A stretch of 64,000 bases of DNA from Bilabrum cf. latius (Eukaryota): assembly GCA_965178125.1 (NCBI GenBank), contig OZ237754.1, positions 620,001 to 684,000 of the forward strand. Reading direction: 5' to 3'. How positions within the stretch are numbered: position 1 is the first letter of the stretch; the number at the start of each line of letters is the position of its first letter. The position numbers were made by a program, and so were the translations under genes. Shown here piece after piece: positions 1 to 64,000 of this stretch. A model generated the notes under the pieces. That model was not told where the DNA came from. It did not search any database and saw only the letters and a list, made by a program, of their open reading frames with translations.

Positions 1-131
1 TGGGCCCCTGTCATGCCACGCGGCACAGGGGGTGGGTGGCACACAGCGAGTCTGCATGCGTGGCCGTGTTGAGCAGATGAATACATGATGCGTAGCAAAC
101 ACAGACTCAACAGGTATTAGCGCGTTTCAAA

Positions 132-974
132 TCACAGCACGTTCCACTTGCCGGTGCGGCGGTATATGCCGAGCACCTTGTGCGCCTATCGCCTGATGGC
201 CTTGTCCGAGTCGCGGTTGAACACCGACTCGAGCGTGTCAATCACTCTGCTCTCCAAGCGAGGAGGGGAACCGTCGCAGATGATGTGCAACACCCTGGAA
301 CGAATGGACGAGTCGTCGTCCTCGGCCAGGTCGAACACAGCGTCCCAGAACTCGGGCACGTCAAGCTTCACCTGGCAGGGGCACATGAGGTCCAAGGCCT
401 TGAGCCTCACCCGAGCATCCTTGCTCTTCGTCAGTGTGACGAGTGCGGACACGTCGCCGCACGACGTGGCCTCACCGATGGCATCCTTGGCCAGCCTGAA
501 CTTGTCAGTGAGGCGCATGGAGGTGGCCGCCGGGTCGTCGGGGGCGAGCATGAGATCGGCCATCCGGTCGGCGGGTGTCATGGGCTCGGCGGCAGCCTCG
601 AGCTTTGCCCTTCGCTTAGAGCGGACGGACTTGCCGCCACCCTTTGCCTCCTTACGCTTGGCTAGCCTGGCTCTGGCCTTGGCGCGAAGCATGGCCTTCT
701 CTCTCCTGACCTCTGGCTTGGCGGTGGCGAGAGCCTCAGCGGCAGCCTACTTCTCCTCAGAGGCGGTAGGTGCCAACTTCAAAGATGCCATCACGGCAGC
801 TTCCTTCAAAGAAGCATCATCAACCACAGAAATAGCCGGCGAGGCGTGAGGCGATCCACTCAAGTCAACAGAATCGATCAAAACCGTCCCATCAGTGTCT
901 GCTATTCTGTCGTCCTCTTTCCTGCTAACGACAGACATACCAGAAATCACGGAAGAAGTGCAAGGGATCTCCAT
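132..974 (-). CDS. HEAT/ARM-like repeat protein (CPCxVK...CDGSP...RTGKWNVL C-terminal domain)
   Basis: ORFs 747..974 and 186..692 share a frame and are separated only by TAG (747). Reading through TAG at 186 gives IRR(Q)AHKVLGIYRRTGKWNVL-TGA (132-134). HEAT-like helices: ARVRLKALDLM, SSIRSRVLHII, KAIRR. Confidence 0.7.
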
Positions 975-1451
975 ATTGTTATGTGTTGGTTGAACGCCTG
1001 AACAAGCCTAGCCTTTCCTCCTACTGGTGCTTGTTTGTGATTTCCTATCGTTCCCGTCGTGCCGTGCGTCCCGCAAACCGGAACACCCGCGACGTTTTCC
1101 GGTTTTGTGGTTTCCGCGTTCCTGGTGGGCATCTGCGAAAAGCTCACCCATGCAGCCACTCATGGATGCACTAAACGTTACGGAGACACGAGTATGCCCT
1201 TGTGCAGTCACCGAAGGACAGATTGTCGGCACACGATGCAGTGTTCCTGATGCACCGCCCTTGCCGTTGGAACCTGCCTTAGCTACTGTCCAGCCGCCAA
1301 TACACCCATGATGTGTGCCAGGCGTACGTGGGCCAATCGGGTCTCAGCAAAGCCAGGACAACAATTGTAACGGGAAAAAGAAGCAATTTACTGCAAGCTA
1401 AAGGCTAAGGCGTGTCATGCTCAGTCAAACGAGCCGCGGTGCCCCTGTTCC

Positions 1452-4400
1452 TCAGGACCCCCCGCTCCCCCAATACATGCCCCCACCAACACCGCCGTCT
1501 CCTTCCCTCCCCCTCCCGACCGCCACATCGCCATAACTTTCCCTGCCACCCGCACCGGCATGTACCCTGGCCCCTGCCGAGTGCTAAATCGGACCCCCCG
1601 CCCCCGCCCCGCTAGAGGGCCCCCCCATGCCCCTGCCCACGCCCCTGCCCTCCTCCTCATCATCATACATGTGCCCCCCGTGCACACGCTCCCCCTCGTC
1701 CCCGTGCGGATCGTACGCGCCATCTCCCCCGTCACCGTATCCACCGTACTACCCATATTCATCACCGCCCACGCCCCCTGCACCGTCCCCATCAAACCGC
1801 TCGCCGTCACCTCCACCCCGCGCGGCATCGATCGCCCTCTGCCTTGCCAGGTCGGCATCCGCCTCCAACGCGCCCACGTCCATGGCCACCATCTCGTGAG
1901 TTGCCCTCCCCAGCCTGTACCCCTGGCCCCCGCGCCCGCGCCCGTGCCCGTGCCCGTGCATGCCCGCTTCGCTGTCGTCGTCCTCGCTGTCTCCGTTGAT
2001 GTACGACGCCGCCACCATGGGGTCGCCCCTCGGGCCTGCTTGCCTCGAGACGGCGTCGCACCACTCCCGGTTGTGCGCCCTGAATCGATCCAGCTGTATG
2101 CGCCTCCACACATCCCCACGCCCGTCTGTCCGGTCGTACTGCAGTGCAATGCACAGAGCGTCGTCGGCGTTGGCGGCAAGGATATCGTGATCAGAATTCA
2201 GATACGCCCCGAGCCTGGCACAAGCATCTGTCTCGTACAGAAGCACGTTCCGGGCATCTTTCTGGTGCATGAGCCTGTACACAGCGGTGCAGGCCTGGTT
2301 GACAATCTCAGGGTCCTCCCCCTTGCTACCCAGCACCTCGGCTAGCAGCCCAGGCACGTGCGACTTGCCCAAATGCTTGGCGCCCTGCTTGTCGAGCGCC
2401 ATGGCTGACACGAACTGGGTCGCCTCCAGAAGGATGTCGTCGTCAGTGACACCGGGGGCCAGGTTGGATTCAAGCAGCTCCATCATGCGCGGCATGGCGG
2501 CAATGTCCCCCCACGACGTGGCAGAGGGCATGTCCCTGGGAGTTAGGTTCGACATGAGCCCGAACACCTCGACGAGAAGATCGGGGGATGACGTGCCGAG
2601 CAGGCGAACAAGGGCATGTACGTGGGGCTGCCACGTGTGCCGAAGTCTGTACGAGTAGCTCATGCCAGACTCACGCGACCAGTCCGGCTCGGTCTGCACT
2701 GCCACCGCACGCGCTTCACCTGCGTTTGCCCCTTCTGCCAGGGCTCCTTCGTACGCGCTCTTCTTAGCTTCTCTGTTCCGGTGAGCAGCGGCGGCCTCGG
2801 CTGCCCTGCACTGCACCTCCAGCGTGTACTGGCTGACGTTTCTAAGAATCTTGACGGTGGACGGGTCCTTGGTCGTGGTGGCGCGCTTGACCAGAGGGGC
2901 AACAAGCTCACGCCTGCAGAGATCAGCCGCTGCTGCCGGGTCCAAAGTCAGGTTAACGGCTGTGCCAGCCAGCTCGGCAGGCAGCTGCTGCTTAGGATAA
3001 TGCGTCACGAGCTGGATCACGATGTTGGTCGCCTCCGTCCGAGTGAACAGCCTCTTGGTCGGGTCATCCATGGACATGTGGTACATGAGTCGCAGGCTCC
3101 CTTGCCGGTACGCCTTCTCTCGCAGCAGCCGCGCGATCCTAGGCACCAGCGAGTGTGCGACCATCAGCCGGACCATCCTCACGTCGAAGGACAGAGCAAA
3201 CAGCAATCGGAGGGCGCTCTGCGCAAGGACCGTGTGCCCGCACGGCACGATCGCGGCAAGCCCGCGGATGACATCGTCCCCGTGCTGCAGAAACGCCTCA
3301 GAAAACTCCTCCACCAGCGCCAAGTTGCGCAGGAACGTCACCACGAGCAGCAGGAGCTCAGGGTTTGGTCTCTCCAGCAAGGGGGCAAGCAGCCCGATGA
3401 TGCCCCTCTTTACCATCTTCTCCTCGATCTAAGCATCGCTCGCCAGGTTCAATAGCACGTGAAAGCAGTAATAAAGCAGCCTCTCTTGCCGTCTGGTCAG
3501 CAGGGCAAATCGTCTTCGCTCCTTTGACAAGTCGACCCTGCCCTTGGGCAGCGACTTTAGCTTGATCTTGGGCCTGCTGCGCCCCCCCTCCTTGTCACCG
3601 GAGGAGGACTTGCCCGAGGACGATCGGCCCGACTTGCTCCCTTTCTTTCCTTTCTTCTTTCTGCCCGAGTTGCTCGCAGCCCCTTCATCTCCATCGCCAC
3701 CGTCTGCCCCATCGCCGCCCTCTGCCTCGGACACCTCCCTGCCCTCGTTGAAGGCCACTCTGAGCTCCTCGTCCTTTCTCCTAAACTCTGCCTCCGCCTC
3801 TGCGTCACCCCCTTTCTGCAGGCGGTACAGCTGCTCCTGCCTCTCCAAATCTCTGCTCCTTGCAGTGTACCTCTGGTTCTCGAGCTCTGCCACCTTCATG
3901 GCCACCTCGCCCACCCTCCTAGAAGTGAGTGCCCTGTGGAAGTCAGAGTAGTGGGAGATGCAGTATAGGATCTCCATGAGAGTCGTGGTTAGTTCCGTGT
4001 TCTTCTTGTACTCCTCCCTTGCCATGCGAGCCAGCGCGTCAAGCAGCACGTCATGGTCCACGATGGTGCCAAGGTGGTCAGAGTACCTCGCCAGCGAGAG
4101 GACCTTCAGTGCGGCCTGCGTCTTTGCGTCGATGTCCTCTTCGTACAGGTCCTCCATGTAGTCCTCGAGCTTTTCTATTCTAGTGCTCTCCTCGGCGCGG
4201 GTGACTTTTGACGTGTGCTTGGCGAGGTCAGCAGCGGCGGCCGCGTCAGGGGACAGGTCGAGCGGCTGGGGGCCCGTATCCTCAAGCGGTTGCAACTTCG
4301 GGCTGGAGGGGCGAGATCTATCCCGGTCCCTGTCCTTGCCCCGTGTCTGAGACCCGGAAGCGGGTCCCGCCCCGCCTCTGCTGCTGCCAGCGTGTTTACC

Positions 4401-5303
4401 ACTACCTCCGCCGGTGCTGGTGGCGCTCGGCCCCGGTGGTGGATCGGTCTTTCTGTGCGCCTTGCTGTGGCCATGGCTGGAATCGCCCGCCCGGCCTATC
4501 TGCTGGGGGGGCTGCTCGCTTCCCGAGGCTGGCGGGGCAGAGCCCCCGTGAGCATCTGCGGCGCGGGAGCGGCCGTGCCTCGCAGCACTCTGCGGTCTTG
4601 CCCTGCGGCTTGTTGTGCTAGCTGGGCCTTCGTGGGCATGGTGCCCGTTGCCTGAGTCTTCCGGGAGCTGCTCGCCTCTGGCAGCGGCCTGTGTTGCAGC
4701 AGCGGCCGATTTTCGAGTGGCTTCGCCAGCATCTGCAGATGCCAGCTGTAGCTCGCCAAGCAGCTCAATCACCTGATAGAATGGCAGAGATATGCACATC
4801 ATATAGCATCCGTTATCTGGAGCGCAACGTTCAAAGGCCCTAATCATCAGAATTCTACGAGCTCACCTTCGGCAGCCATTCGTCGGGAATGAGCTCTCCA
4901 CACTTCTGCACAATGTTCTCCCCCAAAATGGAGATGTCAGTGTCTTCCGACATCCCTTTCAATCTAACTCTGTGATACTCGTGGATAGAAGCTTTCGCGA
5001 TACGTGCGGTATCCGCTACCAGCTCGGCGTCCGTTGGACTAATGCAATTCGACACTCTCCGCCTTACCGTTTCTACTTCTGCTTTCTGATGGACGAGACA
5101 CGATGTCCATCGTCATCGAATACTTGGTTCTCTTGCTCATAAATAATGAGCAGAGCTTTCTCGGCAGGATCAACTGCAAGAAAGGGAGGCATGCTGTACT
5201 GTCCGGCAAGATTAGCGACGTGAACCATGCTGACTGCATGCGATCGGGCACGAGGGAAAGACTCACGTTTAACATCCTACGGATTAATGACTTTCTTCTC
5301 CAT
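1452..5303 (-). CDS. KIFAP3: Kinesin-associated protein 3 (kinesin-2/IFT accessory subunit); 4 exons, 5 in-frame TAG
   Basis: Motifs DPAEKALLIIYE, VRLKGMSEDTDI, LEDYMEDLYEED, RQERLLYYCFHVLLNLA, ELLLLVVTFLRNL, YHMSMDD. GT-AG introns at 5174-5266, 4970-5067 and 4773-4866. TAGs include 5073, 3429, 1749 and 1584. Stop is TGA at 1452-1454. Confidence 0.9.
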
Positions 5304-5816
5304 GGATCACCTCGTGATCGTCGAAGACTGCCCCTTGCACTTCAGACCGTTGTGAAACTACACGCTATCACACAAAGCACGTCAACTGCGCAAACTGCGT
5401 GACGTAGACAGCCACTACACGCGTTTCGCCCTCGCTCGTACCACCTCTCGTGGCCACACTCAACCTGGTAGAACGACCTGATGCCGCTGCAGTGCAGGAG
5501 TAGAGGGCTTCGGTGAGCTCTGTGTGTGTGTCCAGGAGAGTGCCCTCGCCTTCATCAATCGAATTGGGACCACAAGGGTGGGGCAAGCATGCACAGTGGA
5601 ATCCAGCGCCACCAGTATGCCGTATTCCGGCACCTTGCCCGCGTCAATGAAGGCATGAGGGCTCAGGCAAACAAGACTTTCTGGCTTTGCGACCGTAACA
5701 TGATGAAGATGAAGATTCAAAGTGTGATCGACCAGCTGGCGCTGCAGAAATCTCACAACTGTGGGGACGCCAGCTGATACTTTTTCTAGTATAAGCTTGT
5801 GCCACCTATCATAACT

Positions 5817-8800
5817 ATGTTGTAGATTTTGGCGCTGCTCGCTGCTCTGTGTGCTGCTAGCCAAGCAAGCGCAGCCCGCGATATTGGAAAGGAAGAATTA
5901 CAGGCGACAATTCGCTCCTTAGGGCTTGATGATCCGCATTCTGACAAAAAGGAGCACGCTGAGAGGTCATCTAGAGAGGCTGTTAGTGATGAAGAGCACG
6001 AAGATACGATGCCTCACCCGCTCGAACACGAAGACGAGCATCCCGAGGATATTGCGGCGAAGATGCACAATATGACGGCTCCAACGAAGGCGCACCGCAA
6101 GCATGCCCTAAAGCATTCACTTCGACACCCAGCAGGAGCCAGGGCGATTCGTGAGCGTTTGCAGGCGACATATTGCGAACCTGCAGGGACCGGGCGGCGC
6201 GACCACACGGCCGTTGTAAGCACTCGCGACATGCTCGACGATGCCTCGGAAGAGGGTCAGTTCCCGACCCATGCAACTACGGAGATTCAGATTGGCGTCG
6301 CAGACGCCCTTCGCTCCGCGCACGAGTCGGTTGTCGTCGGCGGTGTCAGCCTTGTGTTGGCCCAGACGCAGATCGTGTTCAGGCACGGCGACCGAGCAGG
6401 CATGGTGACCACCCCTGGCGCCAAGCCGGCCCGCTGGAACTGCACCATGCCGATTGAAAGCGACATGAATAAGGCCCGCATGTGGACGGCATCCGCCCAC
6501 GCCTCGCACCACCCCCACAAGATGCAGTCAGAGGAAGAGGGCGAGGCCGTCAACAGTGCAGTCATCTTCAAGAGGTATGCCGCGCTCTACAACGACGAAA
6601 TGTGCACGGAGCTCGGGCTGGTGGGACCCGCAAGGGCAGGGCCCCCGCTGCCCCCAGGGTGGGGGGATCCCCTGGGGGAATCCCTTGGGCAGACCGACAC
6701 GAGCAGCAGCGGGGGGGGGGAAACCACGGACGCATCATCGAGGCTGGCAGCGGGCGCGTCCGATGACTCGTGGCAGGACGGGGCAGCGGTGGCACAGGAC
6801 GGCACCATGCTGAGCGACCCCACCGCTCCCGTGGCGGGACCCCTCTCTGACCCTCCCACTGATCCCGACGACCAGCCGCCGGCGGCGCAGGCAGAGCTCA
6901 AGGACCCTGGCCAGAGGGCTGCTTCTCGCCTTATGCAGCAGCTCGGGTATCCCGTGGCAAAGCGGTGCGGTGCTGTGGCGGCGGGGCGCTCCCGCTCCAT
7001 CCCAGAGCCGGCAAGGCGCGGGCTCGAACCCGAGCACTACTTGGGCGACTGCGTGGCTGGCCAGCTGACCCCCCATGGGATGATGCAGGCGGTTGAGCTT
7101 GGCCATGCCCTGCGGCACAGCTACAACCCTTTGAACGGGGTGTTCGCCATGGGCGCCTCCTTCGTCGAGCCAGTGCATGTCTCCAAGCACTTGGCACGGC
7201 CGAAGGGAGGCACTGGAGGCGTGCGGTCAGGCGAAGAAATCGCAGAGAGGGAGAGGGCCCGTCGCGCCAAATCCGAGGAGCCCCAGACGATGCACCTCTA
7301 CCCGAACAAGCCGCTGTTGAGACATTGCTTCCACCCCGGGGAAGTGTTGCTGCAGTCCACCAACTTCGGGCGCACCGCGATGACCGTCGCCGGCGTGTCA
7401 CACGGAATGTACACAACCGACTGCCTCCATCCCAAGAACATCACCGGCGCTCCTGGGGGCCCCGAGCAGCAGGGCCACAAGGAGAGGCACATGGGACTCT
7501 CTGCATCTGCCAGTCGCCTGCTGTACGCGCTGTATCCGGAGAACGATGAGCATGAAGAGCAATTCGAGTTCGACTACAGCGAGGACCGCATCGCGTACAT
7601 CGGGGAGATGTCCGAGAAGCGAGAGATGGAGAGGAAGGCGCTCGGCCTGCCGCCCCTGACCGAGGACGAGGAGCTGGAGGCACAGCACCAGGACGCGGAG
7701 AAGTACTTCGGTGATCCCATGCTGCCATCCGCCAACAGGGAGGGCGACGCCTGGCTGGGCGACTACCCGAGCCGGTTCATCTCGGTCGTGCCCAGAACGG
7801 CTGACCCCTTGCTGCTTGCCAAGCACCACGAGCGTTGCCCTGCCGCGCAGGCCATCTCAGACGCGCTCGCCCATTCCCGCGGGGAGCTGCACAGACAGCA
7901 CGAGCCACCGCTGGCAGACGGTCTCCGTCGGATCGCCAAGCTCGGAAGGGTGCCCGAGGGAACGGCGCTCCGCGCGCACACGACCGAGCTTGCGGACGAC
8001 GTGATGACTCGCCTGTGCCACAACTACCCGCTCCCGTGCGCGCGCGGCTACAGCGATGGGCTGCCTAGGTCCCTGCAGCTGCGGCGCTCTCCCAAAAAGG
8101 CAGCTCAGCGGAGGGCCCTTGCCATGGCGGCTGACTACCCGTGCCTACGGAATGACGAGACCAAGGCGCTGCTGGAGCGAGCCAACCAGGCATACAGCGA
8201 CTACTACGACGGACCTGACACCGCCCTGCTGATGGAGCGTGCAGCCAGGGCCATGCTGAGGCAGGCGCAGAGGAGAGGCGCAGAGCTGCAGGCGAGAGCG
8301 GCGCTGGGTGCCGACAACGACGTGGAAGCAGCGAGCCGGCCCATTGGGCCACCTGCCGGTGACCTGGCTCGCGCACAGGAGAGGATGGAGCAGGAGGGCG
8401 AGGATCGTCGCACTGCCATGTATCTATCCGCTGACGGACCCATGGGTCCCGACGATCTCAAGGCGGCCGAGACGCTCGGCAAGGATCTGCTGGACCACTT
8501 TGACGGTGACTCGCTGCTTCGGAGGGTACGAAGAGGCTCGTCTCTCCCCCGCAATATGTCCGTTGAGGACGCCCGCTCCTGGCTCGGGCTCCGTGCGCCC
8601 CATGCAATGGTGGAGCACAAGGTCGGCAAAGCCAAGACAGACCTGCAGAAGCTCGCCAGCAAGGCACTCCCAGGCATCTACGTGCCCGAGGCCGTGCAGC
8701 CGCATGTGGTGCTGCGTGCTGCCCACGACACCGTCATCTACCCCCTGCTTTCTGCACTAGGGTACCACCCCGCAAAGCACCCTGGCTACCTCAGCAGGGT

Positions 8801-10025
8801 TACCATGGAGACGTGGCGAGCCGGGGCGGTCGTGCGCGGCAAGAAGGGCACAGGGAAGGGCACCTGGACCAAGGGGCGAGCTGACTTGAGGGCGGGCGAG
8901 GTCTACATCCGCGTGCTGTTCGACGGCGTGGACATCACCCCGCACCTGCCCTGTGCCAGAGACACTGCGCGCATCCTTCGCGCGCTCGGGTCTGCGGCTC
9001 GCGCAGAAGACAGCCGTGCTGAGTCGATCGCGATGGGTCACGATAACCACAGGGTGAATGGTCCCGGCATCCACGACGCGACCGTGCATCAGCTGGAGGA
9101 ATTCGGGCCCGATAGCCACGAGAGCGGGAGCCAGCAACAGCAGTAGCCCTTTGGTGGCCGGGACCTTGCCGCTGAAGATCCAGAGAACGTCGGTGAGATG
9201 CTGAATGCAGGCGCTGGCATGGGTGACGGCGAGCTCGGAATGAACGAGGACGACGAGGAGGATTTACAGGACGAGGAGGAGAGCGAGGACGAGGGTCCCT
9301 CTCTAGAGCGAATGAAGAGCAAGGCTGAGCGAGAGCTGCACGAGGTGCGCGAGAACGAGAAGCTCGCTTGGGCCAAGCACGTCACAGCCCATTCCACGCT
9401 TGCACGGCACTCTGAGTGGCCAAAGAGGAATGCGTCAGACGGCAAGCCCTTCGTTGCAAGCCCGAGGGAAGTCCTCGAGCGGCTGCAGAAGCTAAGCCGC
9501 CGTACCATGGCTGCGGCTGGCTTCTGCTTGGCGTCCACGCTCGAGGCGCACCTGGACAGGCAGCTGATGATCGGTGCCCTCGCGGCCGAAGAGGCCAAAG
9601 CAAAAGTCAGGCGCGCCCGGCTAGCCAAGGCCACGGGAAATCCCGTGGTTTCAGAGCCGCTGTCTTTCGCTGATGAGAGCGTCGGCCCAAATGAGTCCGT
9701 GGACGACCATCTGCAGGTTAGGCTGGAGAAGTCCAAGCACCGCCTCGCGAATCGCAGGGGCGACTGGTACGCTGCCTGCGGTCTGCACTCGCCCCCACTG
9801 GACGCCGCCGAGGAACTTGATGCAATTGCTACATCTAGAGTGTAGCCGATTGCCCTCGGTGGTGACCTTGACATTCGGGATGAGAGGACAGCTGCGATGC
9901 CGCCAGTGCACGGCCACCGCCTCGCAACCGCTCAACCACGAGAGCACCCTTCGTTCTCGATCCAACATGATGAGGACGGCATGGGCGCGGACGATGCTGG
10001 GTCGCTTGAAGAGGAAGGAGTATGA
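5817..10025 (+). CDS. Secreted/lumenal histidine acid phosphatase (branch-2 histidine phosphatase) with large insertions
   Basis: Motifs FRHGDR, GQLTPHGMMQAVELG, STNFGRTAMT and AAHDT. ATG 5817 gives signal peptide ML(Q)ILALLAALCAASQASA once TAG 5823 is read. Further TAGs at 9144 (in cag caa cag cag tag) and 9843. Stop is TGA at 10023-10025. Confidence 0.85.
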
Positions 10026-10313
10026 AGGATTAGACGTGTGACCTCTCAATTTGGTAGTCACCTGCAAGCGCACCTGTAACTACTTTTGTATAGGCTACTG
10101 CTGTCGCCTCATCAGATCCTTGTTACGGGGCGTGTCAGATAATTTGGATCTCGGGGGATTTCGGTCACTGACTGTCACATGCATCTAGGTATACAGGATT
10201 CAAATATTGAAATTTTGAGTGTAGGTTATAAAACATCCTCGGATCTTGGATTAGCTAGCACCCTTCGTCCTGCAAGGTATAATTTGCGACCTAAGCACTG
10301 GCCGTTCCCTAAT

Positions 10314-13300
10314 TCAGTAAAGCCCTGCCCCGCCGGCTGCCGCACCGCCACCACCCTAGGAAGCCTAAATGTGCTGCGAGAGCAACAAAAATGCCTTCTA
10401 TGCTACAATCTGCTGCATGCTCTCCGGTACGTCAGCAATGGCTGCCATCATGCCAGCTCTATCATTGGCTCGCCCTCGCGCGAGAACCCGCTCGACGTGC
10501 TCCTGAATGGAGAGGGTAGGTGTTGATCCACTACCCGCTGCCTCCGCAGTCCCTTGTTGGTCTTGAGTCACGGAGTCCACCCCCGTGTCCTACTCGAAGC
10601 GAAGCCGTTCAGCGTCAAAACAAGGGGGGCACCCAGACGATGCCATCGAGGCATGCCACACCTCGGTTCGGTTCCTCGCCCTACACTGCTCCCGCAGTGA
10701 CGCCCCGCTAGGCAGACGAGCTACCGCAAAGTCAGACGCCACATCGCCCAGAGCGAACACGGGTTGCTCGTACAGTGACAGCGACGCGCCGGCATACCCT
10801 GTTTCTGGAGCAAGCGGAACACCAAATACGTCTGCAATCCTTGTTGATATACTCCCACTCTGCAGCCAAATCCCATGCCCTGCAAGGCTGGCTGCCGCCC
10901 CAGTGCGACCTGCTGCTGCTCCTGTTTGTCTTGCAAGTACCGTGTGGAGGCTCATCATTTCTGGAATAGGCTGGAAGCGTCTTCCCTCCAACGCCGCCAT
11001 GCCAGCCGTGGCGCCGCGTGCTGTAGCAACGTTGGCAGGTCTGGCAACCACGGCCTTGTGCGAATCGTATTGGTCCTTGCCAAGAACCGCGATCGCTTGG
11101 GCTTCCGTCAACGCCGTCACCCTGGAGGTGTCAATACAATGCACGCACTAGTGCTGCAGCACTACGCTCTCAGGCACGATGCACCAAGCCAGTGATAACT
11201 GACGCCCTGACGGCACGTCAGCTTCGTCCACATCGCGGAGCTTACCTTGACCTTTCAGCTGCTTAATCTTGGTGACCATCCTAGAGTGCGGACCTCCACC
11301 GTTCTCACGCATCAAGCGACCGATTCGCATCGTGCTGGGAGCTCCGACATAAGCAAGCTCTGCCGCTGCCGTTCCATCTACGTATCGCCGCTTATCCAAA
11401 CATGCCTCTGGTCCAAGTACAAGGGAAGGCACAATCAAGGGGCCAAGCATGATGATCTCCCTGCCAACGCCAGCTGCCTCTCTCAATGCGCACGAGGCCA
11501 CGACAAGCTGCTCGGATCTATCGGCGCGCACCGCATCTTTGACGCTACTGTACGCCACAGGACTCAAAGGGATAGCTGTGGCATACGCCTTGTGCTCACT
11601 CTGCTTCATCAATTCCGTATTTGATGTGTCAGGGTGCATCTCCAGCTAGCACCGCAATGCGTTTGGACTCTCTCGAATGTACTCCCGACTGGAACGAGTG
11701 CCCTTGCCGGCTACAGCTCGCACACCCGACTAGGTCATCGGGTACTCCTTTAAGATAGCATGCTTCTTCATCGCAAAAGCAACAGTGCGATACGAACTAC
11801 GGCAATTTAAACCCATGTGCAGGTTGGCTTCGGGCACTGCGTCAGGTCCCGTGCTTGGACAGGCCTTGCCAGCCAGTCGCAAGACACTCGCCTTGCCGGC
11901 CCTGGCACTCGCTGCGTCACGTGCGTCATCGTCTATCCGCGGCTCGAGGATGCGCCCAGGATCAACTAGGAAATCCAGCCTAGGTCGAGAGGCTTGCTTA
12001 GCGATGGCCTCGGCGCGGGCCTGAACCAGCCGGTTGGCAATCTCACGAGCTGCGACAAGACATCGGGCCCCCTTTTGCCTTGCGAGAGGGCTTGAAAAGG
12101 TGAGAATTTCCTACACAATCATGTTGGAGCCCTCCGAAATTGACCTCGGCTGCACGATAGCAGAGAGAGCGTGACCGATCTGATTGACCGCCTCGGTTAG
12201 CGTGGTACCATGGTCCGATACCCATTCGTCATTCTGTAGCGTCATGCCCAGCAGCGGCGACGCCAAGAGAGCCTGCTGCCTGTCCCGCTCCTTCTGATCG
12301 AACTGGTCGAGCATAGCAACGACAGGGTCACCGGTGCATCGAAGCGCGCGATTGAACGCCGCAGCTGCACCCTGTGTTGCATACTGGCGTGATGCACCCA
12401 TGCCGCCGCTCTTCTAGTACCAGTCCGCGACAGACTACGCCATATTTCGAGACGCGAGGATGGCCGAGCCTTTGATTTCCTCACGCAGCAAAGGAAGCAG
12501 ATCCAGGAGTCCGCTGCTTCTCGAAAGCATGGGGTTGTGCTCTGGGAACAGCGGCATCACCCCGAAGGCCGGTTTCGGGGGTGCCACCAAGGCCGATGCG
12601 CAGCGAGGGTCCTGTCGAATATGCTCTCTAATGAGGCCCATGGCAGCCTGCAGCGTGCTGTTTGGAGAACCGACCAATTGGACTGGATCGGTGACTGGTA
12701 CGGCGGAGTCCTCTGCTGTACTCGAGGCCTGGGCACCAGCAACATCACCGCCAGAGGCACCAGCCTGATCGACTCGCTCATAGACGACCATGTAGCTGCG
12801 CCTGGCCCCAGTCTGACCCTCTGCATCGCGCACAACTTTCTCCCAAGGAACCCCGGGAGTAACATTTTCGTCGTTATACTTGACCCAGGTTGAGTCTTCC
12901 TCCCTGGCATCTGCCCGTGAAAGCCCCCCGAGACGAGCGTAGGCATAGTAATGGCCAGCCATGTATGTCGGACCATCGTGAATGACCACTGCGCGCACTC
13001 TGTACACGAGCCGCGCGTGTGCACGGTACGCCTGAAGTACCTTTCTGCACAGGGCTTCTTCCTGAGCGTCTCCCTCGCGACTGCCTGACTGCAGGGCAGC
13101 AACAGTCTCTCGAAGAATTTTCTCCTCTGCCACAACTTCCATGCTCCTTTTCAGGACTTGGGACTGCTGCATGCTGTCCATCGAGTCTAGCTGCTCCATT
13201 GCCAAACTCAGCGTCATAATCTCATCTTGGATTGCTCCTAGTGATTGCTGAGCGGTCTGCAGCTCTTTCCTTTTCGCTACAGTCTTACTCGTGGCCCGAT

Positions 13301-16300
13301 GCACCGCCAATGCTCGCTGCGCGGTCCGGACGGCATCTCGCCCATCATCAGACCACAAACCCGCTCTGCCTGAAGGGACCGCGCTCGCTCCAGCCCCTGA
13401 TGCAGCTTGGGTAGCATCATGATGCGCGCTGCTATTGCCACTGCCACTGCCTTCACTACCGCCAGTGTACTTGGTACACTCGCGACGATATTCATCAGTG
13501 GGAGCTACAAAGTCATCCATGAAGATCTCGTAGTCGAGCTGCACCCTCTTCGAGAGCGACTCGGGAGCCTGCCTACCCAGCACCATGGTGAGTGTCGGTG
13601 GCAGGCTCACTATGGACCGATATTGGACAACCCGCGGAGTGCAGATCTATGAAAGAGATAGGGTCGCGCCTTCGATACGTCCGTCTCGAACAGCCGTAAG
13701 TGCTGCTTCAAGGGATCGGTGCGTTGTTGCCCCTTCAGTCGAGCGAATAGCGTCGACTGCAGCACCAACCACGTCGCTGTCAGATAAGGTCCGCCTCATT
13801 TCGCTCAAATCCATGCCTTCGTCTGACGCGAGGTCCTGGTAAATGCCGCTGTACACGCTCGCGGCAATCTGCTAAAATCGACGCGTGAGACCATACCCTG
13901 GCGGCGGCGTACGTTCCTCAGCGTCGCTGCTTGATACACCGGCGCTTGCCGTAGGATGCACCCCTGAATCATCACCAGCAGCAGCACCAGTACTGCCACG
14001 TGCAGCAGCACCCCCGCTGGATTTTGCATTGCCATCACCCGGCTCAGAGGATTCCCCGCTGTCGGCTGCAAGTTTCCACGGAGCTTCCTCCCCAGAGTGA
14101 GAGCCTGCGAGCGCCACGACCAGCCAGGGCCAATCCTGCACAGATCGCACGTGGCCTACCTAAAATTTGTCCACCTCGCGCGCCGGATCCCAGTCCCCGT
14201 CCGGGTCGGCCCACCGCGCCGTGCCTCTCGGCTGCACGGATACAGCGCTAGCAAGGACGGTGGCCTTGGGCAGCACGGTCCCATCAGGCAAGGTGACATC
14301 TCGGGCGAGAGCCACGCTCTGCATCATCGTCTCCACGTCGTTTCGGAGCTCTAGCCGCCTATGCGCGAGCTGTGAATGCGTCAGGCTGTTATCGGTCGAA
14401 CTCTGCTAGGACCCAGCAGCGGTAGCGGCAGCTGCATCGGTTCCAGCGGCACCACTGCTTCTGTCGCCAGGAGACCCTTTCTTTCCTCGCACACCCTCAG
14501 CGTCAACCCGCTCGAAGCCGCGCATCGCGTACTCGATCACCTCCAACACAAACCGCTGGAACTCGCCCGCATCGGACTGTTGCAGGTACGTCGGTGGGGT
14601 CGTTGCCGCAGTCGTCAACATGGTTTTCTGCTTCATGTGGCGCTCGTTTAGATCTTGAGCCATCAAGCCGAACCCAATGGTACCACCAGCGTTCAGCAGA
14701 TCGTCGCGGGTGGGCATGCCATGCACGAAGCCGTCGTCGTCATCCTCATCTGACTCCTCCTCATCCACGCCCAGACCACTGTCAGCTGCATCGCCACCCA
14801 TTTTCCAAGCCACAAGGGGGCGCCAGTGTCTGTAGCGCAATGTGTTTCTCGCTATGGGGTCCTCAGGGAGCGATGCGGCAGCGGGGCCAGCAGCGACAGC
14901 AGCAGCACCACCGCTTGAGCTGCCCTGCTCGACTTCAACGGCCACCACGCTTCCATCCCGGGTCAGGTCCAGCTTGTTTGAAATGGATGAATGCCCTTCC
15001 ACTGCAAGCGCTTCTTGCCACTCCACTGAACCAGGCACCATGACCTCGCCGAGATGAGAGCTGAAGTCGACACCGGCCGACGGAAAGCGCCGCATGTTAC
15101 CACCAGCACCCCCGCCAGCAGGCCCGCCGGCCTCGTCCTCTTCTCCAGCAAGGGACTGGACCTCAGCGTCAGAAATCCACGACGTCGCACTCGTGGCAGA
15201 CTTTGTTGACGACTCACGCTTCACCACGGCGGGGGCCAGGATACTGGCTGCACCGAAGTCTCCGAGGCCTGGCAAGTCCGTTCCGTCGGATGGGCTGCGA
15301 TTGGGTTTCAAAGGTGGCGTCGACACTGGAATCCTGCCATCTCCATCTGCAGCCCCTGCTTCCGAAGACCGCTGCAGCACGCCCACTCGCGCCCTGGCTA
15401 CGCCATCCGTAGGAGGCACCGGGGGCGAGCCAGCCTGGGCGTTTGGAGCGACCGCAACCCCAAGGCTGTTCTCTCTGGAGAGCAGGATGGGCGTCTGGGC
15501 CTCGCTCCGGTCCCTCAGCAAGCCACCGCCAGCAGGACCCCTCATCGTCCTGTGCTCCCGCACGATCTTCGCCCGCTCCGACTGCTGCGCCCTGCGCCTG
15601 GCCTGCCTCGCTGCAGCGATGGCCTAGCGCGGAGCGTCGTTGCTGAATGTGTCGAAGCTGTCAATCTTGTTCAGGTTACCAGCGCTCACAGCAGCCAGTG
15701 CCACGATCACGTCGGACGGCAGCTGCGTCTTCCTCGGACCGTACAGCATGAGCCCGAACAGCTTTCGCAGCTCCCACAGGACCGAAGCAGCCCGCAGGTA
15801 GTCCCTGGCCAACCGCCGGCCCCACGGACCCCTCCCTTCGTCCACGGCTGCCTCTTTGGCTCTCTGGACGTCGTCTGTGAGATTTGCCTCGGAGCTCAGC
15901 ACGAGCTCGCGAATGCTTCGAGTGTGGAGCATCGCAACCAGGGCGGCGTTGGCGTAGCAGGTGTTGCCGACATTTGCCAGTCCGACAAGGTCTGCTGATT
16001 GCCGAGACTAGTTGTATCCGCACGAATTCTTGCGGGATGCATCGATCTGGACCGATGCAGTGCCCTGCACCTTGGCCTTGAGTGCCCTTTCCTCGTCCCC
16101 ATCGGGTTGCTCCCTGTGCGCGCTGATGGCCTCCTGGTACGCCTTCTCTCCAGCGGCGATGACGCGGGCGATGGCACGGGCGCGGTACCTCTTTGTGATG
16201 GCACCCGTGGCTGGCAGAACCAGGGACAGGGAGGATGCCTGCCTGTCGAGTCCTGTGCTTCTAGCAGTGCCAGCAGTGTCCCTAGGACTCAGCGAGTCCT

Positions 16301-18188
16301 CCAGTTCGGCCGAGAGGGCCTTGTGCAGGTCATTGTCTATGAAGAGACCCTTCGCGGTGCCCCCTGCATACTCCCAGGCGCGGTTCCGAAGCTCCAGCTC
16401 AGTCTTTGCGTGCACTCTCAGCTGTTGCTGGCCTGCCCTGTCCTGCCGGAGCACCTGGGCACAGAACAGAAAGCACCCGAACCGAGCGGCTCCTGGCATG
16501 TACTTGACCAAGTCAGGCGAGCTGTATTGCGTCGCATCCCCCGACAACATTTGCATCATCATTTCCTCCCTATGCTACCGAATCGCGATCTCGTATTTGA
16601 CATTGTCGCCGATGACCTGCGCCGCCTCCCCCAGCACTCCCTCCAGGCCGCCTCCTAGCACGCGGTCCACGATGAGCGAGTTCATGGTCAGGGGGGAGGA
16701 CATCACGGGCATTCCGGATAATCCATCGAGCAGTTGGTCCTGAAATTCATCGGCATCAAGGTCATCAAGCAGTGGCAGCGCCTTTGCTTCCTCGTCCACA
16801 GCGGCATCCGTCATGCTCTGCAGCCTCACGGCCTGTTCAAGATGGAAGAGTCTTTGGCCCCGAGCGAACGCTAGCTTGTGGTCCAATGAGCCGAGTACTG
16901 CACGGGTATAGGCAGTCATCTCGGCTAGTCTCATGCGCCACATGCCACGTGTAGCGGGGTCTGTTGAGAGGTTGCCCGGGAGAGTGAGCACACTCACACC
17001 GTTGGGCAGCTTCTGCACCTTGCAGCCCCAGAGCGCTGCGTGTCGCAAGAGATCCGCCTTGTCCCAGGCATCCATGGTTTTCGTGCTTCCAACCGGATCG
17101 CACGCTGTGCCAGGACCGGTCCATGCCCCGCCCTCGAGCTCCCTTCGCACGATGGGATCCTCGTCGTCTCCCTCCAGACCGTACATCCTTGCCGACGCTC
17201 TGTGGATCTTGGCAACATCGCCCACCCAGGCGGCACCTTCTGGCTGCATCGCCGGCGACTGCATCCAACTTCGGCCAAACGCAAATCCACAGGAAGGCGC
17301 AGGCTCACTTGGGACGCTTGCAGCACCTCCCGTGGTAGCCGACGACCCAGGCGCGCCAGCACCAGCACCAGCAGCGCTCGAGGCAGCCCCGCTCTCGGCT
17401 GCGTGCACCCTCTCAGGCCGCGCGGGCGAGTACTTTCCATCGATGGAACCGTCTAGCTCTTCATGGATCCAAGGGCCTTGCCCTGGAGCGATGGCCTCGA
17501 GTGCCGCGTCCATCTCCAGCCGGATGCGGGCTGCACGGTCGTGCGCGAGGTCCGGGGCAGCTGCCGACTCGGGGCCGCTGCTTGCCGATGCGGCTGCGCT
17601 GCTGTTGGAGGTACTCGGTAAATCGTTTTCTGTGGCCTCGAGCCCGGCTGAAAGCAGGCACATGAGAAAGCGCAGGCGGTGCAGCATCGGGCTGTCCTTG
17701 CGGCTGCGCATCTGCGCGCAGATCTAGGACACCAGACCCGGCACCAGCAATGCGTGGACACTCCTTCCAACTCTTCCACTTGAAAATGTCATAGCAGCAG
17801 CACCAACGCCTGCTTTCTCGCCGAAGTCTGCAACCGGCTTGGATCGACTGATGCTTGCCAGCTAGAAGCGAGCATCACCGAGCTCTATCGCACTTCCTTG
17901 GCTCATGCTAGTCCCCTCTGCAGTCTGATTGGTATCTGAATATCCTTTTGATGTTATTTGACCCGTTTCAGACCGTGGGTTGAGGTCCTCTGCAATAATT
18001 GTGGGAAAAATTGGAGTGGCAAAAACAGGCGAAACAGTAGAATCTTCAAGCTGTGCGATAAGCGCGGTCATAAACGGACTTGGACTCACCTTGTAGCTGA
18101 AATGGCCCAGCTTCCATTCGCAGCCAGTACGCCCCGGAGGTGCTGTGCCCGGCAACTGCCCATCGTCCGCGGCCAGCTGCGCCACCAA
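10314..18188 (-). CDS. Very large ubiquitin-specific protease (USP/peptidase C19), about 2600 aa; 5' end uncertain
   Basis: One frame with no TAA/TGA from about 18190 to TGA 10314, containing 19 TAG. Cys box GLANVGNTCYANA (~15945-15985), QQSDAGEF (~14560-14585), SLPPTLTMVLGR (~13600), His box VVIHDGPTYMAGHYYAYAR and WVKYNDENV (~12860-13000). Confidence 0.85.
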
Positions 18189-18584
18189 GGCTTAAGTCTG
18201 GAGATTCCAGCAAATATCTCTTCACCCCAACCTGACCCTAGTCTAGACCGGCGGCATCTGGAATCTACATGCTAATATGCATCCAAATTTCAGCGAGTGA
18301 GAATTCATTGGAACCCCCTTTTGGCCAGCTGTTGAGGAAACCCGCCAATGGGTCGATCTTTCCGGCCGGCAGAATGGCAAACTGTTGCCTCGCCGCCGCA
18401 AGGTCCTGATCTGAAATCTTATGTGACTCAGAGCCCATCATGCCCCTACACTCTGCCTTCTAGTGGCGGTCGATGGCAAATGTGCGTCGTTCCCGAGCCG
18501 AGATTGGGTGGTGGTTCGTGATGGAACTTTCGCTAAAGTTCTTCCCAGCGTTCGGTATTGAGCTCTCTCAACACAGCTAGGAGT

Positions 18585-19694
18585 ATGCCTGATCACGTCT
18601 ACTACAATACGTTGGCGGTTGTTGCCGCTGCGTCCAGCCTGTCTGTGCTTGGCATGGTAGATCCGTACGGTAGCCTGTTCACGGGGCCGCTGTTTCTTGG
18701 ATAGGAACTGTTTTCATCGCCATGGCAGTCTTTTTTGAGCCCGCCAGTGCATTCGCATTTGCGAGGATTCATGGCTACAGTGTTTGGAATTGTTGGTTGG
18801 TACGTTGGCTGCGTGGTGAGCGGGAGGACCGCAAGCGGCGGGTTTCGCGCGGCCTCCGCAATCGGCCGCTTCGTCTGGGGAACTGCTGCAATCGGGATAT
18901 GCTATGCTGCAGGAGGCCCAGCGGGTTTAATTGCTGTGCTCACGCTTGTGGACCTTGCCTCTGGGGCGCATCTATGGTTGGTGCGGTCACAGAACGAGAA
19001 GCGGCGGCAGAAGTTCAAGGCATCCCTGGAACCCGAGACAGAGCAAGGCGGCGCGATGGAGCAAGCCATGCGACTGGTTCGTAACAAGTAGAGAGAAGAT
19101 GAGGAGAAGGCGAGGATCAAGGCAGCGGGGGGTGGCGGCAAGCAAGGCCACTTCGCGAGCGTGTACGTGCACCCGATGGTTGGCGTCCCCGTGGCGGTGC
19201 TGCTGCTCGTGAGACCCAAGGTCGCCGTGCAGTACGCCGGGCAGTTCGCTGCGCAGCTGCTGGGGGGCGGGCCGGGTGCCACCGGCGTGGGATCAGTGCC
19301 GGGGTCCAGGTGGGGCGTGGGGGCTGGCGGGGAACCGGAGTGGCTGGCTCCTGGTGTGACGAGTGGTGATGTGGCGAGTGAGGACGGTGGGTTGGCTGCG
19401 CTGGGCGAGGGCGAGTCTTGGGAGGTGTGGGCTCGGCTGTCCGCGGTGCAGATGCTCCTGTTCTCGTTCGCTATGATGAACGTTCGGTCGATGGATTTCT
19501 TCGCTTCGCTGCTCATGCGGGGCATGGTCCTGGCTGGATGCGTAGTTGCTGTGCTCCTGGGTGCGAGCCCGGGAGTGCTTGTGCTGTACGCAGCGCCGCA
19601 TCTGGTGTCCTTGCCCCTGTCACTCGCCGAGCTTGGGGCAGCGGGCTGGTCTGGCTGGCAGAGCGGGGGACAGTCCAAGGTCAAGGCTTCGTGA
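18585..19694 (+). CDS. Multi-pass membrane protein of unknown function
   Basis: ORFs 18735..19091 and 19161..19694 are in frame across TAG 19089. The frame extends upstream across TAG 18702 to ATG 18585. Several hydrophobic segments; stop is TGA. Start uncertain. Confidence 0.6.
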
Positions 19695-20029
19695 GCTGGG
19701 CCTATGATTGAATACATGGCGTAGGTTTGGGGCCAGAATGTCGTTGAAAAGGTTGTGAATAGTCTGCGCTGGGGTGCAAGCGAGCAAGAGAATCTGTGAA
19801 CCGAGGCCCTGTGGCGCCGCGCAGTTGATCGTTCCGCAAGGGCTCCTGGTTTCTGCCCAACACTTCATCTGCAACCTCTAAACAGCACGCTCCTAGGTTT
19901 TGTCCCAGAATCCAGGCAAAAAGAGTATCTAAGTCACCTCCAGGTGAATTCGGGGAAAGCGTTATTTGATCGCTTGGCTGCGTCGAAAGCTTGGGTCGAC
20001 GGCTCTGTTACCTCCGCTTTCTATTCGCC

Positions 20030-23000
20030 ATGTATGGCACTACGGATGACCCCTTCGGCGGAGCTTCGGATTCGCCGAACCCTTTTAGAAGACCAGACAT
20101 CAGATCCATACCGCGATCGCCAAGGCATGTGATGTCTCCTTCGCTCCTAGGCAATGAGGGTGGCTCGCCGTCGCTTTCTCACACGAATAGCGGCATTTAC
20201 GATTACCGGAATCTAGGTGTCAATGGCGATATTACCTCAAATAGCATTGATGCATCCGGTTTGACCCCACGGCGAGCCTCCGATGAGGTGCGCTTCGCAC
20301 GTGAAGTAGCGCAGCTGCAGGAGCAAGATTTCGGTCCAGAGCAGGCCAGGTGAGACTTCTCACGTCGCTAACTTGCGCAAAGCAACGTCGTCATTTGCAT
20401 GCCACACCGATAACTTCGCGTTCCGACTCGATTCACCCTTTGTACCCGCAGTGCGACCTGCCCTTGCTGCGCCAAGGGCGGCTGCTGCTATCCGTCCGTC
20501 CGGTGCGGCATGATCGCAGGCGTATCAACGACTTTGGCCCTCATTGCTATCATTTTAAGTGTTTGGCTAGGAGCTCCGAGGATTGGAGACGACGCAGTCG
20601 CGGCCACGACCCTGAAGTTTCTGCAGGTGAACATCAGCAACCCCGACGCGGATTCCTTCCAACTGGACTCTCTTATCGAGATATCCGGCCTCAAACCGGT
20701 GTCAGCTCGCATGCACGCTTTCGATGCCACGCTGCTGTACAACGGCAAAGCCATGGCAACGACCCGCCTGCCGGCGATGGAAGTGAAGGCAAACAAGGTG
20801 AACGTGCTTCCCTCCTCGGCGCGGGCCAAGGTGACGGACGTGACGGTGTTCAACCAATTCAACGAGGCTATCTTGCAAAACGAAGAGGTAGAGATGGGAG
20901 TGAAGGGCAAGCTGAGCATCACCACGAGGGCCAAGCACCTGCGGAACGTGGTCATCAAGGGCCTTCACCTCGACAAGACGGCCACCCTTAGAGGTTCCGC
21001 AGGATTGCGCGGCGCCCAGGTGCGGGCGATCTCGATGGCTGATAGCACCCCTGAGCACCTCAGGGTGGCCCTCGCCGTAGAGGTGAACAACCCCAGCACG
21101 GTGTCCATCGCCGGTCTCGGCACCATGTGCCTGGACGTCTACTACAGGGGGGAGAAGATGGGCCGCATGTCCTCTTTGAACACTTCCCTACCTCGAGGGA
21201 ACAGCACCCTGCACGTGTCCGGAGAACTGGTCGCAGGGAACATGACGGACACGGACGACCTGATCAGCCGATTCCTGGACGGCCTGTCCACGACGGTGCA
21301 GAACAGAGGCATCATGTGCCAGGGCGCCTCCCCCCTGTTTGGCCCAGCCGCCAGCACCCTCAACCTGCAGATCCAGTTCCCCGGAAACCCCACGCCGCTG
21401 GTGGACGGTCTCATCGTCGACGGCCTCTCTATGATGCCAAAGGAGGACGGCTCCGTGGACATGCAGCTGAATGCCACCGTCACCGTCAACTCGCCCCTGG
21501 GTCCCAACGCACCCATCGTGGTGGAGGACATTGCCATGGACGCAGAGCTCATGGGAGCGGGCATGGACGTGGGACAGCTGCACGTGCCCAAGACAAAGGT
21601 GCCCGGGGGAGGGAAGGTCTCCTTCGGAGTGGTGCCCGGTGGGTACAGGCCCGCGAGGCAGGTGCACTGGAACAGGGGCGACGCACTTGCGGTGGCTACA
21701 GGCTCGGGCCCCCCCGTGCCGCCCACTGTCAAGCAAAACGTGACGCTGGCCCTGCAGAGCACACTCAACCTCGCGTCCCACGGCTAGGCCATGGGCGACT
21801 TTGTGTCCGAGTTCATCCGCTCCGATGAGGTGGACGTTGCTCTGGTTGGAAGCGACGACCAGGCCATGCGCGTTACGCTGACGTCAGCGCTCGGACCGCT
21901 CCACCTGCACGTCCCCGTGACGGCGCGATCCAAGCTGCCGGGCATGCGGAACTTTCCCGAGGTTCTGGTGTCCGATTTCAACCTCCTGGGTCCGACTCCC
22001 GACGGGAAGGGGCTCATCGCCTCGAACCTGGTAACCCTGCTGAACCCTTCGCCCGTCGAGGTGCGCATGGGAGATAGGGTGCAGTTTGGTATTTACAGCG
22101 CGGAGAGCGGACGCAGGATGGGCAGCATGGTGGCGTTTCACACCGACCTCCCGCCCGGCCTCTCCGTGCTTAACATGTCGGGGGTCATCGAGCCTGCCCC
22201 CGGCGGGCTGCAGGACATGTCCCAGCTCTTCTCCAACTACCTCACCGGCAAGGACACTAAAGTGGCGGTGCGGGGTGAGAACGTGACCTTTGGCGGGGGA
22301 ATCGACACGCCGTCCTGGCTGATGAAGGCCGTGAGGAACATCAGCATGTCCACGGTGATGCCGGGAGCCAAGAACCTGACGCTCACCACGGGGCTGGGCC
22401 TCACTGACCTCAACATGTCGTTCGTGCCTCCCAAGGGCGCGCCACCGCACCCAGACCCCTCCACGTTCGTCCCCCTGTCCAGCTCCACGGTCCATGGCAC
22501 GGTCCACGTGCCCTTCTCCGACGTGCCCATGGACATCCTTGAGATGAACGTGACGTTCGAGTACTGCAACTTGGAGACGGGGGAGCCTTTCGCCAGGGTC
22601 CGGGGGGTGCACCAGAAGTGCGACTACAAGCCGTTTGCCAAGCCGGGGCCGGGCACCGCCGCGGGTACGATCGACATCTTTTTGACGCCAGCCTATCTCG
22701 AAGTGGTCAACGAGGAGCTCATGAAGGACTTCGTGGCGCAGATCGTGCTCACCCCAGCTGCCCACATGCTGATGAGGTCCAATGCATCGCAGCTGATCAA
22801 GGTGCCTGTAGGCGAGCTGGTGATATCGGGGATTCAGCTGGAGCAGGAGGTGATTGTACCTGGGTTGGATGGATTCTCGGACCCTCCCATTCTGGTGCTG
22901 GACCAGGACATCGTGGGCAGCACAAACACCACCATCCTGGCCGTGTCAGACCTAGAAATCAGAAACCCTTCCATCATCAACGGGCTCTTCACCACGGTGA

Positions 23001-23722
23001 CCCTGGACATGATGTATCTCGGCGAGAAAGTCGCCGAGCAGATTCTCCCCGCCTTTGATCTGCTGCACGGGGTCAACCACCTTAACGCCCAGACCATCCT
23101 CATCCCCCCACCCGACGACCCGGAGCACAAGGCCCAGCACGAGGCATTTAGGGGATTCGTGTCGAGTTACTTGGTGGGGAACAGCACCCACGTGGAGCTG
23201 AAGGGGTTCGCGGAGAGCACACCCGTGCCGCTGCTGTCCAAGGCGTACGACGGTTTCCATACGTTCGTCAGCATCCCCGGCTCCAAGACACCGCTGGTGG
23301 TCAACGCCACACTGGACGTGCTCGAGTGGAAAGACGGGGACGTGCTGGGGCAAGTGTTCATGGCCAATCCCACGGGAGTGGAGATTTAGGTCATCGACAG
23401 CAAGCTGTACATCTACGGCTGCAGCGACGAGCTCAAGAACACGACGTGCCTCGAGTTTGACTACTCCGCCCCGATCGGACTGTTCTCTGACAAGTCCTTC
23501 AAGGACGCTCCCGTGGTGATTCCCCCGCACACGACTCGCCTGACCCCGGAGAAGCCCTTCAGGCTGCTTGGAGACCAGGGGGCCAGGCTGATCCAGCAGC
23601 TGATCGACGACGGCGCCGCCAACACCGCCATCAGCGGTAACTTCACCATGCTGCAGGGGCAGGTGGAAATCAACGTGGAGTACGCAGAGGAGAACATCCT
23701 CACGTACGCGAAGCTAGCCTGA
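20030..23722 (+). CDS. Single-pass type II membrane protein with repeated LEA_2/DUF3712 (Tag1-like) beta-sandwich domains
   Basis: Cytoplasmic N-terminus, intron 20350-20451, Cys-rich juxtamembrane CPCCAKGGCC, TM segment TTLALIAIILSVWLG. Recurring NPS/NPT motifs (VNNPST, LLNPSP, IRNPSI, MANPTG) and many N-glycosylation sequons. TAG at 21785 and 23387; TGA at 23720-23722. Confidence 0.75.
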
Positions 23723-24305
23723 TTGGGTTGCTGCAGGCGGTGTGTGCGAAGCGCTGGGGGACCAGTTGAATTGACCCTGCAGCACAGGCGAGGTATGGCC
23801 ACATCTTATGGCAGCCAGGATCCAGTCTGTCGACTTGATGTTGAATGTGCCCATGCGCGGTGCGCGTTGGTAGCTGAAGACACAAGCCATGGCCTTGCGC
23901 ACTCTTTGGTCTAGCAGCTTCGCCCACCCCTCAGTTCGGCTGGTTTGGGCAGATCTTATCGTCGATTCAGGAGTGGCGTCACTATCTGGGTTGATTGCAT
24001 ATTTCTTGTTTGGTTTGCTTGAGACCCAGCTTTCGCGTCAGTTATGCATTATTGACGATCGCCCCAAGACGTTCGGAGCTATCTGCCCTGCAACTTACAG
24101 AATCATCAACACATACGCCTTATCACGCATGCAATTTAGGAAATTGAAAACCAATATCTAGTTGGAATAGTGGCTCTGGAGTAGCCCAGACGCGAGTGAG
24201 GGGAAACCACTCTATTCAGCCCATAAGAATGTCATGTTCTACATATCTATTTGTAAATGATTTGTATTCACAAATTTTGTTCGATTTGTGTAGTCACACA
24301 GTGTT

Positions 24306-24376
24306 GGCCCGCTAGTATAGTGGTAAAACTTCACGTTGTCGCCGTGACGTCCCGGGTTCGATCCCCGGGCGGGTCG
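24306..24376 (+). tRNA. tRNA-Asp (anticodon GTC)
   Basis: Acceptor GGCCCGC/GCGGGTC, A-box TAGTATAGTGG, anticodon stem TCACG/CGTGA with loop TTGTCGC, T arm CCGGG-TTCGATC-CCCGG, discriminator G. One D-stem mismatch. Confidence 0.9.
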
Positions 24377-24381
24377 TTTTT
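24377..24381 (+). terminator. RNA polymerase III oligo-T terminator
   Basis: TTTTT immediately 3' of the tRNA-Asp discriminator base. Confidence 0.7.
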
Positions 24382-24487
24382 GTTTTCGAGTGCGCCGCGT
24401 TTGCGCGTGTTGGTGCAGGCAAGCTCGCTTCCATTTATATTATCAGTATGACGCTGACTACTTACGTATTCGTTTCTCGGCGATCAA

Positions 24488-27400
24488 TTAGTACAGCCCC
24501 TTCATGGACCATAACCGTACAGTCCTGTCGGCGCTGCTCGAGGCAAGAAGCGGCAGCGTCGGGTGCGCCTTTACGCAGAGGACCCTGTCCGAGTGCGCCT
24601 CACTGCCCACTGAGTGACTGTCCAGTCGAGCGGCGACCACGAGGTCCTCGGCAGTGGGTCCGCAGCACACCCCACTGACAGCCACGGACGAGTCACCGCC
24701 ACCGTACCCACCCGAAACCAGAAACCCACCCCCGGGCGTGAATGCGAGCGTGCGCACATCTGCCGAGTGAGGCTTTCCGGCGCACAAGACAGCCCCTTGT
24801 GGCCCGGTAGGTGACCTCGCGAGTGCTCCCCGCGACTCCCCTGCCGGGATGCCACCGCGCGCGTCCAGCACCATCACGTCACCGGCCGCCGAGGCCACAG
24901 CCACCTTATGTGTCGGGCCGCTGGCGGCCACCGCGTGCAGCGCCTCGGTCTCCAGACCGGTCCTGTTCGAGCCGCTGTTCCCTGTGCTGAAAAGCTGGGA
25001 CACGCTAGAGCCGAGCTTGCCCCCACCATCACCGCCAGCAGCACCTCCGGACCCATGGGGAGCTCTGACGTCGAACAGCAGTGCCTGACCATCCCCCCCT
25101 GCAGTCACCAGCACGTGCTCCCGCAGCCGCTGCAGCCCAAACACGACGTCTGAGTGCCCCCGCAGCACGGCCACAGGATCGGCGCGCATGGCAGCAACGT
25201 CCCACACCCTGACCGCGTAGTCACCCGTGCCCGCAGTGGCCACCAGCCCCGGCGACAGGAACGCCACGCCGCGCACTGTCCCGCTCATGGAAGGGATGGT
25301 GGCCAGCGCACCGCCAGACGATGATGATGACGCGGCCATATACGAGGATGCGTGGACACCTTCTCCTGCCCCAGGCCCACCGCTACCAGTAAGGCTCTTG
25401 CTGTTGCTCCATGCCACGAGCCGGAGCGTCGTGTCGTTGCTGCCAGTGGCCAGCATGCAACCCGCCCCCAAGCCACCCATCGCCAGCTCGCTTTCTTTCA
25501 AGCGTCGACCACCATCACCATCGCCATCGCCATCGCCATCGCCATCGCTGGCCCATGATCCCGGCAGACCAAGCTCCCTCATGCGGGCGGCCCCGGGACC
25601 TACGCTCGTGGACCAGTCGGTGCAGTACACGCTCGCGCGATGCAGCCCGCTCCACTCCTGCAGCACGCGAAGCACGCGGGGACCCTTGCCGGCAGTTGTT
25701 CCCTCGGAACCTCTGTGTTCCCCAGCACCTTGTTCCCTGGTACCCTGCATGAGCGCGGCTGGCACGAGCTCCGACCGGGGCACCTCGCAGATCTTGAGCG
25801 ACGCGTCGTTGCTGCCAACCGCCAGCAGGGTCCCACTCGGATCGAACGACACCGCCCTCACGGGCTTTGCCTCGCACAGCACGCCCACTGACTCGATCGT
25901 CACCCCCGCGCTCTCCAGAGGCAGACCCTCCTGCACCCTGCCGCTGGTGGCGTCCCCAGCCGAATGCGCGTCCACGATGGCCAGTGCGTTTCCTTCCCAA
26001 GCGGACGCGGTATCCACGCGCGGGGTGGGCAAACTCGCAGCACCGGCCAAAGGCACACCTGCAGCACCCGCCACTGCGCCCGCCTCGGTTTCAAGAATCC
26101 CGACCTGCGGTGGGGCGGGCGGCTCCTCGCTCCTTACAGCTCCAGGCATGGCTGATGCATCCATGGATCGGTCAGCGTGATCTCGGCTGACCTCACCCTC
26201 TGCCTGTGGAGGATGCCCCCCTTCATCCAGGGCATGTTTCTGCACCGCTTCTGCTTCCCTGATTAGCTGCTGCGCCGCTCTAGCCTGTATTTCCAAGGCA
26301 CTCTCATGCTAGCCGGTGCCACCGCCCTGGTCTCCGGTTGGCTGGTCTTGCCTCGCAGCCTGTCGTGCCAAGGCTTCGCTGCTAGTTGCGTCGCCCCCCG
26401 CCAGCGACTGGTCCTGCCTGAACCCGCTGTCCGTGGAGCTGCCCAAAACGCTGGGCCCTTCCCTAGTCAAATCCTGCTCATGCCTGTCATTGCCGGTGGT
26501 GGTCACCCCACCGTCTTCTTCAGGCTCCCTGCCCGGAGCTACCTCCTCTAGACCAGCGCCAGAACCAGACCTGCGCCGAGCCATGGCCTAGCTCTGTGTG
26601 CGAGGAGCGGTGGAAGCACCTGATGTGGAAGTCCCAGCCCCAGCCCCAGCAGGCGATCCCGGCCCACCTGGGCCCCTCCGTCTGCGGCTCGCTGACCCCC
26701 CGCGACGGAACGCCTCAGAAAGGCTTGGGCTGGGCGGGCCCGCTGCACCCCCCTGCCCATCGGGCCTGCCTTTGTCACCCTGGCCTTTAACGTAGATTCC
26801 GCCGAACGCATCCGCAAACTTGCCCCCGCCAGCACGCCGCCTCTTGGCCTCTTCCTCGGGGACGTACCTCTCGCTGGGCGTGGTGGGCGCGTCGCCCAGG
26901 GGCACCTCCCACGCTACGGCTTTCTTCTTCTGCGTTGCTGCAGCCGCTGGGCGCGGGGTCTCGTCTCCTATTCGCTGCTGGTCATGCCGCTCGTAGTTTT
27001 GCCCTGTGGTCGGATTTGTGCTACTACCGGTGGGCTCCCCCCTGCCTTTGCCTTTGCCCTTGCCCTTTCTCTTCTCTAAGGCGCGGGAGAGCCTGGTCTG
27101 TATGTCATCTGGATCTGCATCCCGTCCGTGCCCGGGCAAGGCATGCCCCGCCAAGTCGCGTTCGCTGTGGAAGGAGTCCTCGGGACTGGGGTTGCGGCTG
27201 CCGGGCACATCGGTGACGCTGCCAGAGTCATTGGTGCTACTCCTGCGCCCCCGCTTGCCCCTATGCCCGACGACTGGGCCGCTCCACTCCTCCTCTTTCT
27301 CCTCCTCTGGGAATCGACCAGACCCCTATTGGAGTGCCCGGTCGCCATGCATCGGAATGCTGCTCCGCAGCAAGCCCTTGAGCTGCTGCACCTCCCTCGC

Positions 27401-29307
27401 ACTCAGGCTGTCACCCAGGCCTGATCCCGCGATGCGAGCTGCACTGCTGCCCTGCATCTAACGCATCGACCCGCGCAAGCCCCCAGCAGCTTTCGCCTCA
27501 GATGCGGCCTGTTCGGCAAGCGACTGGCGCAGCGTTGCCGAGAGGCGCGGGGATGTAGCTCCGTCTGCACGATTGCCAGCAGGGTCCCAATCCAGCCCAC
27601 TGTCCTCATCATTGATCTCTCCTACCCCTTGCCCTTGCCCTTGCCCTTGCCCTTGCCCACCATCCACCCCGCCCCGATCCCCTGCACGCATGCCTATCCC
27701 CAGTCGGGCATGCGACCCAATTGAGACCCGCTGTGACCCCAGCGCGATCCCACCTGAGGCAGCAGCCGCCCTCCCGCCCCCTCTTTGGTCCTCATCCAGC
27801 CGTGACTGCCGTCCTGCTGCAAAGAACGATTCAGCGTGGTGGGAGCGGTCCATAGCACCAGAGGACATAGCTGACCCAGCCGGGGAAGCGGGCTCACCGC
27901 TGCCATGCAGTGCAATGCACCCAGACCGCCACACCTCTTCCAGCGTTCCCCGGCGCACCGTCCTACTGGCACGCCCGTCAGGCCCGCCACCCAGCGCAGC
28001 CTCCAGTTCTGGCAGAACGTTCGCCAGAGTTTCCGCCCGCCCCACCGCGGGAGTCCAACCCACCAATCCAGGGTGCTCTGTGATGCTCTCGAGCTAAAGG
28101 CAGTAGCACAGCTGCTGGAACTGGGGCCTGGAGCAGTACCTCTCCACTGCCTTTAGGACCATGACCATGCGGCGCACCTGCAGCACCGTGGGTGCAGCCG
28201 CTGGGCTAGGGCCAGAGGCAGGGCTAGAGGCAGGGCCAGACTGAGCTGCCGGCGTGCTGCTGGACGGCGAAGAGGCAGTTTCGCTGGGCGGTGGCTACGG
28301 CAATGTTTGCGGGGGTGGCGGTGCCGATTCAGTTGCTTGTTCGCCATCGGCCTCGTCTCGGCCAGCTCGTGCGGAGCCGGACCCTGCTGCCTGAGAGAAA
28401 TCACGCCCTTTTGGGCCATCACTATCTGCTGCAGTGCTGCCTACTGCTGTTCCTTCGACTCTTGCAATCTGCCTTGTTTGTCCTTTATGGCTGCTAGAAT
28501 CGTCAGGTGATGAATGCATGAAGCTGCTTCCACTGGCAGCTGCTAGGCTACTGGCAGGTGCATCACTTGGCGCGCTCGACCGGGCAGTATGCGCGGTGGT
28601 GCCACTACGAGCCGGCAGCGTGGGACCCTAATGAGACGGGCCCAGGCTCGCTGCCATTGTGGAAACCGCGCCATCCGCTGTCTACCAGGCCGAGTCCGTG
28701 CCTGCGTCCCCCCTGGCCGCCCCTCCGCAGTCGTTGTACAGCTCAAGAAATTGCTGGCGCAAGACCCAGTAGCGAATCTGCGCAGTGAATGAGATTATAA
28801 GAGGGTGAACTAGGTGGCATGGCAAGCCTTCTATAGCCAAGCGCGTGTCATGCCTAGCATCGGTCCATGCAGATGCGACTCACCTTGTCAGCGTTGTATG
28901 ACGACCCGAGCGGCCGGCTTAATACCGGGCCTAGCAGGGCACCTAGCCGACACCACTTTCCATCAAGAATCAGGGACCTCGCCGTTTCAAGCTCCTGTAG
29001 TCATGGAGGGCAAATGCATCTTGAAAACCCAGTGCTGGTTCGCTCGAAACTGGATTGCAGCATCCGCTGTCTAATGTTCTCACCCTAGAAGAAAATCTCC
29101 AGCAACATATCCCTGTCTCCTTCTCCAATTCTCTAGCCGACCCGTAAAAACCTTTGTCCTCCAAGAACCCCTGCGATAGTTGCAGTTCAAGATAGTGACA
29201 GCCGATGCGTGTCACCTGTTCGCAGAACGAGACTAAGATCAAGCATTCAGACTAACCATAAGAGCAAGAATCATGCTGTTACTGGTGGTACCAACAAATC
29301 TGCTCAT
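24488..29307 (-). CDS. WDR47: WD repeat protein 47 (nemitin)-like: LisH/CTLH N-terminus, long low-complexity linker, WD40 propeller
   Basis: N-terminal FLEDKGF..SARELEKETGI, RSLILDGKW, IRYWVLRQQFLEL. WD40 motifs VRAVSFDPSGTLLAVGSND, VYCTDWS, LATGSND, PHSADVR, ASSSADRTVRLW. Eight in-frame TAG (26309, 26588, 27326, 27458, 28094, 28295, 28628, 28682) and short 5' introns. Stop is TAA at 24488. Exact start uncertain. Confidence 0.8.
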
Positions 29308-29492
29308 TTTGGACAATATAACCGCATTTCCATTGCGTCGCCCCCGTTTTAATGTAACGAGCAAAATATAAATGCAGATATCTTGGGCGAGCTGCAACAG
29401 CCAAACGAACCAATAAAGGTTGCGCCTAGGTAACACATCGCTGTAATTGAGCGAAATTTACGGCTAAGGAATTGCTGTGAACCATCCTTTCG

Positions 29493-31152
29493 ATGGCTTC
29501 TGTCGGAACAGAGGGGAAGCCCAAAGAGGACGAGGGGCGCGCCTCCGAGCAGGCTCAAAGTGCCGCAATTGCAGCTGGAAGCGCCGATGCAGGGGGAAAT
29601 GACGCCGCTGCACAAGGTCAGACAGCTGACGAGTATGACCACAGCGATCCGTTGCAAATGCACCCCCGTGCTGCTTTCTGGGTTCGTGAATTGCTGCGAA
29701 AAGGGGTGAGTCTCCGCTATCAACACACAGCCAATCCCAATATGCGCTGAAATTTGGTAACTATTTGTATCAAATTTGTGTTGTTTTGAATCCTTGCAAG
29801 TTTCGCAGAGAAAGGAGCACTCGATTTAGCACAGGTATGGCATCGGTGCGGAGGATATCCTGACACTGTTGCGAGCTGAGAATTATTTGAGAGGTGATGT
29901 ACCAGAGGATGAGCATACTGTTACTTGTATGCGACTTGCGCTCATTCACGTCGTCCATGAAGTTCCGATGCGAAATCCCCGGCGGGACCGGGAGGGCAGA
30001 ATATTCATCCGCGGAGCAAGGGCAGTTGAAGCGGCAGTGTACAGATTTGAGTAGTTATACCAGGCAGACGAGGATCACGACAAGGTGGTGCAAGACAGTC
30101 TCCGCATTTGGATCGAGCGAGCTCGCGGCGTGGATCGATTCAACGCCGGAAAATTCGACCTCCCGGGATGGGACGGAAAGCACCACAATTTGCTCATCAA
30201 AGACAAGCTGAAGGAGTGGAGCGAGGAGGACAAGCCGACCAGGAACTACAAGAGGATCGGCCTCTCTGCAGAACAACTCGTTGATTTTCTCTGCGTGAGT
30301 GAATTTGCCTGTGTTTACGAGAGGACTTGTTCCATGCTCGCCCACAGGCTGCCCTAGCTCGCTGCGTAGGGCGGCTGGTACAGCCGCTGTAGGCGTGAAA
30401 GCTCGTGAACTGTTCCATGCGGCACGCTTCTTTACTCCATTTTTTCTTGAACGCTCAATGACTCGCAGACATACGGAGTGGACACGAGTCCGATGGCCAC
30501 TGACGAGGACGATTCGGGTCGGCAGCTGGCAGCCACCGTCATGGACAGAGCTATCATGCAGGCGGACGAGGTGCCCGGGGGGGAAGCAGGGGGCAAGAAG
30601 AACCTGCTGGGGCGATTGACTGACAGCGAGGGGGTGCACCGGGTGTGCGGGACAGAGGCCATAAAGCAGGTCCTGCGGGCGTTCAACACCCTTGCAGAGG
30701 AGGAGAGGCCGACGGCGCCGCAGGAGCTGTTCGAGGGCAAGGACCTTAGCGAGGGTGACGACGAGGCAGACGTGGAGGAGGAGGCGCTCATGATCAAGTT
30801 CATGAGGGAGCACTCGTCACACGGGGCGGGGCTCGTGGGCGGGGCGGCGGGAGGGGCTGCGGCCGGACCGGCGTCCGGGTCCGGTGCGGGTGCCGGGTCT
30901 GGCGGGGCCGGGGGTGGCGCTTCCGCTGGAGATGCCGCTGCTGACGGCTCCCCGAATCACGAGTGGTACTCTCCTCAGGAGGTGCGCTCGCTCAAGGAGC
31001 AGCTCGAGAAGGTACGGCGGGACGCCGAGGTGAACAAGCAGTCGGCCGTGCAGCAGACCATGGCCAAGGATGCCTTGCAGGCCAAGGTGGCCGACCTCGA
31101 GCAGCGGCTGAGGGATGCCGAGGCGCAGGGGGGGTGCTGCGTTGTGGCGTGA
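29493..31152 (+). CDS. Protein of unknown function with C-terminal coiled coil and CaaX box (GGCCVVA)
   Basis: Exons are linked by GTGAGT...CAG introns (~29706-29808 and ~30295-30468, boundaries approximate). TAG 30052 joins ORFs 29869 and 30085. Ends CCVVA-TGA. Confidence 0.6.
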
Positions 31153-31748
31153 CGGGAGCGTGTAGCCTCGTGGTGCGAATGAAATCAAGAAATTTGCGTG
31201 TCATGCCATATTTTCTGGTTTCCAATTCGCTGCTTGTTGTACCGCTGAGGGTGAAAGCGGAAGCAACCACGAAGGTCATCACCGTAGCAGCGCTTGGGAC
31301 ATTATACCCGGTATGTACTGTCACAACGTAGGAGTAGCTTAAAGGTCATCAACTAGTTCAACATTCATGATCCCGTGGATGAATGCCGTACCCAATTCTA
31401 GCGCATGCCGCCAGAGATGCTCTCGGGTGCGGAGTCGGTGGAACCGCGGCCGGCGGGGGGACCAGCTGGTACGGTGGAGGCGAGCGGGGGAGGCGTGGCG
31501 GGACCGGGGCCTAGCGTTTCGAGCGGCCTGGCAGGGCCGTCCCATCGAGCTGTTGAAGCAAATGCGTTGTTCCTCATCTGACCATAATCCGCCTCCGGCA
31601 GCTGCCGTGCCCTGGCGAGGACTCGGGGCATTATCCGGGTGCGTCGTCGAGGGGGAAGCTGAGGTCGCGCATTGCTGCATGCTTGAGAGCAGTGCTGACG
31701 GAGGTCCCACACGTGAAGGCCACGATCAGCAGCTGTCCTCATCCCCAG

Positions 31749-33293
31749 TCAGTGCAACCTGCTCATGTGCCTCTTGAGATCGCCTGCCCGCCCGAAGCGC
31801 TTGCCGCACATACTGCACTCGTGATTGCGCTCCCCAAGATGCACAGTCCTCATGTGCGTCCTGACATCGCCTGCCCGCCCGAAGCGCTTGCCGCACACAC
31901 TGCACTCGTGATTGCGCTCCCCAAGATGCACAGTCCTCATGTGCGCTGTGAGACTGCCTGCCTCTCCGAAGCGCTTGCCGCACACACTGCACTCGTGATT
32001 GCGCTCCCCAAGATGCACAGTCCTCATGTGCTTCGCGAGATCACCTGCTTGCCCGAAGCGCTTGCCGCACACACTGCACTCGTGATTGCGCTCCCCATAA
32101 TGCACAGTCCGCATGTGCGTTCTGAGATGGCTTGCCTCCCCGAAGCGCCTGCCGCACACACTGCACTCGTGATTGCGCTCCCCAAGATGCACAGTCCTCA
32201 TGTGCGCTGTGAGACTGCCTGCATGCCCGAAGCGCTTGCTGCACACACTGCACTCGTGATTGCGCTCCCCAAGATGCACAGTCCTCATGTGCCTCGTGAG
32301 ATCGCCTGCATGCCCGAAGCGCTTGCCGCACATACTGCACTCGTGATTGCGCTCCCCAAGATGCACAGTCCTCATGTGCTTTGCGAGACTGCCTGCATGC
32401 CCGAAGCGCTTGCCGCACACACTGCACTCGTGATTGCGCTCCCCAAGATGCACAGTCCTCATATGCGTATTGAGATGGCTTGCCCGCCCAAAGCGCTTGC
32501 CGCACACACTGCACTCGTGATTGCGCTCCCCATAATGCACAGTCCTCATGTGCGTCCTGAGATTGCCTGCCAATTTGAAGAGCTTGCCGCACACACTGCA
32601 CTCGTGATTGCGTTCCCCACAATGAACAGTCCTCATGTGCGTCCTGAGATGGATTGCCTGCCCGAAGCGCTTGCCGCACACACTGCACTCGTGATTGCGC
32701 TCCCCATCATGCACAGTCCTCATGTGCGTCTTGAGACTGCCTGCCACCCCGAAGCGCTTGCCGCACACACTGCACTCGTGACTGCGTTCCCCCAAGTGCA
32801 CCACAGTCACATGCCGCATCAAGTTTCTCATCGAGCTCAGCACCTTCCCACACACCTCGCACTCATGCTAGCTCGCATCTGACCCTCCCTCTCTGCGCCG
32901 TCTCTTGGAAGCGACTGCACCGCCTCTCGAACGCACTGGTTCGCCAGCTTCTCGGCCCCTGGACCGCTTCCGCCCAAGCGATGCAGATGCAGATGCAGAC
33001 TCCCGCGCGCCCACTGCTGACATGGAGCCAGACAATGCCAACACTTCCTAGCTGCTGCCAGATGCCAAAGCTCCATTCGCGCCGCTTGACTCCTTGTCGG
33101 ATGCCGGCCCGTGCTACGAAGTACGCTGACTTCTTGCCTGCCCTCGGCTACCGGCATGCACTTGGCGCAATGGACGTGTACTTGTGGCAGCATCCTAGGA
33201 CCACGAGTCATCCAAGTCGCTTTCCATGTCACTACAGCTAGAGTCGCTCACGAGATCGATCACATCGGATGCTGCAGTACTACTCTGGGCCAT
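31749..33293 (-). CDS. C2H2 zinc-finger array protein, copy 1 (13 fingers, N-terminal SIM-like DVIDLVSDS)
   Basis: 29-aa/87-bp repeat HECSVCGKRFGxAGxLxxHMRTVHxGERN. Frame is open from ATG 33293 with TAG at 33195, 33114, 33048 and 32868. Stop is TGA at 31749. Confidence 0.9.
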
Positions 33294-34042
33294 TCCCAGC
33301 AATCCCACACACCGAGCTTCAAATGCCAGACAACGCCTTTGTGCCAATGTCGGATACACCTGAGTGACACTACTTGATGCAAGCCCCGCTGGTCCCGAGG
33401 CTGCTGGAGTATCGACCTGCTCTCAGGTCTCCCGCCAAGCAGCTCAACCCACACTGGCAGCAAGTCCACGGCGCCGATCGACCCTGGTCACTACAGATCT
33501 AGCACAGACTGCTTGCGAGAAATGCAGTCGTACAGAGGCGCCACGATCCGGTAGCAAAGTGAAACCATTATATCGTATCTCATGAAAGTGCTCGTCACGT
33601 ACCGGTTCAGCAGATTTGGCGCTCACCGGAGGTCACTCAAAATTATCGGCCTGTATACATCCAGATTGGGAGAAGCAGAGAGGAAGGGCACGACGGGTTT
33701 AACAAGTGGGGGGGGAAGTAGTGGAGGAGAAGATGATTGGTGGGATCCACGCACAAAGCCATCAACCCTCCTCCGTAGCAGCCGACATCCCACAAGCCAA
33801 CGAGCCCGCACACACTGATCCCCCAACAAACGCGGAGGCAGGGCCTGCCCTCCCCGCGCCCCCGCCCTCATGGTCGCTCGCCAGCTGCCGCCACGCCATC
33901 CCCAAGATGCGGTTCGCCAGCACCGGCACCGTGGACCCCTCCCCATTGCACTGATACGCGTTGTTCCTCATCTGACCAACATCCGGCAGCACCCGCACCG
34001 TGGACCTGTACCTCGGCTCCGCGGCCCGCCGGTCCATAGAGT

Positions 34043-34338
34043 CCAAGGCCATGGGCCGCTTCACCACGTCCTAGTACCCACGGTACAGCTGCATGTCAGG
34101 CTCGCGCTCCAAGGCCATGGGCCGCTTCACCACGTCCTAGTACCCACGGTACAGCTGCATGTCAGGCTCGCGCTCCAAGGCCATGGGCCGCTTCACCACG
34201 TCCTAGTACCCACGGTACAGCTGCATGTCAGGCTCGCGCTCCAAGGCCATGGGCCGCTTCACCACGTCCTAGTACCCACGGTACAGCTTCACCACGTCCT
34301 AGTACCCACGGTACAGCTGCATGTCAGGCTCGCGCTCC
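34043..34338. repeat. 66-bp tandem repeat (~4 copies plus partial) encoding EREPDMQLYRGY(Q)DVVKRPMAL on the minus strand
   Basis: Unit ccaaggccatgggccgcttcaccacgtcctagtacccacggtacagctgcatgtcaggctcgcgct starts at 34043, 34109, 34175 and 34241. Confidence 0.9.
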
Positions 34339-34493
34339 ATCAACCCCCGCACAAAAGATGCCCGGGCTCGTCCGTCTGCCTCCGAATCACGGACAGAGCC
34401 GCCTTCACCTAAGTCGCACACACCCGCGCGCCGCCGCAGCTCGACGGTGCCCGAGGGATGTCCTCCGCGTCGATGGCATCTGGCTCCTAGACC

Positions 34494-34760
34494 GGCTTGA
34501 CGTGGTCCTTGAGCTTCTGTCTGCGTGCCCTCTCCTCGTCTCTCTACTCTGGCTTGACGTGGTCCTTGAGTTTCTGTCTGCATGCCCTCTCCTCGTCTCT
34601 CTACTCTGGCTTGACGTGGTCCTTGAGCTTCTGTCTGCGTGCCCTCTCCTCGTCTCTCTAGTCCGGCTTGACGTGGTCCTTGAGCTTCTGTCTGCGTGCC
34701 CTCTCCTCATCTCTCTAGTCCGGCTTACCGTGGTCCTTGAGCTTCTGTCTGCGTGCCCTC
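34494..34760. repeat. 57-bp tandem repeat (~5 copies), (Q)RDEERARRQKLKDHVKP(D/E) on the minus strand
   Basis: Unit ggcttgacgtggtccttgagcttctgtctgcgtgccctctcctcgtctctcta... repeats with period 57. Confidence 0.9.
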
Positions 34761-34782
34761 TCCCAATCTCTTTCTCTTCCTG

Positions 34783-35238
34783 GGCTCTCCATGGCCTCCC
34801 TCTCGGCCTCCTCACGAGCCTTGCCCAGGTCCTCCTTCAGGCTCTCCATGGCCTCCCTCTCGGCCTCCTCACCAGCCTTGCCCAGGTCCTCCTTCAGGCT
34901 CTCCATGGCCTCCCTCTCGGCCTCCTCACCAGCCTTGCCCAGGTCCTCCTTCAGGCTCTCCATGGCCTCCCTCTCGGCCTCCTCACCAGCCTTGCCCAGG
35001 TCCTCCTTCAGGCTCTCCATGGCCTCCCTCTCGGCCTCCTCACGAGCCTTGCCCAGGTCCTCCTTCAGGCTCTCCATGGCCTCCCTCTCGGCCTCCTCAC
35101 CAGCCTTGCCCAGGTCCTCCTTCAGGCTCTCCATGGCCTCCCTCTCGGCCTCCTCACGAGCCTTGCCCAGGTCCTCCTTCAGGCTCTCCATGGCCTCCCT
35201 CTCGGCCTCCTCACCAGCCTTGCCCAGGTCCTCACCAG
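34783..35238. repeat. 57-bp tandem repeat (~8 copies), EEAEREAMESLKEDLGKA(G/R) on the minus strand
   Basis: Unit ggctctccatggcctccctctcggcctcctcac(c/g)agccttgcccaggtcctccttca; near-perfect copies. Confidence 0.95.
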
Positions 35239-35813
35239 CCGCCTCCGCGCTCAGAACCCGCACCAAGATCCTCTTCGTGGACCTGCCCACCTCCATCTCC
35301 TCCTCAGAGACCCCCTTGTCTGCCAGCCGCAGGAACTTGCCGTCCGTCTCCTGCTCGGCGTACGTCACCCTCGCCCTCTTCCTGGACCCGCGGCCCATCT
35401 CGTCCCTCCTCTGCTCCTCCATGCCAGCAAGATCCAGCTGGGCGTACCACCGGCACACTCACCCGGGGCACCCCTGTCTTGCCCAGCACGGCAGCAAGGC
35501 AGCAAGCAACATCACCTGGACGGATGTCCCAGCCTTGAGTGCCATGGTGAGCCAGCATGTCCTGCTGCATGGCCACGCAGGATGAAACGCACGCACGCCG
35601 ATCTATCCACCACCACAGGATCTCACCAGACAGCTGCAATACCGAGTCATGCATAGCGTGCGGCAGCTGCCGTGCCCTGGCGAGGACTCGGGGCATTGTC
35701 CGGATGCTGGGTCGAGGGGTAAGCTGAGGTCGCGCATAGCTGCGTGCACGAGAGCAGTGCTGTCAGAGGTCCTACACGTGCAGGCCACGATCAGCAACTG
35801 TCCTCATCACCAA

Positions 35814-36992
35814 TCAGTGCAACCTGCTCATGTGCTTCTTGAGACTGCCTGCCTCCCCGAAGCGCTTGCCGCACACACTGCACTCGTGATTGCGCTCCCC
35901 ATAATGCACAGTCCTCACGTGCTTTGTGAGATCGCCTGCATGCCCGAAGCGCTTGCCGCACACACTGCACTCGTGATTGCGCTCCCCATAATGCACAGTC
36001 CTCACGTGCTTTGTGAGATCGCCTGCCACCCCGAAGCGCTTGCCGCACACACTGCACTCGTGATTGCGCTCCCCATAATGCACAGTCCTCATGTGCTTTG
36101 TGAGATCGCCAGCCTGCCCGAAGCGCTTGCCGCACACACTGCACTCGTGATTGCGCTCCCCAAGATGCACAGTCCTCATGTGCGCTGTGAGACTGCCTGC
36201 CTGCCCGAAGCGCTTGCCGCACACACTGCACTCGTGATTGCGCTCCCCAAGATGCACAGTCCTCACGTGCCTCTTGAGATGGCTTGCCTCCCCGAAGCGC
36301 TTGCCGCACACACTGCACTCGTGATTGCGCTCCCCATAATGCACAGTCCTCATGTGCTTCTTGAGATGGCCTGCCTGCCCGAAGCGCTTGCCGCACACAC
36401 TGCACTCGTGATTGCGCTCCCCATAATGAACAGTCCTCATGTGCTTCTTGAGATTGCCTGCCACTCCGAAGCGCTTGCCGCACACACTGCACTCGTGATT
36501 GCGTTCCCCCAAGTGCACCACAGTCACATGCCGCATCAAGCTTCTCATCGAGCTCAGCACCTTCCCACACACCTCGCACTCATGCTGGCTCGCGTCTGGT
36601 CCTCCCTCTCTGCGCCGTCTCTTGGAAGCAACTGCACCGCCACTCGAACGCACTGGTTCGTCAACTTCTCGGCTCCTGGACCTCTTCCGCCCAAGCGATG
36701 CAGATGCAGATGCAGATGCAGACTCTCGCGCGCCCACTGCTGACATGGAGCCAGGCAATGCCAGCACTTCCTTGCTGCCGCCAGATCCCAAAGCTCCATT
36801 CGCGCCGCTTGACTCCTCGTCGGATGCTGGGCCGTGCTGTCTTCGGCTACCGGCATGCACTTGGCGTAATGGACGTGTACTTGTGGCAGCATCCTAGGAC
36901 CACGATCCATCCAAGTCGCTTTCCATGTCACTACAGCTAGAGTCGCTCACGAGATCGATCACATCGGATGCTGCAGTACTACTCTGGGCCAT
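35814..36992 (-). CDS. C2H2 zinc-finger array protein, copy 2 (9 fingers)
   Basis: Same 87-bp repeat as copy 1. ATG 36992 (MAQSSTAASDVIDLVSDS), one TAG at 36894, stop TGA at 35814. Confidence 0.9.
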
Positions 36993-37435
36993 TCCCAGCA
37001 ATCCCACACACCGAGCTTCAAATGCCAGACTGCGCCTTTGTGCCAATGTCGGATGCACCTGAGTGACACTACTTGATGCAAGCAACGCGGGGCCCGAGGC
37101 TGCTGGAGTATCCACCTGCTCTCAGGTCTTCCGCCAAGCAGCTCAACCCACACTGGCAGCAAGTCCACGGCGCCGATCGACCCTGGCCACTACAGATCTA
37201 GCACAGACTGCTTGCAATAAACGCAGTCGTACAGAGGCGCCACGATCAGGCAGCAAAGTGAAACCACCTTGGAGTATATTTCTGTATTCTCTCACATGAA
37301 AGTGCTCGTCACTATCCGGTTCAGCAGATTTGGCGCTCACCGGAAGTCGCTCGAAATTACAGAGAAGACACCGTTTCTCGTCATCGGCCTGTGCACACAT
37401 CTAGACCGACCGGAATGTTCTCCTTCTATCAATCA

Positions 37436-40400
37436 TCAGTCTGCAACCCCAGAGTCCCTGGACACCTGCAGCAGCAACGCCCTAAGCATGGCCGGCAGCC
37501 TGCGCCCGCCCACAGTCGCCACACCCTCCTCCCCTCCCACGGTAGGTGCCAGCGCCGAGTCCCCCTCCGGCCTAGTGGCAAAGAAACTCTCCTCCGCGAT
37601 GGCGACCAGGCTGTTGAGAGCCACGTACAGCAGGAAGAACTCGAAGGACACGAGGTACAGGGCCAGGAATCCAGGCAGCCAGTGCCTCGCCGCCACCACA
37701 GAGTCGAGGCCGTATTCGTCGATGCTGTAATCATCCGTGTCCCCCTAGTCCTCGGGACCGACGTCATCGTCTCGGAAATGGTCGTCGTCACCGGGGGCAC
37801 CTGACGGATCAAGGCCGATTGGGTCGTGCAGGGGCCCCAGCAGGAAGCCCCAGTGGTTCATGTCCGTCCGCTGCTGCATCGCCTCGGGAACGCCGATCAC
37901 CAGCGTGGAGACGTGGTCAAACGTCTCGCGCATCGCGTCTCCGTTCATGAAGGCGAACAGCGTGAGCGCCGACCTGTTGCTGGAGCTGAACCTCAGGCTG
38001 TACCGGCCGAATATAGCCACCCCTAGCAGTACGTACGCCATGAAGATGGGCCCGGCACCTGCGAACAGCTCGAGGATCCTGCCCCACGCCCGGGCGATTG
38101 TCCCGCTGACTGCGAACCACAGTGGGTAGGGCTCCGTGTAGTGCACGAGGCCCAGGCACAGCAAAAAGCTGCCCAAAGTGAGCACCCACCGCAGATGGCC
38201 GGCGCTGCCAGTCACGATGGTTGCAGTGGCCCACGCCCCGTGTTCGTGAGACCGGTGCGCGTGCTGATCCACGGCCACCGCAAGCCCCTGCAGCATGGCG
38301 GCGATCGCCCACACTGAGACCACCCCCGCGCCGATCGTCGCGATCAGCAGCCAGGGCCTCAGCATCTGGAACCTGTCCCAGGCGCTCGTCTGCTGCCAGA
38401 TGGCCTGCAGCTAGTCCACTCGACGGTGCATGAGGGCAGCGGCGCGACCGGCCGGGTCCTCCTCCAGCCCAGCTGCGATGTCGGACCGCACATCAACGGC
38501 TCCGTAACCCCGTCCACCGCCGTACCCGTACGTGCCATCCCCAGACAGCTTGCTGTCCTCGTCACCGCCGCCCCCCTCCCCGCGCAAGGGCCCGTAGGCA
38601 CCGTTGAAATCAGCGCCATCGTCCCCCACGTTGATGCTGCTTACCACTGAGGACTCACGGTGCACAATCCCGCGGGGCGACACGACTGCAGAGACGGGGT
38701 GACCGGCAGGAGGGGAGCCCACACCGAGCGAGGCAGCGTGCAGCACGCCGGCAGGGGGGGCACCCACGCGCCCGGCCGACTGTCGGGCACTACCAGTAGT
38801 TGCAGCAGCAGCAGCAGCAGCACTTGTGCCGAGCATCGCCGACCCCGAGCTCGCTTCTCGAGAAATGCCACCACCGCTGCCGCTGCTTACCCCGGGCATG
38901 ATCCCGCCAGCGAGCGCCAGCCTCGACTGCGTCCTGAGTCTCCGAAGCACCCCCCTCGGCATCCGCCGCATGATGGACGCGGGCCGACCGCCCGCAGACT
39001 GCAAGGCAGACGCACCTGCGCCTGTGCCGCCGCGGCCCAGTCGGTCCAGATCGCTCGCGTTGAGAGGCCCGACCACGCTGCTGGCGGCCACGGAAAAGGT
39101 GGCCGAGCTGCCGGCGGAGAGCGCCCTGGGCCTCGATGCAAACACAGGCAGCGGACCCACGGCCGCGTTCTCCTCCGTGGCGCCTTCCGGGGCGCGCGCT
39201 GCGCTACTGCCCCCTGCTGGAGAGCCCCTGCCTCTGTCCTGCACGAAAGGGCTGCTGCTGGACGGCTCGTCACCCAGGCCCCCCACGCCGGTGGTCGCCC
39301 CGTTGAAGGAGCTGGCCCTGTCCCGGCCCGTTCGCGAGAAGGAGGCTGTGCTGAACACAGAAGACTGCACTCCTTTGGAGGATCTCTCTCGGGCCAGGGT
39401 CCCCTTCCGCCTGGAAGCAGAGGACTCTGCTCCGCCGGAACCCGCAGAAGAGTGCCGACGGTGGCCTCCCCCACGGCCGTTCAACTCGACGCCCGTGCCC
39501 TCAGCGGCCCGTGATCTCCTGCGGTCGTACCCTGACGATGACCTCCTCCTCCTCTTCCTTCTTGCTCTCTCAACGGACATGCTGCCGTCGCTGCCGGCAC
39601 CCGATTGCCTCCCTTCGTCGAGTGAATGCTCCTGCTCCTCCTCGTCGTCCTCCTCCGCCTCCAGCAGCACGATGTTCAGCATCACCACCACACCTTGCAC
39701 CAAGCTCCACACCCCAAGCGCAGTAGTGAGCACGGCACTGCCCAGCAGTACAGCCACTGCAACTGCCCTGCCAGTATGCGCGCCGTAAGTAGCTGCATCA
39801 AGCAGCACCCAGCCCAGACCCGCACGTGTCGCATCATCCATGCCAAGCACAAGGTCGTCTGGCCCCACCGCGGCCTCACTTCCATTCAGAACCGATCTAG
39901 CGCCACCATTTGCTGCCAACAGGTCGCTATCAATAAATTCACGATAGCGAAAATTAGCACCAACACCAGCACCATCGTGAGCGTCAGCACCAGCACCAGC
40001 ATCAGCCAGACTCGAAACCTCCCCAGTCCTGTACTTGCCCCTGCCATACCCCCCAGTGACCTCGTACCCCTAAGGCCTCGCTGCTCCCGGGCATGGGCCC
40101 ATGAGATGCGCCACCGAGCTGACACCCACGTAGCCCCTCGCCGATGCGTCCAGAACCGTACGGATGCGCCACTGCAGGCAGCCCAAACGCGGCGCCAGCG
40201 CAGAGCTGTCCGGCGTGGCTTCATCCCACGTTCTGAGTGGAAGGACGATCTCGGCCCGCACCAGGCGCTGGGCGAAATTAAGGCCGAGCTGCTTGGTCCG
40301 AAACATGGGCGGGAGGGCCTCTGTGGGGTTGCCCATGCTCCACCGGATCGTCTTGGTGGGGGCGCTGGTGAGCGGGGCGGCGTCCGCGGCTGCGTCCGAC

Positions 40401-41047
40401 CACCATGTTTCATCGAGCAGGTCTGCCTTGCCATAGGCGCGTTCCAAGTGGACTGCTGTATGCTTTGCATTCAGACTATGGTTGACTTGCTTATTGTTGC
40501 TCTGGCTCTGTGGCCAACCGATGCAACCCATCCCGCCAGCGTTCGCGATGGTTAGGTTCGCCACGCTTACCTCAACCGGCATGGAGGCAAAGCATGGAAG
40601 CAGAGCGTACTAGCGGGCCTGTCCGACCAAGAAATCTTCAACTTCGCTCCCCTTGAACAAGAACAGCGGTGGGTAAGGGTAGTCTGTAATGTCGGTGACA
40701 AATCGGTTCTGCGCCCACTGAGGCCACACCCACACGGATGCATCTGGTATTGCTCTCGAGTCAATCCCAACCACAGATGATACTGAACCCCCTATGAGCA
40801 TTCCGACGATCACAGTAACGGCATGACATAGCAGCAGCCATGGGATCTACCCGCGTTTGGTCTATTCCCATACTCCTAGGCTTTCTTCAACGATCAAACT
40901 CTCCAGCGACGGGTTGGGATGCAAGGAACAGCATGTTCTTTGTCTAGAACAGCAACTCATGAGCGCTAGAATCCCATCAATGGTGATTAATAGTGGCCAC
41001 TTGCACTTGGAGCCCGGCTTGACGATGAGCCGTTGTAACGTGCACAT
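37436..41047 (-). CDS. Mucolipin/TRPML (polycystin-family) cation channel; 5' end uncertain
   Basis: Pore region LGVAIFGRYSLRFSS...LTLFAFMNGDAMRETF, S6 LYLVSFEFFLLYVALNSLVAIAEESF, S1 region IPWLLLCHAVTVIV. Continuous frame with TAG at 40862, 40847, 40610, 40070, 38411 and 37745; TGA at 37436. Confidence 0.8.
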
Positions 41048-41118
41048 TCGAGCGGTGGATTTTTGTGTTCTTCTCGGCGGAAGTTCAACTGCGCATTTAC
41101 AGGTCAGTAGGAGTTCAC

Positions 41119-43696
41119 ATGGCCGCCGAATTCAAGTCACAGGGAGGCGATGCAGCTAAGGCAGCTGATCCTACGATCTCTGCGTAGAACGCAGCCTAGG
41201 CCTTGAAGATGAAGGACCTTGGCAACAAGGCACTCAAGGAGAAGAAGTATGCTGAAGCCGACGCCATGTACACTGCTGGCATCAAGCTGGACCCCTCCAA
41301 CCATGCACTATTCTCTAACCGATCTGCTGCGCGCCTCATGGCCAAGAACGTGGATGGTGCAGTGGAAGATGCGAAGAAGTGCACTGAAATCGCACCGAAG
41401 TGGAGCAAGGGCTTCGGCCGTCTTGGTGAGTCCCATACACCTAGATTTTGCTGGCACGCATCCATGATACAATTTATTTTCAAATGGTTATTGTGTATAA
41501 TCAGTTTCGTCACGTTTTATGCTCTATGGCTCTGAGTCACTTGGTTCCCTCGGCGCGTTTGAATGTCCACTTCGGTTCGCAGGCGCCGCGTTGCTGCAGA
41601 AGAAAGATTTCACCGGGGCAATCCAGGCCTACTTGCAGGGACTCATGATCGACCCCACGAGCCCCGCTCTCACCCAGGGAATGTAGCGCGCTCAGCTCGC
41701 CGCCTCTGGCAAGGCTCCTCAGCCCAAGGCCAAGGCAGCCAGCGGCGGTGCGGGCGCCAAGCCCGCGGCAGCCACGTCGGGCGAAAGCGAAACCAAGAGC
41801 GAGGAGCCCACGGGCCCCAAGCTGGACACCTCTCCCGTCATCGGAATCGACCTCGGAACCACGTACAGCTGCGTGGGCGTGTGGAGGGGCGAGCGCGTGG
41901 AGATCCTCGCTGACCAGGAGGGCAACCGCACCACCCCATCCGTCGTTGCATACACCGAGGAGGGGCTCCGGCTCGTGGGCCGGGCTGCGGTGGCACAGGC
42001 GGCGCGCAACGCCAGGAACACGGTGTATGACGCCAAGCGTCTCATCGGCGGGCGCATGTCTGACTCCGCCGTGGAGGCAGACGTGGAGCGGTTCCCGTAC
42101 GAGGTGAAGGCAGGCAAGGACGACCGTCCCGTGATCCACGTGCAGCACGGGGGCAAGGACCTGTCCATGGCCCCCGAGGAGGTGTCTGCCGCAGTGCTGA
42201 CCCACATGAAGGGAATCGCGGAGGCGCAGCTGGGCCACGAGGTCAAGCGAGCCGTCATCACCGTACCCGCTTACTTCAACGACGCCCAGAGGCACGCCAC
42301 GAAGGCGGCCGGCGCCATCGCCGGGCTGGACGTGCTTAGGATCATCAACGAGCCCACTGCGGCTGCCCTGGCCTACGGGCTGGATTTCAAGGCCAAGGAG
42401 GACGAGAAAGCCGAGGAGGACGGGCCGTCCTCCGGCGCGGGCGACGCCGACAAGCCCGCCTCTAGGAGCGTGCTCATCTTCGACCTGGGCGGAGGCACCT
42501 TCGACGTGTCGCTGCTGCAGATCGAGGACGGCATCTTCGAGGTCAAGGGCACCCACGGCGATACCCATCTCGGCGGCGAGGACTTCGACAACAACCTCGT
42601 CGATTTCGTGCTGGCGGCCATCAAGCGCTCCCACGGGAAGGACCTCAAGGGTGACATGCGCGCCAGCAAGCGCGTGCGCGCCAGCTGCGAGCGCGCGAAG
42701 CGCACCCTGTCCACCCAGGACAAGGTGACCATCGTGGCGGAGGGCGTGCTCGACGGCGAGGACGCGGAGGTGACTGTGAGCCGCGCCAAGTTCGAGGCCC
42801 TGAACATCGAGCCGTTCCAGAGGTGCCTCGACACCGTCAAGCGGGTCATGGTAGAGGCCAAGGCTGACCCCGAGGACGTCATGGACGTGGTGCTTGTGGG
42901 TGGCTCGACAAGGATCCCCAAGGTGCAGGAGATGCTCAGGGAGTTCTTCGGCGGCAAAGAGCTCTGCAAGAGCATCAACCCCGATGAGGCCGTGGCCTAC
43001 GGTGCCGCCGTGCAGGGCGCCATCCTGAGCGGCCAGAGGCACAGCGCCACTGAGAGCCTCCTTCTGGTGGACGTGGTGCCCCTGTCTCTGGGCATCGAGC
43101 TCACCGGGCAGATCTTCTCGGCCATCATCAAGCGCAACACGGCCATCCCCGCCAGCGCCTCCAAGACGTACACCACGGAGGAGGACTTCCAGGACGCCAT
43201 CGACGTCAAGGTGTTCGAGGGCGAGCGCAAGTCTACCACTGGCAACAACCTGATCGGCGAGTTCGAGATCTCCGGCATCCAGCGCGCCAAGCGAGGCGTG
43301 CCCCAGATCGCGGTGACCTTCAACGTTGACGCCAACGGAATCCTCAACGTGCGCGCGTACGACAAGACCACCATGGCAGAGGCTAGCATCACCATCACGA
43401 ACGCCAGGGGCAGGAGACCCGCCGAGGAGATCGAGAGGATGGTGGCGGATGCTGAGAGGATGAAGGCCGCCGACGAGATGAGGGCAGCTGCGGTGGAGGC
43501 CCGCTCCGAGCTGCTCGCGCTGTGCGACGACACGATGGAGATGGCCGAGGGACGGCACGACAAGGAACTCAAGGAAGCGACCGAGAACGTGGAGGCGTGG
43601 GCCCGCAGCGCCGGGCTCAGGTCCAGCATCTTGGAGATCCAGGCCAAGCGCAGCTTCCTCATGGAGAAGCTGGACAAGTCCATGCGCGGCAAGTAA
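41119..43696 (+). CDS. TPR domain (STI1/HOP TPR1-like) fused to Hsp70
   Basis: ATG 41119; TAG at 41185, 41197 and 41684; intron 41426-41582. [12 protein letters not shown]...LFSNRSAA...[12 protein letters not shown]. Hsp70 signatures [49 protein letters not shown]. Stop is TAA at 43694. Confidence 0.92.
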
Positions 43697-44114
43697 TTGA
43701 TTCGTGCGATTGCGAGCAGCAGCAAGCAGCAGCAGCAGCCACCGGCGACTTGCCGAGGTCACTTTGGAGTTTGAAGCACACTGCGGGTCTCTGGTGTGGT
43801 AGGGGGCGGTATTGGGAAAACCGAGGATATCGCGTGTCACTGTTGTTCTCCCGCGCGTTATTGCCAGGACGGATGGTCTTGCGCGGATCGGATCGGATCG
43901 GGATCGGATCACAAAGGAAACACGACGCCGAGAGCCGTCGCGGCGAAGTCGTGGTCGGTGGTCGGTCCCTGATAGGAAAGCAAGTTGATTCCACAAGGCG
44001 TTACAACTCTATTCAAACGATTTAAATATGTCTACAGTACTTGCATCTCACTACAATGCCACGGTCCGATCACCACGCTTCACACGACACGCTGACCTGA
44101 CGCCCATCAGCCCA

Positions 44115-46430
44115 TCAGCCCATCAGCCCAGACCCCGCCTCTGTGAGCTGCAGCTGCTGGCCGCGGATGGAGCGCCCCGCCGGTGGAGAACTCTCGTTGG
44201 AGCTCACGGACGAGTCCTCGTCGTCGTCCAGGATTCCCCTGCCTCTAGCCTTGCGCCTGCGGCGCAGCGTCTTCCGCTTGGGGGCAGCATCCGCCGCACG
44301 GCCCACGGCCTTTCCTGACGAGGACGACGAGGCCACGAGCTTAGATGCAGGTGGCGAGTCGGCAGGCTTGCCTCTTGCCGCGCGCTGCTTCCCGCGCGGT
44401 TGCGGCGCATCGCTTTCCATGGCTGGCTGTGCCGCTGGGCTGGTGCCGTTGCTCCCGCCCGCCGCAGAAGCGTGCTACAGCTTGTCAAAGACCTGGACTT
44501 GCACGCCGCCGAAGGATACGCGAGAGGCGCGGCGATCTCCCGAAAGGGACAGACCCATCAAATCTTCTTCGTCCTCGTCGTCGTCCTCGTCGTCATCGCC
44601 GCATTTGTGTTCGTGAGCCGCATCGCCGGTGAATAGCACCTCCTTCTTCTTCCCCTCACCTGGAGTGGGCCCCTGCCCCTGCGCTGCTACAGCACTGCTC
44701 GGGCTAGAGCCTCTTGCACTTGGCCTGGCAGCGCTCATAGGACCGGTGCGATGCTAGACCGTCCTCGAGGCCGTGCCAGCGTGCGACCAGGACCCACCAG
44801 CTGCCCGGGAGCCCGCCGCATCTGCTGCGCTGCTAGCAGTAGCAGCAGCTGCTGGCCCGCCTCGACCAGCTCCTGCGCGACTCGCCTCTTCTTGCCCCGC
44901 GCTGTATGGTGGTGCTGCTTCTTTCGCGCTGGGTCTCTGCGCTCCTGCTTGGCGGGCGGCCAGAGCGCGCGCAATCGTCACGCACACCGCGATCCGGTTG
45001 GACAGCAGGCGCTTCGGATCGAAGGCCCTGAGCTCCGGGAGCCAGCGCTCGCCGCTAGACAGAGACGCATGGCTGGACGATGCGTCTGGCGTGGAGAACT
45101 TTGCTCTCGCTCTCCGCTCCACGTTTGTCTGCAGAACCGTCCTGGGGCAGCACACCTCGTCCGATCCAGCCAGCCGCATCAGCATGGCTGGGCAGCCCGA
45201 CGGAGCCACCATTAGGGCTTCTTTGCCTCTTGGTGACTCGTTGAGGGGCACAAGAAGGAACCATTGGGTGTACCCCGGCGCGCCCTGCCCTCCCCCCCCT
45301 GGGAGTGCGTAATCGAGCCGGCACACGACGCCATGCTGCTGCCCTCGAAGCGTTGCGAGCACGCGAGAGAGCTCGTCTCGAGAGCGAGCGTGCGCTCCAG
45401 CACCATCATATGTAGACCCTTTGCTGGTCGCCTCTGCCGGCTTGGTTGCGCGACTTGGAGCGGCTGACACGAGGACCGGAGCGCCGACAAAGTCGATCGG
45501 CGACACGTCGCCAAGATTCACGCGGTGCACGGCGCGAAGATTCCCTGTTGACCGAAGAAGCATTCGATTCAAGCGCATCTCTGATCGAGGGAGGCTTGCT
45601 GCTGCCTCCAACGACCCGCCCTGCAGCAACAGGGGGATAGGATTCGGCTGCTCGCCGGGAGCAAGTGCTTCGATGCTGTCCGAGCGCAGCACCACTGAGG
45701 TTGCTGGCAGCAGCGCCGACCTAAACATGCTCCTCAACGTAACTTGCGCATCATTATCAAATCTATTGATAACTTCCATCACGCCAAACGATGCCAGTCC
45801 ACACATTACGTGCTCCAAATTGTCCTGGAAGCGGCCCATGGCTTGCACGCCGTCTCTTGCTACTTTGCCTGATATGTCAGAGCAATCCAGCATGCAAATA
45901 CTACCTTTTCGTACTTGCAGACCGGTGAGTATTCTACGGAGGGATTCTCCGCATTCAGGCCGGGAACACTCACTCGGCGATGCACCGAGCACGACGCATA
46001 CAGAGACTGCCGATGCCCTCATCGACCGCAGCTTGTTCTCAGCAGCGGAAAGTATATCCCCAAGAGATATGTCTCCTTTGTATCCGCGTCCGATTTGGCT
46101 TTGCAAGTCGGAAGCCATAGCTGACGCCAGGGCCGCTTGCTGGTCTCGGCGAGCAAGCTGCTATGAAACGCGCGCCACAGCTTCCTGTAAGGCAGCGCAT
46201 GATGTCCCAGCCGTAGCATCTGAAAAAGAGATAACGGTTATTTTGTCCTTGTCTTCTAAGAGCACAGCATGGTGTCGCTTTGCAGATGAGGAGCAAATGC
46301 TGGCAGCAAGCAATTCCTACGACAGAAGTCGGTTGAGAAGTCGCCCCAATGCAAGCGCTGCAGAAGCAGCACTACCGAACTGCTTCAACAGCATGCACGG
46401 ACGGCAATCGACGATAATCAAGGAGCTCAT
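44115..46430 (-). CDS. Protein of unknown function with a possible vWA-like N-terminus and an RVxF (RVSF) motif in a disordered tail
   Basis: ORFs 46317.., 44754..46118, 44475..44738 and 44115..44420 share one frame joined by TAG (46317, 46161, 44754, 44475). Stop is TGA at 44115. Confidence 0.6.
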
Positions 46431-46564
46431 CTTCTGACAGCTCGCTGAAATGAGCTGCATTTCAGAAGCGAGCACCATGCGATACTGGTCGCAACCAAAT
46501 CGAGGCTGGGCCAGCTGAATTTTGGTCGCACTGCAAGGAGCACAACGCAAGCTCGATATCGTAT

Positions 46565-49500
46565 TCACTACAAATCTGACTCGTACAACGCCTCATCTCC
46601 CCCCCAAGGCTCGCTGTGGCTCACCCCGTACCTGTCCATGGCGGCGAACACCTCCTCCTGCGAAGACATGGGGATGGGCTGGCCCTGGTGCCTGAGCTTC
46701 TCCCCACTCCCGCGCAACGACACGGCGGCAGCCCCTGCGGCCTTGCCTTCCTTCCCGCTGGACTCCGTCCCGTCCATGTCCACGCCTTCCTCCTCCATCT
46801 CCTTCATCCTCTTGTCCACCAGCGCCATCAGCTCCTCGTCCGACAGCTCCCCCTCTCCCTCTGCCTCACCCTCACCCCCGGCCATCTCACGCACACCCTC
46901 CGACTCAGACAACTCCACGCCAGCCCCCGCCTCGGACTGCAGCAGCAGAGATGGGCTGTACACCTTGTACCCGCCGTAGATCCACGTGGCATGGGCGCCA
47001 TGCCACCTCCTGTGCCTAGAGTCCGTTGTCCACTTCAGCCAGCAGTGGTGGTTGTGAATCCACACGAACGACTTGCACCTCTTCTCATACTGGCACGCGA
47101 TGCAGCACGCCTACGGATTCCGAGTAAACACGCGCCTCACGTCCCTGCCCGGCCCCGGGTCGAAGCCCACCTGGATGTTGCAGGTCTTGTACTTGTCCTT
47201 TTGCGCCTGATTCTGCCGCTTCTAGGCCTCGGTGCGGGCTGCCTGGGCCGCGTCCGCGTGCCCCTTGGCGCTGTTCCTGGCGCCCTCGGCCTGTTTGGCC
47301 ACTTCCCCGATGGCCGCCTGGGTCTTGGTGGCATCATCGGCGATCGCCTTGGCCTGGTTGTGCGCGGTCTTGGCCTTGCCAGCATGCGAGGCAGCCTGGG
47401 CCTTGGACGTCTCGGCGGCCTGTGCGACTGGCTCCGTCTTCTTGGCTACGTCCGCCGCATGGACTGCGTTCAGCCTTGCCCCCTCGGCACCGGATCCAGA
47501 CTTCTTGGCGGCTGCTGCCACAGCATCTGCGGAAGCATGAGTCGCTTTCGCTGCTGTGGTGGTTGTCTTGACTGACTCGGTCAGCGTCTCGGCCGCCTCT
47601 AGTGCCTTCTGTGCACCTGCCTGAGCCGCGTCTAGCCGCGTCTGGATCTGATCCCGAACTGCCTTGGCCTAGCTGTGCTGCTCCTCTGCCTGCGTGCTGG
47701 CGGTGGTGGTGGAGGCCGACTTGCTGAGCACGGGCTTGACCTGCGCGTCAGCCGCGTCCGCATGCGTGGACGCTGCAGCGGACTGCACCTTGGCTGCCTG
47801 GGCGCTGGTGGCCCCTGCCTCGGCCGATGCCGCGCTGGCATCCCGGTGTCCCTCCGCGGCTGCCTTGCTCTTCTCGGCGGCCTGCTTGTCCGCCTGAGCC
47901 GCATCATGGGCTTTCTCAGTGGCCTCACGACCGCTATCTGCCTTGCCCCTATGTTCCCTAGCAGAGGCCGCGATGGACTGTACCTTGTCTTCACCCTTGT
48001 CAGTGGCGAGCGCGTTCCGCTTTGCCTCTTCCGCGGCACTGGCTGCTTTCTTGGCAGACTCGGCGGCTTCGTCCGCAAGAGACTCTGCCTCTCGCGCGTG
48101 TTCCTTGGCCGTGGCCTCGCTGCTCCTCGCCTTGGCCCGCGCCTCCTCTGCCCTGGCCTCCATGCCCTCGCCCGCGTCCTTGGCATTGCCCAGCGCAGCA
48201 TCCAGCGCCTCCACCGTGCGGCCGTGAGCGATCTCAGCCTTGGCCCTGTTGTCGTTGGCTGCAAGTGTATTCTGCTGTGTCTCATCCGCGTGCTTCTTCC
48301 CTGCCTCCTCAGACAGCTTCGTGGCATCCCTGGCCTCGAATGCCGCCTTGCGGGCCTCCTGCACCTCACCGGCGTGCTCGACGGCCTTGCTGCGGGAAGA
48401 AGCAGCACTGGACGCAGCCATCTTGGTCATCGACACGACGTCTGCCAGGTCTGGCAGTGCGTCTTCGGCCACCTGCGCGTGCTGCGCTGCAGTGCGGTGC
48501 GCCTCCGCCGCGGACTCGCTCTCCTCCCCAGCGCCCACCTTGTGCTTGCTCGCAGTCTCAGCAGCGGACGTGGCTTCGCTCTCGTCTTCCTGGGCGCTCG
48601 TGGCAGACTCGCTGGCGCTGGCGCTGTGGCCCTCCGCCCCGATGGCGTCGTGCCTTGCCTGCTCCCGCCGCAGCTCGGTGGAGTCAGCGTCAGCATCCGC
48701 CTGCTCCGACAGAGCCACAGCCGAGTCCCTCGTCTCCTGGGCGGCCTCCTCGTGCGCCTGGGAGACAGCAGAGGCGGTCTCGGAGCGGGCCGCGTGCTCG
48801 CCCGCCTCCTCGCGGGCAGCGATGGCCATCGACTCGTGCTGGACCACAGTCTCTCGCGTATTGCCGGTGTCTTCGGAATGCTTCTCAGTGATGATGGTGT
48901 GCTCTTCTGCAATCTTGACGCTCTGCCCGCCCTCGGTGGCCAGCTCTGCAGTGCGCTTGGACGACGCCCCGGCCTCTACGGCCCACTTGTGCGCGCGTTT
49001 AGAAGCAGTGTCGGCGTCCTGCATCGAAGCGCTCGTGGACTGCACACCTTCCGCGCTGGCCCTGGTGGCGCTCAGCTCGGCGCTGTCGCTGGCCTCCTGC
49101 GCTCGTCCCTCCTCCTCCTCTGCATCCAGGCGGGCGCGTGTGGCGCCCTCGGCGTCTTGGCGAGCGTGCCTGGCGAACTCCTGCGCCTCCATCTCTGCCT
49201 CTCTGGTCTTGGTTGCAACCACTTCGAGGGAGTGCACCCTGGACTCGGCGGTGGCTGCCTGCTGCATGGCCTCCTGGGAGTAGGACCGGGCCTCTCGGGC
49301 TGCTGCCTCGGTGTCTGCAGCCCTGTCTTTCTCCTGTACCGACGCATGCTCCGCCACCTTGCGTCCCTCTTTGGCTTCGTCGACGTGGGCCTGAGCCTCC
49401 GCCACTAGCTCCCTCACACGCTTCAGCCGAATCAGACCCGCGTCTGCACCGTCTTGCGCATCGCCCAATGAATTTTCAGCTCGATCGACGGCGTCATGGG

Positions 49501-50066
49501 CCGCTTTCTGGTCCTCCTTGGATTGCTGGTCGATGGCGTAGGCCCTGTTGGCCTCCCCGATGGCAAGGCGGGCCACGCGCTGCGCCGTCTCGGCTGCATC
49601 GATGGCAAGTCTGGCTGCTTTCACAGCGGCCTGAGTTTGCGTCGTCATGAGTGGCTCGGGCGACGGCTTAGGCTTGTCCATGACCACCGGCACAACGACT
49701 ACACTCGGGTCCTCGGGAGGCTCGCTAGCTTCGGCCGGTGCGATGCCTGGTTCGGCCGGATCAGCTCGACGCTGCAACAACTCCATTCGTCCCAGTAGCT
49801 CGACATCAATCTAACGATTCCTTCGAGCCACCGAGTGCCTGCCTTGGTTCTTTGGATGCAGCTGGTGATCCCTTCCTGCGGCCTCGTGAGTAGCTGTGTT
49901 GTGCATACCTAGTTTGTAGCCACAGTCACCATGTTTGAATATGACCAGCTTCTGGGAAGATAACACAAATAGAATAGCTTGTAATCTAAGACTCACCTTG
50001 TGCTGCACAAAGGACGCAAAAAACAGCGCCCAGAAGCAAAGCTGCTTTCATGGCAGATCGCCCCAT
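46565..50066 (-). CDS. Secreted Ala/Glu-rich coiled-coil protein with C-terminal PAN/Apple-like domain, copy A
   Basis: Signal peptide MKAALLLGAVFCVLCAAQG followed by a GTGAGT intron (~49909-49996), a long helical stalk, and ACCIACQYEKRCKSFVWIHNHHCWLK. TAG at 49811, 47669, 47222, 47111 and 46568; ends TAG-TGA. Confidence 0.8.
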
Positions 50067-50372
50067 CGGCCAAACTGCCCTGCAATTGATCAACAACCAA
50101 CAGAACAGCCTTCAGACTGAGCAATTTATGTATAAGTCACACGATTAAGTCTGTAAGTACTTCAGCCTAGTGCTTTGAAGCGCCATTGAAAAAGAAATGA
50201 GAAATGGATTACGTACACGCAACAATAAAAACGTGCTGGCTTTTTGCTGTTTATGACCAAACTAGTTGCCCCACATGGCCCAACAGAGGTAAACTGGGTA
50301 CAGATTGATTGTAAACCAGATAGAATCAAGTTTGGACTTGGTAATTATCTGAATCAGCGAACTGAGGAGGCC

Positions 50373-53300
50373 ATGAACCAAGGTGGTCCCCATAGGTTCA
50401 TTGTGCGGGCCTTGGTCCTGGCAGGCTGCGTTGCATGCTGCGTTGAATGTGAGTTATTTATCATGCATTTTTTATGATTACTTTCAATTGCCCAAAAGAT
50501 CGCATGGAAGACCTACCACTCGCATTGATGACCAAACACTATCTCGCAGCACGACGTAGTTCAAGCTCCAATTTCGACGCCAGCCTATCTCCAGGAGATT
50601 TTTCCAGCTCGAAAACAGCAAGAAAGAATAGGAACAACAGTGGTTCACTCAATGGACTATTGCAGCGAGCTGCAGATCCAGCAGCAAGAGATGCAGTTGA
50701 GCAGCCGGCCGCGGGGGACGAGGATCCCAGCATTGTTGTGGTTCCAGTGGTTCTAGATAAACCAAAACCATCACCCGAGCCACTCATGACGGCACAAACT
50801 CATGCTGCTGTGAAAGCAGCCAGACTTGCCATCGATGCAGCCGAGACGGCGCAGCGCGTGGCCCGCCTTGCCATCGGGGAGGCCAACAGGGCCTACGCCA
50901 TCGACCAGCAATCCAAGGAGGACCAGAAAGCAGTGAATGGCGCCGTAGAGAAAGCCGAACAGTCCCGCGACGTCGCCATGGACGGCGTCGACTCGTCAGT
51001 AGTCCGCCTCAAGCGTGTAGAGGAGGAGGCAGCAGCGGCCCGCGCCCACGCGAGGGAGGCGCAGGAGGGACGCAGGGTGGCAGAACGCGCCTTTCAGCAG
51101 GAGAAAGACAGGGCTGCAGACACCGAGGCAGCAGCCCGAGAGGCCCGGTTCTACTTTGAGGAGGCCATGCAGCAGGCAGCCACCGCCGAATCCAGGGTGC
51201 ACTCCCTCGAAGTGGTTGCAACCAAGACCAGAGAGGCAGAGATGGAGGCGCAGGAGTTCGCCAGGCACGCTGGCCAAGACGCCGAGGGCGCCACCCGAGC
51301 CCGCCTGGATGCACAGGGGGAGGACGAGCGAGCGCAGGAGGCCAGCGACAGCGCCGAGCTGAGCGCCACCAGGGCCAGCGCGGAAGGCGCGCAGCTAGCC
51401 ACGGAGGAGATGCAAGACTCTGCAGCGAGTTCCAAGCGCGCGCACAAGTGGGCCGTAGAGGCCGGGGCGTCGTCCAAGCGCACTGCAGAGCTGGCCACCG
51501 AAGGCGGGCAGAGCGTCAAGATCGCGCAGGAGCACACACTCGTCACATAGACGTACGCGGACGAGACGGGCACAACTCAGCTGTCTGTCACCCAGCACGA
51601 GTCGATGGCCATCGCTGCCCGCGAGGAGGCGGGCGAGCACGCGGCCCGCTCCGAGACCGCCTCTGCTGTCTCCCAGGCGCACGAGGAGGCCGCCCAGGAG
51701 ACGAGGGACTCGGCTGTGGCTCTGTCGGAGCAGGCGGATGCTGACGCTGACTCCACCGAGCTGCGGCGGGAGCAGGCAAGGCACGACGCCATCGGGGCGG
51801 AGGGCCACAGCGCCAGCGCCAGCGAGTCTGCCACGAGCGCCCAGGAAGACGAGAGCGAAGCCACGTCCGCGGCCGAGACGGCGAGCAAGCACAAGGTGGG
51901 CGCTGGGGAGGAGAGCGAGTCCGCGGCGGAGGCACACCGCACTGCAGCGCAGCACGCGCAAGACGCGCAAGACGTCCTCCCAGACCTTGCAGCCACGGCA
52001 TCCTCGGCCAGCTCGGCCTCATCGAGCGCTGAGTCGGCGAAGAAGGAGGCAATCAGGCACGCAGGGGAGGCGCAATCGGCCCGCAAGGCATCCCATTCTG
52101 ACAAGGTAGCAACAGAGGCAGCAGAGCAAGAAGGAAAGAAGCACGCGGACACCGCCCGGCGGCATGCCCTGGCCTCCAACCACCATAGGGAGAAGGCTGA
52201 GATCGCTCACGGCCGCACGGTTGAGGTGCTGGATGCTGCGCTGGGCAATGCCAAGGACGCGGGCGATGGCATGGAGACCAGGGCGGAGGAGGCGCGGGCC
52301 AAGGCGAGGAGCAGCGAGGCCACGGCCAAGGAACACGCGCGAGAGGCAGGGTCTCTTGCGGACGAAGCCGCCGAGTCTGCCAAGAAAGCAGCCAGTGCCG
52401 CAGAGGAGGCAAAGCGGAACGCGCTCGCCACTGACAAGGGTGAAGACAAGGCAAAGACCGCTGCAGCTGCCGTTGGAGAACATAGGGGCAAGGCAGATAG
52501 CGGTCGTGAGGCCACGGAGAAAGCCCATGATGCGGCTCAGGTGGACAAGCAGGCCGCCGAGAAGAGCAAGGCAGCCGCGGAGGGACACCGGGATGCCAGC
52601 GCGGCATCGGCCGAGGCAGGGGCCACCAGCGCCCAGGCAGCCAAGGTGCAGTCCGCTGCAGCGTCCACGCATGCGGACGCGGCTGACGCGCAGGTCAAGC
52701 CCGTGCTCAGCAAGTCGGCCTCCACCACCACCGCCAGCACGCAGGCAGAGGAGCAGCACAGCTAGGCCAAGGCAGTTCGGGATCAGATCCAGACGCGGCT
52801 AGACGCGGCTCAGGCAGGTGCACAGAAGGCACTGGAGGCGGCCGAGACGCTGACCGAGTCAGTCAAGACAACCACCACTGCTGTCTAGCAATCGCAAGCT
52901 GCGGCAGACGCAGCAGCAGCAGCCGCCAAGAAGTCTGGATCCGGTGCCGAGGGGGCAAGGCTGAACGCAGTCCATGCGGCAGACGTGGCCAAGAAGACGG
53001 AGCCAGTCGCACAGGCCGCCGAGACGTCCAAGGCCCAGGCTGCCTCGCATGCTGGCAAGGCCAAGACCGCGCACAACCAGGCCAAGGCGATCGCCGATGA
53101 TGCCACCAAGACCCAGGCGGCCATCGGGGAAGTGGCCAAACAGGCCGAAGGCGCCAGGAACAGCGCCAAGGGGCACGCGGACGCGGCCCAGGCAGCCCGC
53201 ACCGAGGCCTAGAAGCGGCAGAATCAGGCGCAAAAGGACAAGTACAAGACCTGCAACATCCAGGTGGGCTTCGACCCGGGGCCGGGCAGGGACGTGAGGC

Positions 53301-53869
53301 GCGTGTTTACTCGGAATCCGTAGGCGTGCTGCATCGCGTGCCAGTATGAGAAGAGGTGCAAGTCGTTCGTGTGGATTCACAACCACCACTGCTGGCTGAA
53401 GTGGACAACGGACTCTAGGCACAGGAGGTGGCATGGCGCCCATGCCACGTGGATCTACGGCGGGTACAAGGTGTACAGCCCATCTCTGCTGCTGCAGTCC
53501 GAGGCGGGGGCTGGCGTGGAGTTGTCTGAGTCGGAGGGTGTGCGTGAGATGGCCGGGGGTGAGGGTGAGGCAGAGGGAGAGGGGGAGCTGTCGGACGAGG
53601 AGCTGATGGCGCTGGTGGACAAGAGGATGAAGGAGATGGAGGAGGAAGGCGTGGACATGGACGGGACGGAGTCCAGCGGGAAGGAAGGCAAGGCCGCAGG
53701 GGCTGCCGCCGTGTCGTTGCGCGGGAGTGGGGAGAAGCTCAGGCACCAGGGCCAGCCCATCCCCATGTCTTCGCAGGAGGAGGTGTTCGCCGCCATGGAC
53801 AGGTACGGGGTGAACCACAGCGAGCCTTGGGGGGGAGATGAGGCGTTGTACGAGTAGGATTTGTAGTGA
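50373..53869 (+). CDS. Secreted Ala/Glu-rich coiled-coil protein with C-terminal PAN/Apple-like domain, copy B (inverted paralogue)
   Basis: Signal peptide HRFIVRALVLAGCVACCVE and intron ~50449-50498. TAG at 51548, 52763, 52886, 53210, 53321, 53855 and 53864; TGA at 53867-53869. Long near-identical stretches with the reverse complement of 46565-49700. Confidence 0.8.
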
Positions 53870-54115
53870 ATAACTTCATTCGATTTCTCACGCTGGCGTT
53901 AGTCAATGAGGATTTTCGCTGCCCAACCGGCCGCCGGCGGCCGGTTCTAACCAACCGGCGGTGCAATGCATTCAAATATAATTCCCCCAGCATGTGCTGA
54001 ATGTATGCGGCAGATTGGCAAACGATTTTCACAGCGAAACCTAGTGTGTAGATCACTGACATTGCGCGCGTTCTCACGCACAAGGGCGATTAATTTGAAG
54101 AGAAATTTCAGAAGC

Positions 54116-57100
54116 ATGACTGAATCCCAGCCTCGCGTATATCGCGTTGCAATCACCGGAGGGCCTGCGGGCGGCAAGACCACGTGTTTCAGTGCACTAC
54201 AATCTGCACTGGAGGATGCTGGTGCATCTGTTTTCCGCGTTCCCGAGGGAGCGACGCTGATGCACGAAGGTGGGATGCGATGGGACGGCGTCGACACGTA
54301 GGCTGCGCTTCGAGCCTAGCTAAGCATCACGTCGTCGCAAGCCTCTCTGGAGGAATGCTTTCACCGGCTTGCGAGAGAGCGCGCGCGGATTTCGAACCGA
54401 CCTGCCGTGGTTTTGTCGGATAGAGGCCTGCAGGACGGAAGGGCATACTTGCCCGAAGAGTCTGCTCTAGAACGGCATCGATAGCAGGCCGAGGAGCGAG
54501 GGCAGTCATGGGAAGATGTTATGAATAGCTGGCTCGGTCCTCCCCCGCATGGGCACGGAAGCACGGCGGCATCGATCGCTGAGTCCTCAGCGGGTCTCGG
54601 GCCTGGCTCTCGCTCCATCCCCGCCCGGGGATCTGCCACCAGCCTTGCATCCATCGCCAGCACCACGTCGCTGGCATCCCAAGCTGGAGGAGCCGCATCC
54701 CACAACCCGCTGCAGACGTCTCTGTGGAATGCGATCCTAGAGAGATGCGCCGGGGCCGCCATCGACCGCGCGGCCATCAGCGCTCCCTCCGGGGTGACGA
54801 GTGCTGAGGATCCGGACGCCCCATCGGCCGGCCACGCCCAGGCCCAGCCCGCCTCTCTGCTGAGCGAGCGAGAGGTCAGGGATGCTCGGTACGACTGCGT
54901 GGTTCACCTGGTCACGGCTGCGGACGGCGCTGCGGAGTTTTACTCCACTGCCAACAACGCGGCAAGGCACGAGGACGCAGACGAGGCGCGCGCGGTGGAC
55001 CTGCGGATCAGGCAGGTGTGGCTCGGGTCACCCAACTTCGTGGTGGTGCACAACCCAAGGGGGAGCAGCAGGCAGCGCAGTGCGATGCAGGCCGGGGACC
55101 TCACGGCCGACCCTGGCGACCAGCCGGGCGGGGAACTGTCCGAGCAGATGCAGCAGACCGGCGCGCAGCAATTCCAGACGAAGCTGCGACGGGCAGTGGC
55201 CGCCGTCTGCCGTGCCTGCAACGTGGCCAGAGAGGAAGGGGGCTCGAAGCGGTTCTGGCTCAGCGGGGTCACGATGGGTAGGGCCTGGCAGCAGGCGCTC
55301 GCCGCACCCAAACCGGAAGAGGGTGCCGCAGCTGGTTCCGCAGACGCCCTGGAACGGCTTTGTTCCTCCCTTGGCTGCTCCACGGTACGTGCGTTCGTCA
55401 TTGTGCACACGTACGTGGAGGCACAGGACACAATCGAGGCAGCCAGCGGGGCGGAGGCGGGTATGGTGGGTGCTGCTGCCACGCTGGACAGGCGGCTCGA
55501 GGAACAGGCGGCGAGGGCGGGGCTTGGTGAACAAGGGGTCGATGTCGCAACGGGGGGTAGCACTAGGCCCACCCCCCTCAGGACAACTGTTCCTCTGGGG
55601 ACTGGGTGGTCCCTGGACGGCCTGGAGGGGAGGCCCTCTGCCGCTGCTGTGGATGCGACTGTGGGGGTCGCAGTGGAGGCAGGGGCCGGAGCAGTGCCAG
55701 CTGCAGGGGGGCAGGCCGGGTCACGAGGTGCTGGCTAGAGCTCTACTGCGGATGGCAGCGCGGGAGTGTCATTGTCAGTCGATGACGAAGGCATGGGCGG
55801 TCCTTTCGAGTACGAGTACAGGTGGGTGGTCGCTCGGCGGGTGCGGGTGTCTGCCAGGACAGAGGTGCCTCCCGCCGTGCTACTGGGTCTGGCCGCCAGG
55901 GATGAAGAAAGGAGGTCGCGGAGAACTAGCAGCAAGGCTGCTACGGCCGAGGAACAGGGCGGGGGTGTTGACACGGATATCGGTGCGGGTGCGGGTGCGG
56001 GTGTTTAGGAGCCGCGCCGGGGAACAAAGGTGTCCTCGGCGCACCAGGCCGCCGATAGGGTCCTCCGGAGCGCGCACGCCATGTCCATGGGTGCAGGCGC
56101 GAGCGACTGGTGGGTGGAGGAACACGAGGACGAGGAGGCGGAAGGAGGCAGCGGGGAGCGGGACGCTGAGAGCGAGTTCGGGCCGGGGGCGGGTTGGGGC
56201 GGGGCCAAGCCCTGGGGACCCTCCCGGGGGCACCTGTACGTCTGGAGGGAACACGCGTACAGGCAGTTGCAGGGACGCAGGAGGAGGAGGGGGGCTGCTG
56301 GCGGGGAGGGCGCTGCCGCTCCGGGCACGAGCGGCCCCCCCCCCGGTGCTTGGAGCGAGTGGCACCCGGCCTGGCTGGACCCAGCGTCTGAGAGGGAGCA
56401 GCAGCGGATCACGTCGCAGCGAGAGTACTTTCAGCTCGTGCGGATGGCAGACCGCAGGGAACAAATGCAGGTGCAGCTGGCACAGGCTGCAGCGGCGGGG
56501 CATGGGCATGGGCAGGGTGCCGCTGCAGCAGAGGGTTAGGCCGGCGGCGGCGGCGCCCCGTCGAGTGCAATCCCCAGCCCGGTAGGCGCAGTGGTGAAAG
56601 CTCGGCTGCTGTTCGAGACCGGCGCAGGCAGTGGAGACGCTGCTGCTGGGGGCTCCGGGGAGGACGACAAGAAGGCAGGCGCTGCAGGTGCCTCGGTGGG
56701 AACGAGGCGTGTGCTGGAATGGGACGAGGTGTTCTGGGGGAGGAGGGAGGTGGCGCTGGAGGCGGGGGAGAGGGGGCCCTTGGCCGCTGCTGCGAGGGCC
56801 TCTGTGCTGGCGGTGAGGTCGGGCACGAGGGAGGAGGAGAAGGAAGCGGAGTTTCCGGACAGCGGCGAGGATCCCGCGGGCGGGGATGGTGTCGGCCACC
56901 TGGGCCTGGGCCTGGGGCTTCCTCTGGGTCGGTTCGCCTCTGTGGAGTCGGAGCGAAGCACCGGTGCTGCGGACGAGAGCGCCATAGCGGCGGGTCTCGG
57001 ACTCGACATCGAAAGGGCGGGCCCGTCCCCCACGGAGGGGGACAAGACCCCCCCTCGCACAGGGGTCGGGGTTGCCCCCAGTGCGGGTATACCCAGGGAC

Positions 57101-57445
57101 CTGAGCGGGATCCCCATGTCTCCTGCGGTGCGATCCACGTCTATCCCCGCTCCCGGAAGCCCCCCTTTGCCGTCCTCTGGGGACCCCGGGGCGGTGGAGA
57201 GCGCCGGCCAGTGGACGCAGGCGCACGACGGCAGAGGCGAGGCGGGGTCGGGTCGTTCCTCCCCCGTCCCCATGTCGGGGTCAGCGGGGCGGGTTCCTTC
57301 CTGGCTGCCTGCCGTGCTGCAGCCGCAGAGCGAGGTAACCGGGGATCCTCGTTGGCTCAGCGAGGCGCTCGCAGGCGTGGATGTGGCCTCGATCGAGCCG
57401 CGCGGGGCCATCACTGTGGTGGCAGGCAGCGGAGCTGTGAAGTGA
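54116..57445 (+). CDS. TTD14/NadR-type P-loop (AAA_28) protein with a CYTH-like C-terminal part and large insertions
   Basis: Motifs VYRVAITGGPAGGKTT, VFRVPEGAT, VVLSDRGLQDGRAY, RYDCVVHLVTAADGAAEFYSTANNAARHE, EVTGDP. TAG at 54299, 54317, 54482, 55736, 56006 and 56537; TGA at 57443. Confidence 0.85.
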
Positions 57446-57886
57446 AAAAGCGGCCCGGTCGGTAGCCTCGCGAGAGGCATCCATGATTAGGTGAATTGCA
57501 AACGATCGTTCATGGTAGAGTCTGCTTCGTTAGGCTATCTTAGTTGGAGCGAGCGTACTGGGTGCGCCTCTGCTGCCACGCGCCGTCCCCGGCGGAAGTT
57601 GGTCGCAACAAATCTATTTCAACGCGAAATGGGGGCGACTTCCGTCACTGTAGGGATAAGACGGGCCCTTAAATCGCAATACCTTGTGCAAGTGCCTTAA
57701 TCCATTTGATAACACTTGTCCTGGCGGCAGCTTGTTATCAGTTCCTCGCTGCCTTGCTACCGGGCGGTGCTGTCAAGGCGATTCGTCCGGCACCGGCAAG
57801 TGCTGACCAGGAAGTCTTCGATTAGGTTCAAAGCCGGCTCAGGCCATATATTCCAAATTTACGATTTGTTGTCACATTTTTGGCAT

Positions 57887-59253
57887 ATGGGGATATGCGG
57901 AAGCGTGCCAGAGGCACGAGACACGCTTGCAGCTGCGTCGCTCAGTCGCACGCAGTCAGTCATGGATGCTGCTTACGAAAAGAGCACAATTCAAGTGAGG
58001 CCGTGATCAGTGTAATATGATTATCACTAAATTCCTGTAATTGCCTCTGGATGCCTGCGAGGATTTGTGCTTGATCTCTTTTGCATGAGTTGATAGGTAG
58101 CGTTGTTGCACCCATGTGCCGATTCAGCAGTCGCGACATGCATGGAATTTCTAGATGGAAATGTTTTGCAGCACTATTCGTTTTGAATTGTATGCTTGTA
58201 CCGCATCAGTGGAAGGGCTTCCATGGTCTATGCGCAGTCGGCGACTAGTAGTTGCTGTTTCCGTTTTTTCTACTTGCCTCCACAACAGACGGGATTCACT
58301 GATGGTCATCACTGTGTCGCAACGCATGACCATAGAATTGCCAGCGAACGCGGGGCCTCGCTCCTCTACGGCGAGATTTTACCTCAAGGTGAGAGCTATC
58401 GCTCTGCGGAGACACCTTGCAGTGGTGCCACGCCCTGACAGCCGGGCACGCTTGCATGTCTCGCAAGGCATCACTATTTGTATTGTCCTACCGAATTATC
58501 GCAGGCGTGATGAAATTGCTTGATGACGACCACATGCGTGCTGGCCGCGCTGATGTGATGCTCGATCTGGGTTCTGGCACTGGCAAGGTCTGCATGCAAG
58601 CCTTTCTTACATACACGAACCTGACTCGAGTGGTTGGAATCGAATTATCCGCATCTAGATTTCAGTTGGGAGAATCCGCCTGCGTGAGGCTGGCATCCCA
58701 ATCGATGGGATACACGGTCGCCAAGCGAGTGCCGGGCGAGCTCATTGTGCTGGAGGCACCTGGGGTGACGGCGCGTAGATAGCTCGAGCTCAGGAAAGGG
58801 GACATGTGGTCCATGAGAGCAGCGGACATCGAAAAGGCGGACATACTGATCATGCATACCGACTTCACCCAGGCGAGCATCCCTCACTTCAAGAGGGTGC
58901 TAGGCGACATGCGGCGGGGCGCGCGCTTCGTGACATACCAGGATTTGCGGTCCTGCTGGCGGCGATCTGAACCGCCGTTCCAGCAGCTAGACAAGAACTT
59001 GGACGAGACAGATACGTTCCTGACGAGCTGGTCAGCCTCGAGGGGCCACCACTTGTACTGCTACGAGAAACACGTCGCGACTAGGAAGGGATACAGGCTT
59101 CACCCAGACGACGTGGAGGAAACCAAGGAGAACATGGGTAGGAAGAAGAGAGCGGATTCCTCCGAAGAGGAGGAGGGGCGGCCCTAGGGGGATGACTTGG
59201 AGGAGGGCGACCTCACGGATGACAGCGGCAGCGAGGAGGAGGGCGAGACATGA
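57887..59253 (+). CDS. DOT1-like class I SAM-dependent methyltransferase with N-terminal MGICGS acylation motif
   Basis: Motifs LLYGEILPQG, MLDLGSGTGKVCMQAF, VVGIELSASR, TSWS. Several 5' introns (e.g. ~58390-58505). TAG at 58780 and 59185; TGA at 59251-59253. 5' exon structure approximate. Confidence 0.7.
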
Positions 59254-59447
59254 CCGACGGGACTGGGCAGGGTGTATCCTTAGATGATGCTGGCCGTGGC
59301 ATGGATAATCCTGCTCTTCATGACTGAGAGGCAGGGTGCGTGCGAGAACATAGGAGTGTAAACGCACGAATTGGACCTCGTTGCACACGATTCTGCAGCC
59401 GCTCCACCTGAGCACACACGGCGCCTGTGCCCCCACGCCCCAGCCTC

Positions 59448-61237
59448 TCACCTTCCTCCCCCAAGGCTGGGGTAGGCCCCATACGTGCCAGCCCCGCTAG
59501 CAGTCGGTGCACCATACGGTGGTGCGCCACCAGCCCCCCCTCCGTACACGCTCGAGCCGTACCCAGGAGGACCTGTGCCTGTTTGGCCACCCGAGGAGTA
59601 CCCAGGAGGACCCCCCGCCCTGCCACCTCCGCCATAGACAGGTGGCCCCTGACCCGCCGATGGCTGGCCCCTCCAGGCCCCCGGTGAGCCCCACTGGCCC
59701 GGCCCGGCCGAGGCACCGACCACTCCCGCGCCGCCTGTGCCGAACCCATGGGTGGCACCTGAGTTGTATCCAGGAGGACCCCCGCCGCTTTGTCCACCTG
59801 ACGAGTATCCGGGAGGAGCCCGGCCAGTTTGACCACCTGACGAATAGCCCGGAGGTCCTTGCCTTGTGGCAGGGCCCACCCCCGCCCCCGCCCCCGAGCC
59901 AGTGCCACTCCCGGACCCGCCGCCGGTGCGGCTGCCGCTGCCGGTCGCCGCTGAGGGCCCCGCACCACCCGCCGCTGGCGATGCCCAGCCAGCGCCGCTC
60001 GCCCCCGCGCCCCTGCCACCACCCCTGCCCCTGGCCGCCCCCATGGCCTTGGAAATGCGACCCACGAGCACCTTAGCCTCGAACTGCTTCTTCGCCCGAC
60101 GCCTCGCTTCGAAGGCGTACTCTGGCGCAGATATGCTGCCCTGCTCCAGAGCCTGCCGCAGGGCCTCCAAAACGTCCTCTGTTCCCTCAACGTGGGAGTG
60201 CAGCCGAAGCAGCTATGCTTGCAGGGGGCTCCCAGCCACCAGATCGGCATCCACGTCAAGCTCTTTGGCAGGAAGTGCAGCGGCCCTGGCTGCCTAGGCC
60301 TCCATGGCCGTCTCCAGACGAACTGCGTCCACCTGCATCTGCTAGTTTCTGGATTCTACCGCCCGCATGCGCCCCTCCAACTCCTGCATGTCCCTCACCC
60401 TGCGTTGTTCCCTGGCCTTGAGGTCGTCTTGCACCTTCTGCATGGATGTGATTTCTGCTATGAGACGGCGGGCCACACGGGTGAAGGCGTTCCGCAGCGC
60501 GGTGTTGGCGTTCTGACGGATGGCGGCTACACCAGAGGCGGCGCCGCCTGCAGCTGTACCAGTGCTGTGGCTTGCGACCGTGCTTGGCTGGCTCGGGCCG
60601 CTGCTTCCGTAGCCTGCACCGGAACCAAAGCTGGGCTGTGGCATCGGGGCTGCCCTGGCTTGCACCGGGGATTGCTGGCTGAAGCACGACTGCATGCTCT
60701 TGATACAGTCCTTGAGATTTGATCCTGGCTGCCACGTTTGCAAATACGGGATCTTGATGTTGCAGTCGGTGTCGACGAAGCGATGGCCTGGCGTAACCTG
60801 CATTTTCGTCGTGGGCCGCACATATCCTATCGGAGCCGTGATTGGATATCGTAGGGGCACGTACACTTCAACTGGAATATAATATTTAGAGCCCCTGTGC
60901 TAAATTTCAATGGTTCCGCCTAGTTTCAGCAGCTTCTCTGCACCCCACTGATCCGTCGAGGGGTCCAGCTGGTGGATGAGCTCGTCCGTGCTAGGTGCCA
61001 AGTACGGAGAAGCCTCTAGCGCCAAATCAACGTGCGATCGTGTGGTACCACTGTCCTGCGCAGCCAAATTGAAGTGCGAAGCAAAGTTGAGGGTCACTGC
61101 GAAGACTTGAGTTGGAGCCGCGCTTAAGAACAGCTTCGGCTTGGAGCACACGAGGGTCAGTGGCTCACAGCATACGGCAAACCGGATATAATTCGAACAG
61201 CTTCAGCCTTTCGCTACGGGAGATCTGGACGAGACAT
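59448..61237 (-). CDS. TSG101: ESCRT-I subunit Tsg101/Vps23 (UEV, coiled coil, SB domain) with a Gly/Pro/Tyr-rich C-terminal extension
   Basis: UEV motif LLKLGGTIEI(Q)HRGSKYYIPVEVYVPLRYPITAPIGYVRPT...IPYLQTW. SB box SPLQA(Q)LLRL...EDVLEALRQALEQGSI...RRRAKKQF. Intron 61056-61168; TAGs include 60900, 60342 and 60213; TGA at 59448. Confidence 0.88.
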
Positions 61238-61554
61238 TTTGCGGTGGGTAGCAGTTGCTTTTGACCATTTCCTCGACATCGCGGCACCGCGTGATGCGGG
61301 TATGTGTGACGAGTACATAATCCGGAGCAACAATCAATCAGTCACAAATCCTCTTCACTCGGATTATGGCACAGAGCAGCGACGCTGTCAAGAATCATGC
61401 AGGTCAAACTTATTCTGGTCCAAGAGAGTAGCCGTATGAGGTCCGAAAAGAGCGGTCTTTGAAGATTTATCGACCCTCGCGGCAACTAGGATCATCCCGC
61501 CCGAGTTTTTCTGGCTTCAGCGAGGGTAAAATCTCTAGCGATCATGCGGCTGCA

Positions 61555-62643
61555 ATGTCCATAGAATTCACAAGGAATGGTTACGTCGTTCTGCGAAATT
61601 TTCTTGACCCTGATCGCGCCCGTCTTGCCAAAAGCGAAGTGGATCGAATTGCAGCGACACTTGATCCGACTACCGTGAGCTTCGAGCCCGGGTTTACTCC
61701 GAACGACAGCGTGCCGGTCACAGAGAAATTAAAGCACATCCGAAAGCTTAGGCGGTTTGTGATAAATGACTTGTCAAGAGAACTATCGGCTATCGCGAGG
61801 GATGCGCTGTTGCTGCAGGCGGTTTCCGCTTGCCTATCGCACACACAGCCAAAGAAGGCCGAAGAAGCAGGTTCAGGTAGTACGCAGAAAGAACCAGTGC
61901 TATCACAGGATATCGCGCTGATCAAGAAACCCGGCGGTATCGAGAAGCCCCCTCACCAGGACTCGGCGTACTTCCTGCTGCGGCCGGGCATGGTGTGCGG
62001 TGCTTGGATCGCGCTAGAGCCCGCAGACAAGGAGAACGGCTGCATGCACGTCATACCTAGAAGCCACAAGCTAGGCCCGCGCCCGCACTACTGCGACCTG
62101 GACTGCATGCTACATGATGACGAGTGGCTCGCGGCGGCAGCATCCTCATCGGCAGAAGAGTCCAAGGAGAAGGAGGGCAAGGAAGGAGGCGAAGAGGGCA
62201 AGGAAGGACTAGGCAAGGAAGGAGGCGAAGAGGGCAAGGAAGGACTAGGCAAGGAAGGAGGCGAAGAGGGCAAGGAAGGACTAGGCAAGGAAGGAGGCGA
62301 AGCTGCCGATTCTCCGCCACTGGAAGGCATCGTGGAGGTAAAGCTGGACCCGGGGGACGTCCTCTTGTTCTCTGATCTGATCTTCCACGCCACGCCCCCG
62401 AACGATTCGGACCGTGGGCGCACTGCGCTGCAATTCCACTACAGGGCCCCATGGGCGGAGGAGATATCGCTGGAGGAGCACGGGAAGATCTTCCACGACG
62501 AGAGAGGGACGGCCAGCTGCATCACCACGAGGCCAATGAGTGACAGGCCGGCTTTATCCAACGTGGACGGCATCACTGCAAGCGGCGTGGGTGCCGCGGG
62601 CGCTGCTGAGGGGGGATGTGGGTCCGAGAATGCGCCCACTTGA
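61555..62643 (+). CDS. Phytanoyl-CoA dioxygenase (PhyH)-family Fe(II)/2-oxoglutarate dioxygenase
   Basis: Motifs FTRNGYVVLRNFL, KPPHQDSAY, AWIALEPADKENGCMHVIPRSHK, GDVLLFSDLIFHATPPNDSDRGRTAL. Confidence 0.9.
   Translation: MSIEFTRNGYVVLRNFLDPDRARLAKSEVDRIAATLDPTTVSFEPGFTPNDSVPVTEKLKHIRKLRRFVINDLSRELSAIARDALLLQAVSACLSHTQPKKAEEAGSGSTQKEPVLSQDIALIKKPGGIEKPPHQDSAYFLLRPGMVCGAWIALEPADKENGCMHVIPRSHKLGPRPHYCDLDCMLHDDEWLAAAASSSAEESKEKEGKEGGEEGKEGLGKEGGEEGKEGLGKEGGEEGKEGLGKEGGEAADSPPLEGIVEVKLDPGDVLLFSDLIFHATPPNDSDRGRTALQFHYRAPWAEEISLEEHGKIFHDERGTASCITTRPMSDRPALSNVDGITASGVGAAGAAEGGCGSENAPT
62176..62302 (+). repeat. 36-bp in-frame tandem repeat (GKEGGEEGKEGL) x~3.5 inside the PhyH gene
   Basis: ggcaaggaaggaggcgaagagggcaaggaaggacta repeated perfectly. 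Confidence 0.9.
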
Positions 62644-62795
62644 CGCAAGCGTGAGAGATTCAGTGGTGCAGAGCGGCGCGGTGAACGAGCGGGGGCGTAG
62701 TCGTACCACGTCTCAATTCTGTAAGTATGCTCGCGTGCGTGCGTGCGCATGCCAACTGGCGGAGTAACCTAGAGGACATCTTGGGCGAAACTCAT

Positions 62796-63315
62796 TCAGA
62801 AACCACCGCGAAGTGCCAGCACCATATGCACAGTGTTACCTCCTGCAACACCAGCTGCCTCCATACTCTACGAATCGTCCATCTTCTTGCCCTTGAAAAC
62901 CAATCGGATCTGCTTCGCATCAATCCCCTCCTTCTCCTGCAGGCTCAACTTCAGCTCTTGCATCGTTGTCGTTCCCTCCACCTCCATAGGTGACTTACGT
63001 CCAGACAGAGTCTGCGAAGCCATTGAATACATGAGGGCGTGACGGTGGAGTGGCGTTCTGGCACTGCTCAAAATGCAACAACTTGGAAGCAAAGAGACTG
63101 CCACGAAGGGCCCTGGAGATTCAGGTGAAGACTAAACTGAAACTGGTCGAGTCGATGTGGTGTCATTGTTAGTTTCACGATATCAACCAGGTTTGCGCAA
63201 CGCGAGAACGCATCAAGGCCATGGCCTGTTGCTCTATTGAGCGATTAGCTTGTTCTTTTAAACGGACCATTGGTAGTTCACTGCATTTAATTCTTACCTT
63301 TACAAAAATCTGCAT
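62796..63315 (-). CDS. NEDD8: NEDD8/Rub1-like ubiquitin-like modifier
   Basis: Exon 1 MQIFVK (63298-63315), intron 63012-63297, exon 2 TLSGRK...LQEKEGIDAKQIRLVFKGKKMDDS(Q)SMEAAGVAGGNTVHMVLALRGGF-TGA. LALRGG (Ala72) is NEDD8-type. TAG at 62868. Confidence 0.8.
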
Positions 63316-63448
63316 GTTGTGATCTTTGTCGCAGCCAGTGTGCTGGTTCCAGATTGATTTCGTAAAAATCTGTAAAATCAATTGTAAAGTCCTGTTTTGC
63401 CAGCGTCCCGACGGCGGTCCCGATGATGCTCTTGTAATCTGCAAACCA

Positions 63449-64000
63449 TCACTTCCCCATGCAGAACTCTTTAAATACCACGTCTAAGACATCCTCAGCG
63501 TCGATATGCCCCAGCAAGGCACCAAGCCTGCCAGCACACGCCCGCAGCTCCTCCGCGACCGCCACGAGATCCCCCTCGGCACCCCCCAGCGCAAGCGCCC
63601 TCTCCACGGGGTCCTCCAGCCCAAGCCGGAGACGGTCCTCACCCGCGGCATTTTCCAGCCCTAGCAATGCGGCAGCAACTGTCGCGTGATGCAGCGCAAG
63701 CCGCACGGATTCCCTGTGTCTTTCTCGCAGAAGCAGACGCCCATCCGTCTCAGCGGAGTGGCCAGCGGCGGCTGCAGCAGTGGGTGAGTTTGCGTTGGCC
63801 GACGCGCTGGCCAGCAGCTCAGCCAGGCCGGTCACCCCTCCTTCCTGTTGAGCACTGGTTGCAACCGCCCCCAGCACCTGCAACTCGCTGGGAATCGGCG
63901 CATCAGCACCTGGCCCGCACGCGGCCGCAACAGCCAGGTCCCACTGGCGCCGCATGGTAGCCAGCAGCTCGGGCACCGAACCATCACGAACGTTCGCTTC
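63449..64000 (-). CDS. GTPBP3: tRNA modification GTPase MnmE/GTPBP3, 3' part (runs off the window)
   Basis: LLRERHR...[38 protein letters not shown] matches the family's terminal FCxGK motif. Confidence 0.88.
   Translation of the reverse strand, partial: [183 protein letters not shown]

Follow-up and report, generated by a model that had tools for sequence, protein, structure and literature searches.

A probable UAG = glutamine nuclear code, with UGA and UAA kept as stops, in a GC-rich eukaryote

A code in which UAG alone is read as glutamine is a rare variant, so far known from few lineages other than the one described here. According to the accounts given in PMC5304391 and PMC11687900, reassignment of UAG without UAA is established in Iotanema and in Protocruzia and phyllopharyngean ciliates, respectively. 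In Iotanema spirale (Metamonada, Fornicata), UAG encodes Gln and both UAA and UGA are stops, UAA being the primary one (PMC5304391). Among the ciliates, Protocruzia tuzeti and two phyllopharyngean lineages read UAG as Gln, and another phyllopharyngean reads it as Leu (PMC11687900). Other meanings reported for UAG alone are Leu in the rhizarian exLh and Ser in Scotinosphaera, and in the ciliate PL0344 UAG is Glu and UAA is Lys (PMC11687900, PMC5304391). The joint reassignment UAR = Gln (NCBI table 6) is listed in PMC11687900 for many ciliates, hexamitin diplomonads, Ulvophyceae, Streblomastix, and Amoeboaphelidium. Recoding of TAG to Gln (code 15) is also described in crAss-like and other phages (PMC9523058).

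We analysed a 64-kb stretch of DNA (the window) whose codon table matches NCBI code 15. It very likely belongs to the nuclear genome of a eukaryote that is aerobic, flagellated, GC-rich (61%), and poor in introns, and on whose cytoplasmic ribosomes UAG is decoded as Gln, with UGA as the main stop and UAA as a second one. The window carries a real UAG = Gln code of an already known kind, probably in a newly recognised lineage. The codon table is that of I. spirale, with UAG alone turned to Gln and UAA and UAG decoupled in meaning, but UAA is the primary stop there, whereas TGA ends 20 of the 22 genes of the window and TAA the other two. The UAG-only ciliates also combine a reassigned UAG with a UAA that stays a stop; their GC content, however, reaches 53.6% in the figures of PMC11687900, and the window further differs from them in being a 64-kb contig with 22 genes on both strands and with two introns, one of 157 nt and the other of about 286 nt. 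UAR = Gln codes likewise read a former stop codon as Gln, presumably by means of a mutated tRNA-Gln, but TAA is a sense codon there and not in the window. In exLh, Scotinosphaera, and PL0344, UAG is decoupled from UAA as in the window, and it stands for another residue (Leu, Ser, and Glu, respectively, versus Gln). The code-15 phages have the same table, but in phage genomes, whereas the genes of the window are nuclear, eukaryotic, and in part interrupted by spliceosomal introns.

Iotanema belongs to the anaerobic fornicates, whereas the genes of the window include one for an MnmE/GTPBP3-type protein and one for a PhyH dioxygenase, an enzyme that depends on oxygen. Fornicata are anaerobes with a reduced mitochondrion-related organelle that lacks a genome; MnmE/GTPBP3 and PhyH are signs of a mitochondrion that carries out its own translation and of an aerobic metabolism. 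The Fornicata, and the Iotanema lineage in particular, are disfavoured by the presence of MnmE_helical with FCMGK and of PhyH in the window, an indirect argument from gene content. Taken with the 61% GC and the 64-kb multigene contig, the MnmE and PhyH genes argue against both Iotanema and the ciliates.

Gene models were built with TAG as a sense codon, in frames defined as open between TAA or TGA (Table 1). The 22 models hold 89 in-frame TAG in about 17,400 codons, and 20 of them have at least one. An initial set of 18 models had 84 TAG in 16,688 codons, with 16 TGA and two TAA ends; the DOT1-like, ubiquitin/NEDD8-like, and coiled-coil genes and the MnmE 3′ end were added later, and the Hsp70 gene was corrected for its intron (without Hsp70 exon 1, which contributes two TAG, the count for 22 models is 87 in 17,407 codons). 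The sequence-only reading had come close to these figures, with more than 80 TAG in 19 genes and 21 gene ends (19 TGA and two TAA). Its statement that no TAA or TGA is internal also holds, but by construction, as the zero is built into the definition of the frames; the evidential weight lies in frame lengths and control codes. ORFs of at least 1000 aa number nine with TAG as sense, versus one in the standard code, one with TAA as sense, and two with TGA as sense, and the longest open frame interrupted by TAG alone has 2585 codons. In this 64-kb window, reading UAA or UGA as sense thus gives no gain in ORF length, and both terminate genes. Within the genes, TGA occurs at 18.9 per 1000 off-frame and 0 in frame (22 models), TAA at 2.3 and 0 (17,407 codons), and TAG at 5.0 per 1000 in frame versus 6.1 off-frame, i.e., with about equal frequency. 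The Pfam families recognised are KAP, UCH, HSP70, UEV with Vps23_core, WD40, PKD_channel, PhyH, PAN, DUF3712, ubiquitin, and MnmE_helical, and the domains that run across TAGs are KAP, UCH, UEV with Vps23_core, AAA_28, PAN, DUF3712, and ubiquitin. The UAR = Gln code (NCBI table 6) is rejected: because CAA and CAG stand at 119:482 beside 84 TAG (18-model set), a TAA that likewise meant Gln should turn up about 20 times in frame, whereas none is found in 17,407 codons and two genes end in TAA.

Table 1. Genes and other features of the 64-kb window, with TAG read as sense
Feature	Coordinates	Strand	In-frame TAG	Stop	Remarks
HEAT-repeat ORF	132..1232	-	3	TGA	start uncertain (GTG in ORF list)
Kinesin-associated protein 3 (KAP3), 1131 aa	1452..4847	-	codons 473, 1033, 1088	TGA	Pfam KAP 9.4e-95
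Histidine phosphatase (branch 2) protein, 1402 aa	5817..10025	+	3	TGA	
Giant ubiquitin-specific protease (USP), 2585 aa	10314..18071	-	19	TGA	Pfam UCH
Membrane-protein-like ORF, 369 aa	18585..19694	+	2	TGA	
DUF3712/Tag1-like protein, 1070 aa	20510..23722	+	2	TGA	
tRNA-Asp(GTC)	24305..24377	+			sole RNA gene found in window
WD40 protein, 1389 aa	24488..28657	-	7	TAA	
Coiled-coil ORF, 219 aa	30493..31152	+	0	TGA	
C2H2 zinc-finger array ZnF1, 514 aa	31749..33293	-	4	TGA	
Repeat protein, 360 aa	34340..35422	-	6	TGA	
C2H2 zinc-finger array ZnF2, 392 aa	35814..36992	-	1	TGA	
Polycystin-type channel protein (PKD), 1203 aa	37436..41047	-	6	TGA	Pfam PKD_channel
TPR-Hsp70 fusion gene	41119..43696	+	at 41185, 41197, 41684	TAA	Pfam HSP70 1.9e-210
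TPR-Hsp70 exon 1	41119-41424	+			
TPR-Hsp70 intron	41425-41581	+			GT..AG
TPR-Hsp70 exon 2	41582-43696	+			
Unknown protein, 787 aa	44115..46478	-	4	TGA	
PAN1, coiled-coil and PAN-domain protein, 1113 aa	46565..49906	-	5	TGA	
PAN2, inverted paralog of PAN1, 1131 aa	50474..53869	+	7	TGA	
AAA_28 NTPase-domain protein, 1159 aa	53966..57445	+	6	TGA	
DOT1-like methyltransferase ORF	58459..59253	+	2	TGA	start not fixed
TSG101/Vps23 (UEV and Vps23 core)	59448..61151	-	4	TGA	start uncertain
Phytanoyl-CoA dioxygenase (PhyH) family protein, 425 aa	61366..62643	+	1	TGA	
Ubiquitin/NEDD8-like gene	62796..63315	-		TGA	Pfam ubiquitin 7e-17; TGA after LRGGF
Ubiquitin/NEDD8-like exon 1 (inferred)	63298-63315	-			MQIFVK
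Ubiquitin/NEDD8-like intron (inferred)	63012-63297	-			
Ubiquitin/NEDD8-like exon 2	62796-63011	-	1		
MnmE/GTPBP3-type gene, 3′ end	63449..64000	-	0	TGA	TGA directly after C-terminal FCMGK

The way in which the genes end bears on a dual role of UAG, as Gln inside genes and as a context-dependent terminator elsewhere. Ambiguous stop/sense codes are on record in nature (compare Condylostoma, karyorelict ciliates, and the UAA of Blastocrithidia), TAG cannot terminate a model by construction, the last codon of both PAN1 and PAN2 is a TAG immediately before TGA, and USP has three TAG in its final 28 codons. Yet every one of the 22 models reaches a TGA or TAA and none needs a TAG stop, and the frequency of TAG in frame matches that off-frame, which suggests that the codon is not selected against. 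Where C-termini can be recognised they look natural, as in the LRGG plus F of the ubiquitin-like protein and in MnmE, whose C-terminal motif is ..C-x-G-K and which has FCMGK in the window. The KAP3 gene of a relative, on a metagenome contig (L001; 60.6% GC), likewise ends in TGA. A dual role is improbable on these observations.

Transcript evidence comes from assembled contigs rather than raw reads. The splice joint of the 157-nt TPR-Hsp70 intron is present in contigs X5, X6, and X7, which stem from runs of two studies separate from the DNA source, and is absent from the DNA run X1. Depth across neighbouring genes varies from 0 to about 800 in X5–X7 and is flat at 24–55 in X1. X5–X7 were taken as RNA because of the splice joint and their uneven depth, although X5 had been labelled automatically as "RNA? 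(probably DNA)". The second intron, of about 286 nt in the ubiquitin-like gene, was deduced from reading frames, not from RNA. Hence, the genes of the window are not all intronless, with one intron in RNA-like contigs and one inferred. The sequence-only reading had suggested looking for unedited, unspliced UAG in RNA, and nine TAG are indeed retained in the spliced RNA-like contigs with no differences, six in PKD (X5 only) and three in Hsp70. The X5 contig is colinear with the genome over 37587-40978 with 0 differences, and therefore keeps all six PKD TAG. For PAN1, contigs X6 and X7 span three TAG, and none of the 35 differences listed (of 39) falls on them.

These contigs also bear on the view that the code is unchanged and that the TAGs result from errors of assembly or consensus, unrecognised introns, RNA editing, or pseudogenes. 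Introns do occur in the window, and the sequence support consists of contigs. Against this view, contigs of one DNA run match those of the RNA-like runs from two further studies at the TAGs, with 0 differences, the PKD contig follows the genome across all of its TAG, very long frames contain TAG and never TAA or TGA, and a metagenome contig of independent origin, from a relative, bears its own TAGs at different Gln positions. We regard an unchanged code as hardly credible.

The residue can be sought in relatives. Comparisons with close relatives (69–92% identity) give 11 columns of TAG versus a sense codon, with Gln in eight of them, a fraction similar to the overall identity (457/623); the other three are D, A, and Y, the last in a gap-rich stretch. 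In KAP3, TAG 473 is aligned to Q in relative P0286, and in L001 TAG 1088 is opposite CAG and TAG 1033 opposite TAT, in the gap-rich region. In USP, TAG 1987, 2114, and 2308 are aligned to Q in relatives and TAG 2142 to D. The ORFs of relatives stop exactly at the USP TAG 1987 and TAG 2494 of the window, and the ORF of one relative stops just before a Gln of the window. The L001 gene has four in-frame TAG, which face CAA, CAG, CAG, and GCG in the window, i.e., Gln in three of four. Hence, in these alignments TAG and CAG or CAA interchange between the organism of the window and a sister species with the same trait. Comparisons with paralogs and with more distant homologs are less clear. The six informative paralog columns, which include ZnF1 TAG 142 opposite CAG in ZnF2, pair TAG with GAG, AAA, TCA, AAC, AAG, and CAG (one Gln in six). 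Distant homologs have E, E, D, H, and S at KAP3 codon 473, and T (14), A (5), V (4), L (4), Q (4), and others at the TAG columns of Hsp70-TPR.

A Codetta-type analysis, also suggested earlier from the sequence, was run on nine Pfam families of the window, which were re-scored with TAG read as X or as Q, E, K, L, S, Y, W, R, or A (nine of the 20 residues; gains in bits relative to X). The summed gains put Q first, at +13.5, followed by E and K (+8.4 each), R (+7.6), A (+4.9), S (+4.1), Y (−0.4), W (−2.7), and L (−2.9). The clearest column is that of TSG101 TAG 313, in Vps23_core, where Q gains 4.5 bits and the runner-up 1.0, and in the ubiquitin-like column Q is preferred by 2.3 bits. Q is the single top residue in just three of the nine families; AAA_28, PAN_4, and DUF3712 favour E and KAP and UCH favour K, with small margins, and W leads by 5.7 bits in HEAT_2, where the match is below the family cutoff and the alignment shifts. 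A reading of UAG as Glu, Lys, Ser, or Leu (compare PL0344, Scotinosphaera, and exLh) could thus draw on the five families led by E or K, on the Glu, Lys, Ser, and Asn partners among the paralogs, and on the E, E, and D of the distant KAP3 homologs. Yet Q leads the summed scores by 5.1 bits over E and K, 9.4 over S, and 16.4 over L, and none of these four residues appears in the 11 close-relative columns, so that another residue is very improbable. The original claim, in which UAG specifies Gln and UAA and UGA are stops, is borne out by three lines of evidence that are independent of one another: ORF statistics with control codes, unedited TAG in spliced RNA-like contigs, and the assignment of the residue from Pfam scores and close relatives.

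In the mechanism proposed for UAG = Gln, a cognate tRNA-Gln with anticodon CUA would decode UAG, and eRF1 would no longer recognise UAG while still recognising UAA and UGA. UAA could remain a stop because C34 of the CUA anticodon pairs only with G, and PMC11687900 argues that a tRNA with this anticodon does not read UAA. Within the 64-kb window, tRNA-Asp(GTC) is the only tRNA found, and none carries the anticodon CUA.

At least one environmental sister species (73–92% protein identity) shares in-frame TAGs, some at the same sites as the window and others at different Gln sites. The code change would thus predate the split of the two, and TAG and CAG would now drift as synonyms. Since the nearest deeper KAP3 relatives (36–40% identity) are called as uninterrupted ORFs of 886–1216 aa, the change would date to a narrow and recent clade. 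Literature searches that covered open-access papers and bioRxiv gave no matching report of the lineage. We give about even chances to an independent and unreported origin of UAG to Gln alone, in an aerobic, GC-rich, and intron-poor flagellate lineage that is neither ciliate nor fornicate. To judge from the TPR-Hsp70 fusion, this lineage may lie within or near SAR.

Three features of individual genes may be added. The membrane-protein-like ORF matched no Pfam family, and its strand is not certain, an antisense ORF of comparable length being present. PAN2 and PAN1 are identical at 945 of 1109 aligned residues. In the repeat protein, five of the six TAG share one position of a 19-aa repeat.

Reading TAG as a sense codon opens the window. 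Under the standard or the bacterial stop set it contains a single frame of at least 1000 amino acids, and with TAG as sense it contains nine, the longest of 2625 codons; the same count is one when TAA is made sense and two when TGA is. GC content is 61% all along the window and, counted on both strands, TGA (1665) far outnumbers TAG (816) and TAA (363). The long frames containing TAG are eukaryotic genes according to Pfam (see table). A first set of 18 gene models has 84 TAG in frame among 16,688 codons, and the full set of 22 models (four genes added and Hsp70 corrected) has 87 among 17,407, exon 1 of Hsp70 contributing two more. Twenty of the 22 models end in TGA and two in TAA, which bears out the counts of the sequence-only reading (more than 80 TAG in 19 genes, with 19 TGA and 2 TAA among 21 ends). 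The absence of internal TAA and TGA that it also reported is true by construction, as the models are defined as frames open between these two triplets; the weight is carried instead by frames of up to 2585 codons without either, set against off-frame rates inside genes of 18.9 TGA and 2.3 TAA per 1000. TAG is about as common in frame (5.0 per 1000) as off-frame (6.1), so coding frames show no selection against it.

Genes and other features of the window (X1, DNA run; X5, X6 and X7, RNA-like runs)
Feature	Position (strand)	Remark
Antisense/off-frame ORF	6287-8095 (-)	overlaps a real gene
Antisense/off-frame ORF	15094-16743 (+)	overlaps a real gene
C2H2 zinc-finger arrays, two	31749-36992 (-)	N-termini nearly identical (339/390 aligned residues)
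Polycystin-type channel (PKD)		X5 piece colinear with genome 37587-40978
Hsp70	41119-43696 (+)	Pfam 1.9e-210; ATG at 41119; TAG at 41185, 41197, 41684
Intron of Hsp70	joint 41424/41582	157 bases, GT..AG ends
PAN1, coiled-coil and PAN-domain paralog	46565-49906 (-)	head-to-head inverted with PAN2
PAN2, coiled-coil and PAN-domain paralog	50474-53869 (+)	945/1109 aligned residues identical to PAN1
Contig differences over PAN1	47285-48032	39, in two clusters
Rejected joints	38760-39985, 38887-44422, 43161-48172	short sides or also in X1
Rejected joint in PAN1	49336-49503	166 bases omitted; short sides 30 letters
Kinesin-associated protein 3 (KAP3)		KAP 9.4e-95 (Pfam)
Ubiquitin-specific protease (USP)		2585 aa
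TSG101/Vps23
WD40 protein
PhyH dioxygenase
DUF3712/Tag1-like protein
AAA_28 protein
Histidine phosphatase
DOT1-like methyltransferase
Ubiquitin/NEDD8-like gene
MnmE-type gene		3' end only
tRNA-Asp(GTC)		sole RNA gene found in window

The 18 models of the first set have CAA and CAG in a ratio of 119:482, alongside the 84 TAG. Were TAA also Gln, about 20 TAA would be expected in frame; none is observed, and two genes terminate in TAA. A UAR=Gln code is hence ruled out, and UAA is a stop, as had been claimed. TAG might still terminate some genes besides being sense: the last codon before TGA is TAG in both PAN1 and PAN2, but in families with a recognisable C-terminus the protein finishes naturally at the first TGA (...FCMGK in MnmE and ...LRGGF in the ubiquitin-like gene). 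At many loci long antisense or off-frame ORFs overlap real genes. With TAG removed from the stops, such ORFs are expected at this GC content, and annotation should leave them out.

The search of sequencing runs gave four near-complete DNA holders of the window, under one organism label, and three further runs from two other studies containing 57-63% of its words. Contigs of X1, X5, X6 and X7, not raw reads, were compared with positions 37001-50000. Depth there is flat in X1 (24-55) and uneven in X5-X7, where it drops to 0 across 45.7-46.5 kb and reaches several hundred in Hsp70 and PAN1; stretches uncovered in X5-X7 (e.g., 44.8-46.5 kb) were excluded as evidence. All three RNA-like runs share the joint that omits the Hsp70 intron, which X1 lacks. 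We read X5-X7 as RNA, a guess as to library type, since none is on record as RNA and X5 is labelled "probably DNA". The joint shifts the start of Hsp70 upstream, and exon 1 encodes TPR repeats that continue into exon 2. Counting introns both seen and inferred, there are two with GT..AG ends in 22 genes.

The three TAG of Hsp70 are covered by contigs with zero differences, and so are all six TAG of the polycystin-type channel gene, in a single piece of X5. These TAG are therefore neither spliced out nor edited in the RNA-like contigs, which answers the transcript check proposed with the sequence-only reading. Contigs of X6 and X7 span three TAG of PAN1; of their 39 differences from the window 35 are listed, and no TAG is affected by any of these. 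The assemblies from the three studies agree at these TAG. Over the PAN1 differences X1 is identical to the window; they reflect either transcripts of another allele or copy, or a PAN1/PAN2 hybrid contig. Four other joints were rejected as introns and are treated as repeats or assembly differences. Among them, the skip within PAN1 is found in contigs of all four runs and is probably of this kind rather than an intron.

To identify the residue, Pfam matches were rescored, following the logic of Codetta, with TAG as X or as one of nine of the twenty residues, over nine families with about 13 TAG within the matched stretches. Relative to X, the summed gain is highest for Q (+13.5 bits), followed by E and K (+8.4 each), R (+7.6), A (+4.9), S (+4.1), Y (-0.4), W (-2.7), and L (-2.9), so that the profiles do show an amino-acid preference at TAG. 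The strongest columns for Q are in Vps23_core (+4.5, then K with +1.0) and ubiquitin (+2.3, K +1.6). Contrary to Q, KAP scores best with K (+2.6 vs. +1.2) and PAN_4 with E (+2.6 vs. +1.5). HEAT_2 gives W +5.7 bits, in a match that lies below the family cutoff and whose alignment shifts with the residue.

Close relatives provide a second line of evidence. An exhaustive KAP3 search and a search for shorter USP proteins found ORF fragments in metagenome and Logan assemblies that are 69-92% identical. A relative has Q at the TAG of KAP3 codon 473, and relatives' fragments have Q at USP codons 1987, 2114, and 2308, and D at 2142. A metagenome scan reduced 375 pattern matches to one confirmed locus (L001, 2123 nt, 60.6% GC), with a KAP3 frame that runs through 669 codons before reaching a TGA. 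Its own four TAG stand opposite CAA, CAG, CAG, and GCG in the window; TAG 1088 of the window KAP3 stands opposite CAG, and TAG 1033 pairs with TAT, beside a Q, where the sequence is of low complexity and the alignment rich in gaps. Gln thus occupies 8 of the 11 TAG-versus-sense columns, and none has Glu, Lys, Ser, or Leu. This fraction is about equal to the overall identity of the window and L001 (457/623) and, as Gln makes up some 4% of codons, excludes chance. Together with the first rank of Q in the profiles it upholds the proposed assignment: UAG is translated, as Gln.

More distant comparisons fall in variable columns. TAG 84 of TSG101 aligns with a Pro of human TSG101 in a variable column (PDB search); a word-based KAP3 search gave only two matches, at 30-34% identity, with H and S opposite codon 473; and all three Hsp70 columns are variable in Hsp70-TPR alignments (35 of 120 listed matches, and 48 in a second set), the exon-2 TAG facing Q in four of the five sequences of most similar local context. 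Within the window, TAG in paralog pairs stands opposite GAG, AAA, TCA, AAC, AAG, and CAG, which is not decisive.

Decoding would be by a tRNA-Gln(CUA), and eRF1 would lack recognition of UAG. A 2024 study argues that tRNA-Gln(CUA) is not expected to decode UAA, leaving UAG free to evolve separately (PMC11687900). Few nuclear codes give UAG and UAA different meanings; the list in the same source names a rhizarian, Iotanema, Scotinosphaera, Protocruzia, several phyllopharyngean lineages, and one oligohymenophorean (PMC11687900). The table itself, NCBI 15, is known there from Iotanema, Protocruzia, and phyllopharyngean ciliates.

KAP3 and the polycystin channel point, as gene content, to a cilium, and MnmE and PhyH presumably to aerobic metabolism and a mitochondrion that carries out its own translation. 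These traits do not fit ciliates, nor Iotanema, described as an anaerobic fornicate with UAA as main stop (PMC5304391). The nearest named KAP3 is that of Telonema subtile (34%), and all closer matches are environmental, metagenome, or Logan proteins. In relatives with 36-40% identity the gene was called as one ORF each (886-1216 aa), a hint that their KAP3 genes may have no in-frame stops. The N-terminal TPR domain of Hsp70, Hop/Sti1-like, is coded across the intron; among named sequences the fusion occurs in oomycetes and Paulinella micropora (51-53% identity) and may be a lineage marker. A quick Hsp70 tree yields no placement, the window forming a long branch (0.85) for which no sister is supported.

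In full-text searches of open-access papers and bioRxiv we found no report of a GC-rich organism outside ciliates and fornicates with UAG=Gln. The chances are about even that this is an unreported independent origin, common to a small clade. One more lineage would supply an independent case of UAG, but not UAA, evading eRF1. For this one a genome assembly and RNA data exist, an environmental sister species shares the trait, and deeper relatives seem to be without it. At high GC, TAA is scarce and TGA dominates among the stops, which makes the case relevant to the question whether capture of UAG is favoured by GC pressure.

Under the standard code, gene models of this genome and of its relatives would come out shattered, and relatives' genes are already public as TAG-cut fragments. 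Five in public protein collections (P0208, P0228, P0141, P0282, and P0284) each begin at the first Met after one TAG and stop at the next, a signature that could be mined for further members of the clade. Two USP fragments stop exactly at window TAG 1987 and 2494, on 3913-nt contigs that are probably the same contig, and others end immediately before a window Gln.

PAN1 and PAN2 have four TAG in common and four private ones. Short, strongly divergent blocks are interspersed among their long identical stretches, a pattern that looks like patchy gene conversion. Between the two zinc-finger genes lies a repeat protein of 19-aa units, with a TAG at the equal position in each.

Follow-up and report, generated by a model that had tools for sequence, protein, structure and literature searches.

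In-frame UAG Codons in a 64-kb Stretch of Nuclear DNA Most Probably Specify Glutamine

Introduction

The code in which UAG specifies glutamine while UAA remains a stop codon corresponds to NCBI table 15. Such a UAG-only change is placed in Iotanema spirale, Protocruzia tuzeti, Hartmannula sinica and Trochilia petrani (PMC11687900, PMC5304391). Codes that give UAG and UAA different meanings are rare, and these two papers name no more than a handful of lineages with them. Phyllopharyngeans are stated to prefer UAA as stop codon (PMC11687900). Codes of the NCBI table 6 type, in which both UAA and UAG (UAR) specify glutamine, include that of the aphelid Amoeboaphelidium protococcarum as reported, this aphelid being, among the lineages described in three papers, the only non-ciliate aerobic one with TAG as glutamine (PMC6299283, PMC5304391, PMC11687900). 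A UAG to leucine change is attributed to the rhizarian exLh and to uncultivated phyllopharyngean ciliates (PMC5304391, PMC11687900).

Here we analyze a 64-kb stretch of DNA, referred to in its entirety as the window. The work follows up an original prediction built on two zinc-finger paralogues, ZNF1 and ZNF2, according to which TAG has the same meaning as CAG, namely Gln. The idea of a glutamine codon gains support from our data, although most of this support comes from outside the ZNF pair.

Results

TAG is the only stop triplet found in frame

The window is GC-rich (about 61%), gene-dense and intron-poor. In-frame TAG codons occur in 17 of its 18 long ORFs, for a total of 80 in 16,425 codons, while no TAA or TGA is found in frame. 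Sixteen of the ORFs end with TGA and two with TAA; ORF ends were set with TAG as sense, so that they are TGA or TAA by construction and a TAG terminator would be hidden. With TAG freed, the longest ORF between two stops grows from 1106 to 2625 codons, and ORFs of at least 300 codons add up to 34,828 codons instead of 18,474. When TAA or TGA is freed instead, the longest ORF still measures 1106 codons, and freeing TAA on top of TAG only takes it from 2625 to 2635. The absence of TAA in frame against 80 TAG, in spite of an off-frame TAA:TAG ratio of 70:195, indicates that TAA is a stop codon.

TAGs fall inside or between Pfam domains (in KAP, UCH, AAA_28, PAN_4, Vps23_core and DUF3712 proteins and in a UEV domain). 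Three more lie in frame beyond the limits of the 18 ORFs, two in the first exon of the Hsp70 gene (41185 and 41197) and one in the Vps23-like gene (60900-60902), whose UEV domain extends upstream of the first ATG through this triplet. Hydrophobic residues surround several TAGs, as in the MLxILALL that opens a His_Phos_2 protein and in LSxICT of the ubiquitin hydrolase (USP) ORF; the latter also has three TAGs within its last 28 codons. Based on the off-frame TGA plus TAA rate measured inside the genes of the window, the probability that the 2585-codon USP frame is open by chance is 5e-24. The window also encodes an oxygen-dependent PhyH enzyme. Its sole tRNA gene is that of tRNA-Asp(GTC), no tRNA with anticodon CUA being found by Rfam in the whole window, and eRF1 is absent among its 18 genes.

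Table 1. Location of the genes and TAG codons discussed in the text.
Feature	Position	Strand	Remarks
USP-type ubiquitin hydrolase ORF	10314..18071	-	2585 codons; 19 in-frame TAGs, TAA/TGA 0
ZNF1, C2H2 zinc-finger gene	31749..33293	-	514 codons, ATG start and TGA end with TAG read through
ZNF1 finger array	31752..32861	-	13 tandem C2H2 fingers (regex count; Pfam zf-C2H2, zf-H2C2_2)
ZNF1 TAG codon 142	32868..32870	-	opposite CAG 36585-36587 in ZNF2
ZNF1 TAG codon 82	33048..33050	-	opposite AAG 36771-36773 in ZNF2
ZNF1 TAG codon 60	33114..33116	-	3' edge of a 24-nt stretch missing from ZNF2
ZNF1 TAG codon 33	33195..33197	-	common to ZNF2 TAG 36894-36896 (nucleotide and protein alignments)
ZNF2, C2H2 paralogue of ZNF1	35814..36992	-	392 codons from ATG to TGA, TAG read through
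TPR-Hsp70 gene	41119..43696	+	exon 1 41119-41424, GT..AG intron 41425-41581, exon 2 41582-43696, TAA end
Coiled-coil + PAN-domain paralogue pair, divergent	46565..53869	- (46565-49906), + (50474-53869)	second internal control
AAA_28 P-loop protein ORF	53966..57445	+	6 in-frame TAGs
Vps23/TSG101-like gene	59448..61202	-	Pfam Vps23_core, UEV

TAG is retained in spliced Hsp70 contigs

The TPR-Hsp70 gene has in-frame TAGs at 41185, 41197 and 41684, downstream of the start codon and upstream of the ATPase domain; in the spliced contigs, in-frame TAGs fall between the TPR and ATPase domains. With the standard code, translation would stop after 22 residues. The spliced frame yields a full protein with three TPRs and an Hsp70 moiety, which aligns over its full length with 14 homologues, and its TAA terminator coincides with the end point of 13 of them. 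The best named full-length relatives of this fusion are from oomycetes (50-53% identity).

Contigs from runs X6, X7 and X8 join 41424 to 41582 over the 157-nt intron and cover 41582-42992 with 0 differences, the TAG at 41684 included, while the two upstream TAGs are covered by X6 and X7 contigs. X6 is flagged as probably DNA and the RNA status of all three runs is a guess. The mapped runs consist of contigs rather than raw reads and, as such, do not reveal transcript ends or levels; at this level of resolution, the Hsp70 data indicate that mature mRNA retains in-frame TAG, which is not removed by splicing or altered by editing. Within the 12.5 kb covered by contigs, the Hsp70 intron provides the only GT..AG joint. 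DNA run X1 has almost no cover across this intron, and X7 and X8 have zero cover in some intergenic bins (e.g., 33585-34001 and 36921-37337), from which no inference is drawn.

Relatives have mostly glutamine, or a fragment end, at TAG positions

ORF fragments from relatives showing 70-96% identity have Q at five of seven TAG sites, and L and D at the other two (Q, Q and L in P0123; Q in P0135; Q, Q and D in P0136). These fragments are an ascertained sample: ORFs defined with the standard code cannot contain TAG, and therefore only display replacements of it. Three of the seven sites are in the AAA_28 protein, for which the 96%-identical relative (P0123) has Q at TAG 111, Q at TAG 117 and L at TAG 171; the TAG 117 column is occupied by Q in eight of ten homologues and by E in the other two. 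The other four sites are in the USP ORF, where the fragments spanning them have Q at three, and a 36%-identical fragment recovered in the USP search has Q at a conserved YPMT-Q site. The TAG in the Vps23 core lies opposite a Q of human TSG101. Thus, TAG aligns with glutamine in homologues, in what is a small sample. Distant alignments at poorly conserved sites gave T (KAP3), P (UEV), D, A, A, G, E and K and are uninformative. Pyrrolysine and selenocysteine were dropped as candidates, the aligned residues being Q.

The USP search was an exhaustive HMMER search with residues 1201-2400; it returned 20 proteins at an E-value of 0.001 or lower, the best nine of which were aligned. A word-index search with the full-length USP among shorter proteins found one fragment only. 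In JGI metagenomes, the C-terminal 441 residues of the USP gave 32 pattern matches, none of which was confirmed.

Four fragments (P0141, P0138, P0140 and P0135) end at the residue just before one of the TAGs of the USP ORF. Termination exactly at these positions means that those genomes, too, carry a standard stop codon there and, hence, that the trait is common to a clade.

The zinc-finger pair and the PAN pair

ZNF1 and ZNF2 are ordinary, recently duplicated C2H2 genes with TAG codons in their N-terminal parts. Tandem C-x2-C-x12-H-x3-H motifs number 13 in ZNF1 and nine in ZNF2, in agreement with Pfam (zf-C2H2 E-values, 2.7e-76 and 3.7e-54, respectively), which places both among C2H2 proteins. 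The ZNF1 array is intact, as originally described, with a 29-residue period and zero TAG inside. All four TAGs of ZNF1 lie within the N-terminal 142 codons, the last being two codons ahead of the first Cys of finger 1; ZNF2 has a single one. Acidic residues and Ser abound in the N-terminal part, which also has a basic KRRRRE stretch.

C2H2 array genes of the PRDM9 or KZFP kind have fast-evolving recognition residues. The ZNF genes appear to resemble them in the tandem arrangement, the 29-residue period, the near-identical finger backbones whose differences fall mostly in the helix separating the two Cys from the two His, and the finger number varying between paralogues. They differ from them in that Pfam finds zinc-finger families only, with no KRAB, SET or SCAN domain in either protein.

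The codons and coordinates on which the original prediction was based are right, on the minus strand, and the alignments confirm both the shared TAG and the TAG lying opposite AAG (Table 1). Two TAG/CAG exchanges had been proposed. That at 32868/36585 is a clean single-base difference in a matching context. The one at 33114/36837 does not qualify as a clean substitution: it borders the 24-nt indel and is alignment-dependent: the nucleotide alignment drops the T of TAG into the gap and the protein alignment leaves the whole codon there. The clean difference and an X6 contig carrying CAG at ZNF1 codon 142 (a TAG to CAG variant at 32870) fit the glutamine reading. If TAG is Gln, the difference beside finger 1 is silent, both copies encoding Gln there.

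The pair alone, however, cannot show that the exchange behaves like a synonymous substitution, as had been suggested. The two copies are 94.5% identical over the 236 nt that precede the ATG and 94.7% identical in the N-terminal coding part; with the 5' flank having diverged as much as the coding DNA, nothing points to a constraint by which silent and replacement changes could be told apart. In ZNF1, the frame leading up to finger 1 is open except for TAG, but by the chance calculation used above this has a P of about 0.05 over 144 codons and is weak alone. The concern that ZNF1 might be untranscribed is not borne out, as far as contigs tell: run X7 has a depth of 20.3 at 32870, with the letter of the window.

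The PAN paralogues share four TAGs, internal ones included, and both genes end with ...TTG TAG TGA. Their unshared TAGs lie opposite GAG, AAA, TCA and AAC, never CAG. Taking the unshared TAGs of both pairs together, CAG is found opposite once (at most twice) and AAG, GAG, AAA, TCA and AAC once each; the expected excess of CAG is thus absent in the two paralogue pairs of the window.

Discussion

The data make it very likely that the window is nuclear DNA whose code assigns an amino acid, most probably glutamine, to TAG (UAG), with TGA as the main terminator and TAA still terminating. Conserved genes that are spliced and expressed carry TAG in frame, and relatives have Q or a stop codon where it occurs; neither TAA nor TGA is ever in frame. 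That the latter two keep their terminator role is apparent both from their absence in 16,425 codons and from the Hsp70 TAA falling where the homologues end. The glutamine assignment stands in spite of the weakness of the ZNF pair, because of the Q residues at five of seven sites, the conserved Q column and the spliced TAG transcripts. Counted against it are the L and D at the two remaining sites and the lack of a CAG excess in the paralogue pairs. By analogy with other UAG reassignments, UAG would be decoded by a tRNA-Gln with anticodon CUA, and release factor eRF1 would no longer recognize it.

Reading the window with the standard code is already contradicted. It would make ZNF1 a duplicate in decay that has acquired nonsense mutations, or would have the TAGs be intronic or edited to CAG in RNA, all of which we regard as extremely improbable. 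ZNF1 does have four TAGs against one in ZNF2, the pair diverges equally fast in coding and flanking DNA, one X6 contig has CAG at 32870 and introns exist in this genome. Yet TAG is the only triplet to interrupt frames (80, versus 0 TAA/TGA) across 17 genes; one TAG is common to both ZNF copies, and X7 gives the letter of the window at 32870. A single GT..AG joint was found in the 12.5 kb covered, and TAG is unedited in the spliced Hsp70 contigs of three runs. It is also unlikely, if less so than the standard code, that TAG is sense for a different amino acid, whether Leu, Glu or Lys, with the Q matches arising by coincidence. The L of the close relative at AAA_28 TAG 171, the hydrophobic contexts in the His_Phos_2 and USP proteins, the E residues in the AAA_28 column and the GAG, AAG and AAA codons opposite TAG in paralogues speak for this; the close-relative sites, with five Q, one L, one D and no E or K, and the Q of the conserved columns (eight of ten homologues in AAA_28; YPMT-Q; TSG101) argue otherwise.

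A marginally greater, still small chance attaches to a context-dependent code, such as those of Condylostoma and karyorelict ciliates, in which TAG would be glutamine inside genes but the terminator of some of them. Both PAN paralogues finish with TAG TGA, the last 28 USP codons hold three TAGs, and the definition of ORF ends would mask a TAG terminator. No gene in the window requires one, however; the sole C-terminus compared with homologues, that of Hsp70, ends at TAA, and the four TAGs kept between the PAN paralogues include internal ones.

Of the 18 genes of the window, 17 are broken up when annotated with the standard code, and proteins of the clade are present in public collections as TAG-cut fragments (P0123, P0135, P0136, P0138, P0140 and P0141). 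This genome and its relatives need re-annotation with TAG as Gln. Codes that split UAG from UAA bear on how the two codons become uncoupled by release-factor and tRNA changes.

Nuclear codes with a UAG-only change to Gln are of a known but rare kind. Among the literature matches listed, none reports by title or abstract a nuclear UAG reassignment in a stramenopile or thraustochytrid. We tentatively raise the possibility, which we consider rather less than even, of an unreported independent origin in a non-ciliate eukaryote clade, GC-rich and intron-poor, in which TAG positions are common to at least three diverged relatives, with TGA as main and TAA as retained terminator; or else, if the organism is one whose code has already been reported as UAR = Gln, the report is too broad, since UAA terminates. 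The code reported for Amoeboaphelidium protococcarum is similar in having TAG for Gln in a non-ciliate eukaryote, as a trait common to several diverged relatives or copies. A UAR code nonetheless does not fit this window: TAA shows no sense use (0 against 80 TAG) and ends two of 18 genes, one of them backed by homologue C-termini. The UAG-Leu codes of exLh and uncultivated phyllopharyngeans share the reassignment of UAG alone with UAA kept as stop, but differ from the present case, where close-relative sites have five Q versus one L and conserved columns have Q. In the UAG-only-Gln lineages (Iotanema and others), as here, TAG occurs in frame in conserved genes opposite Gln, and TAA terminates and is not sense. 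Phyllopharyngeans are stated to prefer UAA (PMC11687900), whereas TGA is the main terminator here (16 of 18 ORFs). Finally, in contrast to Iotanema, Protocruzia, Hartmannula and Trochilia, the genome studied here is GC-rich and not obviously that of a ciliate or fornicate, and it encodes a PhyH enzyme and a TPR-Hsp70 fusion.

Results

TAG is a sense codon in the window

The window has a G+C content of 61% and is dense in long frames that are open but for TAG. Under the standard code, the longest stop-to-stop ORF measures 1106 codons; freeing TAG lengthens it to 2625, and freeing TAA or TGA leaves it at 1106. Eighteen ORFs, 219 to 2585 codons long, contain 80 in-frame TAGs, and no TAA or TGA, in 16,425 codons. 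All but one of them (17/18) carry at least one TAG and, when delimited with TAG as sense, 16 end with TGA and two with TAA. At the off-frame TGA plus TAA rate inside the window's genes, an open frame of 2585 codons has a probability of 5e-24. The families matched by the ORFs are ordinary eukaryotic ones: KAP3 (2e-94), Hsp70 (2e-210), UCH, WD40, PhyH, DUF3712/Tag1, PKD channel, AAA_28, Vps23/UEV, PAN and His_Phos_2; several of the matched domains have TAGs inside. TAG is thus a sense codon in the window. Several of the genes discussed below are listed in the table.

Features of the window with TAG read as sense
Feature	Position	Strand	Remarks
ZNF1 (zinc-finger gene, copy 1)	ATG 33293 to TGA 31749	-	514 codons with TAG read through
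ZNF1 TAG codon 33	33195-7	-	
ZNF1 TAG codon 60	33114-6	-	
ZNF1 TAG codon 82	33048-50	-	
ZNF1 TAG codon 142	32868-70	-	
ZNF2 (zinc-finger gene, copy 2)	ATG 36992 to TGA 35814	-	392 codons with TAG read through
ZNF2 TAG codon 33	36894-6	-	sole TAG in ZNF2
TPR-Hsp70 fusion gene	41119-43696	+	one 157-nt GT..AG intron, 41425-41581
Coiled-coil + PAN-domain gene	46565-49906	-	divergent pair with the next
Coiled-coil + PAN-domain gene	50474-53869	+	divergent pair with the preceding

TAA does not share this property. It is absent from frame, against 80 TAGs, while the other two frames of the same genes have a TAA:TAG ratio of 70:195. Freeing TAA as well extends the longest ORF only from 2625 to 2635 codons and merges no genes. 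In the alignment, 13 of 14 homologues finish level with the TAA of the Hsp70 gene, and nothing in the homologues matches the 25 codons that separate it from the next TGA. On these findings, the code of the window is a UAG-only reassignment.

In the Vps23/TSG101-like gene (59448-61202, minus strand), which has a fourth in-frame TAG at 60900-60902, the UEV domain extends 133 codons 5′ of the first ATG without a start codon, so that a further upstream exon is likely.

In-frame UAG in spliced transcripts

The 31500-37300 stretch is represented, whole or in part, in eight public runs from four studies, and contigs of four runs (X1, X6, X7 and X8) were placed on the 12.5 kb between 31500 and 44000. 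In contigs from X6, X7 and X8 (two studies), 41424 is followed directly by 41582, the 157 nt removed having GT..AG ends; this joint is absent from the X1 contigs, which hardly cover the intron. Of the three joints listed for the 12.5 kb, no other has GT..AG ends. From the ATG at 41119 the spliced frame codes for a protein with three TPR repeats ahead of a full Hsp70, and the apparent Hsp70 start proposed by the ORF finder (41519) falls within the intron. The spliced product aligns over its full length with 14 TPR-Hsp70 fusion proteins from the 120 matches listed, among which the best named full-length relatives are from oomycetes (50-53% identity). The segment from the start codon to the ATPase domain contains three TAGs (41185, 41197 and 41684). 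The spliced X6 and X7 contigs begin at 41109 and 41151, respectively, and X6, X7 and X8 show no difference from the window at 41582-42992. Hence, the TAGs are present, unedited, in the mature message. UAG stands in frame in this message, and read-through is required to make the encoded proteins; under the standard code, the TPR-Hsp70 product would be a 22-residue peptide. A 3392-nt X6 contig is also collinear with the PKD-channel ORF, including its TAGs, but is given little weight because X6 may hold DNA.

TAG mostly corresponds to glutamine in close relatives

ORF fragments of relatives in public protein collections were evidently predicted with the standard code; they can therefore hold no TAG and reveal only its replacements. 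Six of them (P0123, P0135, P0136, P0138, P0140 and P0141) are short, running from the first Met after a TAG to the next TAG. P0123, 96% identical to the AAA_28 protein, has Q, Q and L at TAG codons 111, 117 and 171. At TAG codons of the ubiquitin hydrolase (USP), P0135 (78% identical) has Q at 2308; P0136 (70%) has Q, Q and D at 1987, 2114 and 2142; and P0137 (36%) has Q at 2114, in a conserved YPMT-Q motif, and K at 2142. Relatives with at least 70% identity thus show Q at five of seven TAG sites, L at one and D at one. More distant USP fragments have D, A, A, G and E at poorly aligned TAG sites. In the column of AAA_28 TAG 117, eight of ten homologues have Q and two have E. The TAG in the Vps23 core is opposite a Q of human TSG101, those in KAP3 and UEV are opposite T and P, respectively. 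In the fragments, the replacements are mostly Q, as a silent TAG/CAG or TAG/CAA exchange would predict. The assignment of TAG to Gln that underlies the original prediction is well supported by evidence independent of the zinc-finger genes.

P0141, P0138, P0140 and P0135 stop one residue short of USP TAG codons 1304, 1987, 2114 and 2494, respectively. Those genomes therefore carry one of the standard stop codons at these sites, and the trait is common to a clade. Its members lie at about 96%, 80%, 70% and perhaps 36-40% protein identity.

Two pairs of paralogues

The original prediction used ZNF1 and ZNF2 as an internal control, holding that TAG in one copy is twice replaced by CAG in the other, as in a synonymous substitution. 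The sequence facts quoted were correct. Both genes match zf-C2H2 (Pfam; E = 2.7e-76 and 3.7e-54), and counting C-x2-C-x12-H-x3-H motifs returned the 13 fingers expected in ZNF1 and nine in ZNF2. The nucleotide alignment confirms that the TAG at 33195/36894 is common to both copies, that the TAG at 33048 is opposite AAG, and that TAG 32868 differs from CAG 36585 by a clean single base, two codons ahead of the first Cys of finger 1. The exchange is certain only this once, however: the second pairing, 33114/36837, abuts a 24-nt stretch absent from ZNF2, the T of the TAG falling in the gap in the nucleotide alignment and the whole codon in the protein alignment.

ZNF1 and ZNF2 are 94.5% identical over 236 nt 5′ of the ATG, 94.7% in the N-terminal coding part and 86% over 189 nt 3′ of the stop; by sequence, they are recent copies. 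In the coding part, nine codon differences are silent and 13 are replacements, with 10, 6 and 10 differences at codon positions 1, 2 and 3. Since constraint is not visible in this pair, synonymous behavior of TAG/CAG cannot be demonstrated from it alone, making it a weaker control than claimed.

The coiled-coil plus PAN-domain genes (PAN pair) form a second control; they differ at 104, 102 and 198 sites at codon positions 1, 2 and 3 and are thus under coding constraint. Four TAGs are common to both copies; four unshared ones are opposite GAG, AAA, TCA and AAC, all within fast-diverging segments. Of the 6 or 7 unshared TAGs in the two pairs, one (at most two) is opposite CAG, so the CAG excess anticipated among paralogues is absent from codon alignments of both in-window pairs. 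The PAN pair is a patchwork of long identical stretches broken by short, highly diverged segments, a pattern that suggests gene conversion.

The ZNF1 TAG adjoining finger 1 begins at 32870, and X7 (depth 20.3) agrees with the window at this base. One X6 contig (depth 67/195) has CAG and none of the other nearby ZNF2-specific differences, and would thus represent an allelic or strain variant, or an additional copy. An X8 contig placed on ZNF2 shows six differences at 36594-36674, the one examined (36594) having the ZNF1 state; they may stem from cross-placement, from gene conversion or from an additional copy in that organism.

The fingers (31752-32861 and 35817-36578, minus strand) share a near-identical backbone, HECSVCGKRFG..A..L..HMRTVH.GERN, and vary mostly in the stretch that separates the two Cys from the two His; the numbers, 13 and 9, recall fast-evolving, minisatellite-like zinc-finger arrays. 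Between the two genes lies a putative gene of tandem repeats (33762-35422, minus strand), with five units ending KP(D/E/V)-TAG. A second repeat ORF with TAG (33762-34583) overlaps it in another frame, with a tandem repeat at about 34040-34330.

Discussion

That ZNF1 is a pseudogene, that the TAGs are hidden in introns or that they are removed by RNA editing is contradicted by frames interrupted by TAG alone, by unedited TAGs in spliced contigs and by the TAG common to both ZNF copies. The alignments disfavor Leu, Glu or Lys as the meaning of TAG. A dual role, with TAG also terminating some genes, is a less likely possibility; both PAN genes end ...TTG TAG TGA.

The means would be a tRNA-Gln(CUA), which by an argument in PMC11687900 would decode UAG and not UAA, and an eRF1 that has lost UAG recognition. 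Neither gene was found within the window, where the sole tRNA and RNA family match is a tRNA-Asp(GTC) (24305-24377, plus strand) just 3′ of the WD40-repeat gene.

PMC11687900, PMC5304391 and PMC6299283 describe UAR-to-Gln codes in many ciliates, ulvophytes, Hexamita, Streblomastix and the aphelid Amoeboaphelidium protococcarum; the first two also report UAG-to-Leu in a rhizarian and some phyllopharyngean ciliates. If the organism belonged to the aphelid lineage, the published statement "TAG and TAA" would not fit the window. Among the papers listed by literature searches, no title or abstract pointed to stramenopiles with a reassigned nuclear UAG. Code variants in which UAG alone is reassigned to Gln are known, though rare, and novelty here hinges on the identity of the organism. 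PMC11687900 and PMC5304391 ascribe such a code to Iotanema spirale, Protocruzia tuzeti, Hartmannula sinica and Trochilia petrani. The window obeys the same rule as this group but differs from it in base composition, in gene content and in having TGA as its main stop.
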